DNA of 54,055 bases. It comes from a virus (lineage: Duplodnaviria; Caudoviricetes). Under the pieces are notes generated by a model. It did no database searches. It saw only the letters and a program-made list of their open reading frames with translations, and had not been told where the DNA came from. Shown piece by piece: positions 1 through 54,055 of this stretch; positions within the stretch are counted from its first letter, which is position 1, and each line of letters begins with the position of its first letter. A program made the position numbers and the translations under genes. The stretch is from positions 1 through 54,055 of IMG/VR virus record IMGVR_UViG_3300017565_000023, one strand, 5' to 3'.

Positions 1-3000
1 ATCACGCCGCCCGCGCCCATATCCATGTAGGCCCGGTTGATCGCCCCCGCCGACTTCAGCTCGCCGAACCGGCCCGCCAGCGTCGGATATGCCACCATCG
101 CAACCTGCATGGCGTTGATCAGCGAATAGGCCGGTGAGAACAGGCGCGCCATGAACGTCAGGGTCATCAGGTCGCGCAGCGCCTTACCCGGCGGGGTAAC
201 ATTGCCATCGTTCACCGCGGTGCGGGATGACAGCTCATTGAGGATTTCAGAGCCGCGCTGGCGGCCGGCGCCCATCAGCTCCTCCTGCTGCACCTTGCGC
301 ATCTCGCCCATGGCTTCACGCACCGCCGGCATGTGCTCCATGCGGGCGATATAGCCCGACGCTGCCGACGTGTAATCGTGGACGGCGCGCGCCATGTCAG
401 CGCTGGCCCCCTTGACCATGCGGCGGGCGATCGAGCGCTGCTGCACCCGCGTGCCGGACATCATGCGCGCAGCCGCCTCATAGATGGCGATGCGCATCTC
501 GGCCTTCTGCTGCTCGCCCATGTCGGTGCGGCGCGCCACGGCGCCCAGCAGCGACGCCAGCTGGCTGGATGACAGGTCGTCCTGCGAATACCAGTCCTTG
601 CGCTGCAGCACCACGGACACCGACGTGTATTCGTTCGACGCCTTGGCGGCGCGGGCGAACTCCTGCGCGTCGTTCATGCTCTCGAAGAACTGCACGCCCT
701 GCGTCTGGACATAGGCGCGATAGGCGACATCCACGTCATGGCCGGCGGCGTCGGCAGCGCTGACCGGCTCGCCCGTCTCGCGCAGATAATAGCGGCGCCG
801 CACCGACGTGATGGGCAGGCCGGTGCTGTCGGCGAACTGGTTGAACAGGGCGCGCGCCGCCTTGTCGTCAGCCGCCTTGAACTCCACCACGCCCGGCTCC
901 ACCTCCTTGCCACCCTTCAGGTCGCCACGGTTGAGGTGCGTCACCACGACATGCTCGCCGCGCCGCATCAGCGGGAAGTAGTCGCCGTCGGTGCCCTTGA
1001 TCAGCCGGGCCTTGGCCAGATCGTTGAACATGGTCGGGCCAAGCAGCGTCTTGTCGGCTTCGTCCAGCGTGCCGGCGAGCGCGCGGTTGACCAGTCCGTC
1101 ACGCTGCTGCGCGGTCAGCCCCTTGCGCTCCTGCAGCACGGACTGGCCCACTGCCCGGGCGGTGTCGATGCGCGTCTTGGTGAAGAACTGCTGGCTGTCC
1201 ATCCATAGCGCCCGCAACTCTGCCGGCATGGCCATGAACCGCTTCTGCAGCCCCTCCAGCTGGGCCAGCTTCTGGCGCGCGCCGGCGGCGGTCTGGCTCA
1301 GGTGCTTGTTGTGCTCCAGCAGTGTCTCGCGGGTCCAGCGCGGGTCGTTCAGCATCTTCACGTCCATCGACGTGACATCCACAGCAAGGTCGCCGTAGTC
1401 GGCCATCCTGTCCCGGTGGTTGCGGATTGCCTCCACATACTTCTGGGTCAGGTCGGCGCCATCCTTCGCATACTTCTCGGCCGTCTGGTCGATCTGCAGC
1501 ATGCCCGTGACAGCCCGGTTCAGCCAGTCAGTGCCCTCGCGCGTGAACAGCCCCTCGCCGCTCTGGCGCAGCTGGTCCAGCGTCATCAGGCGGGTCATGA
1601 CGCGCCGCGCCTTGGTGGTCAGCGTGTTACCCCGGTCGGTAACCTGCTCCATGCTCATGCGCGGCGCCAGCGGCGATGCAGCACCCTGCCGCAGGCTGTA
1701 CAGCGGCGGCCGGCGCTCGGAGATGTCCAGCAGGCGCTCGCCCTGCAGCATGGCCATTTCCAGCATGTTGCGCGACGGCGCGGACCTGACGCCGATGAAC
1801 TGCAGCATGCTGTCGACCAGCCGGCTCATGGACGCGACGAACTCGGACCACATGCTGCGGTTGGGATTGAGCTGCACTGACAGCCCTGCCGTCGCCGGCG
1901 TGACGCGCAGCAGCTCCTGAAACTCCGAATTGGAGAATGCCTCGGAGATGAACTCGTGGACGTTGCTCAGGCCATAGACATTGTAATCCGCCGGCAGCTG
2001 TTGCTTGACGACATCCAGCATGTTCTGGATGCGGGCCATTTCAACAGGGTTGTTTTCGATGGTGTCATGCACGGCGGCGTGCAGCATTTCGTGCAGCACA
2101 AGGCGCGTCTGTCCTTCGCCGCCGTCCAGCATGTCTGAACGCAGCGCCACATATTGCCTGCCGTGTTCATCGCGACTGTAGAAACCTTCTGGCGCTGCCG
2201 TCCATCCATTGCGGATGATCGTGTCGTCAACGGTCAGTGCAACCATGGCTTCAGGCGACAGCACGTAGACCGGCACATGGCCAGCGATGCGGTCGAGGAT
2301 CGGCCCCAGCTGCCGGGAGACGGCGTTGAAAATCGGGCCATTGTCCGCCGTCGCGGCGCGCGCCAGCATGTCACGGCCGGTCGTGGCGCCCATGGCAAGG
2401 GCGCGGATTTGCGCGCTGGTGCGCTCGCGCCCCCGGCCCGCCCACTTGTTGATCAGCTGGCTCCAGCCGGCCGTCGTCGGGGAGCTGGACATGGATGCGC
2501 GTATGCGCGGCGGCTCGGCAGCGGGCTCCTCCAGCGTCGTCGCCATGTCAGGGTTGAACGCTGACACGGTGTCACCCTTCAGCCATTCACTGAACTCGGC
2601 CCGGGACATCGGCACGATGGACTGGATGCGGTCGGCTCCACGGCCGTCGCTGAACGAGTTTTCATAAGCAGTGCGCGCAGCCTCCTCAGATGGGAAGCCC
2701 ATCATCACCTTGTGCTCATCAAATGAACCATCAAGGTTCTGCTGGTTGATCATGAATATCTGCTTGGCCAGCTGCGACGGGCCAAGGAACACGTCAACCT
2801 GATCTCCATCAGCGCCAGTCGTCCGCTTGATGTAGCCATAGTCCACCGGCATGGTGACTTCCCAGCCGGGACCGCGCCGCTTCTGGCCGCGCGCCGTCTC
2901 CACGGTGACATCATGGCCCATGAACTTGCGGTGGCCCTTGGCATAGTTCCCTGCCTCGGCCTGAGCCTGCGATGCTGGCGCGACCGGCCGGCGGCGCTTG

Positions 3001-5516
3001 CTGGCCACGGCGAACTTGCCTGCCTTGTCCTCGCCTGCCGTGACGGTGCTGTTGTCCTGCTCCGGCGCTGCTACAGGCTTGGGCGTGACCTTGCGACGAA
3101 CCGTGGTGCTCTCCACCTGCCGGTCGTCCGGTGTCGCCGCTACAGCATTTGCCACGCCCTCGTTTGCGTCGATCGACACATTGCGCTCGATCCCGGCGGC
3201 GCGCGCTGCCTCGTCGCTGGTGGCGCGGCGGCTCGCCATGAACGCGGCGGGGTCCTCTTTCACCGCGGCGGCGTCGGCAGCGAACTGGACCAGCCGCTCC
3301 ATGGACACATTCTTGCCTGCGCGCAGGTCATTGCCCAGCGCCTGTGCATCGCGCAGGAACACGGTGGCGCCGCGGTCGTCGGTGCGGCCGGACAGGTCAA
3401 CGCCCCGCTCCTGCGCCAGTGACATCATGCTGTCGATGACAGCCAGCGTGCCCTTGCCATCGCCAATGGCGCGCCCGGTCACCAGTGGCATTTCGCTCGT
3501 GATGTCGGCAGCTGTGCGCTCGGTCTGCGCCCGCCGCTCACGCTCCTGCCGGGTTGCGGCGGCCTGCGCGTCCTCGGTCACAGCCTCGCCCGAATACACC
3601 TGCGACACGGTCTCATCATGCACCGCGCGCCGGGCTGTCATCCATGCCTCGCGCTGCGCTTGGGTCAGGCGACCGCTCTGCTGCGCCATGGTGCGCCAGT
3701 TCTCGGTCATCTGCTCGGGTGTGACGCCGCCAGCGATGGCGCGGTCGATGATGCGCTTGATCGCCTGACGGTCCTCGCGCGACCCCAGCTGGTCAGGGTC
3801 CGACGTGAGCTTGGCAGCAGTGTTCTCGCCGCGTACAACGCGCGCTGCCTCCGGCGCCGACACACGCGCCCGGTTCAGCTGGTTGGCCTTTTTCTCGGCC
3901 GCCTCGTCTTCGAGCGAGCGCAGGACGCGCGGTCCGCGCGGGGCCTCGCTGGTCGCCGTCTGGGGCGCCTGCAGGTCGGTCTTCAGCTCATCCAGCTGCC
4001 GTCCGACAGCGTCGATGCGCTCAGTGGTCGACGGGCTGGTGGTCACCTGCTCTCGTGGCTGCTCCACCACTGGCGTGACAAGGCTCTCAATCTGCGCGCC
4101 AATATCGGCAAGGGAGGCTTCCGTATTGTCCAGTTGCGCCGTGACATCATCGGATGCTGGCGCGGTTACCTCCGGGGTAGGCTCGATGATCGCAGCAAGC
4201 GGGTCCGCCGCCGGCTCGGGGGCAGGCGTCGCCACCATGGGCTCGGCGTCAGGGTCCTCGTCCAGAACCGCGTCCGGGGCCGCAGGAGGGGCGTTCTGCT
4301 GGACCGGGGCCTCCATGGGGGTCTGGGCCGGGGCGCCCTGTGCAGGCGGCTGGCTGACCTCCGGTGCGGCCATGTCAGGGGCAGGCGCGGTGATGGCGTT
4401 CTCGTTGGCGGTCTCCAGCCCTGCAGCGGTGTCAGGGTCGACAGCGCCGACGGTGGCGCCATCGCGCTGCCCGACCTCCACCTCTTTGTGACGTCCGCCG
4501 GCGACATGGCCAACGCCGCCCACTGTGCCACCAGTCAGGCCGCCCAGAATACCGGCCTGCACCGACGCCTCCAGCGCGCCGGAGATGTCAGGGTCAGACA
4601 GCGGCAGGGAGTTGCGCTGCTCATAGTCGCGGATGGCGAGCCGCTTGCTGGCTTCCTGCGTCCCCTGATCCAGAAACTCGTTGACCGCTTCACCCTTGGC
4701 GGCCCGGCCAATGGCGCGACCAAGCCCGCCGCGCCCCAACGTACCGGCGCCAATCATGCCCTCCACGCCGACGGTGGCCAGCGCGCCGGACGCGAGGAAC
4801 TGGTAAACCGCCTTGTTGCCGATGGCGCCCTGAATGAGCATCTCGCGCGCTTCCTTGGGCGCAATGCCGGCGTCGAGATATTCCGAGAACTCGGGGATGT
4901 TCTGGCGCAGGTCGTCATCCGACATCTTGCCGAACAGGTCGCGCAGGTCTTTGGTGAAGCCGCCCGCACCCATCGCGCCGGCAGCTGCAGAGCCGCCCGG
5001 GATACCGCCCAGAAGGGCCGCGCCCATGGATGGCACCAGTGAACCAAGGCCCTGCGCCATCTTGGTGGTCAGCGCCTCTTTCAGGCTGACGTCGCTGTCC
5101 CAGACGTTGCGCTCACCCTTGGAGCGGTCAGCGCCCCACAGCTTGGCGGCCAGCGCGCGCTTGGCGCTCTCCGACATGCCATCCACGAGACTGTCGGCAG
5201 TTGAGCGCAGTGTGTCGCGGACACCGTCGACGGCTCCGGCGTTGGCGCGGTCCTGTGGGTTAAGGTCGGTCCCGGCGGCGAGGACGCCCATGTCCTGCCC
5301 GCCCTGCACGGCGTCGGCGGTTGCGCCAATGGCGCCGGCGGCGAAGGCGCGGCCCGTATTGCCAAAGAACCCCGGTTCATCCTTGCGCGGCGGGGTCGGC
5401 GACGCGAACAGGTTGTCGTCCAGCTCCATGTCGGGAGCGGGGGCCGCATCTGGTTTGGTCTTGGACGCCGGGGCCGCAAACAGCGTGTCGTCCAGTTCAA
5501 AATCAGATGCAGCCAT
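1..5516 (-). CDS. Large polyvalent virion/ejection protein (partial, >1830 aa; 3' end outside the window) with inorganic-pyrophosphatase-like, zincin metallopeptidase and PLxRFG-like motifs
   Basis: Not in the ORF track, consistent with no stop inside the window. ATG at 5516 (MAASDFELDD...). In the same frame I read MPVDYGYIKRTTGADGDQVDVFLG...FDEHKVMMGF (~2690-2950), VLHEMLH (2079-2099) followed by YGLSNVHEFISEAFSNSEFQELL, and GDYFPLMRRG (~957-986). Frame checked at these points, not at every codon. Confidence 0.85.
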   Translation of the reverse strand, partial: MAASDFELDDTLFAAPASKTKPDAAPAPDMELDDNLFASPTPPRKDEPGFFGNTGRAFAAGAIGATADAVQGGQDMGVLAAGTDLNPQDRANAGAVDGVRDTLRSTADSLVDGMSESAKRALAAKLWGADRSKGERNVWDSDVSLKEALTTKMAQGLGSLVPSMGAALLGGIPGGSAAAGAMGAGGFTKDLRDLFGKMSDDDLRQNIPEFSEYLDAGIAPKEAREMLIQGAIGNKAVYQFLASGALATVGVEGMIGAGTLGRGGLGRAIGRAAKGEAVNEFLDQGTQEASKRLAIRDYEQRNSLPLSDPDISGALEASVQAGILGGLTGGTVGGVGHVAGGRHKEVEVGQRDGATVGAVDPDTAAGLETANENAITAPAPDMAAPEVSQPPAQGAPAQTPMEAPVQQNAPPAAPDAVLDEDPDAEPMVATPAPEPAADPLAAIIEPTPEVTAPASDDVTAQLDNTEASLADIGAQIESLVTPVVEQPREQVTTSPSTTERIDAVGRQLDELKTDLQAPQTATSEAPRGPRVLRSLEDEAAEKKANQLNRARVSAPEAARVVRGENTAAKLTSDPDQLGSREDRQAIKRIIDRAIAGGVTPEQMTENWRTMAQQSGRLTQAQREAWMTARRAVHDETVSQVYSGEAVTEDAQAAATRQERERRAQTERTAADITSEMPLVTGRAIGDGKGTLAVIDSMMSLAQERGVDLSGRTDDRGATVFLRDAQALGNDLRAGKNVSMERLVQFAADAAAVKEDPAAFMASRRATSDEAARAAGIERNVSIDANEGVANAVAATPDDRQVESTTVRRKVTPKPVAAPEQDNSTVTAGEDKAGKFAVASKRRRPVAPASQAQAEAGNYAKGHRKFMGHDVTVETARGQKRRGPGWEVTMPVDYGYIKRTTGADGDQVDVFLGPSQLAKQIFMINQQNLDGSFDEHKVMMGFPSEEAARTAYENSFSDGRGADRIQSIVPMSRAEFSEWLKGDTVSAFNPDMATTLEEPAAEPPRIRASMSSSPTTAGWSQLINKWAGRGRERTSAQIRALAMGATTGRDMLARAATADNGPIFNAVSRQLGPILDRIAGHVPVYVLSPEAMVALTVDDTIIRNGWTAAPEGFYSRDEHGRQYVALRSDMLDGGEGQTRLVLHEMLHAAVHDTIENNPVEMARIQNMLDVVKQQLPADYNVYGLSNVHEFISEAFSNSEFQELLRVTPATAGLSVQLNPNRSMWSEFVASMSRLVDSMLQFIGVRSAPSRNMLEMAMLQGERLLDISERRPPLYSLRQGAASPLAPRMSMEQVTDRGNTLTTKARRVMTRLMTLDQLRQSGEGLFTREGTDWLNRAVTGMLQIDQTAEKYAKDGADLTQKYVEAIRNHRDRMADYGDLAVDVTSMDVKMLNDPRWTRETLLEHNKHLSQTAAGARQKLAQLEGLQKRFMAMPAELRALWMDSQQFFTKTRIDTARAVGQSVLQERKGLTAQQRDGLVNRALAGTLDEADKTLLGPTMFNDLAKARLIKGTDGDYFPLMRRGEHVVVTHLNRGDLKGGKEVEPGVVEFKAADDKAARALFNQFADSTGLPITSVRRRYYLRETGEPVSAADAAGHDVDVAYRAYVQTQGVQFFESMNDAQEFARAAKASNEYTSVSVVLQRKDWYSQDDLSSSQLASLLGAVARRTDMGEQQKAEMRIAIYEAAARMMSGTRVQQRSIARRMVKGASADMARAVHDYTSAASGYIARMEHMPAVREAMGEMRKVQQEELMGAGRQRGSEILNELSSRTAVNDGNVTPPGKALRDLMTLTFMARLFSPAYSLINAMQVAMVAYPTLAGRFGELKSAGAINRAYMDMGAGGV

Positions 5517-5526
5517 TTTCTACCTG

Positions 5527-8500
5527 CTAGGTGTCTTCGTCCCGGCCAGCCGCCGTATTGCGGGACACACTAACACCAGACTGCGCACCGGGTACATAGT
5601 TGCGGCGGCGCAGGTCTACGCCCGTGCGCTCCGCCTCGCGATCGCGCCGGTAGGCGTCGATGCTTTTCTTGGCGTTGGCGCGCGATGCTGCGGTGCGCGG
5701 TGCGGAGCTGGCGTTGCGTGCGACGCGGCGGTCACCCTTGGGCTGCTCCTGCACCACCATGGAGTTGCCGCGCAATGCCTGCACCAGCTCGATGCTGCGC
5801 CGGTCGAGATAGACCGGGTCGCCGCTGCCGATGCGCACGCGCCCGTCGCGCTCCAGCCCGATGGTCCGGTTGTTCTTGTCGAACATCCGGGCGGTGATCT
5901 GGGCGGCGTCCTCCGGCGACACGTTCGGGTTGCCGTTGACGATGGATGCTGCGATGGACTTCATGCGCGCCTTGGCCTGCGGATTGATCTCGCGATCTTC
6001 CGGCAGGATCGTGCCGAATGCGCTGTCCAGCGACTTGTCCAGCGTGGTCGGCGCGGCGCGGGTCCGGCCCGGCTTCAGCTGCTGCTTTTTGTATGCAGCG
6101 TCGGCCACTGTCGCCATGTTCTGCGCCGCACGGACACCACGTTCCCTGTTGAACGCAGCAGCTGTCTCCGGCGCGCCCTCCATTTCGGTAGCTGCGCGAG
6201 CCTCGGGGCCGGCCTCGCCTTGCGTGCCTGCGGGCATTTGCATGGTGGGCGCCGTCCGGGCAGGCGTGTTGCCAGCCATCGACTGGTCATTTTGCGCCAT
6301 GGACGGTAGGGCTGCAGGAGCATTGGGCGTGCGGATCGGCGCCGTCTGTTCATCCACAGGCTGGGTGGGAACGGCGCTGTTCTGAACAGGACCAAGATCA
6401 AGGGCTGCAGCTGCATCAGCATCAATGGCCTGTGCCTTTCTCTCGTCAGCGGTGGTGCGCGCGGAACCGGCGGCGCGGGGCTGCGCCAGACGGCGGCGCT
6501 GGCCCTCCATGTAGATGTCGTGGCGCTCCTTGGCCCGGCCGGCGCTCTCCTCGGCGCGGCGGTCGCGGCGTGCCTCGGCCTCGGTCATGCCAGACTTCTT
6601 GGGCTGGCTCATGAGACCCATGGCGCGATACCACAGCGTACCGTCGCCCATGCCGGTGGCCAGCTGCGTCAGCTGGTTGAGGGTAACCTCGCCCTTCTGC
6701 GTCAGGTTGCCGTCCGCGTCGAACATCTGGATGCGGACACCCTTGTTACCCACCGGGGTAGCTTCGATGCTCTGGCCAGTCGGCAGGGCGCCGTATGCCT
6801 GCTCCACGGTGCGCGCCGCGCCCTTGGTGTCACCACGCTCAGCCTGCACCTGCAGCACCGGGCCGGCGGCGGACAACACGCTCTTGGAATACATGAGCAT
6901 GGACGCCGCGTAGTTCTTGGCCTTGGCCGCGTCGCCCTTGTCCAGATAGAACTTGTAGCCCGCATAGAGACGGGCAATCTGGCGCGCGCCGGCGCCCAGC
7001 TGGCCATTGGGGTCAATGGCGCTGTCGACCTCGCGGATTTCCGATGGTCGCGCCGCGCCCTCATTGCGCGCAAAGCGCTGCAGCCCCTGCTGCCGGGCGG
7101 CGGGGTCCTGCTGGTTTGCCAGCTGATAGTTCTCGGTGATGCCCTGCATGCCGGCAGCGACGACTTCCGGCAGGCGATCGACGCCCTCGCGCGCCACGGC
7201 GCTGGTGTCATACTGCTCGCGCTGCTGGGGCATGGGGGCGGGCTGGCCCTGCTGCTCACGCACCGCCTGCGGCTGGGTGGCGAAGAACGGGACCGGGCCT
7301 TCATCCTCCGGCGCCTTGTCTGGCACCGCGCCGCCGTCGGCGAACGCCCATAGCCCCTGCTGCTGGTCCTGCGTTGGCGACATGGCCGCGCCGCTGTTGA
7401 AGTCGACAGGCTGGAACTGGGAGACGCCCTGCGGGCCGCCCTGCACCATGTTGCCATCGGCGTCGATCATCCACGGCGGCACGCCCATCTTCATGAGCTG
7501 GTCGCGGCGCGCCGCTACATCACGCACACGCTGGCGCTCGGCCGCCTCCGCCGCGGCGGTTGCGCGCGACTGCTCGAACTGCTGCATGCGGTCCTGACGC
7601 TGGGCGGCGAACTTGTCGCCGGCGCCGGTCATGTAGTCCTCGTAACGGTAGGAGCGCGTCGGCTCAGTCGGCGCCCGGGCGCTGGGGCGCTCGCTGGGCG
7701 TGTACTGGAACTGGTCGAGGAACACGCTGCCGCGCCGGTCGGGGGCCTGCGACTGCCAGCCCGCCGCCACACCAGTGTCCGCTGTCGCACCGCTGGGCAC
7801 AGCGCCGCCGTCAGCCAGCGCGACGGTGTTCACGCCACCATAGGACCCGCCGGGGATGGCGGAGCGCGGGAGCGGCGGGAGACCTGCGGCGGCCCGCTGG
7901 CGGTTGGTGTAATCGTCGGCGTCGTCAGCGGCGGCCCGGCGGTCATCCGGCGTCTGCTCGCCATCATCCACCGGCAGGGCTGATGTGGGCGCGGGAGCGC
8001 TGGCCTGCTGCACCGGAACGCTGCCGGGGGTGTTCATGTACTTGTTGGCGCGCGCAATGCGGTGATCCTTCCTCGGGCGCAGGAAGCTGTTCACGATCGC
8101 AGCGCCGGCCTCGCCAGCCGTCTTGGTCTTCAGGATTTGGTCGTAAGCCGCTTTCTCGGGACCCTGCAGCTCATGCACCATGAAATCCAGCTGCGTGTCG
8201 ATGTTCGACAGCGACGTGCCGCGCTCCTTGGCGTACTGCTCATAGGCAACGCGGCGCGGGCCGGTGACCTGATACAGGCCGAACCCGCCGCGCGATCCCG
8301 GGATGGTGGGCTTGGCCTCGTTAATGCCCGGATTGAACCCGCTTTCGTCCTGCATGTTCATGACGAAGCCGTCGGCGATATGCTCAGGCAAGCCACGGTC
8401 AATCAGGCCGGCGCGGATATACTGGGCGCGCTCACCAAGGTTCCCGATGTTGGCCTGCTGCGACGCCGCGTCGGCGCCGGACGTGCCAGCATCGCTGGTG

Positions 8501-8685
8501 GACGCCTGCCCGACTGGCACACCCTGACGCAGGCTGGCGGAAGCATCAGCCTCCGCCTTGTCCTGCGCCGCCTTCAGGTCCCGTGCATCCTTGCCCTTGG
8601 CATGCTTGCTCTCGATCTTGGAGCCGGCGTCATAGGTGGACTTGAATACAGAGACAAAGTCCTTGACCTCATTCGCGAATGACAT
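5527..8685 (-). CDS. Internal virion (ejection) protein with phage-tail-lysozyme-like muralytic domain
   Basis: 1052 aa. N-terminal region GLPEHIADGFVMNMQDESGFNP...GGFGLYQVTGPRR...DTQLDFMVHEL matches the phage tail lysozyme / lytic transglycosylase pattern. Lies downstream of the tail genes. Confidence 0.8.
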   Translation of the reverse strand: MSFANEVKDFVSVFKSTYDAGSKIESKHAKGKDARDLKAAQDKAEADASASLRQGVPVGQASTSDAGTSGADAASQQANIGNLGERAQYIRAGLIDRGLPEHIADGFVMNMQDESGFNPGINEAKPTIPGSRGGFGLYQVTGPRRVAYEQYAKERGTSLSNIDTQLDFMVHELQGPEKAAYDQILKTKTAGEAGAAIVNSFLRPRKDHRIARANKYMNTPGSVPVQQASAPAPTSALPVDDGEQTPDDRRAAADDADDYTNRQRAAAGLPPLPRSAIPGGSYGGVNTVALADGGAVPSGATADTGVAAGWQSQAPDRRGSVFLDQFQYTPSERPSARAPTEPTRSYRYEDYMTGAGDKFAAQRQDRMQQFEQSRATAAAEAAERQRVRDVAARRDQLMKMGVPPWMIDADGNMVQGGPQGVSQFQPVDFNSGAAMSPTQDQQQGLWAFADGGAVPDKAPEDEGPVPFFATQPQAVREQQGQPAPMPQQREQYDTSAVAREGVDRLPEVVAAGMQGITENYQLANQQDPAARQQGLQRFARNEGAARPSEIREVDSAIDPNGQLGAGARQIARLYAGYKFYLDKGDAAKAKNYAASMLMYSKSVLSAAGPVLQVQAERGDTKGAARTVEQAYGALPTGQSIEATPVGNKGVRIQMFDADGNLTQKGEVTLNQLTQLATGMGDGTLWYRAMGLMSQPKKSGMTEAEARRDRRAEESAGRAKERHDIYMEGQRRRLAQPRAAGSARTTADERKAQAIDADAAAALDLGPVQNSAVPTQPVDEQTAPIRTPNAPAALPSMAQNDQSMAGNTPARTAPTMQMPAGTQGEAGPEARAATEMEGAPETAAAFNRERGVRAAQNMATVADAAYKKQQLKPGRTRAAPTTLDKSLDSAFGTILPEDREINPQAKARMKSIAASIVNGNPNVSPEDAAQITARMFDKNNRTIGLERDGRVRIGSGDPVYLDRRSIELVQALRGNSMVVQEQPKGDRRVARNASSAPRTAASRANAKKSIDAYRRDREAERTGVDLRRRNYVPGAQSGVSVSRNTAAGRDEDT

Positions 8686-8695
8686 CCGTGTCTCC

Positions 8696-9832
8696 TCAGA
8701 CAGGCAATGCCGCCGTATTCACAACAGGGCGCGCGGGCGGCGCGTTTCGTTCGGTCGGGCCAGCGCCAACATCAACCGGCAGCGCCTGCCGTTCCTGCTT
8801 CGCCTTGCCGATCATCTGGTATAGCTGCTTCTGGCCGATCCATTCCACAGCTTCCTTGGGCATGACAAACTCGCCCGCGTTGAGCCGGGCCGGGACATCG
8901 TCCACGTCCTCGCCGCCCGACGGTGACATGCCTTCATCCACCGGCACGCCGCTGTGGGCTGGGCCGTCGACCGGGACACCCTGCTGGGGCACCGCGCCGC
9001 CGTCGGCGAGGCCGATCAGCTTGGCGCCGATGCCACCGACAAGGCCCAGCATGGAGCCAATACCAGACGACTGGTTGGCGCTGTTCTCGGCCTTGTAGGC
9101 GTCAAGGGCGTTGTTGTAGCCCATGTTCAGCACGTTGCCCCACGTCCCGATGGACTGGTTGGACAGGCCCTGCCACTGCGCGGGCGTGCCCATGGTGTTC
9201 GCGCCGGTCGCCGTGGTGGCGATGCCCGCGTTCACGCCGGAGTTACCCGACTGGGTAGCCGTGTTGTAGGCGCCCTGAATTTGCGCGGGGTAACCCTTGC
9301 CAATGTTAATCGCCTCGGAGCGCAGGGCGCGGCCGGTGGCCTCCACCTGCTGACGCGCCTGATTGCCGGCGGATGCGCGGGCGGCGGCTTCCTGCATGCG
9401 CGTCGAGACATCCAGCGCACCGGCGCGCGTCTGCGACGGGTCAATGCCGTAGCTCTCCAGCCGGTCCTGTGCGGCGGTGCGCGCCATCTCGAACTGCTGG
9501 GAGACGTCAGCCTGCGCGCGGCCGGCCTCATACTCCTGCCGTTCCGGGTTGGCGTATTCGCGCGCCTCCCACGCAAGGTCGTCCTCCAGCGGCTGGAAGA
9601 TGTCCTCGTAGCGGGCGCGATCGGCGGCGGCCTGCGCATCCGTCTGGTCGAGGCGGCGCAGCGCGGCCTCAATGACGCTGTCGGACACGTCACGGTCGAG
9701 GAAATACTGTTCCTTGGCCCAGTTAAGCTGCTCGCGCGCCACCTCGGCAGAGATGGCTGCGCTTTCTTTTGATGCCTCCGCGACCGGGGTATAGTCGGGC
9801 GGCGGCGGCGCCGAATTTTTACCTCCACCCAT
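8696..9832 (-). CDS. Internal virion / DNA-ejection (pilot-like) protein
   Basis: Probable start MGGGKNSAPPPPDY at 9832. Ala/Gln-rich helical body, Gly-rich hydrophobic stretch, C-terminal DDVPARLNAGEFVMP motif; position typical of podovirus ejection proteins. Confidence 0.7.
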   Translation of the reverse strand: MGGGKNSAPPPPDYTPVAEASKESAAISAEVAREQLNWAKEQYFLDRDVSDSVIEAALRRLDQTDAQAAADRARYEDIFQPLEDDLAWEAREYANPERQEYEAGRAQADVSQQFEMARTAAQDRLESYGIDPSQTRAGALDVSTRMQEAAARASAGNQARQQVEATGRALRSEAINIGKGYPAQIQGAYNTATQSGNSGVNAGIATTATGANTMGTPAQWQGLSNQSIGTWGNVLNMGYNNALDAYKAENSANQSSGIGSMLGLVGGIGAKLIGLADGGAVPQQGVPVDGPAHSGVPVDEGMSPSGGEDVDDVPARLNAGEFVMPKEAVEWIGQKQLYQMIGKAKQERQALPVDVGAGPTERNAPPARPVVNTAALPV

Positions 9833-9903
9833 AGGTGCTCTCCCAGTCGATTGCGGATTACTTGCCCGTGTCGCCGTAGTCGGGACGCTGCGGCGTGTTC
9901 TGT

Positions 9904-10371
9904 TCACCACCCATTTAAGTCTCTCCCTCTCCGATATGCGACTTTCACATCGCGCTGCGGCATATCCAGATAGCGGCAGGCTTCGCGCTTCATCGCGAGC
10001 ACAACCATAGCACCATCTGGGAAAACGTCATCTATTCTGGTGATCTCGCTGAAGCCAAGCCGCTTGTCAAACTCCAGCGCGGCAGCGTTGCTTGCCTTCA
10101 CCTGCCCGAAAATTGTGTTTACCTTCAACTGCCGGAAGGGGTAGTCAAAGCATATCCAAAGCATGTCCTTGGTTACCCAACGAGGTAACAGGGATGCCAC
10201 ATGCATGCTGATGCTTACCTCATAATAGGCAGTGTAGATCACACCGCCTGCGAGCTGGCCATCAATTGTGTTTGCGATGTTTACATCGCACTTGGGGTTG
10301 TAAGTTGCCCCGGCTTCATCTGCGAGCAGGTGACCAAAATCCTCGTCATTAACGACGATCTGGTAGCTCAT
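9904..10371 (-). CDS. GNAT-family acetyltransferase (virion-module associated)
   Basis: FDYPFRQLKVNTIFGQVKASNAAALEFDKRLGF resembles the RimJ/RimL-type GNAT motif. Sits between the nozzle and ejection genes, as in many podoviruses. Confidence 0.75.
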   Translation of the reverse strand: MSYQIVVNDEDFGHLLADEAGATYNPKCDVNIANTIDGQLAGGVIYTAYYEVSISMHVASLLPRWVTKDMLWICFDYPFRQLKVNTIFGQVKASNAAALEFDKRLGFSEITRIDDVFPDGAMVVLAMKREACRYLDMPQRDVKVAYRRGRDLNGW

Positions 10372-10574
10372 TGCTTTGGCACCTGCCACGCCTGAACCAG
10401 CTTCAGGTTCAAAAGATCACGCCATGTCACCGCCCGGTCCTCGGGATCGCCCCGCTGGCCGGACAGCATTTCATACCCTTCCTTCAGCTCGGTCGCCACC
10501 TTGGCCAGCGAGTTAACGTCAGGGGTTGGCTGCGAGATGGTCGGGCGTTGTTTGTCGGACCTAGACACGGACAA
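10368..10574 (-). CDS. Small virion-module hypothetical protein
   Basis: 68 aa, overlaps both neighbours; GQRGDPEDRAVTWRDL motif of the kind seen in podovirus tail modules. Confidence 0.65.
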   Translation of the reverse strand: MSVSRSDKQRPTISQPTPDVNSLAKVATELKEGYEMLSGQRGDPEDRAVTWRDLLNLKLVQAWQVPKQ

Positions 10575-12258
10575 GCTCCCTCGGGTTGGTGGCCATGTGC
10601 AGTGCGCGCACGCGCGTCTTGCCCATCAGCTCCACCTGCCAGATGTCTGACTTGAAGCCGGACGGCAGGCGATAGACCTGATTGGCCTGCATCACCGGGT
10701 GGTCATAAACCAGCTTGCGGGTGGTTTCACCGTTCTCGCCCACCAGCCATGCCCACACTTTCAGGGTGACCGGCGCTTCATCCGGTCCCACCATGCCGGG
10801 TAGCGGGTCATCAAAGTAAACCCGGTAGCAGGCGAGATTGAGCGGTTTGGGCAGCACCATCTCCTTGGAGCGCCAGCGCCACTCCAGCGGCAGGGCGTTG
10901 GGGGCCAGCCACTCATACAGGTTGCCGTTGGCCAGCAGGAAGGGCTTGCCCGTCCAGATGTCGATGTCGATGTCGACAGCAGCGCCAAGGTCGGTCAGGC
11001 GCACGACGCCGGCGCCAGTCTGGTCGACCGGGTTGAAATAGAAGCCGTCATCGTCGCCGGTGGACGTGCGCACGGCGGTGTAATTGTTGCCGTAGTGGAT
11101 GGCGCGCAGCTGCGCTGGTGTGTACACATCCACCCACTGGTCGCGGTCGACAAGGTGCGATGACGCATCCATGGGGCCGGACTGGCTGAACAGGATCAGG
11201 CCCGCCTCACTGGCATACAGCACACCGTTGAGCGTCGACACGATCGACCGGCGCGACAGGCACGGCGCCGCGGTGGTGTTGGTGACGAAGTTCATGGTGC
11301 TGGCCTTGACGCCGGTGACAGCGGCAGGATGGCCAGACGTGCAGACGACACAGGTGTTGCCAAACACACCAAGGCCAACGATCGGGTATTCCGTCGTCAG
11401 CACATATTCAGCTGGCCATGCATGGGGCCGGTAGTTCTCGGAAAAATACAGATCGTTGCCAACCCACCCCACAAGGATGCCATTCGGCATGGCGATCATC
11501 CCCTGCAGGTCTGCAGGAGGCGGAGCCCACATGATGCTCTCGATCTGGCCGCCGCCGGTCGCCACCGTGTCAGTTGTCGTGTCCGCAAACGTGGTCACGC
11601 CCACATTGACCTCGCCCACCTTGAAGAACGTCGTTGTGCCCGACGTTGCCGTGGTGGTGCGGTAGATGCGGATTTTGGTCACCGGCGCGCGCGAGGGGTC
11701 CGCCACCGGCTGGGGGATGTTGTTCACATTCCATGTGGCGTTGGTGTAGGTCGCGCCCTCCACTGGCGGCGACGGCTGGCTCTCGTGGCCATACTGGTCG
11801 ATGAATGTCACCACGTAAGAGCGCGTCACGATGGTGCCGGAACCGCCCGCGCCAGCCAGCGTCGGAGCCGTCGTCGGGCCGGGCAGTCCCAGTTTGTATG
11901 GCGCGAGGCCGTCAATGATGCGCTGCTTCGGCGACCACAACGGGCCGGTGCTGGGGCTGGCCCAGTAATAGCGGTCGTAGGCGTCGTTGACGATCGGGGA
12001 GCGCACCACGTCCGTATTGACGTCAGAGAACTCCATCCATGTGCTGGACGCCCAGTCCGATATGTCGGCGCCGGGGATGCGGTAGATGCGGCGTGTCGTC
12101 GGCTGCAGGGCGCGGATCAGTTTGGGCGACCCGATGCCCCGCAGGGTGCCTGCATCCACGCGAACATTCTCCGCCTCGACCGCGTTGGGGTCCGGCAGGA
12201 GGCGGGCGTCCTTCACAGGAATTTCGCCCTGAAACACGTTCATACGCAGTGCAGGCAT
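10561..12258 (-). CDS. Tail tubular/nozzle (stabilisation) protein
   Basis: 565 aa, beta-rich; FQGEIPVKDARLLP N-terminus, FSENYRPHAWP, C-terminal WRSK...RLPSGFK; size and position fit. Confidence 0.75.
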   Translation of the reverse strand: MPALRMNVFQGEIPVKDARLLPDPNAVEAENVRVDAGTLRGIGSPKLIRALQPTTRRIYRIPGADISDWASSTWMEFSDVNTDVVRSPIVNDAYDRYYWASPSTGPLWSPKQRIIDGLAPYKLGLPGPTTAPTLAGAGGSGTIVTRSYVVTFIDQYGHESQPSPPVEGATYTNATWNVNNIPQPVADPSRAPVTKIRIYRTTTATSGTTTFFKVGEVNVGVTTFADTTTDTVATGGGQIESIMWAPPPADLQGMIAMPNGILVGWVGNDLYFSENYRPHAWPAEYVLTTEYPIVGLGVFGNTCVVCTSGHPAAVTGVKASTMNFVTNTTAAPCLSRRSIVSTLNGVLYASEAGLILFSQSGPMDASSHLVDRDQWVDVYTPAQLRAIHYGNNYTAVRTSTGDDDGFYFNPVDQTGAGVVRLTDLGAAVDIDIDIWTGKPFLLANGNLYEWLAPNALPLEWRWRSKEMVLPKPLNLACYRVYFDDPLPGMVGPDEAPVTLKVWAWLVGENGETTRKLVYDHPVMQANQVYRLPSGFKSDIWQVELMGKTRVRALHMATNPRELVRV

Positions 12259-12277
12259 TGCTTACCCCAGAAGGTAA

Positions 12278-12703
12278 TTACTTGGCCAGAAGGTCATCCA
12301 GCCCGGCGTTGAACGAAGCGTCCAGCTCTGCCGCCTGACCTTCAGGCTTGGCCTTGGCTTTGCCACGCTTCGGCTTGGCGGGCGCTTCATCCTTGGCTTC
12401 AGGTTCTGCGGCGGGCGCAGGGGTTTCAGCCGGGGTCTCGCCATCGGTCACCTGCTGCATGGCCTCGACAGTCTTGGCGCTGGGGGTGACCTTCACCTCC
12501 TCGAACTGCACGCCGGGCTCGGTCTTCTCGGGCTTCGGCGGTTTGGCCGGGCGCGCCGGAGCCGTGGCGGCGTGACGCTTCAGCCGGGCGGCGCCGGCCT
12601 CCATCTCGGCGTTGCGGCGCGAGCGCTCTCCGCCCCCACGCTCCTCAAGCCGGCGCTTGCCAGCCTCAATCTCCAGATCGGTCTGCGTCTTTTCCGGTTC
12701 CAT
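12278..12703 (-). CDS. Hypothetical protein (charged, Pro/Ala/Lys-rich)
   Basis: 141-aa ORF filling the gap; GAGGA Shine-Dalgarno upstream on the minus strand. Confidence 0.65.
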   Translation of the reverse strand: MEPEKTQTDLEIEAGKRRLEERGGGERSRRNAEMEAGAARLKRHAATAPARPAKPPKPEKTEPGVQFEEVKVTPSAKTVEAMQQVTDGETPAETPAPAAEPEAKDEAPAKPKRGKAKAKPEGQAAELDASFNAGLDDLLAK

Positions 12704-12713
12704 GGTGTCGTCC

Positions 12714-13601
12714 TCACGGCGTGAATGGGGGCAGCTTCATGATGTAAGCCAGCGCATAGTAAGGCGGGATCGTGCTGACTGTCACGTTGTGCGCGTGGTT
12801 GCCATCCGTCCCGATGCCATGGGCGTGCGCCTCGTTGCCGCCAGCGTTGGACAGCCAGATGCCGGTGCCGTTGCCGCTGATCCAGATGCCGGTGCCGACA
12901 TGCTCGGTGCGCGCGCCCTTGACACCATATCGCGCCACCGCGCCGCCGGGCGCCAGCAGGCCGCCATCGCCAACGGTCTCGTAATAATGGCTGTGGCCCG
13001 GGTCGTTGACGCCATGGCCATGGCCCGGGTCGTTGACGCCGTGGTTGTGCGCGGGCATTTGGCCCCACGACAACTGGTGGCCCGCTGTCGCGCCGCCGTG
13101 CGAATGGGCTCCTGCAGCCGTGGTTGTGAAGGCGCCGCCGGTGGAGCCGCCCACGGCGCCGGGCGCGTAGGTGTTGCCCGCTGCGATGATGAATTTGTCG
13201 GTCAGGTTGGGCGTGCCATTCTGGCCGTTGCAGATGGCCCAGCCCACCGGGATGCTGGCGATGGTGCCTGACCACATGCCGATGAAGCCGGTCGGCAGTG
13301 TGCTGGTTGCCGCGGCGAGCGCGGCGGTCAGGCCGTTGACGTCGCTGATCTCATGGTGGTGGCCCAGCGGAGAATAGCCGGACAGGGCCGTGTTCATCTG
13401 GGTCGCGGTGGGGCGCGCCGCCAGCGCGGTGTCGATCTGCAGGATGTCGCCAACCAGAAGCAGCCCGTTGGAGCTGATGCTGGGCGGCACGCCAAGGTGC
13501 ATGCGGCGGGAATGGAAGTTGACGCTCAGTGCGCCTTCCGCAACCGAGTTGGGGGCCGGATCGCCAGCAACCACTGCGTCACTCAATACCAGCATGATCA
13601 A
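12714..13601 (-). CDS. Short tail fibre / tail-collar-domain protein
   Basis: GFIGMWSG...PVGWAICNGQNGTPNLTDKF collar motif, repeated HxH motifs (HSH, HNH, HGH, HAH), C-terminal PPYYALAYIMK. Confidence 0.8.
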   Translation of the reverse strand: MIMLVLSDAVVAGDPAPNSVAEGALSVNFHSRRMHLGVPPSISSNGLLLVGDILQIDTALAARPTATQMNTALSGYSPLGHHHEISDVNGLTAALAAATSTLPTGFIGMWSGTIASIPVGWAICNGQNGTPNLTDKFIIAAGNTYAPGAVGGSTGGAFTTTAAGAHSHGGATAGHQLSWGQMPAHNHGVNDPGHGHGVNDPGHSHYYETVGDGGLLAPGGAVARYGVKGARTEHVGTGIWISGNGTGIWLSNAGGNEAHAHGIGTDGNHAHNVTVSTIPPYYALAYIMKLPPFTP

Positions 13602-13948
13602 CCCCCAAGCCAGACAAGGATGGCTTTTCCGTAACTGGCCACCAGCATTGTCGCTCCTGACGATGCGGCCACTGCAACAGCCATACCACCTGTGGTGCGC
13701 TGTTCCCAGCGCCTCACCTTCTCGATGATCGGATAAACATCGCGCTCCAGCTTCTTACCCATGGAGGTAAGATCGCTCTCCAGCCGGTAGGTGCGGCGGT
13801 CGACGTTATCCAGCTTCTCGCGCACGGAAGCGCGCTCGCTGTCGGCTGAAGCCGCCGCCTGCTGGCTCTCGCGCCGGAGCGCGCGCACCTCAGACGTCAG
13901 CTCGCCAATGGCCCGATACAGGGATGCGGTTTCCGTGCCGGGGGCCAT
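13598..13948 (-). CDS. DUF1515-like coiled-coil membrane protein (holin candidate)
   Basis: Start MAPGTETASLYRAIGEL; coiled coil followed by a C-terminal hydrophobic helix; directly after the spanins. Confidence 0.55.
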   Translation of the reverse strand: MAPGTETASLYRAIGELTSEVRALRRESQQAAASADSERASVREKLDNVDRRTYRLESDLTSMGKKLERDVYPIIEKVRRWEQRTTGGMAVAVAASSGATMLVASYGKAILVWLGG

Positions 13949-13950
13949 CT

Positions 13951-14220
13951 TCAGCCCCCACGCTTCCAGCAACCCCGCGAGGCGCCAAACTGATCGGTTG
14001 CCGATACCCATTGGGCCAGAGCCTTTTCGCGCTGCACCAGCGCCACGGGATCATTTGCCCTTGGCGGCTGGGTCCATCCCGCGCAGCTGTTGGCACTGGT
14101 CTGGCAACCCGCCAAGATCAAGGCACAGCTGATAGTCGCTGCCAGTGCGAACACGCGCGTCAATGTCGCTGCGTTCACGGTATGCCTCAACGCTGGATTT
14201 GAGCTGGTCGACCTGTCCAT
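13951..14220 (-). CDS. o-spanin (Rz1-like lipoprotein); exact start uncertain
   Basis: Hydrophobic stretch ending in lipobox ILAGC; overlaps the i-spanin gene in another frame. Confidence 0.65.
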   Translation of the reverse strand: MDRSTSSNPALRHTVNAATLTRVFALAATISCALILAGCQTSANSCAGWTQPPRANDPVALVQREKALAQWVSATDQFGASRGCWKRGG

Positions 14221-14311
14221 CGTTTTTACCTTTCAGGTAACCGGCGCCGAACAGGGCCGCTGCCAGCGCCAATGCACCAGCAGCCAAAAGCAATGGGGCA
14301 TAGGCATTCAT
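14051..14311 (-). CDS. i-spanin (Rz-like)
   Basis: N-terminal TM helix ending GAGYLKG, then a short periplasmic domain with two Cys; directly after the endolysin. Confidence 0.7.
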   Translation of the reverse strand: MNAYAPLLLAAGALALAAALFGAGYLKGKNDGQVDQLKSSVEAYRERSDIDARVRTGSDYQLCLDLGGLPDQCQQLRGMDPAAKGK

Positions 14312-15177
14312 TGTGCAACCTCCGCCCCGGGGATGTCCAGGTTGTCAGCGCGAGCTACAGCTTGACGGTTGCGGAAATATCGCAATACCAAGCCGCCCAC
14401 TGTCAACAGCGCGCTGGCGACAACCAGCATGGCGACCAGCCGGCCAATCCACTCGGACCCGGCGGACATCGGCAGGAGGCTGTCGCGGGCCTGCTCCAGC
14501 ACCACGCTGATGCCACCCAGTCCAAGGCCGGCGCCGGTGGAGACATCGGCCGCGCCAGTGCCCGGCGCCACGACGGCGTCGCTGATGAGCGCGCGGGCGT
14601 TGCCACCTTCAGCCACCGCGGCGGTGGAGATTTGCGGCCCGACAGAGCCACGCGCCCACGCCTGCCCGGTCTTGCGAACATCATTCACGCGGGTCGTCCA
14701 GCCCTTGCCAAATGTCGGCCACGTCTTCAGCTCCTGCAGGAACGCCATGCGCCGCACACAGATGTCAGCAATCAGCTTGTCGTGGTCATTGATCTTGGCG
14801 ACCTCGGACAGCGTCACAGCGCCGACGGCGCCGTCCACATTGACGTTGCGCTTGTTGATGGCGCGCTGCAGCCACTTCACTGACTGCACCGGGCCGCTGT
14901 TCACGGCGCCGTCGAACACCACATAGTCGACGCCGGCCGGCAGGTCGTCGCCCTTGATCTTGTCCCAGTACTGCTGGCGGTAGATGGCGCGGACCTCGTC
15001 GTTGGAGATGAGGTAGACGTCCTGCTTGCGCTGGTTCAACCGGGCGCGGTAGGCGTCATATACCCGCTGGGTAACGCCCATGTTGGTGCGGCCGCCCGGG
15101 TCCTTCGGGTGGTCCACCTTGCCACCCTCGTGCTTCAGCAGGGCGACCATACAGCGATCGAAATTTTCCCGGGCCAT
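14308..15177 (-). CDS. Endolysin, glycoside hydrolase family 108 with peptidoglycan-binding domain and C-terminal hydrophobic helices
   Basis: HEGG...DPGGRTNMGVT, YRQQYWD, FDGAVNSG, FGKGWTTRV motifs. Confidence 0.92.
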   Translation of the reverse strand: MARENFDRCMVALLKHEGGKVDHPKDPGGRTNMGVTQRVYDAYRARLNQRKQDVYLISNDEVRAIYRQQYWDKIKGDDLPAGVDYVVFDGAVNSGPVQSVKWLQRAINKRNVNVDGAVGAVTLSEVAKINDHDKLIADICVRRMAFLQELKTWPTFGKGWTTRVNDVRKTGQAWARGSVGPQISTAAVAEGGNARALISDAVVAPGTGAADVSTGAGLGLGGISVVLEQARDSLLPMSAGSEWIGRLVAMLVVASALLTVGGLVLRYFRNRQAVARADNLDIPGAEVAQ

Positions 15178-15187
15178 GAACTGCTCC

Positions 15188-15703
15188 TCAGTGCGACGCC
15201 GCCATCAGGACGGCCCAAATGCAGCCACACGCCAGATCAGATGCTGGAACAGCGGCTTTCGGGAACACCCTCCACGCGATTGCATACATACCCGCCATCA
15301 GGAAAGCGACGGGGATGGTGAGCATCACGTAGATGAAATCCCGGTGGATATATGCCAGCATGGCCATCATCGGCAGGATGGCCATCATGCGGATGGTCAG
15401 GGCGCCGAAATAGCTGCCGTGCGCCAGCTTCAGCAACACGGCTTCCGTCTTGGTCGGCTGGCGCGGCGGCGTGTAATAGCCCAGCGTGATCAGGTAGCCC
15501 CACGACGGAACGCGCCACAGCAGGAACGCCATGCCGAACAGCATACCCCACAGATAGCTGTCGGCGACCACACAGGCGGCCATGATTACCCCGGGGGTAA
15601 CATACCAGAGCGGGCGGCCGGGGAGGCCGGTCTTGAACTCGTCAACCCCGGCGATGCGGTTCATCACCGCCATAAAAATGATCGCGCCGATGAACTGCAC
15701 CAT
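15188..15703 (-). CDS. Multi-pass membrane protein, unknown function
   Basis: 171 aa with several hydrophobic segments, directly upstream of the endolysin. Confidence 0.7.
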   Translation of the reverse strand: MVQFIGAIIFMAVMNRIAGVDEFKTGLPGRPLWYVTPGVIMAACVVADSYLWGMLFGMAFLLWRVPSWGYLITLGYYTPPRQPTKTEAVLLKLAHGSYFGALTIRMMAILPMMAMLAYIHRDFIYVMLTIPVAFLMAGMYAIAWRVFPKAAVPASDLACGCIWAVLMAASH

Positions 15704-15706
15704 AGG

Positions 15707-15838
15707 TCACCTGTTCTGGTACTGGACAACCTTGTAGAGCTGGCTGGCGCTGTCCCGGCGCGTGCAGCCGGCAGCGAGTGCGGCGAAGCCAAACAGGAAC
15801 GCCACCATGGCGACCATGATCCAGTCTGAACGGTTCAT
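15707..15838 (-). CDS. Small putative lipoprotein (43 aa)
   Basis: My translation MNRSDWIMVAMVAFLFGFAALAAGCTRRDSASQLYKVVQYQNR*; AAGC lipobox; fills the gap, ATG overlaps the upstream stop. Confidence 0.55.
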   Translation of the reverse strand: MNRSDWIMVAMVAFLFGFAALAAGCTRRDSASQLYKVVQYQNR

Positions 15839-16212
15839 GCCAGCAACTCCGCTGCGCGTTGGGCGCCGAACGCCTGAATGAATGCGCCCTCAATCATCGG
15901 ATAGAAGTCGTCATCCGTGCTGACATACTGGGCGTTGGCCCAAATTTGCTGCAGGCGGATGGACTGCTGCCCGAGGATGGTGACAATGGTTTCCGCTTCA
16001 TCGTCATCAGCCCGACGGAAAATGTCCGCCTTGTAAATCTGGCGCGGCGGTGCGGGCGGCGGGACGTAGGCTTCAATGAAACCCCCCGCCGCCACAAACT
16101 GCAGGATGTCCTGCCAGAACCGATGCTCCGGCGTGATGCCTGACCACTCAACCCCGTCAATAGGGCCGGCAGTAACCGTGCCATCAGCAGCATATTGCGC
16201 CCGTGTGATCAT
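15835..16212 (-). CDS. Tail-fibre-associated (assembly/chaperone-like) protein
   Basis: Directly downstream of the tail fibre; AAGGFIEAYVPPPAP and FGAQRAAELLA motifs typical of fibre-adjacent genes. Confidence 0.6.
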   Translation of the reverse strand: MITRAQYAADGTVTAGPIDGVEWSGITPEHRFWQDILQFVAAGGFIEAYVPPPAPPRQIYKADIFRRADDDEAETIVTILGQQSIRLQQIWANAQYVSTDDDFYPMIEGAFIQAFGAQRAAELLA

Positions 16213-16213
16213 G

Positions 16214-19200
16214 TTAAAGCTCCGCGTCTGCTATGGCCCTTACACCAAACATCCAACCCTGACCTGTGGCTGTTGCTGTAATGAAGAATGTGGCTGATCT
16301 TTCTGAAAAATAACCGAAGCGTTGATTATTTACGTTACCAGTGTCATCCCAAGACAATACAGTCATAGTTGGTATTATTCGTTTCTGGACAGCGAATGCC
16401 ACTCGGCAAGAATACGAAGTGGGAGTCAACGTAGTGTACCCCGATGCGGCTATACTAGTTAGTAGTTCATAATATCTTTGGCACAGCGCCAACTCCTGTT
16501 GATAATGTCTTTGTTCAAATGGATCATCTTCAGCAGTCGCATCACCTTCAACGAGCGACAAGTGTGCAATATCAAAAGTACCAGACTGTACACCAAGACT
16601 ATTGGTAGATCCGTTCCAAGTAGACCCGTTGGACAACCAAATATTAACTGATGTGTAGTCAGCAGTGGAACCTAGTATTTTTCCAGCGATAGACGGTACA
16701 TCTACCACCGTTTGACACTTAGTCCACGTAGTCCCAATAGAGAACTTCTTAACACCAATCCCGTCCACTTGAGTAGAACCGCCAGAGCCAAAATTTTGTG
16801 AAAGTTCCACACTAATAGATTTTGTAGCATTTGCCTTGGCGTAGAAAGTTACCGTAACTTTCTTGCCAGATAAAATACGTGCGTTCTCAATAGCTTGGGC
16901 AACAACATGATAGTTACTTGCAGCAGACCCACCTACTATGGTGTTTCTTAAAAATCTAATAGGATTACCCGGAACATCAGTTTGTCCAAGGGTAAAACTT
17001 ACTTGAGATACTGACTGTGAACCTCCCTCGAATGAGCAATTAAATCTGTCTACTGATCCATACCCAGCAGTGGTTTGAGTAGAGCCTCGCTGCCATATCG
17101 TAAAATCACCATTGATGATTTTGTTACGATAACCAGAAAGAACTCCAGCGCCGGCGTTGGCGCGTGCAATTCCCTTGCTCGCTTCCGTCAATGACTGGAG
17201 TGCATCGTAGCGCACTGCCTTGGCAGCGACCTCCGCTGACACTGCGGCACCAGTGGGGCGATCATCCAGCGCAGCCTGCAAACCTGTCACTGTAGCGATA
17301 GCCTGCGCGCCCGTATGGTTGGCGCGGCTCAACAAGGCAGCAGCCGTATAACCAGCGCTTTTAGCCAGCTTACCCGTGGTGCCATTGAATGCCATCAGCT
17401 CGTCAGTGACGGCGGTAGCAGGACCTGCCACCTTGCCATCCAGCGCTGTCTGCAGGCCGGTGATTGTGGCAATGGCCTGCACGCCGGTATGCGTCGCCCG
17501 GTCGCGCAGCTGGGCGTCGGTGGCGTTGGCGGTGGCGCCGTCGGCCATACCGTTCAGGCGCACCTTGTCGGCGGCGGACATGAAGCCCGCAACCGTCGTG
17601 GTCACAGCCGCGTGCGCCGCGCCGCCGGCGCCGATGTGAGCAGCCAGCGTGTCTCCTGATGCCTTGGCGTCCAGTTGCCCCTGCAAGCCGGCGATCGTGG
17701 AGATAGCCTGTGTGCCGGTGTGGTTGGCGCGGCTCAACATGCTGGAAATGGAATAACCACCATCCTTGACCAGCCCGCCAGTCACGCCGTCGAACACGGC
17801 GACATTGGTGTCCGTTGCGGCGCCCGGGCCGGACACCTTGGCGTTCAGCGCTGTCTGCAGGCCGGTGATTGTGGCAATGGCCTGCACGCCGGTATGCGTC
17901 GCCCGGTCGCGCAGCTGGGCGTCGGTGGCGTTGGCGGTGGCGCCGTCGGCCATGCCGTTCAGGCGCACCTTGTCGGCGGCGGACATGAAGCCCGCAACCG
18001 TCGTGGTCACAGCCGCGTGCGCCGCGCCGCCGGCGCCGACATGGCTGGACGGGGCAAACGCCGTGGAGGGAGACAACGCGGCGGAGCCAAGCCCCAGATG
18101 GTCACGCGCCGCGGCGGGGTCTGTCAGCTCGGACAGGTTGTTTGCCGCGAGCATGTCACCCGTGCCCGCGCCCGCTGGCCCCTGCGGTAGCTGCATATCC
18201 ATCTTGTATGTTCCAGCAGCCACTGGAACAATCTGGACATCAGCGGGGGTGTTCGGCGGCAGGGTGGTGATCGTGCCCGTCTGCAGGATCGGCGCCGGAC
18301 CAACGGAGCCGGTATAGCCCTGCGGAATGCCAAAGTTGATCGAATAGTGACCCTCGCCAAGGTTGGTGATCGACACCGTGGCGGGAGAGGACGGGGGCAG
18401 CGTCGTGACCGCGCCGGTGCTGATGTCCGGCGGCGGGCCGTCATAGCCGCGCGGGATCAGGAAGTCGGCGGTGTAGGTGTCGACACCGTCGAAGCTGAAC
18501 GAGATGTTGGCGTCGGACCCGGCGTCGCCGGTCGTCACCGTACCTACCTGCAGGGTAGGCATGGGGCCAGCGATGCCCTGCGCGCCGTCGGGTACGGACA
18601 GGTCAACGCGGAAGGATGTCGGGCTGATCTGCACGACGTTGACCGCCGGCGGCTGGCCATGGGCCACAGACGTCGCCGTGCCGCCCACCATGGTGGGGGC
18701 GACGCCGGGCTGGCCGCGCGGGATGTTCATGTCCATCAGGTAGCCGCCGGCGACGGGCCGCAGCTGCACCTGTAGCGGGCTGGTGTAAGGCGAGTGGACG
18801 ACGTTGCCCACGCCAAGCTCCGGCGCCGGGCCGGGCGGACCAACGAAGTCGGTCGCCGGGACCCATGAGCCATCTGATGCGAGCATGCGCAGGGCGCCGG
18901 CGCCGGGCGCAGGAACAAGCCCCTTGCCGCCCTCGGAGAACACCGAGAACCGCGACATGATGTTGGCCGGCGACTGGCCCACGGGCACAGCAATGGCCGG
19001 CGTCAGGTTGGCCATGATGGTGTCAGGCGCCGCCATCTGCTGGTTGCGCAGGTCAGCCAGCATCGCCGACGTGATCCGGCAGGAGACTTCCGCGCCGGCG
19101 GCGAACGCCTTGGCGGTGGTCCCCTCGCGGGCGCGCACGATGGTCATGGTGTCGCCCGCCCGGGCGGTGACATAGACGATCTCCAGCACGCGCGTGCGCC

Positions 19201-19345
19201 GGTCTTCGATGGTCAGCGCGAACACGTCGGAGCCAGACGGCGACGGGAACAGCGCGCCGGAACCGATCTCGACCTGCAGCGACGTCGCGCCAGTGGTCAG
19301 GCTGGTGCGGAGCTGGGCGACTGCGTTGTTTGCGTAAAGAAACAT
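16214..19345 (-). CDS. Long tail fibre / receptor-binding protein
   Basis: 1043 aa. N-terminal YANNA...RAREGT anchor, IPxG repeats, GDMLAANNLSEL..ARDHLGL, RANHTG repeats, C-terminal RNKIINGDFTIWQRG...ELALCQRYY module. Confidence 0.9.
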   Translation of the reverse strand: MFLYANNAVAQLRTSLTTGATSLQVEIGSGALFPSPSGSDVFALTIEDRRTRVLEIVYVTARAGDTMTIVRAREGTTAKAFAAGAEVSCRITSAMLADLRNQQMAAPDTIMANLTPAIAVPVGQSPANIMSRFSVFSEGGKGLVPAPGAGALRMLASDGSWVPATDFVGPPGPAPELGVGNVVHSPYTSPLQVQLRPVAGGYLMDMNIPRGQPGVAPTMVGGTATSVAHGQPPAVNVVQISPTSFRVDLSVPDGAQGIAGPMPTLQVGTVTTGDAGSDANISFSFDGVDTYTADFLIPRGYDGPPPDISTGAVTTLPPSSPATVSITNLGEGHYSINFGIPQGYTGSVGPAPILQTGTITTLPPNTPADVQIVPVAAGTYKMDMQLPQGPAGAGTGDMLAANNLSELTDPAAARDHLGLGSAALSPSTAFAPSSHVGAGGAAHAAVTTTVAGFMSAADKVRLNGMADGATANATDAQLRDRATHTGVQAIATITGLQTALNAKVSGPGAATDTNVAVFDGVTGGLVKDGGYSISSMLSRANHTGTQAISTIAGLQGQLDAKASGDTLAAHIGAGGAAHAAVTTTVAGFMSAADKVRLNGMADGATANATDAQLRDRATHTGVQAIATITGLQTALDGKVAGPATAVTDELMAFNGTTGKLAKSAGYTAAALLSRANHTGAQAIATVTGLQAALDDRPTGAAVSAEVAAKAVRYDALQSLTEASKGIARANAGAGVLSGYRNKIINGDFTIWQRGSTQTTAGYGSVDRFNCSFEGGSQSVSQVSFTLGQTDVPGNPIRFLRNTIVGGSAASNYHVVAQAIENARILSGKKVTVTFYAKANATKSISVELSQNFGSGGSTQVDGIGVKKFSIGTTWTKCQTVVDVPSIAGKILGSTADYTSVNIWLSNGSTWNGSTNSLGVQSGTFDIAHLSLVEGDATAEDDPFEQRHYQQELALCQRYYELLTSIAASGYTTLTPTSYSCRVAFAVQKRIIPTMTVLSWDDTGNVNNQRFGYFSERSATFFITATATGQGWMFGVRAIADAEL
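17441..18039. repeat. 194-bp direct repeat inside the tail fibre gene (17441-17634 and 17846-18039)
   Basis: Base-by-base comparison shows one synonymous mismatch; offset 405 bp (135 codons). Confidence 0.95.
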
Positions 19346-19638
19346 CAGGGAGCCACCACGTTGATCAGGAGAGGATGTTCCTTCACCTGCGCCTCAGTTG
19401 TCGATGCGATGCACCGGACCTTGTATTGCTGGCCCTGCACGCCACCAGTGACCAGCAGAATGGCCAGCTTGCCAGACACGTCCGTGTAGGCGCTGGGCAC
19501 CTCCAGCACGGGCGTGGTCGCCGGACTGACTGCGATCTGGATGTCAGTCAGGGTCTCGCTGTCGGCAAGCCAGCGGCTGTAGTCGATCGTGTAGAACTTG
19601 CGCTCAATCGGGGTCTTGTTGTGGATCGCCATTACCAA
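19345..19638 (-). CDS. Fibre-tail adaptor-like virion protein
   Basis: KTPIERKFYTIDYSRWL...GGVQGQQYKV pattern; directly upstream of the fibre. Confidence 0.65.
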   Translation of the reverse strand: MVMAIHNKTPIERKFYTIDYSRWLADSETLTDIQIAVSPATTPVLEVPSAYTDVSGKLAILLVTGGVQGQQYKVRCIASTTEAQVKEHPLLINVVAP

Positions 19639-19862
19639 CCCCTTCGCACGATGTCTTTGCGGAACTCGGGAGCAACCGTGTCCTGTCGCCGCTCGCAGGG
19701 CACACAGTCGTCAATCCTGAACTGGGCCTTTTCCAGCAGCACCAGCGGCGCCGGGATCGTGCCCGTGATGGCCGCAAACACAATGTCCGGGGCCGCATAG
19801 ACGCCGTTGATCGGCGCGCCGTTGATCGGGCCGTCGTTGATGATGCTCATGGCCTGATCCAC
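19632..19862 (-). CDS. Small virion-module hypothetical protein
   Basis: INDGPINGAPING repeat N-terminus; overlaps neighbours. Confidence 0.55.
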   Translation of the reverse strand: MDQAMSIINDGPINGAPINGVYAAPDIVFAAITGTIPAPLVLLEKAQFRIDDCVPCERRQDTVAPEFRKDIVRRGW

Positions 19863-20245
19863 CCCCGGTTGTTCTGGGCGTCAGGCATGATGAACCTGTC
19901 GCGTCCATCGGGCTGGAATGGCAGCTCGTTGGCGTCCTCGATGTAGGCGACCAGCGGCGCTGTCATGATGTCCAGCGCGTCCTCCACCACGACGATGAAC
20001 TGCACGGGCTCGAAGCCAAGCGGCGCGACAAAGCGCACGGCGTCAGCCTTGGCCCAGCCCTGATCCACCTGCAGCCCGGTCATCAGCTCGCTGACGGCGA
20101 TGGGCGTCAGGCCGATGTCAGACACATGCAGGTGTGTCAGCAGCGGCACGTAGCCGGCTCCGAACGCGACAAGGCGCTTGGGCGTTGCCCAGTTGAAATC
20201 GCCGTTCAGCATGGCGTTGCAGGCGACGTCATAGAGGAAGTTCAT
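19847..20245 (-). CDS. Virion-module hypothetical protein
   Basis: Start MNFLYDVACNAMLNGDFNW at 20245, overlapping the upstream stop. Confidence 0.65.
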   Translation of the reverse strand: MNFLYDVACNAMLNGDFNWATPKRLVAFGAGYVPLLTHLHVSDIGLTPIAVSELMTGLQVDQGWAKADAVRFVAPLGFEPVQFIVVVEDALDIMTAPLVAYIEDANELPFQPDGRDRFIMPDAQNNRGWIRP

Positions 20246-20928
20246 GAGCGAAACCCTCCATTGGTCACCACAGCTCCACCGTAGAACGGGCCATAGACGA
20301 CATCGCCGCGCGCCGTATTCATGCCGCCCCGGAAGCGCTGGGCGTGGTATTGCGCCAGCGTCTTGTCGGAGTAGGGCCGCGACGGCTGGGCCATCATGCG
20401 CCAAAGCACGCCATCCACGAAGTGCATGCGGTAGCGGTCCACGAACCAGTCGGGCATGAAGTCCAGCGGGTTGTCCTCGTTGCTGCAGCCGCGCGATGGC
20501 TTCAGCGCCAGCCGCATCTTCATCGGCGTTTCGGTTGCAGCGGCCGTCGGCGGCGTCGTCACCGTGATGTATTCCGGCGAATAGATCACGTAGGCGATCA
20601 TGGTGTCGGACGGGGAGAACACGGCGCTGTCGCCGTCCAGCTCGCCCCGGATGCGGCCACGCATGGAGATGCTGCCCGGGTCAGTCTCGCGCAGGCGGAT
20701 ACCCCGATGGGTAGCGTCGATGATGCGCACCAGCGCGGCGCCGGACGGGACCGGAATGGAATACTGGATCACGTCCTCGGTCAGGACCAGCTCGACATCT
20801 TCCTGCCAGCTGTTGGTCTTAGTGCAGAACTCGTCAAGCACGTTCCATATGGCGAGGTTCACCGCGGGGACAACAGCACCCGGCAGCTGGGAGATGATCT
20901 CCTCCAGAACAGCTTCACTGTAGCTCAT
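20242..20928 (-). CDS. Tail adaptor / tail tubular protein A-like
   Basis: EFCTKTNSWQ...GVLWRMMAQPSRPYSD pattern; follows the capsid and adaptor genes. Confidence 0.7.
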   Translation of the reverse strand: MSYSEAVLEEIISQLPGAVVPAVNLAIWNVLDEFCTKTNSWQEDVELVLTEDVIQYSIPVPSGAALVRIIDATHRGIRLRETDPGSISMRGRIRGELDGDSAVFSPSDTMIAYVIYSPEYITVTTPPTAAATETPMKMRLALKPSRGCSNEDNPLDFMPDWFVDRYRMHFVDGVLWRMMAQPSRPYSDKTLAQYHAQRFRGGMNTARGDVVYGPFYGGAVVTNGGFRS

Positions 20929-20935
20929 GCCGGCC

Positions 20936-21280
20936 TCACGATGCGATCTGCAGCATCTGGGCTGTGAACTTGTTCAGCAGCACAGTTGCGCGGGCGTCAG
21001 TGGTGTTCTCGTCGTCGCGCAGGTAGGCGCGGCCCGAGACGTAATAGACGACGGCGGGACGGTACATCGGTTCAAAGTTGAACGGATTGCCGGCGGCCAG
21101 CGTCGTGTAGGTGAACATGCTTCCGAGGAACAGATCAGGGCGCAGGCGGCGGGCCTCCAGCATCGCCATGTTCAGATGCGAGACCAGCTCGTCATCCGAA
21201 TAGCGGTAGGGCTCCATCGTGTCCTGCAGCTCGATCCGGGCCGCCTTCACCACGTCGTTTACTGTGTCCAGCGGTCCCAT
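20936..21280 (-). CDS. Head-tail adaptor-like protein
   Basis: ARIELQD...YRYSDDELVSHLN...RPDLF motif; directly after the capsid gene. Confidence 0.7.
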   Translation of the reverse strand: MGPLDTVNDVVKAARIELQDTMEPYRYSDDELVSHLNMAMLEARRLRPDLFLGSMFTYTTLAAGNPFNFEPMYRPAVVYYVSGRAYLRDDENTTDARATVLLNKFTAQMLQIAS

Positions 21281-21302
21281 ACATGCCTCCAGATACGCAT
21301 AA

Positions 21303-21329
21303 GGCGAGTTACCCGGAAGGTAACCCGCC
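21303..21329 (-). terminator. Stem-loop after the major capsid gene, built on a TACC-N5-GGTA site
   Basis: GGCGAGTTACC-CGGAA-GGTAACCCGCC; only a weak U-tract (TTAT) on the minus strand. Confidence 0.4.
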
Positions 21330-21365
21330 CCATGGCTTTACATACGGCGGGATGCGCCGCGAGGC

Positions 21366-22343
21366 TTACTGCGCGACGATGGCCTGCACCAGCGCCTTGG
21401 GCTCCAGCACCTCGTGCCCGAACACCTGCAGGCCGCGCAGGAGCGTGCCGAAGGTGCTTTCAGACTTGAGGGTCTCGACCTGCGTCAGCTGCGTGGCGAA
21501 GGTGAGCGCGTGGCGGTGGCCGGCGTACATGACGAACTCGCCAGCCTGCAGGCTCGCAGCCGTGCCCGAAGGGAGCAGGTTGCTGACATACAGGGTGAAG
21601 CGGTCGATCTGGCCCAGCCGCCCATTGCGGAGGATGCTGGAGCCGTCGCCGGTCAGCGAGGCGTCGCGCAGTTCGGAGCGCTTGATCAGCGAGGCCACCC
21701 ACGAAGGAATGATCAGATAGCGATCGGTTCCCGGGATGTTCTGCTCGTCAAGCGCCTGACCCATGCGAACGATCAGGTCGACAATCTCGACCTCGCCAGT
21801 TGCGGGCTGGCGGGCCACCACCGACAGTGGCGTGCCGGTCGCGCCAAGGTTGATACTGGCCGAGATGGCGCCAGCGGCGACACCACGGTTGGCTGCGGCC
21901 GCCTTGTTGAGCATGGCCAGCAGAACTTCAGTATCAATCTTGATCTTCATCTGCTCGGACGCGTCGTCCGCAAACAGCGACATCAGGTTGATGTCAGCCT
22001 GCACGCGCATAACGTCGTCAAGGATCAGGTTGAAGTACTTGCCCTTGTCGATGAGCAGGGTGACCGTGCCGGCCGACGGACGATCCACGGTAAGGTTCTG
22101 GTTGGCGGCGTAGTCACGAATGTCGATCGTGGGACGCTGCCGGATGATGACCTTGTCACCGTGGTTCTTGATCTCGCCCTCGTAGTCCGTGTTGGACACG
22201 GCGGCGAGAACAGTGGCCGCGTAGAACTTCTCCAGCAGCTTGCCCGACCAGATTTCGGGAATGAAGGTGCCGGAATACGGCGGGGCCGGCGAAGCCGAAC
22301 CCGACGGAAAGATGTTGCCAGCTGTTGCGAGAGGAAAAGACAT
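21366..22343 (-). CDS. Major capsid protein
   Basis: FIPEIWSGKLLEKFY...NTDYEGEIKNHGDKV...RGLQVFG; 325 aa; follows the scaffold. Confidence 0.92.
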   Translation of the reverse strand: MSFPLATAGNIFPSGSASPAPPYSGTFIPEIWSGKLLEKFYAATVLAAVSNTDYEGEIKNHGDKVIIRQRPTIDIRDYAANQNLTVDRPSAGTVTLLIDKGKYFNLILDDVMRVQADINLMSLFADDASEQMKIKIDTEVLLAMLNKAAAANRGVAAGAISASINLGATGTPLSVVARQPATGEVEIVDLIVRMGQALDEQNIPGTDRYLIIPSWVASLIKRSELRDASLTGDGSSILRNGRLGQIDRFTLYVSNLLPSGTAASLQAGEFVMYAGHRHALTFATQLTQVETLKSESTFGTLLRGLQVFGHEVLEPKALVQAIVAQ

Positions 22344-22369
22344 CGTCGTTCAGTCCTGCTGCGAGAGAA

Positions 22370-23392
22370 TTACTGGACCCGACCCTCTTTCTGCGCAGCG
22401 AAGATGGCTTCTTCCACCTTGTTCGCTTCCGCTTCACGCCCAGCAAATTCACCCCGCGCTTTGCGGTCGTAAAATTCCTTGACGTAGGCTCGGGAGAAAA
22501 TGGGTTTGTCGGCAGGGCTCGCGGCGGGCGCTGCTGGCTGTGGCCTTCCGGGCGCCGCCAGACTTTCCAGCGGGATTTTCTCCGGCTGGGTGGTCTGCGG
22601 GGTCTGCGGGGCCTGACCAGTCTCCTTGAGGAAACTGGTGAAGAACGCGAGGACACTGGGTCCACTGTTCTTGTTCCACTGATTTTGGATCATAGCTTGT
22701 CTGATTTGTCCAGACAAGGGGTCAGCAAAAGACAACCAGCGGATAAAATCCTGATTGTTGTTGAGCTGGCGCCACTCCGGTAGCTCGGTATCCAGATGAT
22801 CCAGCATGCGCTGGTAGGCGCTCTGGCTCTGGGTGCGACTGGCGTTCTCCTGCTCGGCGCGCAGCCGCTCAATCTCGCGCTGCTGGCGCTCCACGATTGG
22901 CCGCATGGTCTCCGCCGTCTTGCGCTCGATCAGCGAAATGACCTCCGGGCCAAAGTCGTCAGCCATCTCCTTGCTCACCGGCTCCAGATCGAGCGAGGCA
23001 AGGATGTCGTTCTCCGGTGGCGTGGCAGCACGTTGGCTCTCCAGCGCGCGGAGGCGGTCCTCCATCTGCCGCAGGTTTTCGTTCTGCGCCTGAATGGTGC
23101 GCTCGGCGGCCTCGTAGCGGCCACGCATGGAATTGTAGCGATGCTCCCAGTTCTCCGGCTGCTGGGCCGGCGGGGGCGCCTCGGGGACAGGCGGGGGCGC
23201 CGGCGGTGTCGCCTCGGGCGTCTGCTGTGCCGGCGGCGTGGGATCATTGGCGGGAGGCGGCGTGGTGGCGTCCGGGGCCGGCGGGGTTACCTCGGGGGTA
23301 GCCGGCGCGTTGGCCTGCTGCATCAGGGCATTGGCGCGCTCGGCGGCGGCGCGGACTGCGGGCGGGAGAGGCGTGGCAAACTGTTCGGTCAT
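22370..23392 (-). CDS. Capsid scaffolding protein
   Basis: Pro-rich N-terminus, coiled coils, WEHRYNSMRGRY, C-terminal IFAAQKEGRV; directly upstream of the capsid. Start at 23392 inferred. Confidence 0.75.
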   Translation of the reverse strand: MTEQFATPLPPAVRAAAERANALMQQANAPATPEVTPPAPDATTPPPANDPTPPAQQTPEATPPAPPPVPEAPPPAQQPENWEHRYNSMRGRYEAAERTIQAQNENLRQMEDRLRALESQRAATPPENDILASLDLEPVSKEMADDFGPEVISLIERKTAETMRPIVERQQREIERLRAEQENASRTQSQSAYQRMLDHLDTELPEWRQLNNNQDFIRWLSFADPLSGQIRQAMIQNQWNKNSGPSVLAFFTSFLKETGQAPQTPQTTQPEKIPLESLAAPGRPQPAAPAASPADKPIFSRAYVKEFYDRKARGEFAGREAEANKVEEAIFAAQKEGRVQ

Positions 23393-23628
23393 TTTTTCAC
23401 CTGCAATGCGGCAGCGAGCTGATGCGCATCCCGCACGATCCGGGTCACGGTCTGCCATGCAGCAGCCTGACCTTGCGTGCGCAGAAGGGCGTCCCCCGGT
23501 GCGGCAACGAGATTGTCTTTTGCCTGCTCAAGGCAGGCGTCAAGCGCCGCCCCAAAATCAGCGTACTGACTTGGGGAGACGCGGCGCAGCTCCTCCGCTG
23601 CGATGGCCAGTCGGTCCAGCGGCTTCAT
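23389..23628 (-). CDS. Hypothetical protein between portal and scaffold
   Basis: 79 aa, LLRTQGQAAAW motif; coupled to both neighbours. Confidence 0.65.
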   Translation of the reverse strand: MKPLDRLAIAAEELRRVSPSQYADFGAALDACLEQAKDNLVAAPGDALLRTQGQAAAWQTVTRIVRDAHQLAAALQVKK

Positions 23629-23825
23629 CGGCCGGTGAACATCAGCGGCGGCATGTTCATGCCCGCTTCCAGACTGTCCCCGCCGCCCCGCTTGGCGGCC
23701 TTCTTGGCGTAGTTGCCCATGTGGCGGTCCAGTGGATCGCCGCCGGTCACCGTGGCCTTGGTGAAGCGGCTCTGAAGCTGTTCGCTTTTGAGCCCCTTAT
23801 TCTCGACCTTGGTTGGCTTAGACAT
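23625..23825 (-). CDS. Small basic hypothetical protein
   Basis: MSKPTKVENK start with GAGGAGG Shine-Dalgarno. Confidence 0.6.
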   Translation of the reverse strand: MSKPTKVENKGLKSEQLQSRFTKATVTGGDPLDRHMGNYAKKAAKRGGGDSLEAGMNMPPLMFTGR

Positions 23826-24060
23826 TGTAGTCCTCCTCGGTAAAGCCAGTTGTTCCGTAGGAGACGTTGAAATCGCCAGCGGCCTTGTTGTAGTCCGTCT
23901 TGCGATTACCGCCACGCGGCGCAGTCAATGGCTTTCCCTGCGGCGTAGATACAGATAACCCGCCCGTGGCTTTATTGACCACAGAGCGGGTTCCTTTGGC
24001 ATACGCCGAATGGTATGCCCTGCGCCCAGCGCCGGCCCCAGCTTTGGGGACCCGCGCCAT
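23818..24060 (-). CDS. Small basic Gly/Lys-rich protein
   Basis: 80 aa, coupled to both neighbours. Confidence 0.6.
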   Translation of the reverse strand: MARVPKAGAGAGRRAYHSAYAKGTRSVVNKATGGLSVSTPQGKPLTAPRGGNRKTDYNKAAGDFNVSYGTTGFTEEDYNV

Positions 24061-24287
24061 TACTTGATCGAGACGCCGGGCTTGGCGGCGGAAGCGGACT
24101 GCTTGCCGAAGCCGCGGCCCTTGCCGCCAGCGGCGAACTTGCCGGTGGAGCCACCGCCCTTGGTCTCGGACACGCCGGGCGCCTGCTTGGCGACCTTGGT
24201 GTTGCCGATGGGCGCCTTGCCGCCGCCACTGGCGAACGGCGCGCGCTTGCTGGACGACTTCATCTTGCCATCAACATTCTTGGCCAT
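24060..24287 (-). CDS. Small basic Gly/Lys-rich protein with two FAxGG motifs
   Basis: 75 aa; FASGG and FAAGG; GGAG Shine-Dalgarno. Confidence 0.65.
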   Translation of the reverse strand: MAKNVDGKMKSSSKRAPFASGGGKAPIGNTKVAKQAPGVSETKGGGSTGKFAAGGKGRGFGKQSASAAKPGVSIK

Positions 24288-24299
24288 GTTACTCTCCGA

Positions 24300-24650
24300 T
24301 CAAGCAACAGGCCCAATGCTGTTGCTGGTTGCAGTCACCGTACCGGCGGCGTTGGAGGCGGTTACCTCGCAGGTAATCTGCTTTCCAGCATCCCCAGATA
24401 CGAGAACATACGTGCTCGCCACGGCGCCGGCAATGGTAACGCCGCCAGCTTTCCATTGGAACGTGGTGACCACCGGCGTGGTGGAGTTGACCACCGGCGG
24501 CGCCAGCGTCAGCGTCTGGCCGACGGTTGCAGTGCCAGTGATGGCCGGCGTCGACGCGAATGACGGCATGGCGGCCGGGTTGCCCACGTCCACCTCGCCG
24601 GCGCTGTCGATGCCCTGAATTTCGCGCAGGTGGCGCTGTGAACGTCCCAT
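24300..24650 (-). CDS. Ig-like domain virion protein
   Basis: PAITGTATVGQTLT...FQW...STYVLVSGDAGKQITCEVTASN is an Ig-like pattern. Confidence 0.7.
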   Translation of the reverse strand: MGRSQRHLREIQGIDSAGEVDVGNPAAMPSFASTPAITGTATVGQTLTLAPPVVNSTTPVVTTFQWKAGGVTIAGAVASTYVLVSGDAGKQITCEVTASNAAGTVTATSNSIGPVA

Positions 24651-24663
24651 TGGCTTTCTCCTG

Positions 24664-26760
24664 TCAGGCCATGCCGCGCATGGCGTTCGCGTCTTCTACC
24701 CCCGGCGCGCCGGAGCTTGGTTTGGCCTGCGGCGGTCCACCGTTTGGTCCCGGGCCGTTGCCGGGCGGCTGACCGGGCTGGCCCGGCTGCGCGCCGGCCT
24801 GCATCATGGCCATCTGCTGGGCCTGCTGCTGGCGCATCTGCGAGGCGATGTCTTCCTCGCTGGGCACCACGTCGTCGCCGAGACCAAGGTTGGCGGAGAC
24901 GCCGCGCAGCACCGACGCCCGGCCCTGCTTCCCGATAATGTCCATGTCGATCGGGTTGGCGGTCGCCTGCAGGAACTCCAGCTGGCGCTGGCGGTTGGTC
25001 TCGCGCTGCACCACGACGTTGACGCCGCGCACCACGATCTTCTCGTCGCCGCGCAGGATGCCCGTGGTGTCGGTCAGCATGATCATGTCGTAAAGCGACT
25101 GCAGCAGCGGCTCGACAATGTCGCGGTCAATGTTGGAGGCCACGGTCTGCAGCACCTTGCCGGCGTTGCCCATGAGCATGGCCAGCCCGGACGACGTGCG
25201 CGCGGCGCCGCCGATGCGGTCGGAGCCGGTGACATAGCGCGGGATCGCCGACAGCTCGTCAGCCATCTGGGTGAACTTCTCGTAAACGCCCAGCAGCTCG
25301 TTGGCGTTGCTCGACGGCTGAAAGAACTCGATTGGTTTCTGCGCCGTGCTCTGGGACATGGGGTCATCGACCACCAGCCATATCTTCCACGGGTGCATCA
25401 CCTTGACGTCGGCGCCGGGGTGCAGGCGGTCCTGATTGACGCTGACCATCGGGCCCGACGACATGGACATGTTGTTGACCAGCGCGCGTAGGGTGCTGTT
25501 GCAGACATCCTGCACGTCAGACAGGATGTCGGTCAGGCAGTTGCCCACCGGCGTGCCCGGAACCTTCTCGAACGAGGAGACGTAATAGGGGTGGCGCTTG
25601 CGTGGCGACGGGTGCAGCTGCGCCTTGATCACGTAGCGGCCGATCTGCCAAATCTGGACGAAGTAGTCGCGCGTTTCGTCCGGCACGTCCTTGGCGCTCA
25701 TGCCATACTGGCGCAGCATCTTGCCTTGGATGTTGCCGTGAAACTCCAGACAGTCGATCAGGCCGGAGCGGTTCCAGATCGGGTTCTCGCGGCTTTCATT
25801 CTGGGCGCGCTCGGTGTCCGTCGGATCGTCGTATTCCGTGTAGCCGTTTGCGTATTCGGTCAGGACGGCCTTGACGTTGTCGTGGTTGTATCCCGGCAGG
25901 TCGAGCAGGTCATTCAGCGAAGCGCGCGTCAGGCGCAGCTTCTCAATCATGTTGGCGTCCTGAATGTCAGACACGCCGGGTGTCCAGTAAATGTCGAACG
26001 GGCTGATGCGGTCCCAGAACAGCCGCGGCTTCTGCTGCATGGTGGCCTGCCCGTTGACCCACGTCAGCGACGGCACGATGCGGACTGTCGGCCCCTTCAT
26101 GACCACGTAGGGGAACATGGGGATGTCGAACAGCACCTCCGCCAGCGCCTTGTAGAAGCCGCCCTCGGACAGGATGTCGTCAATCCGGCGCTCGGCCTTG
26201 GCGGCCTCCTCCTTGGCCTTCTTGCGGCTGGCGCGCGCCGCGCCGTCCAGGAGGCCGTTGATCCGGTCCTGCACCATGCGCTGGTCGATCTGCGCGCCCT
26301 GCTGCTGGGCCTGCTGCAGCTCCACGTTCACCAGCTCGCGGATGTCCGAATAGATGTCGTCGGGCAGCGTCGGCTCCGGCGTCGCTTCAATGCCCCACGG
26401 GCGCTCCTGCCCCAGATAGACGTCGCGCAGCATCGCGTAGGCGCCGCGGCTCTTGGCTGAAATGATGCGGGCGTAAATGTCGGAGCCGCCGAACTGCTTG
26501 ATCTGCGCCAGTTTGACCGGGTCATATTCGCCGATGAAGGCGCGCTGCGCTTCCAGCAGGCGGTCGTTCCAGCCGGCAGCAGATGAGCGGTGGTTGCGCA
26601 TCATCTCGAACTCGGTGCGGACGTGCGCGGCCAGATCATCCTCGGTGCGCGTGCTCAGACTGTCGGTCACAGCGCGCTCGCGCTCAACCTTCTGGCGGTC
26701 CTCCTCCGCTTGCCGCTGTGCGACCTGCTCGGGGGTAAGGATTGCAAGTGCCTGCGCCAT
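24664..26760 (-). CDS. Portal protein
   Basis: 698 aa from ATG 26760; GAARTSSGLAMLMGNA motif, Gln/Pro-rich tail; first gene of the head module. Confidence 0.88.
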   Translation of the reverse strand: MAQALAILTPEQVAQRQAEEDRQKVERERAVTDSLSTRTEDDLAAHVRTEFEMMRNHRSSAAGWNDRLLEAQRAFIGEYDPVKLAQIKQFGGSDIYARIISAKSRGAYAMLRDVYLGQERPWGIEATPEPTLPDDIYSDIRELVNVELQQAQQQGAQIDQRMVQDRINGLLDGAARASRKKAKEEAAKAERRIDDILSEGGFYKALAEVLFDIPMFPYVVMKGPTVRIVPSLTWVNGQATMQQKPRLFWDRISPFDIYWTPGVSDIQDANMIEKLRLTRASLNDLLDLPGYNHDNVKAVLTEYANGYTEYDDPTDTERAQNESRENPIWNRSGLIDCLEFHGNIQGKMLRQYGMSAKDVPDETRDYFVQIWQIGRYVIKAQLHPSPRKRHPYYVSSFEKVPGTPVGNCLTDILSDVQDVCNSTLRALVNNMSMSSGPMVSVNQDRLHPGADVKVMHPWKIWLVVDDPMSQSTAQKPIEFFQPSSNANELLGVYEKFTQMADELSAIPRYVTGSDRIGGAARTSSGLAMLMGNAGKVLQTVASNIDRDIVEPLLQSLYDMIMLTDTTGILRGDEKIVVRGVNVVVQRETNRQRQLEFLQATANPIDMDIIGKQGRASVLRGVSANLGLGDDVVPSEEDIASQMRQQQAQQMAMMQAGAQPGQPGQPPGNGPGPNGGPPQAKPSSGAPGVEDANAMRGMA

Positions 26761-26837
26761 CTGGATGAACTCGCCCCTGTTGGTTACATTACTGGCAGCT
26801 ACCCAAGCATTAACACATCTCGGCGTCAGGAAACCAT

Positions 26838-27371
26838 ATGCCAGACGAAACTCAAATCTCCCCACGCGCCAAGGCGATGGAGCGTCGCGAGGAGCACGGT
26901 CTCATGACCGGGGACTTCCTGCACCGCGATGATATTGTGCGCTCGCTCGCCCGCGACGTCGCCATGGACATCGCCGACCTCGACACCATTCTGGCTACCC
27001 ACAAGGTAACCCTTGAGCAGTTCAACGCCCTGCGGATCACGCCGCGCTTCATCGGCTATCTGGAGGAGGCGGTCGCGACGTGGAATGGCGTCGGCAACAC
27101 CAAGGAGCGGATCAAGGCCAAGGCGCTCGCCATGGTGGAGGAGGCGCTGCCTGAAATGTATGCGGCGCTGGTCAGCCCCTTTCAGCAGCTCAACCACCGC
27201 GTCGCCCTGCTGCAGCAGGTCACCCGGCTGGCCGGCGTCGGCGCGGCGCCGCTGGATGGTGAGGCGGACCTCGCCAGCAAGGTGTCGATCACCATCAATA
27301 TGGGCGATGGCAAGGCAGTCAGCGTCACACAGGAGCGGCCGCGCATTATCGAGGGGTCGTTCGATGAGTAA
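26838..27371 (+). CDS. Terminase small subunit (putative)
   Basis: Helical protein with C-terminal KVSITINMG; upstream of terL; start uncertain. Confidence 0.6.
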   Translation: MPDETQISPRAKAMERREEHGLMTGDFLHRDDIVRSLARDVAMDIADLDTILATHKVTLEQFNALRITPRFIGYLEEAVATWNGVGNTKERIKAKALAMVEEALPEMYAALVSPFQQLNHRVALLQQVTRLAGVGAAPLDGEADLASKVSITINMGDGKAVSVTQERPRIIEGSFDE

Positions 27372-27615
27372 TATCCTGCATTTCCCCAACATAAAGATCG
27401 TTCCTGAAACAGAGCATATACCTGTTGCCACTGTTTTGGAGGGTGTTAGCGAAGGCAACTTCGATGAGATAGTTGTTTTTGCGCGCAAAGATAATGGAGA
27501 TGGTTCATTCTCCTGTGCTGTATTTACTTCTGTTGGTGGGCCAAGGGACCTATTGCTTTTGTTGGAGATAGCAAAAGCCAGAATAATTGACGAGTACACA
27601 GGGTGCGATGAATGA
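27364..27615 (+). CDS. Hypothetical protein (low GC) between terS and terL
   Basis: MSNILHFP..., 83 aa, overlaps both neighbours, visibly more AT-rich. Confidence 0.65.
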   Translation: MSNILHFPNIKIVPETEHIPVATVLEGVSEGNFDEIVVFARKDNGDGSFSCAVFTSVGGPRDLLLLLEIAKARIIDEYTGCDE

Positions 27616-29078
27616 CCACGATCAACTATGACGCCCCGCCCACCGTGGCGCAGTTCATGCGCAGTCCGGCGCCGTTCCGCCTGATCGCCGGGCCGGTCGG
27701 GTCCGGCAAGACGACGGGCTGCATCTTCGAGTTTCTGCGCCGCGCCTGCGAGCAGACGAAGGCGCCGGACGGCCTGCGCTACACGCGCTTCGCCATCGTC
27801 CGCCAGACGCTGAAGCAGCTGAAGGACACCGTGCTGAAGGACATCCTGTTTTTCATGAGCGGTCTCGCCACCTACAAGGTTTCCGACACCAAGGTGGAAA
27901 TCGAGTTTGGCGACGTGCGCAGCGAATGGCTGCTGATCCCGCTGGATGACCCGGAGGACCAGCGGCGCCTGCTGTCGTCGCAGCTGACCGGCGCGTGGAT
28001 GTCGGAGTGCATCGAGATCGACATTGGCCTTGTGCCGGCGCTGCAGGGGCGCTGCGGCCGCTTCCCCTCGGCGCTGCAGGGAGGCTGCACATGGTTTGGC
28101 GTCATTGCCGACACCAACTTCCCATCTGAGGGCTCACCGTGGCACAACGCCATGGAAATTGAAGTGCCCAAGGACTGGGAAATCTTCAAGCAGCCGGGCG
28201 GACTGGAGCCGGGCGCGGAGAACCTGTGCTGGCTGACGCAGACGCCGGAGACGCTGGTGCTGCCGGTCGATGACCCGGTGCGGCTGGCGCAGGGCCGGAC
28301 CTATTATGAGCGGCTGGCGCGCACGCCCAACGAGGACTGGGTGCGCCGCTATGTCCACGCCCAGTATGGCAACGATCCGTCCGGCAGCGCCGTGTTTGGC
28401 TCCAGCTTCAAGCGAACCTTCCACGTCACGGCCCACAATGACGAACTGTTCCCGGTGCCCGGCTATCCGCTGATCATCGCGCAGGACTTTGGCCGCAACC
28501 CGTGCTCGCTGATTGCCCAGATCGACCACCGCGGCAGGTTGTTGGTCTTCGAGGAAGTGCTGGGGATTGACATCGGTCTGGAGAACCACCTGCGGACCAA
28601 TCTCCGGCCACGGATGGCGCAGGTCAAATATCTCGGCTTCGCCGTCTACCTGATCGGCGACCCGTCGGGCAAGGCGCGCTCCTCCCATTACGAGGAGACG
28701 TCGTTCGACCTGTGCCAGCGCGCCGGCTTCAACTCCTATCCGGCCCCGACCAACAACCTCGACAAGCGCCTGCGCGCGACGGAAGCCATGCTGCTGTCGC
28801 AGAGCGACGGCGGCCCGCGACTGCTGATTGACGGCCAGCGCTGCCCTTCTCTGGTGCTCGCCATGAACGGTAGCTATCGCTACGCCACCAAGACCAACGG
28901 GCAGCTGGCGCCGACGCCGGAGAAAAAGCATCCGTGGTCCGACCTCGCCGATGACCTGCAGTATCTGTCGCTGGTTGCGCACGGCGAGGCGACTGGCTAT
29001 TATGCCCGCAGGCTTGGTATCGGGTCCGCCGCATCGCAAAACAGCCCCCCAGCCCCTCACGCAATGGGGTGGACCTGA
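27612..29078 (+). CDS. terL: Terminase large subunit
   Basis: Walker A GPVGSGKT, Walker-B-like WMSE, DTN coupling motif, nuclease QDFGRNP and HPWSDLADDLQY. Confidence 0.95.
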   Translation: MTTINYDAPPTVAQFMRSPAPFRLIAGPVGSGKTTGCIFEFLRRACEQTKAPDGLRYTRFAIVRQTLKQLKDTVLKDILFFMSGLATYKVSDTKVEIEFGDVRSEWLLIPLDDPEDQRRLLSSQLTGAWMSECIEIDIGLVPALQGRCGRFPSALQGGCTWFGVIADTNFPSEGSPWHNAMEIEVPKDWEIFKQPGGLEPGAENLCWLTQTPETLVLPVDDPVRLAQGRTYYERLARTPNEDWVRRYVHAQYGNDPSGSAVFGSSFKRTFHVTAHNDELFPVPGYPLIIAQDFGRNPCSLIAQIDHRGRLLVFEEVLGIDIGLENHLRTNLRPRMAQVKYLGFAVYLIGDPSGKARSSHYEETSFDLCQRAGFNSYPAPTNNLDKRLRATEAMLLSQSDGGPRLLIDGQRCPSLVLAMNGSYRYATKTNGQLAPTPEKKHPWSDLADDLQYLSLVAHGEATGYYARRLGIGSAASQNSPPAPHAMGWT

Positions 29079-29137
29079 TACCAGCCGTATGCCATATTGC
29101 TGCCGTTGCTGCCGTTTATCTCCTTTTTCGCCACATG

Positions 29138-29167
29138 ATAAAGGCCCCTTCCCGGAGGGGCCTTTAT
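29138..29167. terminator. Bidirectional intrinsic terminator
   Basis: ATAAAGGCCCCT-tcccgg-AGGGGCCTTTAT between the convergent terL and AlpA-like genes, T-rich on both sides. Confidence 0.85.
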
Positions 29168-29377
29168 TCATTTTGGCTCTATCTCTGCGACCCAGAGAAG
29201 GATGTCTGCCCGGGAGTAGAGAACACAGTCCCCGCTGACCACAACAGGCTTGGGGAACTTCTTGTTCTTCACCCACCAGTCGCGCAAGGTGCGCTCGGCG
29301 ACATTGAACATATTGGCCAAATCCTTGATATGGATCAGCCCGAACTCTTTCTGTAGCGGTGTCGTAACTTCACTCAT
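29168..29377 (-). CDS. AlpA/excisionase-like HTH DNA-binding protein
   Basis: LIHIKDLANMFNVAERTLRDW...FPKP...YSRADILLW. Confidence 0.8.
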   Translation of the reverse strand: MSEVTTPLQKEFGLIHIKDLANMFNVAERTLRDWWVKNKKFPKPVVVSGDCVLYSRADILLWVAEIEPK

Positions 29378-29395
29378 TCTTTACCTCCGGGGTAA

Positions 29396-29608
29396 TCACT
29401 GAATGAACCCGGGCGGGAAGTCATCCAGATCACCGCTAAACCATCCCACGCCATCAGAGCCCGCCACGAACGCGACGGCTTCATGGATGTCGTCGGTGTC
29501 CTCCCCGTCAACGTCGACCAGATTGGTGATCGGCACGATGGTGTTGTCGGAGAGGAGCGCTTCGCGAGTTGGCCGCTTTACTGCGACCACAAAAGGCTTG
29601 CCGGCCAT
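29396..29608 (-). CDS. Hypothetical acidic protein
   Basis: 70 aa, in the operon after the ligase. Confidence 0.65.
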   Translation of the reverse strand: MAGKPFVVAVKRPTREALLSDNTIVPITNLVDVDGEDTDDIHEAVAFVAGSDGVGWFSGDLDDFPPGFIQ

Positions 29609-29610
29609 TT

Positions 29611-30540
29611 TCAGTCCATACGAAAGCCTGTGAACACGGGGAACCGTGGCACACCATCAGGAGATAATTCCTGATAGCTGATGGTGATCGTTTTGCCAAA
29701 CAGCTGGTTGAGCGTCATCCAGTACTGGGCGCGTTGGGCCATGTCGAAGCCGGTGCCGACGCTGAACACTTTGTCCGTGCCCGGGATGGACACCACGAAG
29801 GCGCCCAGCAGCTCCTGTGCCACCAGCCCGGCCGCGTTGCTGGAGCGCTTGGTCAGCCCCCGCGCGTCCGTCTCCGCCGCATTGACGTTGCGCATCAGGG
29901 CGTCGCCGCCCCGGATCACCACCTCCATGTGGTGGAACCGCTTGTGCTTGACCAGCCACTGCTCGCGCCCGGTCGACCGCCCGAACTTGTACAGGCCATC
30001 CTTGGTCCGGGTCATGGCCCCTTCCCAGCCAGCGGAGATGAAGTGGTCCACCATCGTCGGCAGGTCGCGCTCCGACCGCAGGTCCATGGAATACACCTGC
30101 CGCAGATACTGGGCCGTCTCCGGGACCTTCTCGTGCATCATCCCGATCACGCGGCCCAGCGCCTCAAACCGGGCGCTGTATGGCTTGTCAGCGAGCTTGG
30201 GGCTGATGCAGTCGAATGCGATGAACTGGAACTCCGGCTGGCCGTCGGCGGACATGATGGCGCTCTGCGTCTCGTTGAAGCCGACAAAGCCGGTCCTGTC
30301 CGGGCGCAGCACCATCAGCTCGCCGTCCAACCCATAGGGCAGCGCGCTCAGGATGTCCTGCACATGCTGGTTTGGAATGGGCTTCAGCTTGCGGCTGTAG
30401 GCGCGCAGGCCCTCGATAAATGGCGCCGTCACGCAGCGGATGCCATCCATTTTTGGCTGGATGACACAGGGCTGCAGCTCGCCAGCATACTCCTTGGCGG
30501 CCTCCATGGGGCGGAAGCCGGGAACGAACTCTGCCATCAC
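29611..30540 (-). CDS. ATP-dependent DNA ligase
   Basis: Motif I KMDGIR, LDGEL, FIAFD, WEGAM, VGTGF, PRFPVF. Confidence 0.93.
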   Translation of the reverse strand: MMAEFVPGFRPMEAAKEYAGELQPCVIQPKMDGIRCVTAPFIEGLRAYSRKLKPIPNQHVQDILSALPYGLDGELMVLRPDRTGFVGFNETQSAIMSADGQPEFQFIAFDCISPKLADKPYSARFEALGRVIGMMHEKVPETAQYLRQVYSMDLRSERDLPTMVDHFISAGWEGAMTRTKDGLYKFGRSTGREQWLVKHKRFHHMEVVIRGGDALMRNVNAAETDARGLTKRSSNAAGLVAQELLGAFVVSIPGTDKVFSVGTGFDMAQRAQYWMTLNQLFGKTITISYQELSPDGVPRFPVFTGFRMD

Positions 30541-31124
30541 ACCACCCCCTGCTTGACGGCGCCGGCGACCATCGCGCCCATCTTGCCCGTATGCGCCATG
30601 CCCAGCTTGGAGAATGCCCGGACGACCACGGCGACCTGCGCCCGGCAGTCCTGAATGGCGTTGTGATGCTGGCCCTTGACGCGGTTTGGCCGCACGCCGG
30701 TCAGCTCGGTGACAGTGCGCACGTCCCGCACCTTCCAGTGGTCCTCGATACAGTCCGTGACCATGCCATGGCGGCGGGCGAGGCCGTTCATGATTGCCAT
30801 GTCAAAGTGCGGCCCCTGCGCCCAGATGCGGCTGCGGCGCTTGCAGAACATGTTGACGCTCGCCGCGGCGACGTCCGGGCTGGTGACATGGCCATCATGG
30901 GTCAGGTGCGGGAACACCGCGGCGGCCTCGGTTATCCACCACTGGATGGTGCCCATGGTGACGCTGGCGCCGGCAGAGAGCTGGCTGTCCACGTCCAGCA
31001 CCAGATACACCTCGGTCCCGGTCTCGCCGGTGCAGGCGTCGAACTCCACCATGCCGATGGACAGCACCGCGGCGTCGGATGCAGTGCCAAGGGTCTCAAT
31101 ATCAATCATGACGTCGGGCAGCAT
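30537..31124 (-). CDS. DEDDh 3'-5' exonuclease (Rv2179c/DUF5051-like)
   Basis: MIDIETLG...WAQGPHFD...RDVRT...HNAIQD. Confidence 0.88.
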   Translation of the reverse strand: MLPDVMIDIETLGTASDAAVLSIGMVEFDACTGETGTEVYLVLDVDSQLSAGASVTMGTIQWWITEAAAVFPHLTHDGHVTSPDVAAASVNMFCKRRSRIWAQGPHFDMAIMNGLARRHGMVTDCIEDHWKVRDVRTVTELTGVRPNRVKGQHHNAIQDCRAQVAVVVRAFSKLGMAHTGKMGAMVAGAVKQGVV

Positions 31125-31187
31125 ATCTCAGTCCTTAATTCTCAATGAACATATAATAGATGACGGCCCCAAGCAGAACCAGAGAGC

Positions 31188-31718
31188 CTATGGCGTCGAG
31201 TGCTCCAAGCATGGGTTCATCCTCTTGTGGTTTGCAGCCTTCAGGTTAACTTCATTCAGGCATTTCAGCCGGTAGTCGCCGTATAACTTTGCCAGCCCGG
31301 CGACGCCGTCGGCGCTGAAGTCGTCCTTTGGCTTTGGCGCGTCCCAGCCATTGTCGGCGATGTCGCGCGACATCCGGCGGGTGACCAGCGTCACGGTTGT
31401 TGGCGACCGGCCCATCACCTCGGCTATGTCAGTCATGCACATGAGGCGCACGCACAGCGCATGCCACATGAGCGACGCTGCGATGGACTGGAGGCGCACC
31501 GGGCCGCGAAGGCCGGTGATGCGGCCGCTGGTCAGAATGGCCGCCGGCGGGACGTGGGCGATCATGGAGACATCCAGCACCATGCCGCGCAGCCAGTCGA
31601 TGTCTTTCTTGCGCGCCAGATAGCGATGCCATGCAGGCCGGCAGCGGGCGGGGTATCGGGATGTATGGGCCTCGTATCCATGCATTGACCGGAACTGCTG
31701 GCCGCATTTGCACTTCAT
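31188..31718 (-). CDS. DnaA domain IV-like HTH protein with N-terminal Cys/His (zinc-finger-like) motif
   Basis: TDIAEVMGRSPTTV resembles the DnaA_C motif EIGxxFGGRDHTTV; N-terminal CKC...H...C. Confidence 0.6.
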   Translation of the reverse strand: MKCKCGQQFRSMHGYEAHTSRYPARCRPAWHRYLARKKDIDWLRGMVLDVSMIAHVPPAAILTSGRITGLRGPVRLQSIAASLMWHALCVRLMCMTDIAEVMGRSPTTVTLVTRRMSRDIADNGWDAPKPKDDFSADGVAGLAKLYGDYRLKCLNEVNLKAANHKRMNPCLEHSTP

Positions 31719-31719
31719 C

Positions 31720-32151
31720 TCAGAACTCCATGCCCTGCAGGAACAGCAACTCGCGGGTCAGCTCCTGCTTGCGCGTCTCGACCCATGTGCTGGCGTGGCC
31801 AACCGCCTCCTCGCGCCGGCTGAAGATATATGCCCCGAGGTGATGCAGCGGCTCCTTGGTGACCTCGCCGACGCCATGATCAATGCAGATCATGTATCCG
31901 GCCCAGTCAAAATCAACGACCTGCGCCTCTCTTATCCTGCCATACTTGGCAAGATCATAGATGGTGTACACCGTGGCGCCGACCCCGACGCCATGACGCT
32001 GCGCCGTGATTATTGCAGTCGGGCGGTGAAATGGCCTGCCGGCTGGGGTGTCGGCAGCTGCTGGCTGGGCCAGCGGGAGCGGCTTGTCCGCCTTACTGAA
32101 CAGCGAGAGCATCTCTGACATGCTTTGCACGATACGCTCAATGGAGGACAT
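31720..32151 (-). CDS. Hypothetical protein
   Basis: ORF in the leftward operon; start at 32151 inferred. Confidence 0.6.
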   Translation of the reverse strand: MSSIERIVQSMSEMLSLFSKADKPLPLAQPAAADTPAGRPFHRPTAIITAQRHGVGVGATVYTIYDLAKYGRIREAQVVDFDWAGYMICIDHGVGEVTKEPLHHLGAYIFSRREEAVGHASTWVETRKQELTRELLFLQGMEF

Positions 32152-32281
32152 GACTGACCAGCCTCGCGGCGACGTCGCCGGCAAGGGCGAACATCAGCGC
32201 CATCCCGACCAGCACGCCAACGCCGATGATCATGTGCATGGGCGAGGCAAGTTTGGTGTCGTCTTCATCGTCATCCCACAT
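32138..32281 (-). CDS. Small single-pass membrane protein (47 aa)
   Basis: My translation MWDDDEDDTKLASPMHMIIGVGVLVGMALMFALAGDVAARLVSHVLH*; GGAGG Shine-Dalgarno lies inside the palindromic site at 32285. Confidence 0.6.
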   Translation of the reverse strand: MWDDDEDDTKLASPMHMIIGVGVLVGMALMFALAGDVAARLVSHVLH

Positions 32282-32335
32282 GGTTACCTCCCGGGTAACC
32301 GACCCTCCTCACAAGTGAGGGCCGGCCGTCGCGTA

Positions 32336-32974
32336 TCAGATGCGCTGCAGGGTGATGATCCTCGTGTCGTTGTCCACGGCAAGAGGCGTGATGGCCACCA
32401 CTTCAAACTGCCGGTCATCCACCTCGCCCTGCTTTGGGTTGCAGTTGACCACCATCATGTCCCCAACAGCGATGTGGTTGGCAATGCCGGGCTTCAGGTG
32501 CGAGGCGAATATGGCAAACCTGCCGCCCGGTCCGGTCTCGGCTTTCCTGAAGAACTTGCCGTAGAGGCTCATGCCCGACAGGTTTGTTTCGCTGATGCGA
32601 TACAGGGTTGCCGGCGGGGTTGGAGCCGGCTCGGGGGGAGCGCACGGCTGATTGTTCTGCAGGGTGTTGGCCCTGTCGCGCCACCAGTTTGTGGTGTGTT
32701 TGTCGTCCAGCTCCGGCAGGGAGTTGGCGAGCACATGGATAAAATTGGTGGTGGTCATCAATGTGCCATGGGTCTCGATCCACGCCAGCTGCTCAACCGT
32801 CGGCGGCCCCATGCTTTCGCGTGAGAACAGCTTGGCGACATGGGCGGCAGCGTGTAACTCGCGGTGCAGCGCAGCAGTGAACTTTTCCAGCTCGGACCCT
32901 AGGGCCAGTTTGACCTTGCCATCCTTGGTGTCGCGGTGAATGTGCATTGGTTCTGGCGCTGTGTCAGTCGGCAT
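32336..32974 (-). CDS. Hypothetical protein, first gene behind the leftward promoter
   Basis: 212 aa, AAGGAG Shine-Dalgarno. Confidence 0.7.
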   Translation of the reverse strand: MPTDTAPEPMHIHRDTKDGKVKLALGSELEKFTAALHRELHAAAHVAKLFSRESMGPPTVEQLAWIETHGTLMTTTNFIHVLANSLPELDDKHTTNWWRDRANTLQNNQPCAPPEPAPTPPATLYRISETNLSGMSLYGKFFRKAETGPGGRFAIFASHLKPGIANHIAVGDMMVVNCNPKQGEVDDRQFEVVAITPLAVDNDTRIITLQRI

Positions 32975-33001
32975 GAGTTGCTCCTTGGTGTCATGTTGTA
33001 G

Positions 33002-33030
33002 AGATTAGGTGTGTTTATGGTGGGTGTCAA
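33002..33030 (-). promoter_or_regulatory. Sigma70-type promoter for the leftward operon
   Basis: TTGACA-N17-TAATCT on the minus strand, about 28 nt upstream of ATG 32974. Confidence 0.8.
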
Positions 33031-33070
33031 GTGGGTATTTGTTGGTTTGTGGTGTAATGGTGTGATGTTG

Positions 33071-33604
33071 TTATGATCCTATGAACCGCCTTCTTACCTC
33101 CGCCATGGTGAAATCCATGGTCCCAGCGCCGGCGCGCCGGCGTATAAAACCCAATCTCCTTGCCAAATATTTTCTATCCATACCCAGTTCCTCGGCTGCA
33201 ACCCGGATGGGTATTTGCTCGCCAGCGTCGTTGAACACGCGCACCAAACTATTACGCCCGGCCTTTTTATTTACTGACCCAGCAGCCTTGCCAGCCCTAC
33301 GCCTGTTAGCGAACTGCTCTGCGCGTGTTGCCCACCTAACATTGCCGGGCTCATACCCGCGCTCATTATCAATACGATCTATCTGAAGGTCTGGGTGTGG
33401 TGGAACACCTATATCGGCAAACCAGTTGTCGAATTTATGCCAGCGCTCACATACGGTAATACCTCTACCGCCATATACGGCGTACTTCTTATTTTTTGGG
33501 TTATGGCATCTTTGCATGGCGCCATACCACCTGCGGTATTCCCGTGCCCGTTCAGCTGCTTTCCTGCGGTGCTCCAGAAGTTCTGAGGTGATGAATTTTG
33601 TCAT
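33071..33604 (-). CDS. HNH-type homing endonuclease-like protein
   Basis: MQRC...YGGRGITVCERW...IDRIDNERGYEPGNVRWAT..EQ..NRR; lower GC than the flanks; start at 33604 inferred. Confidence 0.85.
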   Translation of the reverse strand: MTKFITSELLEHRRKAAERAREYRRWYGAMQRCHNPKNKKYAVYGGRGITVCERWHKFDNWFADIGVPPHPDLQIDRIDNERGYEPGNVRWATRAEQFANRRRAGKAAGSVNKKAGRNSLVRVFNDAGEQIPIRVAAEELGMDRKYLARRLGFIRRRAGAGTMDFTMAEVRRRFIGS

Positions 33605-33759
33605 GGGGTTATTTATCCGTGTTATGGTTTTATGATGCATTCTTGTAAGGGGTACAATTTGAAAATGCAACCCGCGTATTTTTGCGGTGCCCAAAAGGGG
33701 GTCCTCCCCCGCCCTCCGCGGCCCTACCCCCGGGGTAGCCCACCATCGCACCATCACAC

Positions 33760-34850
33760 TGGCCGGCCACCGGAGATGGGAGAGGAAAGCAACAACGCTC
33801 TCCCAATATCACGGTAGCAGACCTCGACAGTCTGTGAGTGGCGCGGTCCCTGCGCTGCTGGCTCTTTATCAGGTGACGATGTCCACATGCTGGACCAGCA
33901 CGTCACATCATAACAGCTGCTGTAGGGTAGCGGGGCCGCCATGGGCCTGACTTAAAACGGACATGGCAAGGATGCGGGTTAACCGCACGGCGGGCAGCAT
34001 ACCGACAACATGCTACTGGTCGACCACTCAGGCATGGTCCCTTCCGACTGGTCGACAAGTGGCTTGTAGCGGCGTCACTGTTAAATGAATTAAAATCTCA
34101 CCATTCATATGAATGGCCCGAAAATTTGAGTGCGCGATGCTGTTATACGGCACCGCGCAACTCGCCTATTTAGCCCTAAAATACTGGTCAGTATTTTTGT
34201 GTCGTGCTGGCGTGCCAGCACGTTGGTTAAATTTAGCTAAAATAAGCCACTCAGAATATTACGGCAGTGAGATGGGTTAAATATCACGCTTAATTGCGCC
34301 TTAAGGCGACATACTCAAAATGCTGTTACGGCAGCAGAGGAGAGAAATTTAAGCCTAACCCATTGTTTCTATTATTATTATTATTATTATTAATTAATTA
34401 ATATCATTAATATCACTAATAACAGGGGTTTCCAAAGATAGGCCTCATGTGAGGCTGATTTAAAATGCTGGTCATGTTTTTATTCATCACATCATAAAAG
34501 GGTGACGGTACCCTAAAAATGGCGTGATATTAGTGATATTTAGACTGATTGATCTAAATTCCCCAACAACATCAACAACTTGCTAAACATCACACTTCTG
34601 CCGAGCCTCCCTGATATTTAGGATGTTACGACTGATTGCCCAAAACCCCACATCCAAGCCCTTAAACCGCTAAATTTAACCAACCTACTTGCCGACAACC
34701 AGAGCACTTAAACCGCTCACAATATCGCAACAGCACGTTGGTTAAATTTAACGCCATACCACTCACAATACCACGGCACCAGAGCAGCTAACCTGCCGCC
34801 TAAACCACTCACAATACCACGCCACCAAAACACCTACCCTGCGAGGTAAC
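33760..34850. other. AT-rich non-coding control region (candidate origin or genome-terminus region)
   Basis: No convincing ORF; (ATT)n tract at 34370-34404; several direct and inverted repeats; divergence point of the two early operons. Confidence 0.65.
34290..34304. promoter_or_regulatory. CtrA-type box
   Basis: TTAA-TTGCGCC-TTAA, an exact TTAA-N7-TTAA; single copy in an AT-rich context. Confidence 0.35.
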
Positions 34851-34853
34851 ACC

Positions 34854-35144
34854 ATGGCAACATCAAAGCGCGCCATCTTCGATGCACACGAAGTCGAGCT
34901 GGTCCACAACGTGCTGGCCCAGATCAATCCGTATTATCACACTAACGGACCAGTGGAGCTGATGAGTAGGGTCGAGCACAGGGTGCGCGCCTCCACCACT
35001 ACCGACAAGGATCGCTACACCTATCTGGAGACGAACGGCTGGTGCGCGACGCCATGGTTCGATGAAGCAGGCGACATGCACATCAAGCTCACCCTGTCCG
35101 CCTATGGCGTCCACAAGCACCTGTTCTCCTCCGCCCACAAGTGA
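34854..35144 (+). CDS. Early hypothetical protein
   Basis: GAGGT Shine-Dalgarno inside the palindromic site at 34835. Confidence 0.7.
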   Translation: MATSKRAIFDAHEVELVHNVLAQINPYYHTNGPVELMSRVEHRVRASTTTDKDRYTYLETNGWCATPWFDEAGDMHIKLTLSAYGVHKHLFSSAHK

Positions 35145-35221
35145 CGTTGTCAGGCTGGCGCTCACCACGCCTGCCGCACAACTTCACCCACCTGCCGCCG
35201 GCAGGCAATCAGGAGGCCACC

Positions 35222-36118
35222 ATGGCCACGAACAACGCTGCTGTCGCCAATCTCGCCGCCGCCCTGAAGGCTCCGGCTCCCGCCACCAGGGCGCCCACCA
35301 TCCACAAGCCTGCCGGCCAGCGCCCCGCCGCTCCGGTCACGCCGATCAAGCCCGCTCCCGCTGCATCCACCCAGCCGGCCCCATCCACCCAACCCATGGC
35401 CGCCGCGGCTGCGTCGCAACCATCACAAAGCGCCAGTCTGCCAAACGCCATCACCCGCGAGACTGTCATCGCCGACGCGCGGCGGCTGGGCAACGCCGAG
35501 GGCGCGGGCATGAACTCCCGGCACGAGCTGGCCATGATCGTCGCCGAGGCGTGCTCCGCCGGCGTCGACGCCATGAAACCGGGCGATGACATCAAGGCAA
35601 CATGGGCCGCGTTCCAGCAGGCCCAGCGCGGCGTCGCCCTGTCGCCCGGCTACGAGAAAGAAAAATCATTTCAGGTGCAGGTGTCCAAGCTCAACGCGGT
35701 CGCAAAGTTTGGCGCTCACCCGAAAGTCGACGCCGTCGCCGTCCTCGACAATGTCAAACACATCTGCGTCGACATGCGCGCCAAGGATGAAACCAAGGTG
35801 TCCATCTTTGACGCCATGGTGAAAGTGTCGCGCCGTCACGCCGACCGCGCCGACGCCATGACGTCCGATGAAATCCGGGCGGAGCTGCTGCCGACGGAAG
35901 CGGGCGACGCGGAGGCAACCGAGGTGAAGGCGCTTGAGCGCACCATCGCCGGCATGCGCAAGATGGAAAAACAGTTTCCGTCCGACCCGCTGACCGCCGC
36001 CATCGAGAAGCTTGAGAAGCGCCTCGCCGCCCTCGTGCCCAACAAGGAAGCCACCATCATGACGCTGGTGGGCATGGGCTACACCCGCAAGCAGGCCGAG
36101 GCGATGGCCGCAAAATGA
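35222..36118 (+). CDS. Early hypothetical protein (Pro/Ala-rich N-terminus, helical C-terminus)
   Basis: AGGAGG Shine-Dalgarno before ATG 35222. Confidence 0.8.
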   Translation: MATNNAAVANLAAALKAPAPATRAPTIHKPAGQRPAAPVTPIKPAPAASTQPAPSTQPMAAAAASQPSQSASLPNAITRETVIADARRLGNAEGAGMNSRHELAMIVAEACSAGVDAMKPGDDIKATWAAFQQAQRGVALSPGYEKEKSFQVQVSKLNAVAKFGAHPKVDAVAVLDNVKHICVDMRAKDETKVSIFDAMVKVSRRHADRADAMTSDEIRAELLPTEAGDAEATEVKALERTIAGMRKMEKQFPSDPLTAAIEKLEKRLAALVPNKEATIMTLVGMGYTRKQAEAMAAK

Positions 36119-36318
36119 AACATGCATACGTCACTGGCACGGGCGGAGCATACCGCCTGCGCCTGAGTGAGGACGCCCACCGGCTGGGCTATGGCCCTGT
36201 CTGCACGCTGGTCTTTGAGCGCTACCGCGCCGCGCAGGACATCGCCAACACCATCCACCGCGCAACCTGCAAGGCTACCCAGCAGGGTAACCCGACGGTG
36301 CTCAACAGGCGGAGATGA
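36115..36318 (+). CDS. Hypothetical protein
   Basis: ATGA coupling to the upstream gene. Confidence 0.5.
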   Translation: MKHAYVTGTGGAYRLRLSEDAHRLGYGPVCTLVFERYRAAQDIANTIHRATCKATQQGNPTVLNRRR

Positions 36319-36448
36319 TCACACAACCATGGCAACAACGGAAAGGGCGGGAACCCGTGAAGGAACCCGCCCGGCCGCTCATGCGGTTCGCCAATGGCGC
36401 GCGCCTTTCACGCCATTCGCTGACTGCATCTTACCCAAGGGATAACCC

Positions 36449-36652
36449 ATGTCCACTGCAACCTTCCTCGCTGGCGTCACCGCCGGCTTTGGCGTGTCCG
36501 TCACGTTCCTGCTGTTCCTTGTCATGCTCAACCTGCGCGCCCGGCGGCGCAAGCACGCCGCCTATGTCCGCATGTTCGAGGACGTAGAGAAGGAGCTGCG
36601 CAGGTATCCGCCCGTGCCGATGGCTGACGAGCGCCAGCACATCTGGCACTGA
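36449..36652 (+). CDS. Small membrane protein
   Basis: N-terminal TM helix followed by RARRRK; degenerate palindromic site upstream. Confidence 0.65.
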   Translation: MSTATFLAGVTAGFGVSVTFLLFLVMLNLRARRRKHAAYVRMFEDVEKELRRYPPVPMADERQHIWH

Positions 36653-36786
36653 GGTGCTATCACGCGCCGGGTTGCGCGCCCCGCTGACAGCCTTCACGCC
36701 TCGCCGGGCATCCCTACACCCATGACATCATGATGCCCGCCCAGCGCCCGCCGCTGGCCACTACAGCTACCCCGGAGGGTAACGCC

Positions 36787-36978
36787 ATGCGCTATCTCGC
36801 CCGCATATGTCAGACGCTGACAACCAAACGCTATATCGACGTGCCAGTGGAAGCTTCATCCATGGATGAAGCGCGGGACATCGCCGAAGCCGCCGACGCG
36901 CCGCCAGACAACGCTGGCTGGGTCACAACCACGAAACTGGACAGCGATGAGGTTGTGTTCGTCGCGGAGGACGAATGA
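36787..36978 (+). CDS. Small hypothetical protein
   Basis: GGAGG Shine-Dalgarno inside site 36768; VEASSMDEARDIA motif. Confidence 0.7.
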   Translation: MRYLARICQTLTTKRYIDVPVEASSMDEARDIAEAADAPPDNAGWVTTTKLDSDEVVFVAEDE

Positions 36979-37040
36979 TGTTGTCAGGCCGGCGCTCACC
37001 ACGCCTGCCGCACAACTTCATTACCCCGGAGGGTAACGCC

Positions 37041-37502
37041 ATGAGCACCGACACGCCATTCATGCGCGGCTTTCTGGGCGCGCTGATCTTCACCGAGCGG
37101 TGCAGCTCGGTAACCATGTCAGAATGGCACGACAGCCTGGTGATAGGGGCGGGGCTGTCTGACGGCGCAATACCGTCCGACGCCTGCACTGAGCATCTGG
37201 ACCCGGGCGACGTCGCCCGCATCGCTGAAGCCGTCGCCAAATGGCAGGCTGACAACGCCCTGTTGCTCGCCATCGCCTACCATCGCGGCTATACCGAGGA
37301 GCGGGCCGGCCATGACCTGTGGCTGACGGCGCATGGCCATGGCGCGGGCTTCTGGGACCGCGAGGAGCTGCGCGAGGATGCTCTGGGCGACGCCCTGACA
37401 ACCAAGGCGCATGACTTCCAGCAATGCGAAGTCTATGTCCGCCAGCATGATGCGGGCATTGAACAGCAGGAGCTGGTGATCGGGATAGACCAATGGATGT
37501 GA
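37041..37502 (+). CDS. Conserved phage early protein with GHDxWLTxxGHGAGFWDR motif, function unknown
   Basis: RAGHDLWLTAHGHGAGFWDR; GGAGG Shine-Dalgarno inside site 37022. Confidence 0.75.
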   Translation: MSTDTPFMRGFLGALIFTERCSSVTMSEWHDSLVIGAGLSDGAIPSDACTEHLDPGDVARIAEAVAKWQADNALLLAIAYHRGYTEERAGHDLWLTAHGHGAGFWDREELREDALGDALTTKAHDFQQCEVYVRQHDAGIEQQELVIGIDQWM

Positions 37503-37822
37503 ACATCATACGGGACCTGAGAGTGACCATGTGGGAAATGAGACCATTCGCCCAACAGGAGCTTCGCAAGGTCGTCGCCCAGCTGCCGGATACCGGCATG
37601 CGCGAGGTGTTCGACATCTATTGCCGCGCCAACAACCGCAGCATCGCGCACCAGCTGATGTATGACGCCGCAGTCAACCTGCACAACCCGGCGCTGGCCC
37701 CGCGCATCAGCATCATGCTGCCATTCTATAGCTGGATGCACTGGCATGAGAATGAAACCAATAACAGCCTGAGCGTGTACAAGTTTATAGCTTACCTCAA
37801 GGGTAAGTATCCCGGAGCATAG
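37493..37822 (+). CDS. YP-tail paralogue 1
   Basis: YCRANNRSIAHQLMYD...FYSW...FIAYLKGKYP. Confidence 0.75.
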   Translation: MDVNIIRDLRVTMWEMRPFAQQELRKVVAQLPDTGMREVFDIYCRANNRSIAHQLMYDAAVNLHNPALAPRISIMLPFYSWMHWHENETNNSLSVYKFIAYLKGKYPGA

Positions 37823-37824
37823 CC

Positions 37825-38106
37825 ATGTACTTCAGCAACAGAAAACCAGTTGACGCTGTGCTGTACAGCAACAACGGCACGATAGGGTACATGACACGGT
37901 ATGGTGCGTACGCATCATTCAATGGCCTGACGCTTGCGCGACAACTGTTGCTGGATGTGGCTGTCTATGGAAACCCACACTGGAACCAAGGGTTCCTGAA
38001 TTGGGCGGAGGCGCAGTTCGACGCCTACACTGATGAGCACCTTGGCATTGACCCACCGGCGGTCACGTTCCGCGAGTGGCTGAAGCAGCGCTATCCCGAG
38101 AGGTAA
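37825..38106 (+). CDS. YP-tail paralogue 2
   Basis: YASFNGLTLARQLLLD...FLNW...FREWLKQRYPER*. Confidence 0.75.
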   Translation: MYFSNRKPVDAVLYSNNGTIGYMTRYGAYASFNGLTLARQLLLDVAVYGNPHWNQGFLNWAEAQFDAYTDEHLGIDPPAVTFREWLKQRYPER

Positions 38107-38111
38107 CTGGC

Positions 38112-38438
38112 ATGCTTACCCGCCCGAAGTTTGAGGATGGCTACATGACTGTCAAGAGAATGAACATCAACAAGAACACAGCCAGTGAGGTTGTGTTCTG
38201 GATGATGCCTGAAACAATGGCCAGCATGTACGCGACCTATGCCCGGGTCATGAAGCGGTCAGTGGCGCACCAGCTGGTGCATGACATCACCATCAGCCCT
38301 GATAACACCAGCCACAAAGTGCTGAAGGACTTCAGGGTATGGCGCAATAACCTGCGGCAGGAGGCGTGCCCGAGCCCTGATGGCCTGACAGAGCAGGACT
38401 TCGTGCGGTATGTGGAGCACAAATACCCCGAGAGGTAA
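38112..38438 (+). CDS. YP-tail paralogue 3
   Basis: YARVMKRSVAHQLVHD...FRVW...FVRYVEHKYPER*. Confidence 0.75.
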   Translation: MLTRPKFEDGYMTVKRMNINKNTASEVVFWMMPETMASMYATYARVMKRSVAHQLVHDITISPDNTSHKVLKDFRVWRNNLRQEACPSPDGLTEQDFVRYVEHKYPER

Positions 38439-38443
38439 CCGCC

Positions 38444-38710
38444 ATGTTTGATGCAGCCATGACGCCAATTGATTTGCTGTCCATGACGCTGAACGACAGA
38501 CAGTTCGAGGGGTTCAGGGCGTATGCGTCCGCCAACAATAGGACAGTGCTTCAGCAGGTCATATTTTCAGTCACCGCAAGCGCCAGCCCCCACATGCCGG
38601 ATTACCATCGGTGGGTGAATGAAATGTACGCCACCTATCGTGGTGAGCAAATGACACGATCCTTGGATGACTTTACCGACTGGTTGCTGCGCAAGTACCC
38701 CGAGAGGTAA
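38444..38710 (+). CDS. YP-tail paralogue 4
   Basis: YASANNRTVLQQVIFS...YHRW...FTDWLLRKYPER*. Confidence 0.75.
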   Translation: MFDAAMTPIDLLSMTLNDRQFEGFRAYASANNRTVLQQVIFSVTASASPHMPDYHRWVNEMYATYRGEQMTRSLDDFTDWLLRKYPER

Positions 38711-38714
38711 CCCG

Positions 38715-38990
38715 ATGATTGGCCGCGCGCCATACCAAAGTGATGCGCTGTATGGCTTCTATGCCTGCGCCTCCAGCATGTCGATGCCCCGCCGGTTCCT
38801 GATGGACGCCGCCCTGCATGGCGTTGACTGGCATGCTGGCCTCGGCAGATGGGTTGCGGATGAAGCAAACCAGCACAGGAGCGCGACCGATGGCAGCGGG
38901 TCATATGCCCTTATAGCATGGTTCGCCTTGCGATACCCGGGAGGCATGGAGCACTGGAGGGGCAAGCGCCATGAAGGAACCACCATATAA
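38715..38990 (+). CDS. YP-tail paralogue 5
   Basis: YACASSMSMPRRFLMD...LIAWFALRYP. Confidence 0.7.
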   Translation: MIGRAPYQSDALYGFYACASSMSMPRRFLMDAALHGVDWHAGLGRWVADEANQHRSATDGSGSYALIAWFALRYPGGMEHWRGKRHEGTTI

Positions 38991-39270
38991 AGGGGAGATG
39001 CTGTTTGGCTTCTATGCCTGCGGCACCTCCCTGACAATGCCGCGCCGCTTCCTGATGGACGCCGCCCTGTATGGCAGCGCGTGGCATCATGGCATGGCCA
39101 CATGGGTCATTGCCCAGCGTGACGAGTGCGACAGGACTGGCGCCCGCGCCCGCGTCTATGGCTTCGTGGGCTACCTGAAGGAACGCTACCCCCAAGGTAG
39201 CGATCACTTTAGGGGCCAGCCTACCGTCATGAAGCAGTACTCATACAAGTGGGAACTACCATATGGCTAG
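38971..39270 (+). CDS. YP-tail paralogue 6 (closest relative of 5)
   Basis: YACGTSLTMPRRFLMD...FVGYLKERYP. Confidence 0.7.
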   Translation: MKEPPYKGEMLFGFYACGTSLTMPRRFLMDAALYGSAWHHGMATWVIAQRDECDRTGARARVYGFVGYLKERYPQGSDHFRGQPTVMKQYSYKWELPYG

Positions 39271-39529
39271 TTGCTCCATCGGCTACCTCAAACAATGGTA
39301 TGGGTCGAGGCCATACTGGACAATATATGCCAGACATCTTGGGCTGGACCAAGTGCGCGCCTGCATCAGGGAGTTCACCCAATGCTCAGTCAAAACAGAT
39401 TTAATCTTTGACTGGGATGATGGCTACCACAATTTCATGGAGGACAACTACCATGAATACTCCGTAAGCGGCGAAGTATCTTTTGAAGAATGGCTTATCG
39501 CCAGATACCCACCGGAGGTCATGCCATGA
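39263..39529 (+). CDS. YP-tail paralogue 7
   Basis: YARHLGLDQVRACIRE...FEEWLIARYP. Confidence 0.7.
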   Translation: MASCSIGYLKQWYGSRPYWTIYARHLGLDQVRACIREFTQCSVKTDLIFDWDDGYHNFMEDNYHEYSVSGEVSFEEWLIARYPPEVMP

Positions 39530-40089
39530 GCCGTGCTATCACGATTGCCGCGGGCAAGCCCAACACTGACGACACCGTGCGCACCACGCTGGGCCGCTAT
39601 CTGACGCGCCAGCAGGGGCCGGCCGGGCTGGTGGTCCGCATCGAGCTGCGGGTAGCTGTTTACACGGTGGGCACCAAGTTTATTGGCAGCAAGGTGACAG
39701 AGCTGCTTGATCGCGCCGTCGCCGGCATTGGTGTGTTCGCTCCCACTGTCCGCGACACGCCCACCATCCTCCATAATGCCGGGAGGATCATCACCAACAA
39801 TGACAGCTCGCTGCGGACCTACATCACGCAGCTGCCGCCCGGGCAGAGCCGCATCAACCTGCTGGAAGTCATCATCGCAACGGCGGAGGAGCTATTCACC
39901 TGCGTCAACCAGCTTTACCCCAGCCTCAAACCCAAGGTGTTTGTCCGCATGGGCGCGGTGAGCTGGCGCCATGATGCGCTCAATGGCCTGCGCGCCAGCA
40001 TCGAGACGGTTACCCCGGAGGTATTGTCCCATGAGAAAACCGGCAAGCCCAAGTTCAAAAACCGGCGGACCCGGGGCGATCCAATTTAA
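39526..40089 (+). CDS. Hypothetical protein
   Basis: GGAGG Shine-Dalgarno, ATGA coupling; unrelated to the flanking paralogues. Confidence 0.7.
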   Translation: MSRAITIAAGKPNTDDTVRTTLGRYLTRQQGPAGLVVRIELRVAVYTVGTKFIGSKVTELLDRAVAGIGVFAPTVRDTPTILHNAGRIITNNDSSLRTYITQLPPGQSRINLLEVIIATAEELFTCVNQLYPSLKPKVFVRMGAVSWRHDALNGLRASIETVTPEVLSHEKTGKPKFKNRRTRGDPI

Positions 40090-40114
40090 CCGGCCAGCTC
40101 CCTATGATGTCCGC

Positions 40115-40441
40115 ATGAGTGCAGCACAGGTATTCAGCCGTGGGTTGTCAATGGCGACACCCGCGCCGGTCGCCGAGATGATGCCTGAAAAGCTGCTGAA
40201 CCTTGTCCTGCTCGACGTGCAGGCGCAGCGGTATGCCATCTATGCCCGCGCAAAAGGGCTGTCTGTTATACAGATGATGTTGACAGATATTGCACTATCT
40301 GAGCCCGATTACTCCACACTGGAGGGGCATTGGTCATGGAATTTCCACGACTGGTCAGAGACGCGGCGGGATGAATACCATGAAGTCGACCAAGACCAGC
40401 CATTCAATGACTGGCTTGCTACCAGATACCCCGAGAGGTAA
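40115..40441 (+). CDS. YP-tail paralogue 8 (start uncertain)
   Basis: YARAKGLSVIQMMLTD...FHDW...FNDWLATRYPER*. Confidence 0.7.
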   Translation: MSAAQVFSRGLSMATPAPVAEMMPEKLLNLVLLDVQAQRYAIYARAKGLSVIQMMLTDIALSEPDYSTLEGHWSWNFHDWSETRRDEYHEVDQDQPFNDWLATRYPER

Positions 40442-40445
40442 CCCG

Positions 40446-40793
40446 ATGGAGATTGAAGAATATCACCGGCGCATCAATGCATGCTTTGCCGCAGCACATG
40501 GTCGCAGCCTGAAAGAGCAGCTCACCTATGAGGCGTTGCTGAATGGCGGCGAGGCGCCAGCCGAGCGCACCGCATACAAGCAGTGGGTCGACAGGGAGCT
40601 GCGCCGGCACTGGGCCGAGCGCGATGGCAACGCGGAATACACCGTCGGCTCCATGCTCACCCAGCGCGATGCGGCGAAGACCGTCAAGCGCGTCGAGCTG
40701 CCGGCTGACGACATCACAATGGGTGAGCATTTCAGGATCGTCATCGACTGGTTCGAGCGGGAGTTCCCGCCGTTGCCCGAGAAGGAGGAATGA
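40446..40793 (+). CDS. YP-tail paralogue 9 (divergent)
   Basis: FAAAHGRSLKEQLTYE...YKQW...VIDWFEREFP. Confidence 0.65.
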   Translation: MEIEEYHRRINACFAAAHGRSLKEQLTYEALLNGGEAPAERTAYKQWVDRELRRHWAERDGNAEYTVGSMLTQRDAAKTVKRVELPADDITMGEHFRIVIDWFEREFPPLPEKEE

Positions 40794-41129
40794 ATGTCTG
40801 GCTTCGGAGAGGAGGGCGCGCCGGTGCTATCACACGCCGTCGCCCAGCTGGCTGCATCGCTTGGCGTCACGCCGGCGCCCGGCGCATCCAGCGACGAGAC
40901 AGCAAGCCTGCTGGTTGCCCGCGTCACTGCGGTGCATGGCGAGCTTGTCGTGATCCAGCGGACCCTGCGCCGGCAGGCGGAGGAGCTGGCGGCCCGTGAC
41001 AAGGCCATAGCGCTGCGCGAGGCGAGGTGCATTGCGCGCGAGAAGCAGCTGGAGGCCATCGACCGCCTGCAGTCCATCGCATCATTTGAGCCCGCCCCGG
41101 TTCGCCGGTGGTGGCAACCCCGGGGGTAA
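40794..41129 (+). CDS. Coiled-coil hypothetical protein
   Basis: AAGGAGG Shine-Dalgarno; RRWW near the C-terminus. Confidence 0.7.
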   Translation: MSGFGEEGAPVLSHAVAQLAASLGVTPAPGASSDETASLLVARVTAVHGELVVIQRTLRRQAEELAARDKAIALREARCIAREKQLEAIDRLQSIASFEPAPVRRWWQPRG

Positions 41130-41131
41130 CC

Positions 41132-41527
41132 ATGTCAGATAAACCGTTGTCAGGACGGGCGCGGAAGCTGCTGGAGCGCGTGCAGCAGGGGGAGTTCTAT
41201 TTCCCGCACCGGGGCTATCGCCCCGCCGCCATGCAGGAGCTGGTCGACGCCCGGCTGGTCACCACGACCGGACGCGCCGTGGTCATCGAAGCCGCCTATG
41301 TGCCGACCAAGGGCTACACGCCCATGAAGCAGGAGGTCTTTGGCCCGACCGAGCCCGAGCCGCCGCCAGAGAAGCCATGGGTTGTCATTGGTGGCGACGT
41401 CATCGACGGGCTGCGTTTCTATGGACCGTACCCGGATGAGGGCGCGGCCGAGGACGCCATCGAAGACCGCGCAGCGCGCGAGGGCAGCAGCATCTACGAC
41501 TTCCTCGCCGTGCAGCTGCGGGCCTGA
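41132..41527 (+). CDS. Hypothetical protein
   Basis: Start behind a degenerate palindromic site; FYGPY motif. Confidence 0.65.
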   Translation: MSDKPLSGRARKLLERVQQGEFYFPHRGYRPAAMQELVDARLVTTTGRAVVIEAAYVPTKGYTPMKQEVFGPTEPEPPPEKPWVVIGGDVIDGLRFYGPYPDEGAAEDAIEDRAAREGSSIYDFLAVQLRA

Positions 41528-41545
41528 TACCCGGAGGGTAACCCG

Positions 41546-41788
41546 ATGCATGAGGATAACCGCTCCGCATACCCTGTGCGGTGGTCAAATCTGGTTGTCG
41601 AGCTGACCGACGGCGAGGTCAAGACCTACAAAATCCGCGCCGGCGTCACCATCGCCACCCACCTCGCCGAGCAGATTGGCCGCACCGGCCAGCTGGTCAT
41701 CAAGCAGGGGCTGCAGACCATCGCAATCCCCGAGCGCAACATCCGCATGTGGAGCCTGCACGAGACAGACGCCCCACCGGAAGACTGA
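41546..41788 (+). CDS. Hypothetical protein
   Basis: GGAGG Shine-Dalgarno inside site 41528. Confidence 0.7.
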   Translation: MHEDNRSAYPVRWSNLVVELTDGEVKTYKIRAGVTIATHLAEQIGRTGQLVIKQGLQTIAIPERNIRMWSLHETDAPPED

Positions 41789-41842
41789 ACCCGTCACACA
41801 ACCACACCACCGTTTGTATCGTACCGTCGAGAAGGAAAAGTT

Positions 41843-42928
41843 ATGGACCTGCACACCCTCTCCAACAATTTCCCCGCCCTGCTGGACAGCGGCAAGTCAA
41901 TCGAGCTGGTCGGCCCTCCCGGCGTCGGCAAGTCTGACTTTGTCCGTCAGCAGGTCGCAGCCGCTTCCGTCCGCACCGGGCAGGAGTGGGGCTTCGCCAC
42001 GCTGTTTCTGGCCACGATGACGCCGCCTGACCTGCTGGGTTACATGGTGCCGGACCACGACAGCCGCGGCAACGCCGTCTCCCGCTTCACCATGCCGCCG
42101 TGGATGCAGACCAGCAATCACAGGCTGGTGTCCGATTACCCCCGGGGTATCCTGTTCCTTGACGAGTATGGGCAGGGTGACGCCGACGTGAAGCGGGCCA
42201 GCGCCGAGCTGCTGCTTAACCGTCGCATCGGTCCATGGGAGCTGCCCGACGGCTGGTCGGTCATCGCAGCATCCAACCGCGCCAAGGATCGCTCCGGCGT
42301 CACCAAGGCGTTTGACTTCGTCATCAACCGCCGCGTCGAGATCAACATCGACCCGAGCGTGAGCGCGTGGGAGAAGTGGGCGATGGACGTGGGCATTGAC
42401 CCGCTGATCCAGTTCTTCGCCACCCAGAACCCTGGCATTGTGTTCGATGGTGACGTGCCCAAGGAGCAGGGGCCGTGGTGTACGCCACGCTCGCTGGTGG
42501 CCGCTGGCGACGTGCTGCACGCCCTGCGCGGCGGCAACCCTGACCGCGAGATGCTTACCGACGCCGTGGCGCGTGAGCTGGTGGCCGGCACGATCGGCAA
42601 TGCTGCGACCCTGCAGCTGATGGCGACGCTGACGCTGGCCTACAACATGCCATCGGTGGCGGACATCATCGCCAACCCGGAGACAACCTCGGTGCCGGAC
42701 AAGCCCGACGCCGCGATGCTGGTCGCCCACCAGCTGGCCTCATATGTCGAGGTCGACACCATCGACCCCATCTCCACCTACATGGAGCGGTTCCCGCGCG
42801 AGTTCAGCGTGTCGTTCGCCACCCAGATGATGAAACGGTCGGTCGAGTTCCGGCACGCCATTCTGGAGACGCCGGCCATGAGCCGGTGGATCAAGGCCAA
42901 CGGCGCCCTGTTCGCAGCCATCCAGTAA
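41843..42928 (+). CDS. MoxR-like AAA+ ATPase
   Basis: Walker A GPPGVGKS, Walker B ILFLDE, sensor AASN, INR, TPRS. Confidence 0.9.
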   Translation: MDLHTLSNNFPALLDSGKSIELVGPPGVGKSDFVRQQVAAASVRTGQEWGFATLFLATMTPPDLLGYMVPDHDSRGNAVSRFTMPPWMQTSNHRLVSDYPRGILFLDEYGQGDADVKRASAELLLNRRIGPWELPDGWSVIAASNRAKDRSGVTKAFDFVINRRVEINIDPSVSAWEKWAMDVGIDPLIQFFATQNPGIVFDGDVPKEQGPWCTPRSLVAAGDVLHALRGGNPDREMLTDAVARELVAGTIGNAATLQLMATLTLAYNMPSVADIIANPETTSVPDKPDAAMLVAHQLASYVEVDTIDPISTYMERFPREFSVSFATQMMKRSVEFRHAILETPAMSRWIKANGALFAAIQ

Positions 42929-42984
42929 CCGTCGGCGGGCGCGTGCTATCACGCGCTCACCCACCCGTTACCCGGGAGGTAACC

Positions 42985-43581
42985 TTGACCTACCTGAACA
43001 ATGACATGCGCGCGGCCATTGTCCGGCGCGCCCAAGCCCATGCCTTCGACGCCAGAAAGGAGGCGATGGCCGTCGCCGAGGATGCGCTGGCCCGCGAGGT
43101 CCACGCCGCGCTGTTCAAGAAGGGCTGGCTGGACATCGCCGAGAAGCTGCCGCCCCGCTGGGTGGCGCGCACCCGGGTGCTGCGGGTCAACGCCCATGGC
43201 GAGAAGATCGAGCTGGCGATGAGGTCCGAGGGCGACCCGGTCATCGTGCCGGCCCTCGACCGGGACAACACAGCGTGGGTCAATCACCACCACATCCATG
43301 GCAGCTTCACAGATGACGGCACGGACGACTGCATGGCCCGCCGCATCGCCACCCATGCCCGCGAGCGCGACAAGCTGAAGAATGAACGCGCCCAAGCTGG
43401 CAAGACACTGCGGACGATGCTGGACACCTTCCGCACGGTCAAGGCGATGCACGACGCATGGCCCGAGGGCGAGCCCTTCTATCGGGACTACAAGCTGCAG
43501 CGCCGGCAGGTCCCGGTGGTACAGGTCGGCAAGATCAATGACCTGTTCGACCTGCCCGTTGCGGAGGACACGCCCGCCTGA
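42985..43581 (+). CDS. Nmad5-like (nucleotide-modification-associated domain 5) protein
   Basis: TTG start after GGAGG; LNNDMRAAIV N-terminus and RTVKAMHDAWPE C-terminal motif. Confidence 0.65.
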   Translation: MTYLNNDMRAAIVRRAQAHAFDARKEAMAVAEDALAREVHAALFKKGWLDIAEKLPPRWVARTRVLRVNAHGEKIELAMRSEGDPVIVPALDRDNTAWVNHHHIHGSFTDDGTDDCMARRIATHARERDKLKNERAQAGKTLRTMLDTFRTVKAMHDAWPEGEPFYRDYKLQRRQVPVVQVGKINDLFDLPVAEDTPA

Positions 43582-43608
43582 CCGCACTTACCCCCGGAGG
43601 TAAACACC

Positions 43609-43929
43609 ATGACAAATGTATCAATTACGGATGATTACGTCCGGGTTCATCGTGAGGTAACCAACCATGCCAGCAGCACTGGTGCAATGCTGGCCCTGAA
43701 CATCACTAAAAACCGTCAGATTTCAGATGTTGAGCGCAAGATGTTGCTCACACATCTGGTTGGGCTTGCGCTGGAATTTCAGGCGTTCGCCGCCCTGCTG
43801 GTCGGTGACAAGGCAAAGGTGGGAGTTGTGATGAGCGCAACCACGCCGCCCAACCGCACCGATAACCTTTCGCAGCTGAAGGAAGCATTCGATGGCTACG
43901 AACACAATCCGTCCCCTCCCGACCTTTGA
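43609..43929 (+). CDS. Hypothetical protein
   Basis: GGAGG Shine-Dalgarno inside site 43589. Confidence 0.65.
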   Translation: MTNVSITDDYVRVHREVTNHASSTGAMLALNITKNRQISDVERKMLLTHLVGLALEFQAFAALLVGDKAKVGVVMSATTPPNRTDNLSQLKEAFDGYEHNPSPPDL

Positions 43930-45169
43930 AGCTGTCGCGCTGACCCCGGCGCAGGAGCGCGACTGGGAGAAGTGCCGCGCCGCGGTGCTTCACCAGACGC
44001 CATTCTTCACCCACATCCTCTACACCATGATGTCGCGGGACGGGCTGGCGCTGTTCACCCGCCACCCGGCGGTGCCGATCGCCGCGACCGATGGCCAGCG
44101 CCTGATCCTGAACCCGGACACGTTCTTCAGGTTCTCATTGGCGGAGCAGGTGTTCATCATCGCCCATGAGGTGCTGCACTGCGTGTTCGATCACCCGGGG
44201 CAGGGCTTCCGCATGTCGCAGGCCGGCAAGGTGGTGTATTCCACCGGCGCCGAGCTGCCGTTTGTCCATGACATCCACAACAAGGCCGCCGACTATGTCA
44301 TCAACGACATGCTGATCGAGGACAAGGTTGGGAGCTTCCCCCCCATTGCCCTGCATGATCGCAGCATCGGCAACAGCCACGATGCCGTGGTGGACGTATA
44401 CGCCAAGCTGTTCGACAAGGATGGGGCCGGCGGGGGTGGCAAGGGCGGCAAGGGCTTTGACGTTCTGCTGAAGCCCGGCAGCGCCAGCGGTGAGCCGGCG
44501 CAGCAGGTCGTGGACAGCCGCAACGAGAATGAATGGCGCATGGCTGTCACGTCCGCCATGGCCGCCGCCAAGGCGCAGGGGAAGATGCCCAGCAACATGG
44601 AGCGCGTGCTGGGCGAGTGGCTTACCCCGTCGGTAGACTGGCGCGAGTTCATCCGCTCCACCTTTGCCCGCAACCTTGGCTCCGGCAGCTGGAACTGGAA
44701 GCGCCCCAACCGGCGTGCTATCACGCGCGCCGACCGGCTGGTGCTCCCGACCAGCATGGGCGACATGGCGGGCCACGTCTGCGTCGCCATCGACACCTCC
44801 GGCTCCATTACCGACCAGCTGCTGACCGTGTTCTTCAGCGAGATGGCCGGCCTGCTGGAGGAGGTGCGCCCGCAAAGCGTGAGCGTGCTGTGGTGCGACG
44901 CCCGCGTCCACCGCATCGACATGATTGAGGAGGTCAGCGATCTGGCCGCCCTGCAACGCAAGGGTGCGCCGGGCGGTGGTGGCACCGACTTCCGCCCCGT
45001 GTTCGAGGCCATCGACATGATGGAGGAGCAGCCTGAAGCGCTGGTGTTTCTCACTGACGGGTGGGGCTCATTCCCGGCCGAGGAGCCGGATTATCCCACA
45101 ATCTGGGGCACCGTCGGCAAGAAGCCTGACGACTATCCCTTTGGCGAGGCGGTGACGGTCAGCGTCTAA
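43892..45169 (+). CDS. DUF2201-like HExxH metallopeptidase fused to a VWA domain
   Basis: AATDG, AHEVLH, NKAADYVIN; MIDAS motif DTSGS, GGGGTDF, LTDG. Confidence 0.9.
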   Translation: MATNTIRPLPTFEAVALTPAQERDWEKCRAAVLHQTPFFTHILYTMMSRDGLALFTRHPAVPIAATDGQRLILNPDTFFRFSLAEQVFIIAHEVLHCVFDHPGQGFRMSQAGKVVYSTGAELPFVHDIHNKAADYVINDMLIEDKVGSFPPIALHDRSIGNSHDAVVDVYAKLFDKDGAGGGGKGGKGFDVLLKPGSASGEPAQQVVDSRNENEWRMAVTSAMAAAKAQGKMPSNMERVLGEWLTPSVDWREFIRSTFARNLGSGSWNWKRPNRRAITRADRLVLPTSMGDMAGHVCVAIDTSGSITDQLLTVFFSEMAGLLEEVRPQSVSVLWCDARVHRIDMIEEVSDLAALQRKGAPGGGGTDFRPVFEAIDMMEEQPEALVFLTDGWGSFPAEEPDYPTIWGTVGKKPDDYPFGEAVTVSV

Positions 45170-45194
45170 GCTGCCGTTACCCATGGAGGTAGCA

Positions 45195-45695
45195 ATGGAC
45201 ATCAACAACGTCTTGGTATTGGCCCGGCAGGGCGGGCTGCGCGTGCGCATCACGGTCGACGCGATCAACAAGGCCGGCGTCCGGGTGCATGGCCCGGTGC
45301 AAATCCACCCCGACAACGTGGTGATCACCCCCAGTGGCTTGCCCAATCAGGAAATCTGGCTTGTAGGCAGTGGGCTGGCGCGGCCGGTCGAGGAGCCGGA
45401 GGTGCTGTTCGACCAGACGGCGACGATGGTCACCCCGAATATGTCCACCGATGTCAGGGTGCATGTGGAAGACGTGCAACAGATCAGCCCGTCGAAGCCG
45501 TGGCGGATCATGGTTACATCCAAACCATCTCAAGGCTACGACGGCGACGAGAATGAAATATATATGTATTTCCACTTGTTGCGCGAGGCCAACATGGAAG
45601 CTGGAAAGCTGATGGCCAAGGTTCAGGACGCCAGCAGGGCCAGCGCTATTTTGGACGACGCCCTGAATGAACTGGCGACGATCAGGCCACTCTGA
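45195..45695 (+). CDS. Hypothetical protein
   Basis: GGAGG Shine-Dalgarno inside site 45178. Confidence 0.65.
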   Translation: MDINNVLVLARQGGLRVRITVDAINKAGVRVHGPVQIHPDNVVITPSGLPNQEIWLVGSGLARPVEEPEVLFDQTATMVTPNMSTDVRVHVEDVQQISPSKPWRIMVTSKPSQGYDGDENEIYMYFHLLREANMEAGKLMAKVQDASRASAILDDALNELATIRPL

Positions 45696-45704
45696 CAAAT
45701 GAAA

Positions 45705-45737
45705 GGCCCCTGCAAGGAAGGAATACTTGCAGGGGCC
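45705..45737. terminator. 12-bp perfect stem-loop (U-tract only on the minus strand)
   Basis: GGCCCCTGCAAG-gaaggaata-CTTGCAGGGGCC directly after the stop at 45695. Confidence 0.55.
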
Positions 45738-45845
45738 AGCACCATGCCCAGAGGTCGTCCGTCGTCAGTGGACACACTATAGGCATAAAGGCGCGGTGTG
45801 ATCAAGCCCCAGCCGGATCACACCAAAACTTGTGCTGTGGCTGTA

Positions 45846-45875
45846 TTGACACAGGTTTACCCGTGGTGGTAACTG
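45846..45875 (+). promoter_or_regulatory. Putative sigma70 promoter of thyA, overlapped by a palindromic site
   Basis: TTGACA at 45846; TACC-N6-GGTA at 45858-45871 covers the spacer and -10 region; the -10 match is weak. Confidence 0.5.
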
Positions 45876-45923
45876 TTCTGTAACTGCAAAATACCGCCAA
45901 AATCCCTGAAGACGGATCACCCC

Positions 45924-46901
45924 ATGAACACATTCGTTGTCGGTCAGAAAGTCTGGAAAGTGTCTGGCGATTATAACCTGCCCGGGCAGGTGCGGTCAGG
46001 CTTTCTCACCAGCAGCGGCAAGCCGCGCTTCGTGGTCGAGCACGATGCCGGCATGCTCCACATCTACAGCCCCAACCAGATCGCGCCGTGGTCGCAGGAC
46101 TATCCCTACCTGAAGCTGCTGCAGGCATGCACGGTGGGGCAGGTTGCGCCGATGCGCAACGGCGACTGTTACAGGCACGGCCCGGCGACACTGAAGTTCA
46201 ACCTGCAGGACGGGTTCCCGCTGCTGACCACCAAGCGGCTGAACACCAAGGCCATCGCTGCCGAGCTGATGTTCTTTGCCACCGGCCAGACCAACACCAA
46301 ATTCCTGCATGACCACGGCGTCCATATCTGGGACCTGTGGGCTGACGCCAACGGCGACCTTGGCCCGATCTACGGGGCGCAGTGGCGGGCGTGGACCGGC
46401 AACAGCGGCGAGAAGATCGACCAGCTGGCCACTGTCCAGCGCGCCCTGCTGGAAGACCCCTACAGCCGCCGCCACGTTGTCAATGCGTGGAACGTCGCAG
46501 CCCTGCCGGCCATGGCGCTGCCGCCCTGCCATATGACGTTCCAGTTCGTGGTGTCCGAGGACGGCGAGCATCTTGATCTGGTGATGTTCCAGCGCAGCGC
46601 CGACATCTTCATCGGCGTGCCGTTCAACATCGCCAGCTACGCCATGCTGCTGTCGCTGATGTGCGCCGTCGAGGGGATCAACCTGAAGCCCGGCACGCTG
46701 CACATGCAGTTCGGGGACGTGCATCTGTACGATGTGCATTACGTCCCGGCGATGGAGCAGCTGTCGCGGCCGGCAAAGCCGTCGCCGGCGTTCACGGCGC
46801 CGACCGCAAAGAATGTCTGGGACCACAGCGTGGACGCCCTGTGCGCCGGGTTGACCGGCTACGAGGCCCACCCGCATATTGCTGCGCCGGTCCTGAAATA
46901 G
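45924..46901 (+). CDS. thyA: Thymidylate synthase with N-terminal DfrB/R67-like SH3 domain
   Basis: GFPLLTTK, GDLGPIYGAQWR, MALPPCH, QRSADIFIGVPFN, GDVHLY; extra ~56-aa N-terminal domain. Confidence 0.93.
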   Translation: MNTFVVGQKVWKVSGDYNLPGQVRSGFLTSSGKPRFVVEHDAGMLHIYSPNQIAPWSQDYPYLKLLQACTVGQVAPMRNGDCYRHGPATLKFNLQDGFPLLTTKRLNTKAIAAELMFFATGQTNTKFLHDHGVHIWDLWADANGDLGPIYGAQWRAWTGNSGEKIDQLATVQRALLEDPYSRRHVVNAWNVAALPAMALPPCHMTFQFVVSEDGEHLDLVMFQRSADIFIGVPFNIASYAMLLSLMCAVEGINLKPGTLHMQFGDVHLYDVHYVPAMEQLSRPAKPSPAFTAPTAKNVWDHSVDALCAGLTGYEAHPHIAAPVLK

Positions 46902-47058
46902 AGATTGCAGCAGGGCAGGCAAATAACCTGCTGCATAGTGTGGTGCGGTGCTGGAGCGGAAGCACACCCGGGCGTATCCCCCGGGCGGCCCTGTCGTGGA
47001 GCCAATAGCGGGTTAGCGCCCCGCCACCACACGCCCCCTCCCTACCCAAGAGGTAACC

Positions 47059-47514
47059 ATGTCCATTCGACCTTTCATCGTCCTTCTGCACGTCTCCAGT
47101 GGCGCCAGCGCGCCGGCCCCGCTGCTCCACTCGGTGCTGGCTTCCAGCTCTGACGAGGCGCTGGGCAACGCCGTCAACGCCGTGCTGCGCGCCGGTCAGG
47201 GCGCCGCCATCACCCACGCATCGGCCATCGACGCCGAGGACTGCACCCGCAAGCTGTACGAGCAGCGCGAGATGCAGCAGGTCAACGCCGGCAGGGCGAT
47301 GCGCGACGCCGAGGCTGAAGCTGTCCGCATGGGCGTCCACCCGGCCCAGCAGGGCATGGTGCGCGTGCCGGAAGGGCACGCCACGATCGACCCGTCCGAC
47401 CCGCACCTGCGCGACTTCGCCCGGGCGGCGCGCGAGGCTTACTCCCACGAGGCCGCCGAGGCCGCCGGCGGGGCCATGGCCTACGACAACGACCCGGCGC
47501 GCGCGACCCAGTAA
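47059..47514 (+). CDS. Hypothetical protein
   Basis: GAGGT Shine-Dalgarno inside site 47043. Confidence 0.65.
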   Translation: MSIRPFIVLLHVSSGASAPAPLLHSVLASSSDEALGNAVNAVLRAGQGAAITHASAIDAEDCTRKLYEQREMQQVNAGRAMRDAEAEAVRMGVHPAQQGMVRVPEGHATIDPSDPHLRDFARAAREAYSHEAAEAAGGAMAYDNDPARATQ

Positions 47515-47515
47515 G

Positions 47516-48070
47516 ATGGCGCTGCTCCCGACCCAGCGCATACGCGCACTGGCCCAGCAGGGCATGATCACACCCTTCGATGAGCGTGGCCTGTCCAACG
47601 GCCGCACGTATGGGCTGGGGCCGGCGAGCTACGACCTGCGCCTCAAGGACACGACATGGGTATGGCCCGGCTGGGGACGGCTGGGCCGCACCATTGAACG
47701 CCTGAATATCCCGGATGACGTCGGCGCGCTGGTCAAGGCCAAGAGCACCAACGCCCGGGTGTTCATCAACGCCTCGCAGAGCACGTTCGTTGATCCGGGG
47801 TTCGCCGGCACGCTGGTGGTGGAGATGACCCGCCACCTGCCGTGGCCGGTGCGGATCAAGGCAGGCACGCCCATTGCGCAGCTGCTGTTCCTGCGCTGCG
47901 AGGAGCCCACCGAAATGCCCTACAGGGGCAAATACCAGAACCAGCCAGACGCCATCACCGGCGCCATCTTTGAAGACACGCTGACGGTTACCCAGCAGGT
48001 ATCCCTGAAGCTGTCCAAGGTGCTGCTCGCCGCGGCGCGCTGGCTCCGGTCAACCGGAGACAGGACATGA
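47516..48070 (+). CDS. dcd: dCTP deaminase
   Basis: GPASYDLRL, KSTNAR, VDPGFAGTLVVE, YRGKYQNQ; start MALLPTQRI at 47516. Confidence 0.88.
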   Translation: MALLPTQRIRALAQQGMITPFDERGLSNGRTYGLGPASYDLRLKDTTWVWPGWGRLGRTIERLNIPDDVGALVKAKSTNARVFINASQSTFVDPGFAGTLVVEMTRHLPWPVRIKAGTPIAQLLFLRCEEPTEMPYRGKYQNQPDAITGAIFEDTLTVTQQVSLKLSKVLLAAARWLRSTGDRT

Positions 48071-48540
48071 GCCAAGCCCCCTTGCCACCCGCCTATTCCA
48101 TGCCGACCGACAACGGCTATAACATCCTCGCCCGCTGGCTGGCCGCCGCCTATGAGCAGAGCCGCCATGGCAAGGGCGTGCAGCGCCACGGCAATGGCAA
48201 GCCGTTCACCGAGCAGCAGATCATCCGCAACAGCCGCGACACCGGCGGCATTGGCGCGCTGACGCAGGCCCACAAGAAAATCGAGGAAGCGCTGGGCATG
48301 ATGGCGCGCGGCGAGCATGACAAGGCGCTGCACGAGCTGAAGGGCGCCATGGTGTATGTCGCCGCCGGCTGCGACGGCATTGAGTGTGGCCGGCGCTGGA
48401 TCGCCGCCAGCTCTCCTGACGAGCCAGCCGTTTACCACGGCCCATTCCCACCGCCGGAGCAGGTTCCAACCCAGCACATGGTTGAGAACGCGCTACAGGC
48501 CGGCAGGGCGCGAAGTTTCGCCGCCGTCGACATCGACTGA
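48067..48540 (+). CDS. Conserved phage protein with GKGxxRH motif (possible all-alpha nucleotide hydrolase)
   Basis: GYNIL...AYEQSRHGKGVQRH...PFTEQ...QAHKKIEE; coupled to dcd. Confidence 0.6.
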   Translation: MSQAPLPPAYSMPTDNGYNILARWLAAAYEQSRHGKGVQRHGNGKPFTEQQIIRNSRDTGGIGALTQAHKKIEEALGMMARGEHDKALHELKGAMVYVAAGCDGIECGRRWIAASSPDEPAVYHGPFPPPEQVPTQHMVENALQAGRARSFAAVDID

Positions 48541-48546
48541 TCACAC

Positions 48547-48574
48547 AACCCCGCCCATCGGCGGGGTTTACTTC
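48547..48574 (+). terminator. Intrinsic terminator
   Basis: AACCCCGCC-catc-GGCGGGGTT followed by TACTT. Confidence 0.6.
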
Positions 48575-48593
48575 ATACCCCCCGGAGGTAACC

Positions 48594-49487
48594 ATGTCCG
48601 ACATCATGTCAGTGCTGCAGGCCAGCACGGTTCTGGCCCGCGTCGCCACCACGGCGCTGGGCGCATCGCGCACCGATCGCGGCGCCAGCGAGAAGGTGGC
48701 CAAGGACGCCAACGCCACCACTGGCAGCGCCCGCGTGCTGGTGTCCCGCATCGCCGGCTCCGAGCAATACCACCGCAACATCGTGGCCATCCAGCAGCGC
48801 GCCCGCGTTGTGCTGCATGACCTGACGACGCCGTTCCGCGACGATGGCTGGCGCATCCTGCCGAACCTGCGGTTCATGGACTTCATCCAGCGCTACGGCG
48901 CCGTCAAGAAAGAGTTCGACGCGGCCCGGCAGCGGATGATTGACGACGCCGACATCATCATGATGAAGGCCCAGACCAGCGTCGGCAACCTGCATGTCGA
49001 CAAGCTGACGCGCGAGGAGATCGAGCACGCCTACACGCTGTCGTTCGACGTGCAGGACTATCCCGCCGGCCAGTTCACCGGCCTGCCCGGCCCCGTCGTG
49101 TCATCCCTGCAGCGCGCCATGGACCGCAGCGCCGAGGTGGCGTGGACGGCGGCGAAGCGCGATGTGCTGGAGCGCCTGCTGGGCCCGGTCACCAGCTTCA
49201 TCATGCGCATGGAGGCATTCGAGGAGCGGAGCAAGACGCTCGCTGACGGCACGCCCACCAAGGCTGGCATTTTCCGCGACAGTGCTATCACGAATATCGC
49301 GGAGATCGTCCAGCTCGCCAAGGCGCTCAATATTGATGGCGACGCCCAGCTGACCGAGATCATTGACCATCTGGAGGAGTTCATCGGGGTCGACCCTGAC
49401 GACGTCCGCAACAACGCCGACGTCCGCAACATCCTCACCACCACGGCGCGCACCGCTGCCGACAACCTGAAGGAATGGATCAAGTGA
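48594..49487 (+). CDS. DUF3150-like protein
   Basis: TTPFRDDGWRILP...IFRDS...LNIDGDAQL...DDVRNNADVR pattern; co-occurs with MoxR and VWA genes. Confidence 0.65.
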   Translation: MSDIMSVLQASTVLARVATTALGASRTDRGASEKVAKDANATTGSARVLVSRIAGSEQYHRNIVAIQQRARVVLHDLTTPFRDDGWRILPNLRFMDFIQRYGAVKKEFDAARQRMIDDADIIMMKAQTSVGNLHVDKLTREEIEHAYTLSFDVQDYPAGQFTGLPGPVVSSLQRAMDRSAEVAWTAAKRDVLERLLGPVTSFIMRMEAFEERSKTLADGTPTKAGIFRDSAITNIAEIVQLAKALNIDGDAQLTEIIDHLEEFIGVDPDDVRNNADVRNILTTTARTAADNLKEWIK

Positions 49488-49687
49488 GCAACGCAAGCCC
49501 GGCATTCATCCTGCGCTTCGTGGACGGCCTGACCAAGAACGGCAGGCGCATGCTGACGGTGTGGAACGCACAGGACAACATCCTGTGTGTCGACCGTGAG
49601 CTGCATGACAGCCACGAACGCCTCGACCAGATCGTGATCACACGATCGTACCGTGACATCGGCGCGGGGGAACGCTTCCGCGCCTGA
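49484..49687 (+). CDS. Small hypothetical protein
   Basis: GTG start overlapping the upstream TGA. Confidence 0.5.
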   Translation: MSNASPAFILRFVDGLTKNGRRMLTVWNAQDNILCVDRELHDSHERLDQIVITRSYRDIGAGERFRA

Positions 49688-49716
49688 CCTACCCCGGAGG
49701 TAACAGGAGCAGCACC

Positions 49717-50415
49717 ATGGCCCGGTTCATACGCAAGGGCAACATGCCCCTTACCCAAAGGCGCGCAGCCGCTCTCCGTTCAGCAATTCTCCACTACATG
49801 CGCCTGTACCGATCCTACAACCAGCCGTTTGTCACGCTGACACATGAGGAAGTTGCAGAGTTGATATGGGGTGAGCATGGCCCGGCGTCCATTGCCATGG
49901 CTAAACATGCAAGTGATATACAGTATGGGGGCCTGACCAATAATATAGACGTCGGTGGTATAAGCCTGAATGTCACTGTGTATGTCGATGACAACCATAA
50001 AGTGGTTGCATCAGACACACAAATACTTGACACCGAGCGGGTGCTGGCGTCAGATAAGTTCACCAAACTGCTGGCTGACAACACACAACGTCTAGCCAAC
50101 CTCCATAATACAATGAAGCAGCTGCTGGACATGCCGGCCAACCTTGAAATGATCGCCCAAAGCCACGGCATGCCGTTCATCCGCCAGTACCTCCACAGCC
50201 TGCCGATGATCTTGGAGGAAGAAGGGTTTGCAATGCCCAGCATCGCCAAGTTCCGGCAGGTGGAGCCAAAGGACAGCTGGATACCAACGAACCTGAAGGA
50301 ACGGTGCGAGCTGCTGGATGAGGTGATCACCAAGGTGAAGCTGTTGAAAGGCACCGACCCGCATCCGTATATGTGTCAGAGATCGTCAACCATGATGCTG
50401 GATATAGGAACGTGA
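49717..50415 (+). CDS. Hypothetical protein (lower GC)
   Basis: 232 aa, AGGAG Shine-Dalgarno. Confidence 0.7.
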   Translation: MARFIRKGNMPLTQRRAAALRSAILHYMRLYRSYNQPFVTLTHEEVAELIWGEHGPASIAMAKHASDIQYGGLTNNIDVGGISLNVTVYVDDNHKVVASDTQILDTERVLASDKFTKLLADNTQRLANLHNTMKQLLDMPANLEMIAQSHGMPFIRQYLHSLPMILEEEGFAMPSIAKFRQVEPKDSWIPTNLKERCELLDEVITKVKLLKGTDPHPYMCQRSSTMMLDIGT

Positions 50416-50416
50416 C

Positions 50417-52288
50417 ATGGCCCCAAAGTACATCGTTGCCGACTTCGAGACATACTACGACACCGAATATTCATTGAAGCGCATGACGCCGGTTGAATAC
50501 ATCCTTGACCGGCGCTTTGAAATGAATGTCGTTGCCATATGTGAAGACGACAACGGGCCAGCGTTCACGTTGGAGCATGACGACTTCTGCCGTTACCTGA
50601 ATACCCTGCGGGGTAACCCGGTGGCGGTGCTGTCCCACAACGCCCTGTTTGACATGTGCATCCTGTCATACCGCTATGGCTGGACGCCGCCCCTGATGAT
50701 CGACACCATGGGCATGGCCCGGGCGCTGATCTATCCCCAGACTGGCAAGGTGTCGCTGGCGGCATGCGTGGAGTATTTTGGCGTCGGCAAGAAGGGCGGC
50801 TTTCTGGCCAATGTCCGGGGCCTGTACAAGGACCAGATCAAGGCGCGGGGCCTGTGGGAAGGTCATTGCAGGTATGCGATGGATGACGCCACACAGGAGC
50901 GCGACATCTTCAAGGCCATGCGCCCGCACTTCCCGCGCAGCGAATACGCCGTGATGGATCAGGTGCTGCGCTGCGCCGTGCAGCCATCGTTCGTGCTGGA
51001 TGCGCCGCTGCTGCATGAGCACTATGCTGACGTGGTGCGGGCCAAAGAGGAGCTGCTGCAGCGCACCGGGCTGACCGACCGCAAGGCGCTGATGTCCGAT
51101 GTCCGCTTTGCCGAGGTGCTGGAGGGGCTGGGCGTCGAGCCGCCTACCAAGGTGTCGCCGACGACGAACAAAACCATCTATGCATTCGCCAAGTCCGACA
51201 AGGACTTTGTCGACCTGATGGAGAACCACCCCAACCCGGACGTGCAGGCTGTCTGCGCCGCGCGCCTTGGCCACAAGAGCACCATTGAGGAGACGCGGAC
51301 CCAGCGGTTCATCAACATTTCCCGGCTGACGTGGGCCGACGGATCGTCCGGCGCCATGCCAATGCCGCTGCGCTATTCCGGCGCCCACACCCACCGCCTG
51401 TCCGGCGACTGGAAGCTGAACGTCCAGAACCTTGGTCGCGGCTCCAAGCTGCGGCATGCGCTGAAGGCCATGCCCGGCATGAAGGTGGTGGCCGTCGACG
51501 CCTCCCAGATCGAGGCGCGCATGAACGGCTGGTTCAGCGGCGAGGAGGAGCTGACGAACGCCTTCGCTGCCGGCGAGGACATCTACTCCCTGTTCGCCGG
51601 CGAGGCCATCTACGGTTACCCCGTGAGTAAGGCGACCCACAAGGATGAGCGCTTTGTGGGCAAGCAGTCCATTCTTGGGCTTGGCTATAACATGGGGGCG
51701 CCGAAGTTCCAGAACACGGTGCGTGTCGCATCCCGCAACGAGCTGAAGCGGGAGATGATCATCCCGGAGGAGGAGTGCCGGCGCATCGTGCAGGCATACC
51801 GGCGGCGCTATGCCAACATCACAGCCCGCTGGAAAACGCTCCAGCAACTGCTGCCGCAGATGGCCATGCAGGGCTTCCAGCACGAGATGGGGCCGGTCAG
51901 GTTCATCCACAACGCCATCGTGCTGCCCAACGGCATGCTGCTGCAGTATCATAACCTGCGGAACATGGGCGACGGGCAGTGGGCGTTCGATTTTGGCAAG
52001 CGCATCAAATACATCTACGGCGGCAAGATGCTGGAGAACATCATTCAGGCGCTTGCCCGCATCTGCACCATGGACGCTGCCGTGCGCGTCGCGCGGCGGT
52101 ATCATAACTACGGGGTGCGCCTTGCATCACAGGTGCATGACGAAATCATTTTCGTTGTGCCAGAATGGCTGGCCGAGGAGGTGAAGCTGGCCTGTATCGA
52201 GGAGATGCGCCGGCGCCCGTGGTGGGGGCCAGACATCCCGCTGGACGCCGAGGGGGCAACCGGCCTGACCTATGGGGACTGTAAATGA
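50417..52288 (+). CDS. DNA polymerase family A with 3'-5' exonuclease domain
   Basis: DFETYY, HNALFD, motif A DASQIEAR, motif B RFVGKQSILGLGY, ENIIQALAR, motif C VHDE. Confidence 0.95.
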   Translation: MAPKYIVADFETYYDTEYSLKRMTPVEYILDRRFEMNVVAICEDDNGPAFTLEHDDFCRYLNTLRGNPVAVLSHNALFDMCILSYRYGWTPPLMIDTMGMARALIYPQTGKVSLAACVEYFGVGKKGGFLANVRGLYKDQIKARGLWEGHCRYAMDDATQERDIFKAMRPHFPRSEYAVMDQVLRCAVQPSFVLDAPLLHEHYADVVRAKEELLQRTGLTDRKALMSDVRFAEVLEGLGVEPPTKVSPTTNKTIYAFAKSDKDFVDLMENHPNPDVQAVCAARLGHKSTIEETRTQRFINISRLTWADGSSGAMPMPLRYSGAHTHRLSGDWKLNVQNLGRGSKLRHALKAMPGMKVVAVDASQIEARMNGWFSGEEELTNAFAAGEDIYSLFAGEAIYGYPVSKATHKDERFVGKQSILGLGYNMGAPKFQNTVRVASRNELKREMIIPEEECRRIVQAYRRRYANITARWKTLQQLLPQMAMQGFQHEMGPVRFIHNAIVLPNGMLLQYHNLRNMGDGQWAFDFGKRIKYIYGGKMLENIIQALARICTMDAAVRVARRYHNYGVRLASQVHDEIIFVVPEWLAEEVKLACIEEMRRRPWWGPDIPLDAEGATGLTYGDCK

Positions 52289-52590
52289 CGGACAAGCTGG
52301 TTGAGGAGCTGGAGCGTTTGCTGCAGCTGGCCAAGGAAGACAAGATCGACGCCATCATGATCCACGCCGCCGTGAAGGAAGACCGCACGACGCCCGATGA
52401 CGTGCTGCCGCAATGGGGCGGGTTCACGTCAGTCATTTCCGGTAGCCCGTATGCGGTGCATTCGTTCATGCACCAGCTTGGCCCTGCGATGGTGCCATAC
52501 ATGCAGCACGTCGTGACTGACATCGACCGCAAGACGCACGGCCTGACCGAGCGCGCGCCACGCCCTACCAGCGGCGCATATTATAACTGA
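52285..52590 (+). CDS. Hypothetical protein
   Basis: 101 aa directly after the polymerase. Confidence 0.6.
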   Translation: MTDKLVEELERLLQLAKEDKIDAIMIHAAVKEDRTTPDDVLPQWGGFTSVISGSPYAVHSFMHQLGPAMVPYMQHVVTDIDRKTHGLTERAPRPTSGAYYN

Positions 52591-52610
52591 TTACCCACAT
52601 GGGTACTGTG

Positions 52611-52639
52611 TTGACACAGTAACAACCTGTATTTATGGT
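52611..52639 (+). promoter_or_regulatory. Sigma70-type promoter with an adjacent palindromic site (52592-52605)
   Basis: TTGACA-N17-TATGGT about 40 nt upstream of ATG 52680. Confidence 0.7.
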
Positions 52640-52679
52640 GTGTTGGCACCATAAATACACAGTCCGTCGAGGCAACTCC

Positions 52680-53405
52680 ATGTTCAAAATCACGACTGTC
52701 GATCACGGCAGCGGACAGGTCGTCATCAAGCCGTTCACATGGAGCTATTCCCGGCTGAAAAGTTTCGAGACCTGCCCGAAGCGCCATTGGCACGAGGACA
52801 TCGCCAAGGATGTCCCGCGCGACGCCAGCCCGGTGCTGGACAAGGGCAATGACGTTCACATCGCCATCGCCCGCTATCTCACCAAGGACATCCCGATCAA
52901 GGCCGGCGGCCATATCGAGGAACCCCTCGCTGCCGAGATGCGGCGCTGGTGCGACATGATCAAGGCCGTGCAGGTTGGCCAGCTCCACGTCGAGCAGAAG
53001 CTGGGCATGACCCGCGAGCTGAAGGGCTGCGCATTCTTCGCCAAGGACGTCTGGTATCGCGGCGTCTCGGACGTTACCCGCGTGGTAGGTCCGGTGGCCG
53101 CCGCCGTCGACTGGAAGACCGGCAAGGTGAAGGAAGACGGCACGCAGCTGGCCCTGATGGCCGCATGCATCATGGCCCATTACCCCGAGGTGCAGAAGGT
53201 CCGCACCGAGTTCGTCTGGCTGGAACATAACAAGTCCAGCCGCGCCGACTTTGCCCGCAGCGACATGACCACCCTGTGGGCGCACATGCTGCCGCGCATT
53301 GCCCAGCTGGAGACCGCCACCAAGAACAGCGAGTTCCCGGCCAAGCCCGGCGGGCTGTGCAAGGGCTGGTGCCCGGTCAAGCAATGCGCCCACTGGTCAC
53401 CCTGA
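52680..53405 (+). CDS. PD-(D/E)XK (Cas4/RecB-like) exonuclease
   Basis: WSYSRLKSFETCP, VEQKL, DWKTGK, QL, C-terminal LCKGWCPVKQC. Confidence 0.88.
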   Translation: MFKITTVDHGSGQVVIKPFTWSYSRLKSFETCPKRHWHEDIAKDVPRDASPVLDKGNDVHIAIARYLTKDIPIKAGGHIEEPLAAEMRRWCDMIKAVQVGQLHVEQKLGMTRELKGCAFFAKDVWYRGVSDVTRVVGPVAAAVDWKTGKVKEDGTQLALMAACIMAHYPEVQKVRTEFVWLEHNKSSRADFARSDMTTLWAHMLPRIAQLETATKNSEFPAKPGGLCKGWCPVKQCAHWSP

Positions 53406-53416
53406 AGGAACATCCC

Positions 53417-53977
53417 ATGCGCCCGTTCTATGAGGCATTCGTTGAAGCCATCCGGTTTATGTCAATGGTCGACCGGGGCGGCTCCCTGCAGATGCTGGAC
53501 AGCAACCGGCTCCGCGCTCACCTGCTGGAGAAGTTCACCCAAGCCATGGATTTTGGCGCTTACCTGCCGGTCGGCTCCGCGCAAATATACGTCTCCGATC
53601 AAACATTGCGGGAGCTTGAAAACGCGGTAATGGCGGCCGGCGCGCAGGTATCGCAAGCTGTCAACAACGCTGCTTCCAGCAAGTTTACTATGGCCGGTGC
53701 GACTTTTGTTGGGGCTGGCCGCTACTTCTTCATCGAGCAGCTATACCAGACCATGAGCGCCGCGAAGCTGGGCGACACCTACGCCGAGATTATGACTGCA
53801 CGCAACCCTGACGACACGGTTACCCTGCGGGTAGCGATGTCCCTGTCTCACCTTGGCTATGCAGGGGCGGAGAAGGCCGTGGTGAGCGAGCGCATCCCGA
53901 TGCCGACCATGTGGTCCGGCAGCAGTGAGCTGGCTGACCAGATCACCACGAAAATGCTGCTGTTGATGGGAAGGTGA
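53417..53977 (+). CDS. Hypothetical protein
   Basis: AAGGA Shine-Dalgarno before ATG 53417. Confidence 0.65.
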   Translation: MRPFYEAFVEAIRFMSMVDRGGSLQMLDSNRLRAHLLEKFTQAMDFGAYLPVGSAQIYVSDQTLRELENAVMAAGAQVSQAVNNAASSKFTMAGATFVGAGRYFFIEQLYQTMSAAKLGDTYAEIMTARNPDDTVTLRVAMSLSHLGYAGAEKAVVSERIPMPTMWSGSSELADQITTKMLLLMGR

Positions 53978-53978
53978 C

Positions 53979-54055
53979 ATGGCGACAACACCCGAGGGCA
54001 AGGTCAAGGCCGCTGTCAGGAAAGTGCTATCACGCCACCCGGTCCACGGCTGCTG
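53979..54055 (+). CDS. VRR-NUC-like nuclease (partial, N-terminus only)
   Basis: MATTPEGKVKAAVRKVL is a typical N-terminus of phage VRR-NUC proteins. Confidence 0.6.
   Translation, partial: MATTPEGKVKAAVRKVLSRHPVHGC

Follow-up and report, generated by a model that had tools for sequence, protein, structure and literature searches.

A genome-wide array of TACC-N5/6-GGTA palindromes in a phage clade: candidate recognition sites for a phage-encoded DNA-binding protein

Genome-wide arrays of a single short site are rare in phages, and the studied cases, such as the stoperators, exposed a new layer of control. The stoperators of cluster A phages are asymmetric 13-bp sites that are oriented with transcription and bound by the immunity repressor. 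In papillomaviruses, ACC-N6-GGT is read by an E2 dimer, which assists in loading a superfamily-3 helicase, controls transcription and also tethers genomes. The alpha protein of phage P4 is among the self-loading initiator helicases that act at iteron origins. In SaPIs, the Rep-type origins are described as having 6-12 iterons at one origin beside rep, around an AT-rich stretch, with the Reps binding iterons of 5-6 nt, some of them opposed, via a flexible domain that bears a C-terminal winged helix (PMC9371898). Cluster K phages carry the SAS, which is described as a non-palindromic motif in one orientation, 3-7 bp from start codons and only in the non-structural half, that overlaps the ribosome-binding site, is missing from the host genome and is kept across subclusters; the accompanying ESAS has inverted arms around a variable spacer, and RNA pairing is not supported for it (PMC3203893).

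The DNA analyzed here (henceforth the window) is a whole phage record of 54,055 bp, in which we found 45 exact copies of TACC-N5/6-GGTA (24 with an N5 and 21 with an N6 spacer) and one N7 copy at 48576 (Table 1). A preliminary description of the same DNA was right about their abundance but put the exact copies at 43; the lone N7 copy, the near-equal frequency of the two spacers and four one-mismatch copies (at 36432, 38092, 41116 and 51617) were all found again. As a class, one-mismatch copies barely exceed chance, with 13 (N6) and 7 (N5) in the window vs 6.3 and 6.6, respectively, in shuffles when all matches of 0-1 mismatch are counted. Spacers of 0-4 nt yield zero copies, those of 8-20 nt yield 0-2 copies per length, and the reversed pattern, used as a control, has 2 matches. 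The extended consensus in the window, (G)T-TACC-Y...R-GGTA-A(C), recovers the inner Y/R and outer G/C letters proposed earlier, and the full palindrome takes the form GT(T/a)ACC(Y)-N3/4-(R)GGT(A/t)AC. The literature searched yielded no published description of the array, in keeping with its earlier labeling as undescribed.

Dinucleotide-preserving shuffles of the window (n=100) produced a mean of 0.16 N5 copies (maximum 3) and 0.04 N6 copies (maximum 1). The codon-preserving shuffles suggested in the preliminary description (n=300) left the array standing: they produced a mean of 1.9 sites (sd 1.3) and never more than 6, vs the 45 real ones. Similarly, the related Rhizobium phage RHph_TM27A has 44 sites vs 3.4 in shuffles. 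The array is genuine, and the evidence for it is stronger than the preliminary description gave.

Both kinds of shuffle rule out a by-product of chance, composition, codon usage or a repeated peptide, a reading to which we assign next to no probability. Of 114 intragenic N6 sites, 96 do share one frame, in which they read GTT ACC nnn nnn GGT AAC; however, this bias has its own cause, since one frame holds a stop codon and another rare codons, and both non-coding DNA and unrelated genes also carry sites.

Table 1. Palindromic sites in the window, with the distance to the next start codon where one follows closely (the strand field is "." for every site)
Site	Position	Strand	Context
N6	185..198	.	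within giant virion-protein ORF 3-5516(-)
N6, full GTTACC..GGTAAC	1628..1641	.	within ORF 3-5516(-)
N5	4167..4179	.	within ORF 3-5516(-)
N6	6747..6760	.	within ORF 5527-8685(-)
N6	9244..9257	.	within ORF 8696-9910(-)
N6	10174..10187	.	within ORF 9904-10389(-)
N6	12263..12276	.	4 nt before ATG of ORF 10561-12258(-)
N6	13756..13769	.	within ORF 13598-14011(-)
N5	14227..14239	.	between ORFs 13598-14011 and 14308-15177
N5	15061..15073	.	within ORF 14308-15177(-)
N5	15587..15599	.	3 nt before in-frame ATG (probable true start) of ORF 15188-15703(-)
N5	18545..18557	.	within ORF 16214-19345(-)
N6	20700..20713	.	within ORF 20242-20928(-)
N5	21310..21322	.	intergenic, 3' of capsid gene 21366-22343(-)
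N5	23288..23300	.	within ORF 22370-23458(-)
N5	24363..24375	.	within ORF 24300-24650(-)
N5	26996..27008	.	within ORF 26838-27371(+), gene preceding large terminase
N5	29382..29394	.	4 nt before ATG of ORF 29168-29377(-) (sub-threshold HTH_17)
N5	32285..32297	.	3 nt before ATG of ORF 32138-32281(-)
N6	33525..33538	.	ORF 33071-33757(-); 7 nt before ATG opening 148 codons
N5	33725..33737	.	5' end of ORF 33071-33757(-), or inter-arm region
N6	34835..34848	.	5 nt before ATG of first right-arm ORF 34854-35144(+)
N6	36276..36289	.	within ORF 36115-36318(+)
N6	36768..36781	.	5 nt before ATG (63 codons)
N6	37022..37035	.	5 nt before ATG (153 codons)
N5	37793..37805	.	gene junction; ~19 nt before ORF 37825-38106(+)
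N6	38424..38437	.	6 nt before ATG of ORF 38444-38710(+)
N6	38696..38709	.	5 nt before ATG (91 codons)
N5	39187..39199	.	within ORF 38971-39270(+)
N5	40011..40023	.	7 nt before ATG (136 codons)
N6	40427..40440	.	5 nt before ATG (115 codons)
N5	41528..41540	.	5 nt before ATG of ORF 41546-41788(+)
N5	42137..42149	.	within MoxR-type ATPase gene 41843-42928(+)
N5	42969..42981	.	early part of Nmad5 ORF 42886-43581(+); 3 nt before TTG (may be start)
N6	43589..43602	.	6 nt before ATG of ORF 43609-43929(+)
N5	44623..44635	.	within DUF2201 gene 43892-45169(+)
N6	45178..45191	.	3 nt before ATG (166 codons)
N6	45858..45871	.	intergenic; TTGACA hexamer (by eye; absent from promoter scan) 6 nt earlier
N5	47043..47055	.	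3 nt before ATG of ORF 47059-47514(+)
N5	47989..48001	.	stretch 47514-48067, without confident gene call
N7 (only copy)	48576..48590	.	3 nt before ATG of ORF 48594-49487(+)
N5	49690..49702	.	gene junction; 14 nt before ATG of ORF 49717-50415(+)
N6	50602..50615	.	within family-A DNA polymerase gene 50417-52288(+)
N6	52592..52605	.	intergenic; promoter-like TTGACA-17-TATGGT at 52611-52639 starts 6 nt on
N5	53075..53087	.	within PD-(D/E)XK nuclease gene 52635-53405(+)
N5	53821..53833	.	within ORF 53276-53977(+), gene uncertain

The sites occupy the structural genes and both genome arms at a mean spacing of ~1.2 kb. Gaps in the window range from 200 to 2,958 bp, as expected from the earlier statement that none is much over 3 kb, and their coefficient of variation of 0.65 was matched for evenness by 0.12% of 5,000 random placements. 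The earlier estimate that about half the sites lie in coding sequence also holds, with 21 of 45 intragenic, 15 at 1-12 nt before a start codon and 9 otherwise intergenic, a few of these assignments being uncertain because the gene calls of the window are home-made. In seven genomes with 289 sites between them, 177 are intragenic and 51 start-associated; five of the seven have 1.6-2.8 sites per kb of non-coding vs 0.4-0.9 per kb of coding DNA, the former being about fourfold denser. Sites are also retained at stop-start junctions; this and the non-coding enrichment are additionally compatible with a role in gene expression. Taking up the earlier argument that overlap with ribosome-binding sites does not explain the sites, we likewise see a selected genome-wide system and not a by-product of such overlap.

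The start-associated subset raises the alternative that the sites act in mRNA, with a hairpin holding the Shine-Dalgarno sequence and controlling translation, coupling or processing at gene junctions. The 15 such sites in the window come with GGAG(G) in the spacer or the 3' arm, and among 102 TAACC..GGTA variants from 14 genomes a start codon lies 1-11 nt downstream in 70, while in 56 the TAA ends an open frame of at least 40 codons. We nevertheless regard this alternative as improbable: the pooled sites are mostly intragenic with a small start-associated share, and start junctions would simply be inexpensive spots for a site, because its right half-site overlaps the Shine-Dalgarno consensus. 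Moreover, pairing itself appears not to be what is conserved. Across nine genomes, compensated double variants number 195 vs a background of 182, so that stem compensation is not enriched, while the single-arm variants AACC..GGTA (71) and TACC..GGTT (32) stand against a background of 5 each, and a variant with an A-A stem mismatch is common. No covariation of flanking pairs was found within genomes, and Rfam has 0 matches in the window.

Much the same evidence bears on the sites being single-stranded DNA hairpins, or marks for nicking, priming or base modification, which we consider a shade more improbable. Counting the fifth pair, the loops would be 3-4 nt long; in the relative G005 this pair is C:G in 30 of 34 N5 and 8 of 8 N6 sites, the mean site spacing resembles the size of Okazaki fragments, and genes for a DNA ligase, a thymidylate-synthase homologue and an Nmad5 domain are present in the window. 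However, covariation of the fifth pair is absent in the other genomes, and the ligase, thymidylate-synthase homologue and Nmad5 genes have no relatives in the six genomes compared. Six sites folded as single-stranded DNA with DNA parameters had energies between -2.1 and -6.9 kcal/mol; their z-scores lay between -1.7 and +0.5, no improvement on shuffled sequence, and in two of the six the expected hairpin fails to form. Hence, the hairpin in DNA or RNA that the preliminary description had offered as an alternative is disfavored by the lack of compensatory enrichment and within-genome covariation, the tolerance of single-arm changes and the weak folds; the sequence itself is read, beyond pairing alone.

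The same array is present in 12 related genomes, including the cultivable RHph_TM27A, at 14-54 copies each, as opposed to 1-7 for reversed-pattern controls. The portal and capsid of array-bearing relatives are ~55-65% identical to those of the window, and the genes common to the clade (portal, capsid, terminase and replication genes) show ~35-75% identity. A 13th relative, G014p, has 6 sites and lacks the whole replication module, with a site density in its structural genes within the range of the others. Between the 93.7% identical genomes G006 and G007, 24 of 25 aligned sites are kept, and third-codon positions in half-sites changed in 2 of 84 cases vs 1,136 of 10,012 elsewhere (Fisher p = 0.005), while those within spacers changed in 6 of 37. 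The conservation at synonymous positions that the preliminary description had named as a check is thus seen in the half-sites and not in the spacers: purifying selection acts on the former and not on the latter. The spacer is N5 in 34 of 42 sites of G005, the only genome to favor it; the occurrence of both N5 and N6 within single genomes is unusual for a rigid dimer. The sister prophage G021p shares the gene set (capsid 57%, DNA polymerase 46%) and has 0 TACC sites; it carries 13 copies of TGCTC-N4-GAGCA, extended to GTTGCTC-N4-GAGCAAC. This switch from GTTACC to GTTGCT suggests that site and protein may co-evolve. In G018p and G020p, which are related more distantly, there is a homologue of the helicase and no array.

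Some members of the clade may be temperate, because relatives are embedded in bacterial contigs: the genes on either side of G021p are bacterial, and a 465-kb Pseudolabrys contig holds two copies; the scan of window proteins turned up no integrase. Moderately high GC is common to all clade members whose source is named or binned, and several are tied to Rhizobiales, which could fit sites that are targets of a host protein, as the preliminary description had allowed. However, in two Bradyrhizobium genomes (8.7 and 7.9 Mb) GTTACC-N5/6-GGTAAC is confined essentially to phage-type contigs: outside them there are 0 copies in the former and at most one, on a small unidentified contig, in the latter (reversed controls 2 and 1). 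Given that this 12-letter form is absent from both chromosomes and that the inner letters are swapped in G021p, a host binder is very unlikely.

We therefore return to proteins encoded by the phages themselves. The palindromes probably serve as duplex-DNA recognition sites of a sequence-specific protein that the phage encodes, in line with the protein-binding reading first proposed, the predicted sites having the look of protein recognition sites. Such a binder would read two inverted half-sites of 6-7 bp, GT(T/a)ACC(Y), with centers 11-12 bp apart, or about one helical turn, and selection would maintain tens of them genome-wide, wherever coding permits. The likeliest binder may be the putative winged-helix C-terminal domain of a fused primase/DUF927 self-loading helicase; in that case, a palindrome would amount to two opposed iterons, and the array could supply many helicase-loading or priming points, or titrate the initiator. 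Taken as a whole, a phage-encoded duplex-DNA binder that is likeliest this domain is our best explanation, held tentatively and at somewhat under an even chance. The specific assignment to the clade's primase-helicase is that of a possible candidate, and the fuller proposal, in which the replisome reads its own genome by using ~45 dispersed opposed-iteron pairs as distributed loading or priming points and marks the DNA as self, is slightly more doubtful; the effective absence of the motif from the host chromosome is what would allow such marking.

The primase-helicase gene is seen only in the relatives (n=13), being missing from the window because the contig stops before its place. Its product matches Pfam DUF927 (E = 1.2e-20), primase/helicase PHROGs and, by sequence, the SCCmec Cch helicase and a SaPI Rep; a model of its final 230 residues (pLDDT 70) has the same two as best matches, with probability of at least 0.98 and low TM scores. 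Of nine replication proteins it retains the fewest group-conserved residues in G021p (0.68; others 0.76-0.88), and that of G005 is the most divergent of the group (29% identity vs 37-47%). The resulting signal of covariation with the site is weak, because the large terminase drops equally in G021p (0.68) and the primase-helicase is the fastest-evolving of the protein set. Just downstream of the gene no site cluster was found in the 13 genomes (10 sites in the first kb vs 7.4 expected), so the SaPI/P4 type of origin is not reproduced. The presence of the helicase without the array in G018p and G020p, and of sites without the replication module in G014p, counts against the primase-helicase as binder.

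A serious rival to the primase-helicase is a stoperator-type operator array, read by a dedicated phage regulator or coating protein that is not the helicase and that silences, times or shields transcription genome-wide, possibly in lysogeny; we see this as possible, if doubtful. It would account for the higher density of sites in non-coding DNA, for a site abutting a predicted promoter (52592) and another following a TTGACA hexamer (45858), and it agrees with the possible temperate lifestyle; the cluster A stoperators and the SAS/ESAS system (PMC3203893) provide precedents. The unrelated lambdoid provirus G010 also has 13 copies of a TTACC-N5-GGTAA core, four of them around divergent cI-like (HTH_3) and cro-like genes; however, it has no gene in common with the clade, and its sites lie in AT-rich intergenic DNA and are N5 only, with the look of ordinary operators. 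Against this rival, most sites are intragenic, the scanned window proteins include no integrase, and no conserved HTH-type regulator emerged when 615 predicted proteins of nine genomes were clustered (BLASTP E < 0.01), a search that small fast-evolving proteins could escape. Of the two HTH candidates named in the preliminary description, 29168-29377 has a sub-threshold HTH_17 match and a relative in one of six related genomes, and 31188-31718 has no family match. A conserved early protein family (35141-36118 in the window) has a confident all-helical model without a meaningful structural match.

The array is old, persisting across genomes whose proteins are about half-identical with letters that differ between lineages, and it is imposed on most phage genes with measurable selection even at synonymous positions. 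Genome-wide co-evolution between a protein and its sites could be tested here, with RHph_TM27A available as a cultivable member, and the motif is an inexpensive marker for a widespread, barely studied group of soil phages.

Among the known systems, the papillomavirus E2 sites agree in the inner three letters and the 6-nt spacer; they belong to a eukaryotic virus and are few, with a fixed spacer, we identified no E2-like protein in this analysis, and the likeness may be a coincidence. The clade has a helicase homologous to the SaPI Reps with a putatively related C-terminal domain and, as at the SaPI origins, short half-sites, GT(T/a)ACC, in inverted orientation, while the GTAAC..GTAAC variant is a direct repeat; a flexible DNA-binding domain of that kind could accommodate both N5 and N6. 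In contrast to those origins, there are tens of dispersed pairs, none clustered by the gene, and with the self-loading primase-helicase as binder, phage replication would be organized in a new way. Compared with the cluster K motifs, the motif is likewise short, conserved and absent from the tested host chromosomes (two Bradyrhizobium), whereas it is start-associated in a minority of cases, both in the window and in the seven pooled genomes, and occupies both genome halves. With the cluster A stoperators, which are read genome-wide by a phage protein, the array shares tens of dispersed copies of one short site; unlike them, the site is a two-fold palindrome with N5 or N6, is found in both arms and is mostly intragenic, such that a regulator or coat as binder would make it their symmetric counterpart.

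The window is an entire IMG/VR virus record, a linear contig of 54,055 bp (62.9% G+C; completeness 89% by CheckV estimate), in which TACC-N5-GGTA occurs 24 times and TACC-N6-GGTA 21 times; one further copy has a 7-nucleotide spacer. Spacers of 0-4 nucleotides yield no copy, those of 8-20 nucleotides zero to two for each length, and the same pattern read backward occurs twice. Dinucleotide-preserving shuffles (100 each) give a mean of 0.16 copies (maximum 3) for N5 and 0.04 (maximum 1) for N6, while codon-preserving shuffles (n=300), in which each protein and the codon usage of each gene are held constant, give a mean of 1.9 and a maximum of 6. The preliminary description had proposed a comparison with the latter kind of shuffle, whose counts the 24 N5 and 21 N6 copies far exceed. 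One-mismatch copies number 13 and 7, with shuffle expectations for zero to one mismatch of 6.3 and 6.6: the sites are exact or absent, and near-matches as a class scarcely exceed chance. With the flanking letters included, the site extends to GTTACC(Y)-N3/4-(R)GGTAAC.

A megablast search with 20 kb of the window against the phage collection gave no match. In sequencing runs, the matches listed are all Logan contigs of soil metagenomes (four sources, two studies), with neither RNA data nor raw reads among them. The nearest named relative is the cultivable Rhizobium phage RHph_TM27A (portal identity 55%), with 44 copies against 2 for the control and 3.4 in codon-preserving shuffles. An IMG/VR scan for seven-letter arms recovered at least 120 stretches, and the loci with many core sites among the matches listed proved to be relatives.

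Copies of the site in related genomes, counted over the whole record, with the reversed-pattern control in brackets; G013p, G015p, G016p, G017p and G022p are phage-sized contigs of bacterial assemblies retrieved by capsid profile
Genome	Sites (control)
G005	42 (3)
G006	29 (2)
G007	50 (3)
G008	54 (7)
G009	25 (1)
G011	23 (5)
G012	47 (6)
G013p	14 (2)
G015p	43 (3)
G016p	20 (1)
G017p	23 (2)
G022p	14 (2)

The array characterizes a clade. The genomes that carry it have sets of structural and replication genes in common, at about 35-75% protein identity. The former comprise the giant virion protein, capsid, scaffold, portal and terminase; the latter a MoxR-type ATPase, a DUF2201 protein, a family-A DNA polymerase, PD-(D/E)XK and VRR-NUC nucleases, an SNF2 helicase, a DUF7307-like protein (found in many phages), a cysteine-rich acidic-tailed protein and a primase-helicase of about 1,000 residues. 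Four more distant portal relatives from IMG/VR (G001-G004; 25-38% identity) have zero to four sites and show no distinct array of another kind, and the array is absent from two remoter relatives with the same module (23-40% identity). A further genome, G014p, is a mosaic of the structural genes of the clade (capsid 75% identical to that of RHph_TM27A) and an unrelated other half; it has none of the nine replication genes and only six sites, all within the structural half.

Several genes were observed in passing. The giant virion protein has about 1,800-2,700 residues, with the window copy running off the contig end; in RHph_TM27A it includes an inorganic pyrophosphatase domain (InPase, E = 6e-48), which is odd in an ejected protein. 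The window encodes a thymidylate-synthase homologue that is extended at its N-terminus and a protein with an Nmad5 (nucleotide modification associated) domain; a modified base may be present in this phage. It also encodes an ATP-dependent DNA ligase and an Rv2179c-like 3'-5' exoribonuclease in a short leftward block after the terminase. For none of these four is a relative present in the six related genomes used for comparison. RHph_TM27A has, at the head of its early region, an open frame of 35 residues that is conserved in six other genomes (36-65% identity), including G021p (a sister prophage), and has no match in the window.

Coordinates of the genes and elements discussed in the text
Feature	Record	Position	Position in locus L086
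Giant virion protein, partial	window	3-5516	
DNA ligase and Rv2179c-like exoribonuclease	window	29611-31124	
Conserved early protein	window	35141-36118	
Nmad5 domain protein	window	42886-43581	
Promoter-like element	window	45846-45851	
Thymidylate-synthase homologue	window	45924-46901	
Promoter-like element	window	52611-52616	
35-residue early open frame	MN988461.1 (RHph_TM27A)	18202-18309	
Primase fused to DUF927 helicase	MN988461.1 (RHph_TM27A)	42248-45331	12249-15332
Giant virion protein	MN988461.1 (RHph_TM27A)	47479-54402	17480-24403
Mosaic relative G014p	G014 contig C111 (L327-L330)		
Sister element G021p	G021 contig C12 (L342-L345)	~13.7-60.2 kb	

Genes in the window run leftward to about 33.7 kb, save for the terminase genes, and rightward from 34.85 kb. 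According to gene calls made for this analysis, 21 of the window's 45 sites are intragenic, 15 lie 1-12 nucleotides before a start codon, where the spacer and right arm contain the Shine-Dalgarno letters, and nine are otherwise intergenic. Gaps between neighboring sites range from 200 to 2,958 bp with a coefficient of variation of 0.65, an evenness reached in only 0.12% of 5,000 random placements; in six of seven genomes the spacing is evener than random. Across these seven, 289 sites are divided into 177 intragenic, 51 start-associated and 61 intergenic ones, whose positions vary for the most part from genome to genome, a minority being at homologous codons. Among intragenic N6 sites, 96 of 114 occupy a single frame, GTT ACC nnn nnn GGT AAC; of the remaining frames one would introduce a stop codon and the third requires rare codons, so that the sites seem to be fitted in where coding permits. 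The fifth position shows an apparent strand asymmetry, with C..A above T..G, which vanishes in intergenic sites and is a codon-position effect.

Site density in these genomes is 0.3-0.9 per kb for coding DNA, compared with 0.6-2.8 for non-coding DNA. This fourfold enrichment would fit a stoperator-type array read by a dedicated regulator or coating protein, as would the two window sites adjoining promoter-like elements; these elements have the longer string TTGACACAG in common. An identical core seems to serve as ordinary operators in an unrelated lambdoid provirus (G010, L233-L234; 48% G+C), where four of 13 TTACC-N5-GGTAA sites surround divergent cI-like and cro-like genes. The possible lysogeny of some relatives would fit this reading as well: their location inside long bacterial contigs suggests that some members may integrate, although no integrase was recognised. 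For instance, a Pseudolabrys contig of 465 kb (L247/L248) has two copies about 62 kb apart, and the G021 relative (L342) adjoins transporter and oxidoreductase genes. However, BLASTP clustering of 615 predicted proteins from nine genomes revealed no conserved regulator. The family of the conserved early protein has no match in Pfam or PHROGs and only protein atlas leads below 0.9; its all-helical model (pLDDT 84) has no Foldseek match at E <= 0.001, with helical-hairpin matches alone (Z <= 6.6).

The preliminary description had also considered hairpins in single-stranded DNA or RNA, an alternative that several results argue against. Nine genomes together have 359 exact sites. Double variants with the pairing preserved number 195 versus 182 at irrelevant spacings; single-arm variants reach 338 against a background of 193, an excess arising from AACC..GGTA (71) and TACC..GGTT (32; background 5 each). 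The pairs that border the core on its inner and outer sides do not covary within genomes. Folding of six sites as single-stranded DNA gave -2.1 to -6.9 kcal/mol with z-scores of -1.7 to +0.5, the expected hairpin being missing in two of them, and the window has no match to Rfam families. The common variant is GTAACC..GGTAAC: of 102 TAACC..GGTA copies, 70 have a start codon 1-11 nucleotides downstream, and in 56 the TAA ends a frame that is open over 40 codons or more. In these junction variants the upstream stop lies within the left half-site, the right half overlapping with the ribosome-binding site. Two sequence-specific half-sites related by two-fold symmetry, with centers 11-12 bp apart, would be the requirement of a protein reading duplex DNA.

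The conservation of synonymous positions in relatives, suggested earlier as a check, is indeed observed in one genome pair. G006 and G007 (93.7% identical) keep the eight core letters in 24 of 25 aligned sites, and third-codon positions inside the 12 half-site letters are changed in 2 of 84 cases versus 1,136 of 10,012 elsewhere (Fisher p = 0.005; 3/84, p = 0.03 in the reciprocal direction). Spacer third-codon positions change like the background (6/37). A scan of candidate hosts, proposed in the same place, found GTTACC-N5/6-GGTAAC once in a Bradyrhizobium genome of 8.7 Mb and four times in another of 7.9 Mb (controls 2 and 1), with every copy on the phage contig or one small contig. Judged from these sequences, the site specificity appears to travel with the phage.

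The sister element G021p, which adjoins bacterial genes in a Rhodospirillales contig, has the same gene set (capsid 57%, portal 55% and DNA polymerase 46% identity) and no TACC..GGTA site. In their place TGCTC-N4-GAGCA occurs 13 times, always with a 4-nucleotide spacer; its extended form is GTTGCTC-N4-GAGCAAC, and the motif is found at most once in the 15 other genomes counted. Relative to the clade motif, the outer GTT/AAC letters are unchanged and the inner three are different. A similar motif, TGCTCT-N6-AGAGCA, is present three times in the IMG/VR record G001.

Of the conserved proteins, the primase-helicase alone comes from a family with known reading of specific DNA, and by inference it is the candidate reader of the sites. 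It matches DUF927 and primase/helicase PHROGs and, in sequence, the SCCmec Cch helicase and a SaPI Rep; these two are also the best matches when its C-terminal 230 residues are modelled (pLDDT 70). SaPI Reps are described as self-loading initiator helicases, whose C-terminal winged helix, carried on a flexible domain, binds iterons of 5-6 nucleotides, some of them opposed (passages of PMC9371898). A flexible domain of this type could explain the acceptance of both N5 and N6. In RHph_TM27A this protein is annotated as a 'putative integrase'; it is actually a primase fused to a DUF927 helicase, with no integrase domain seen.

At group-conserved columns, G021p retains the consensus at 0.68 in the primase-helicase versus 0.76-0.88 in the other eight replication proteins; the large terminase has the same value of 0.68. 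G005 is the sole genome with a strong N5 preference, and it also has the group's most divergent primase-helicase. These weak correlations would point to the primase-helicase as the reader. Against it count the lack of site clustering beside its gene, the end of the window contig before its position, and the mosaic G014p, which keeps six sites despite its swapped replication module, at a structural-gene density equal to or above that of some relatives. This density lies within the range of the others, so the swap does not discriminate on whether the binder lies in the replication module.

In the literature, searched exclusive of supplements, we found no description of the motif or of RHph_TM27A. 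The closest known systems are the stoperators, the start-associated sequences of cluster K mycobacteriophages with their extended form, whose function is given as still open in passages of PMC3203893, and the iteron origins of self-loading helicases. In the window array a defining feature of each of the three fails, be it symmetry, position or clustering. We regard the array as a variation on a known kind of system, with a real chance of its being something more unusual.
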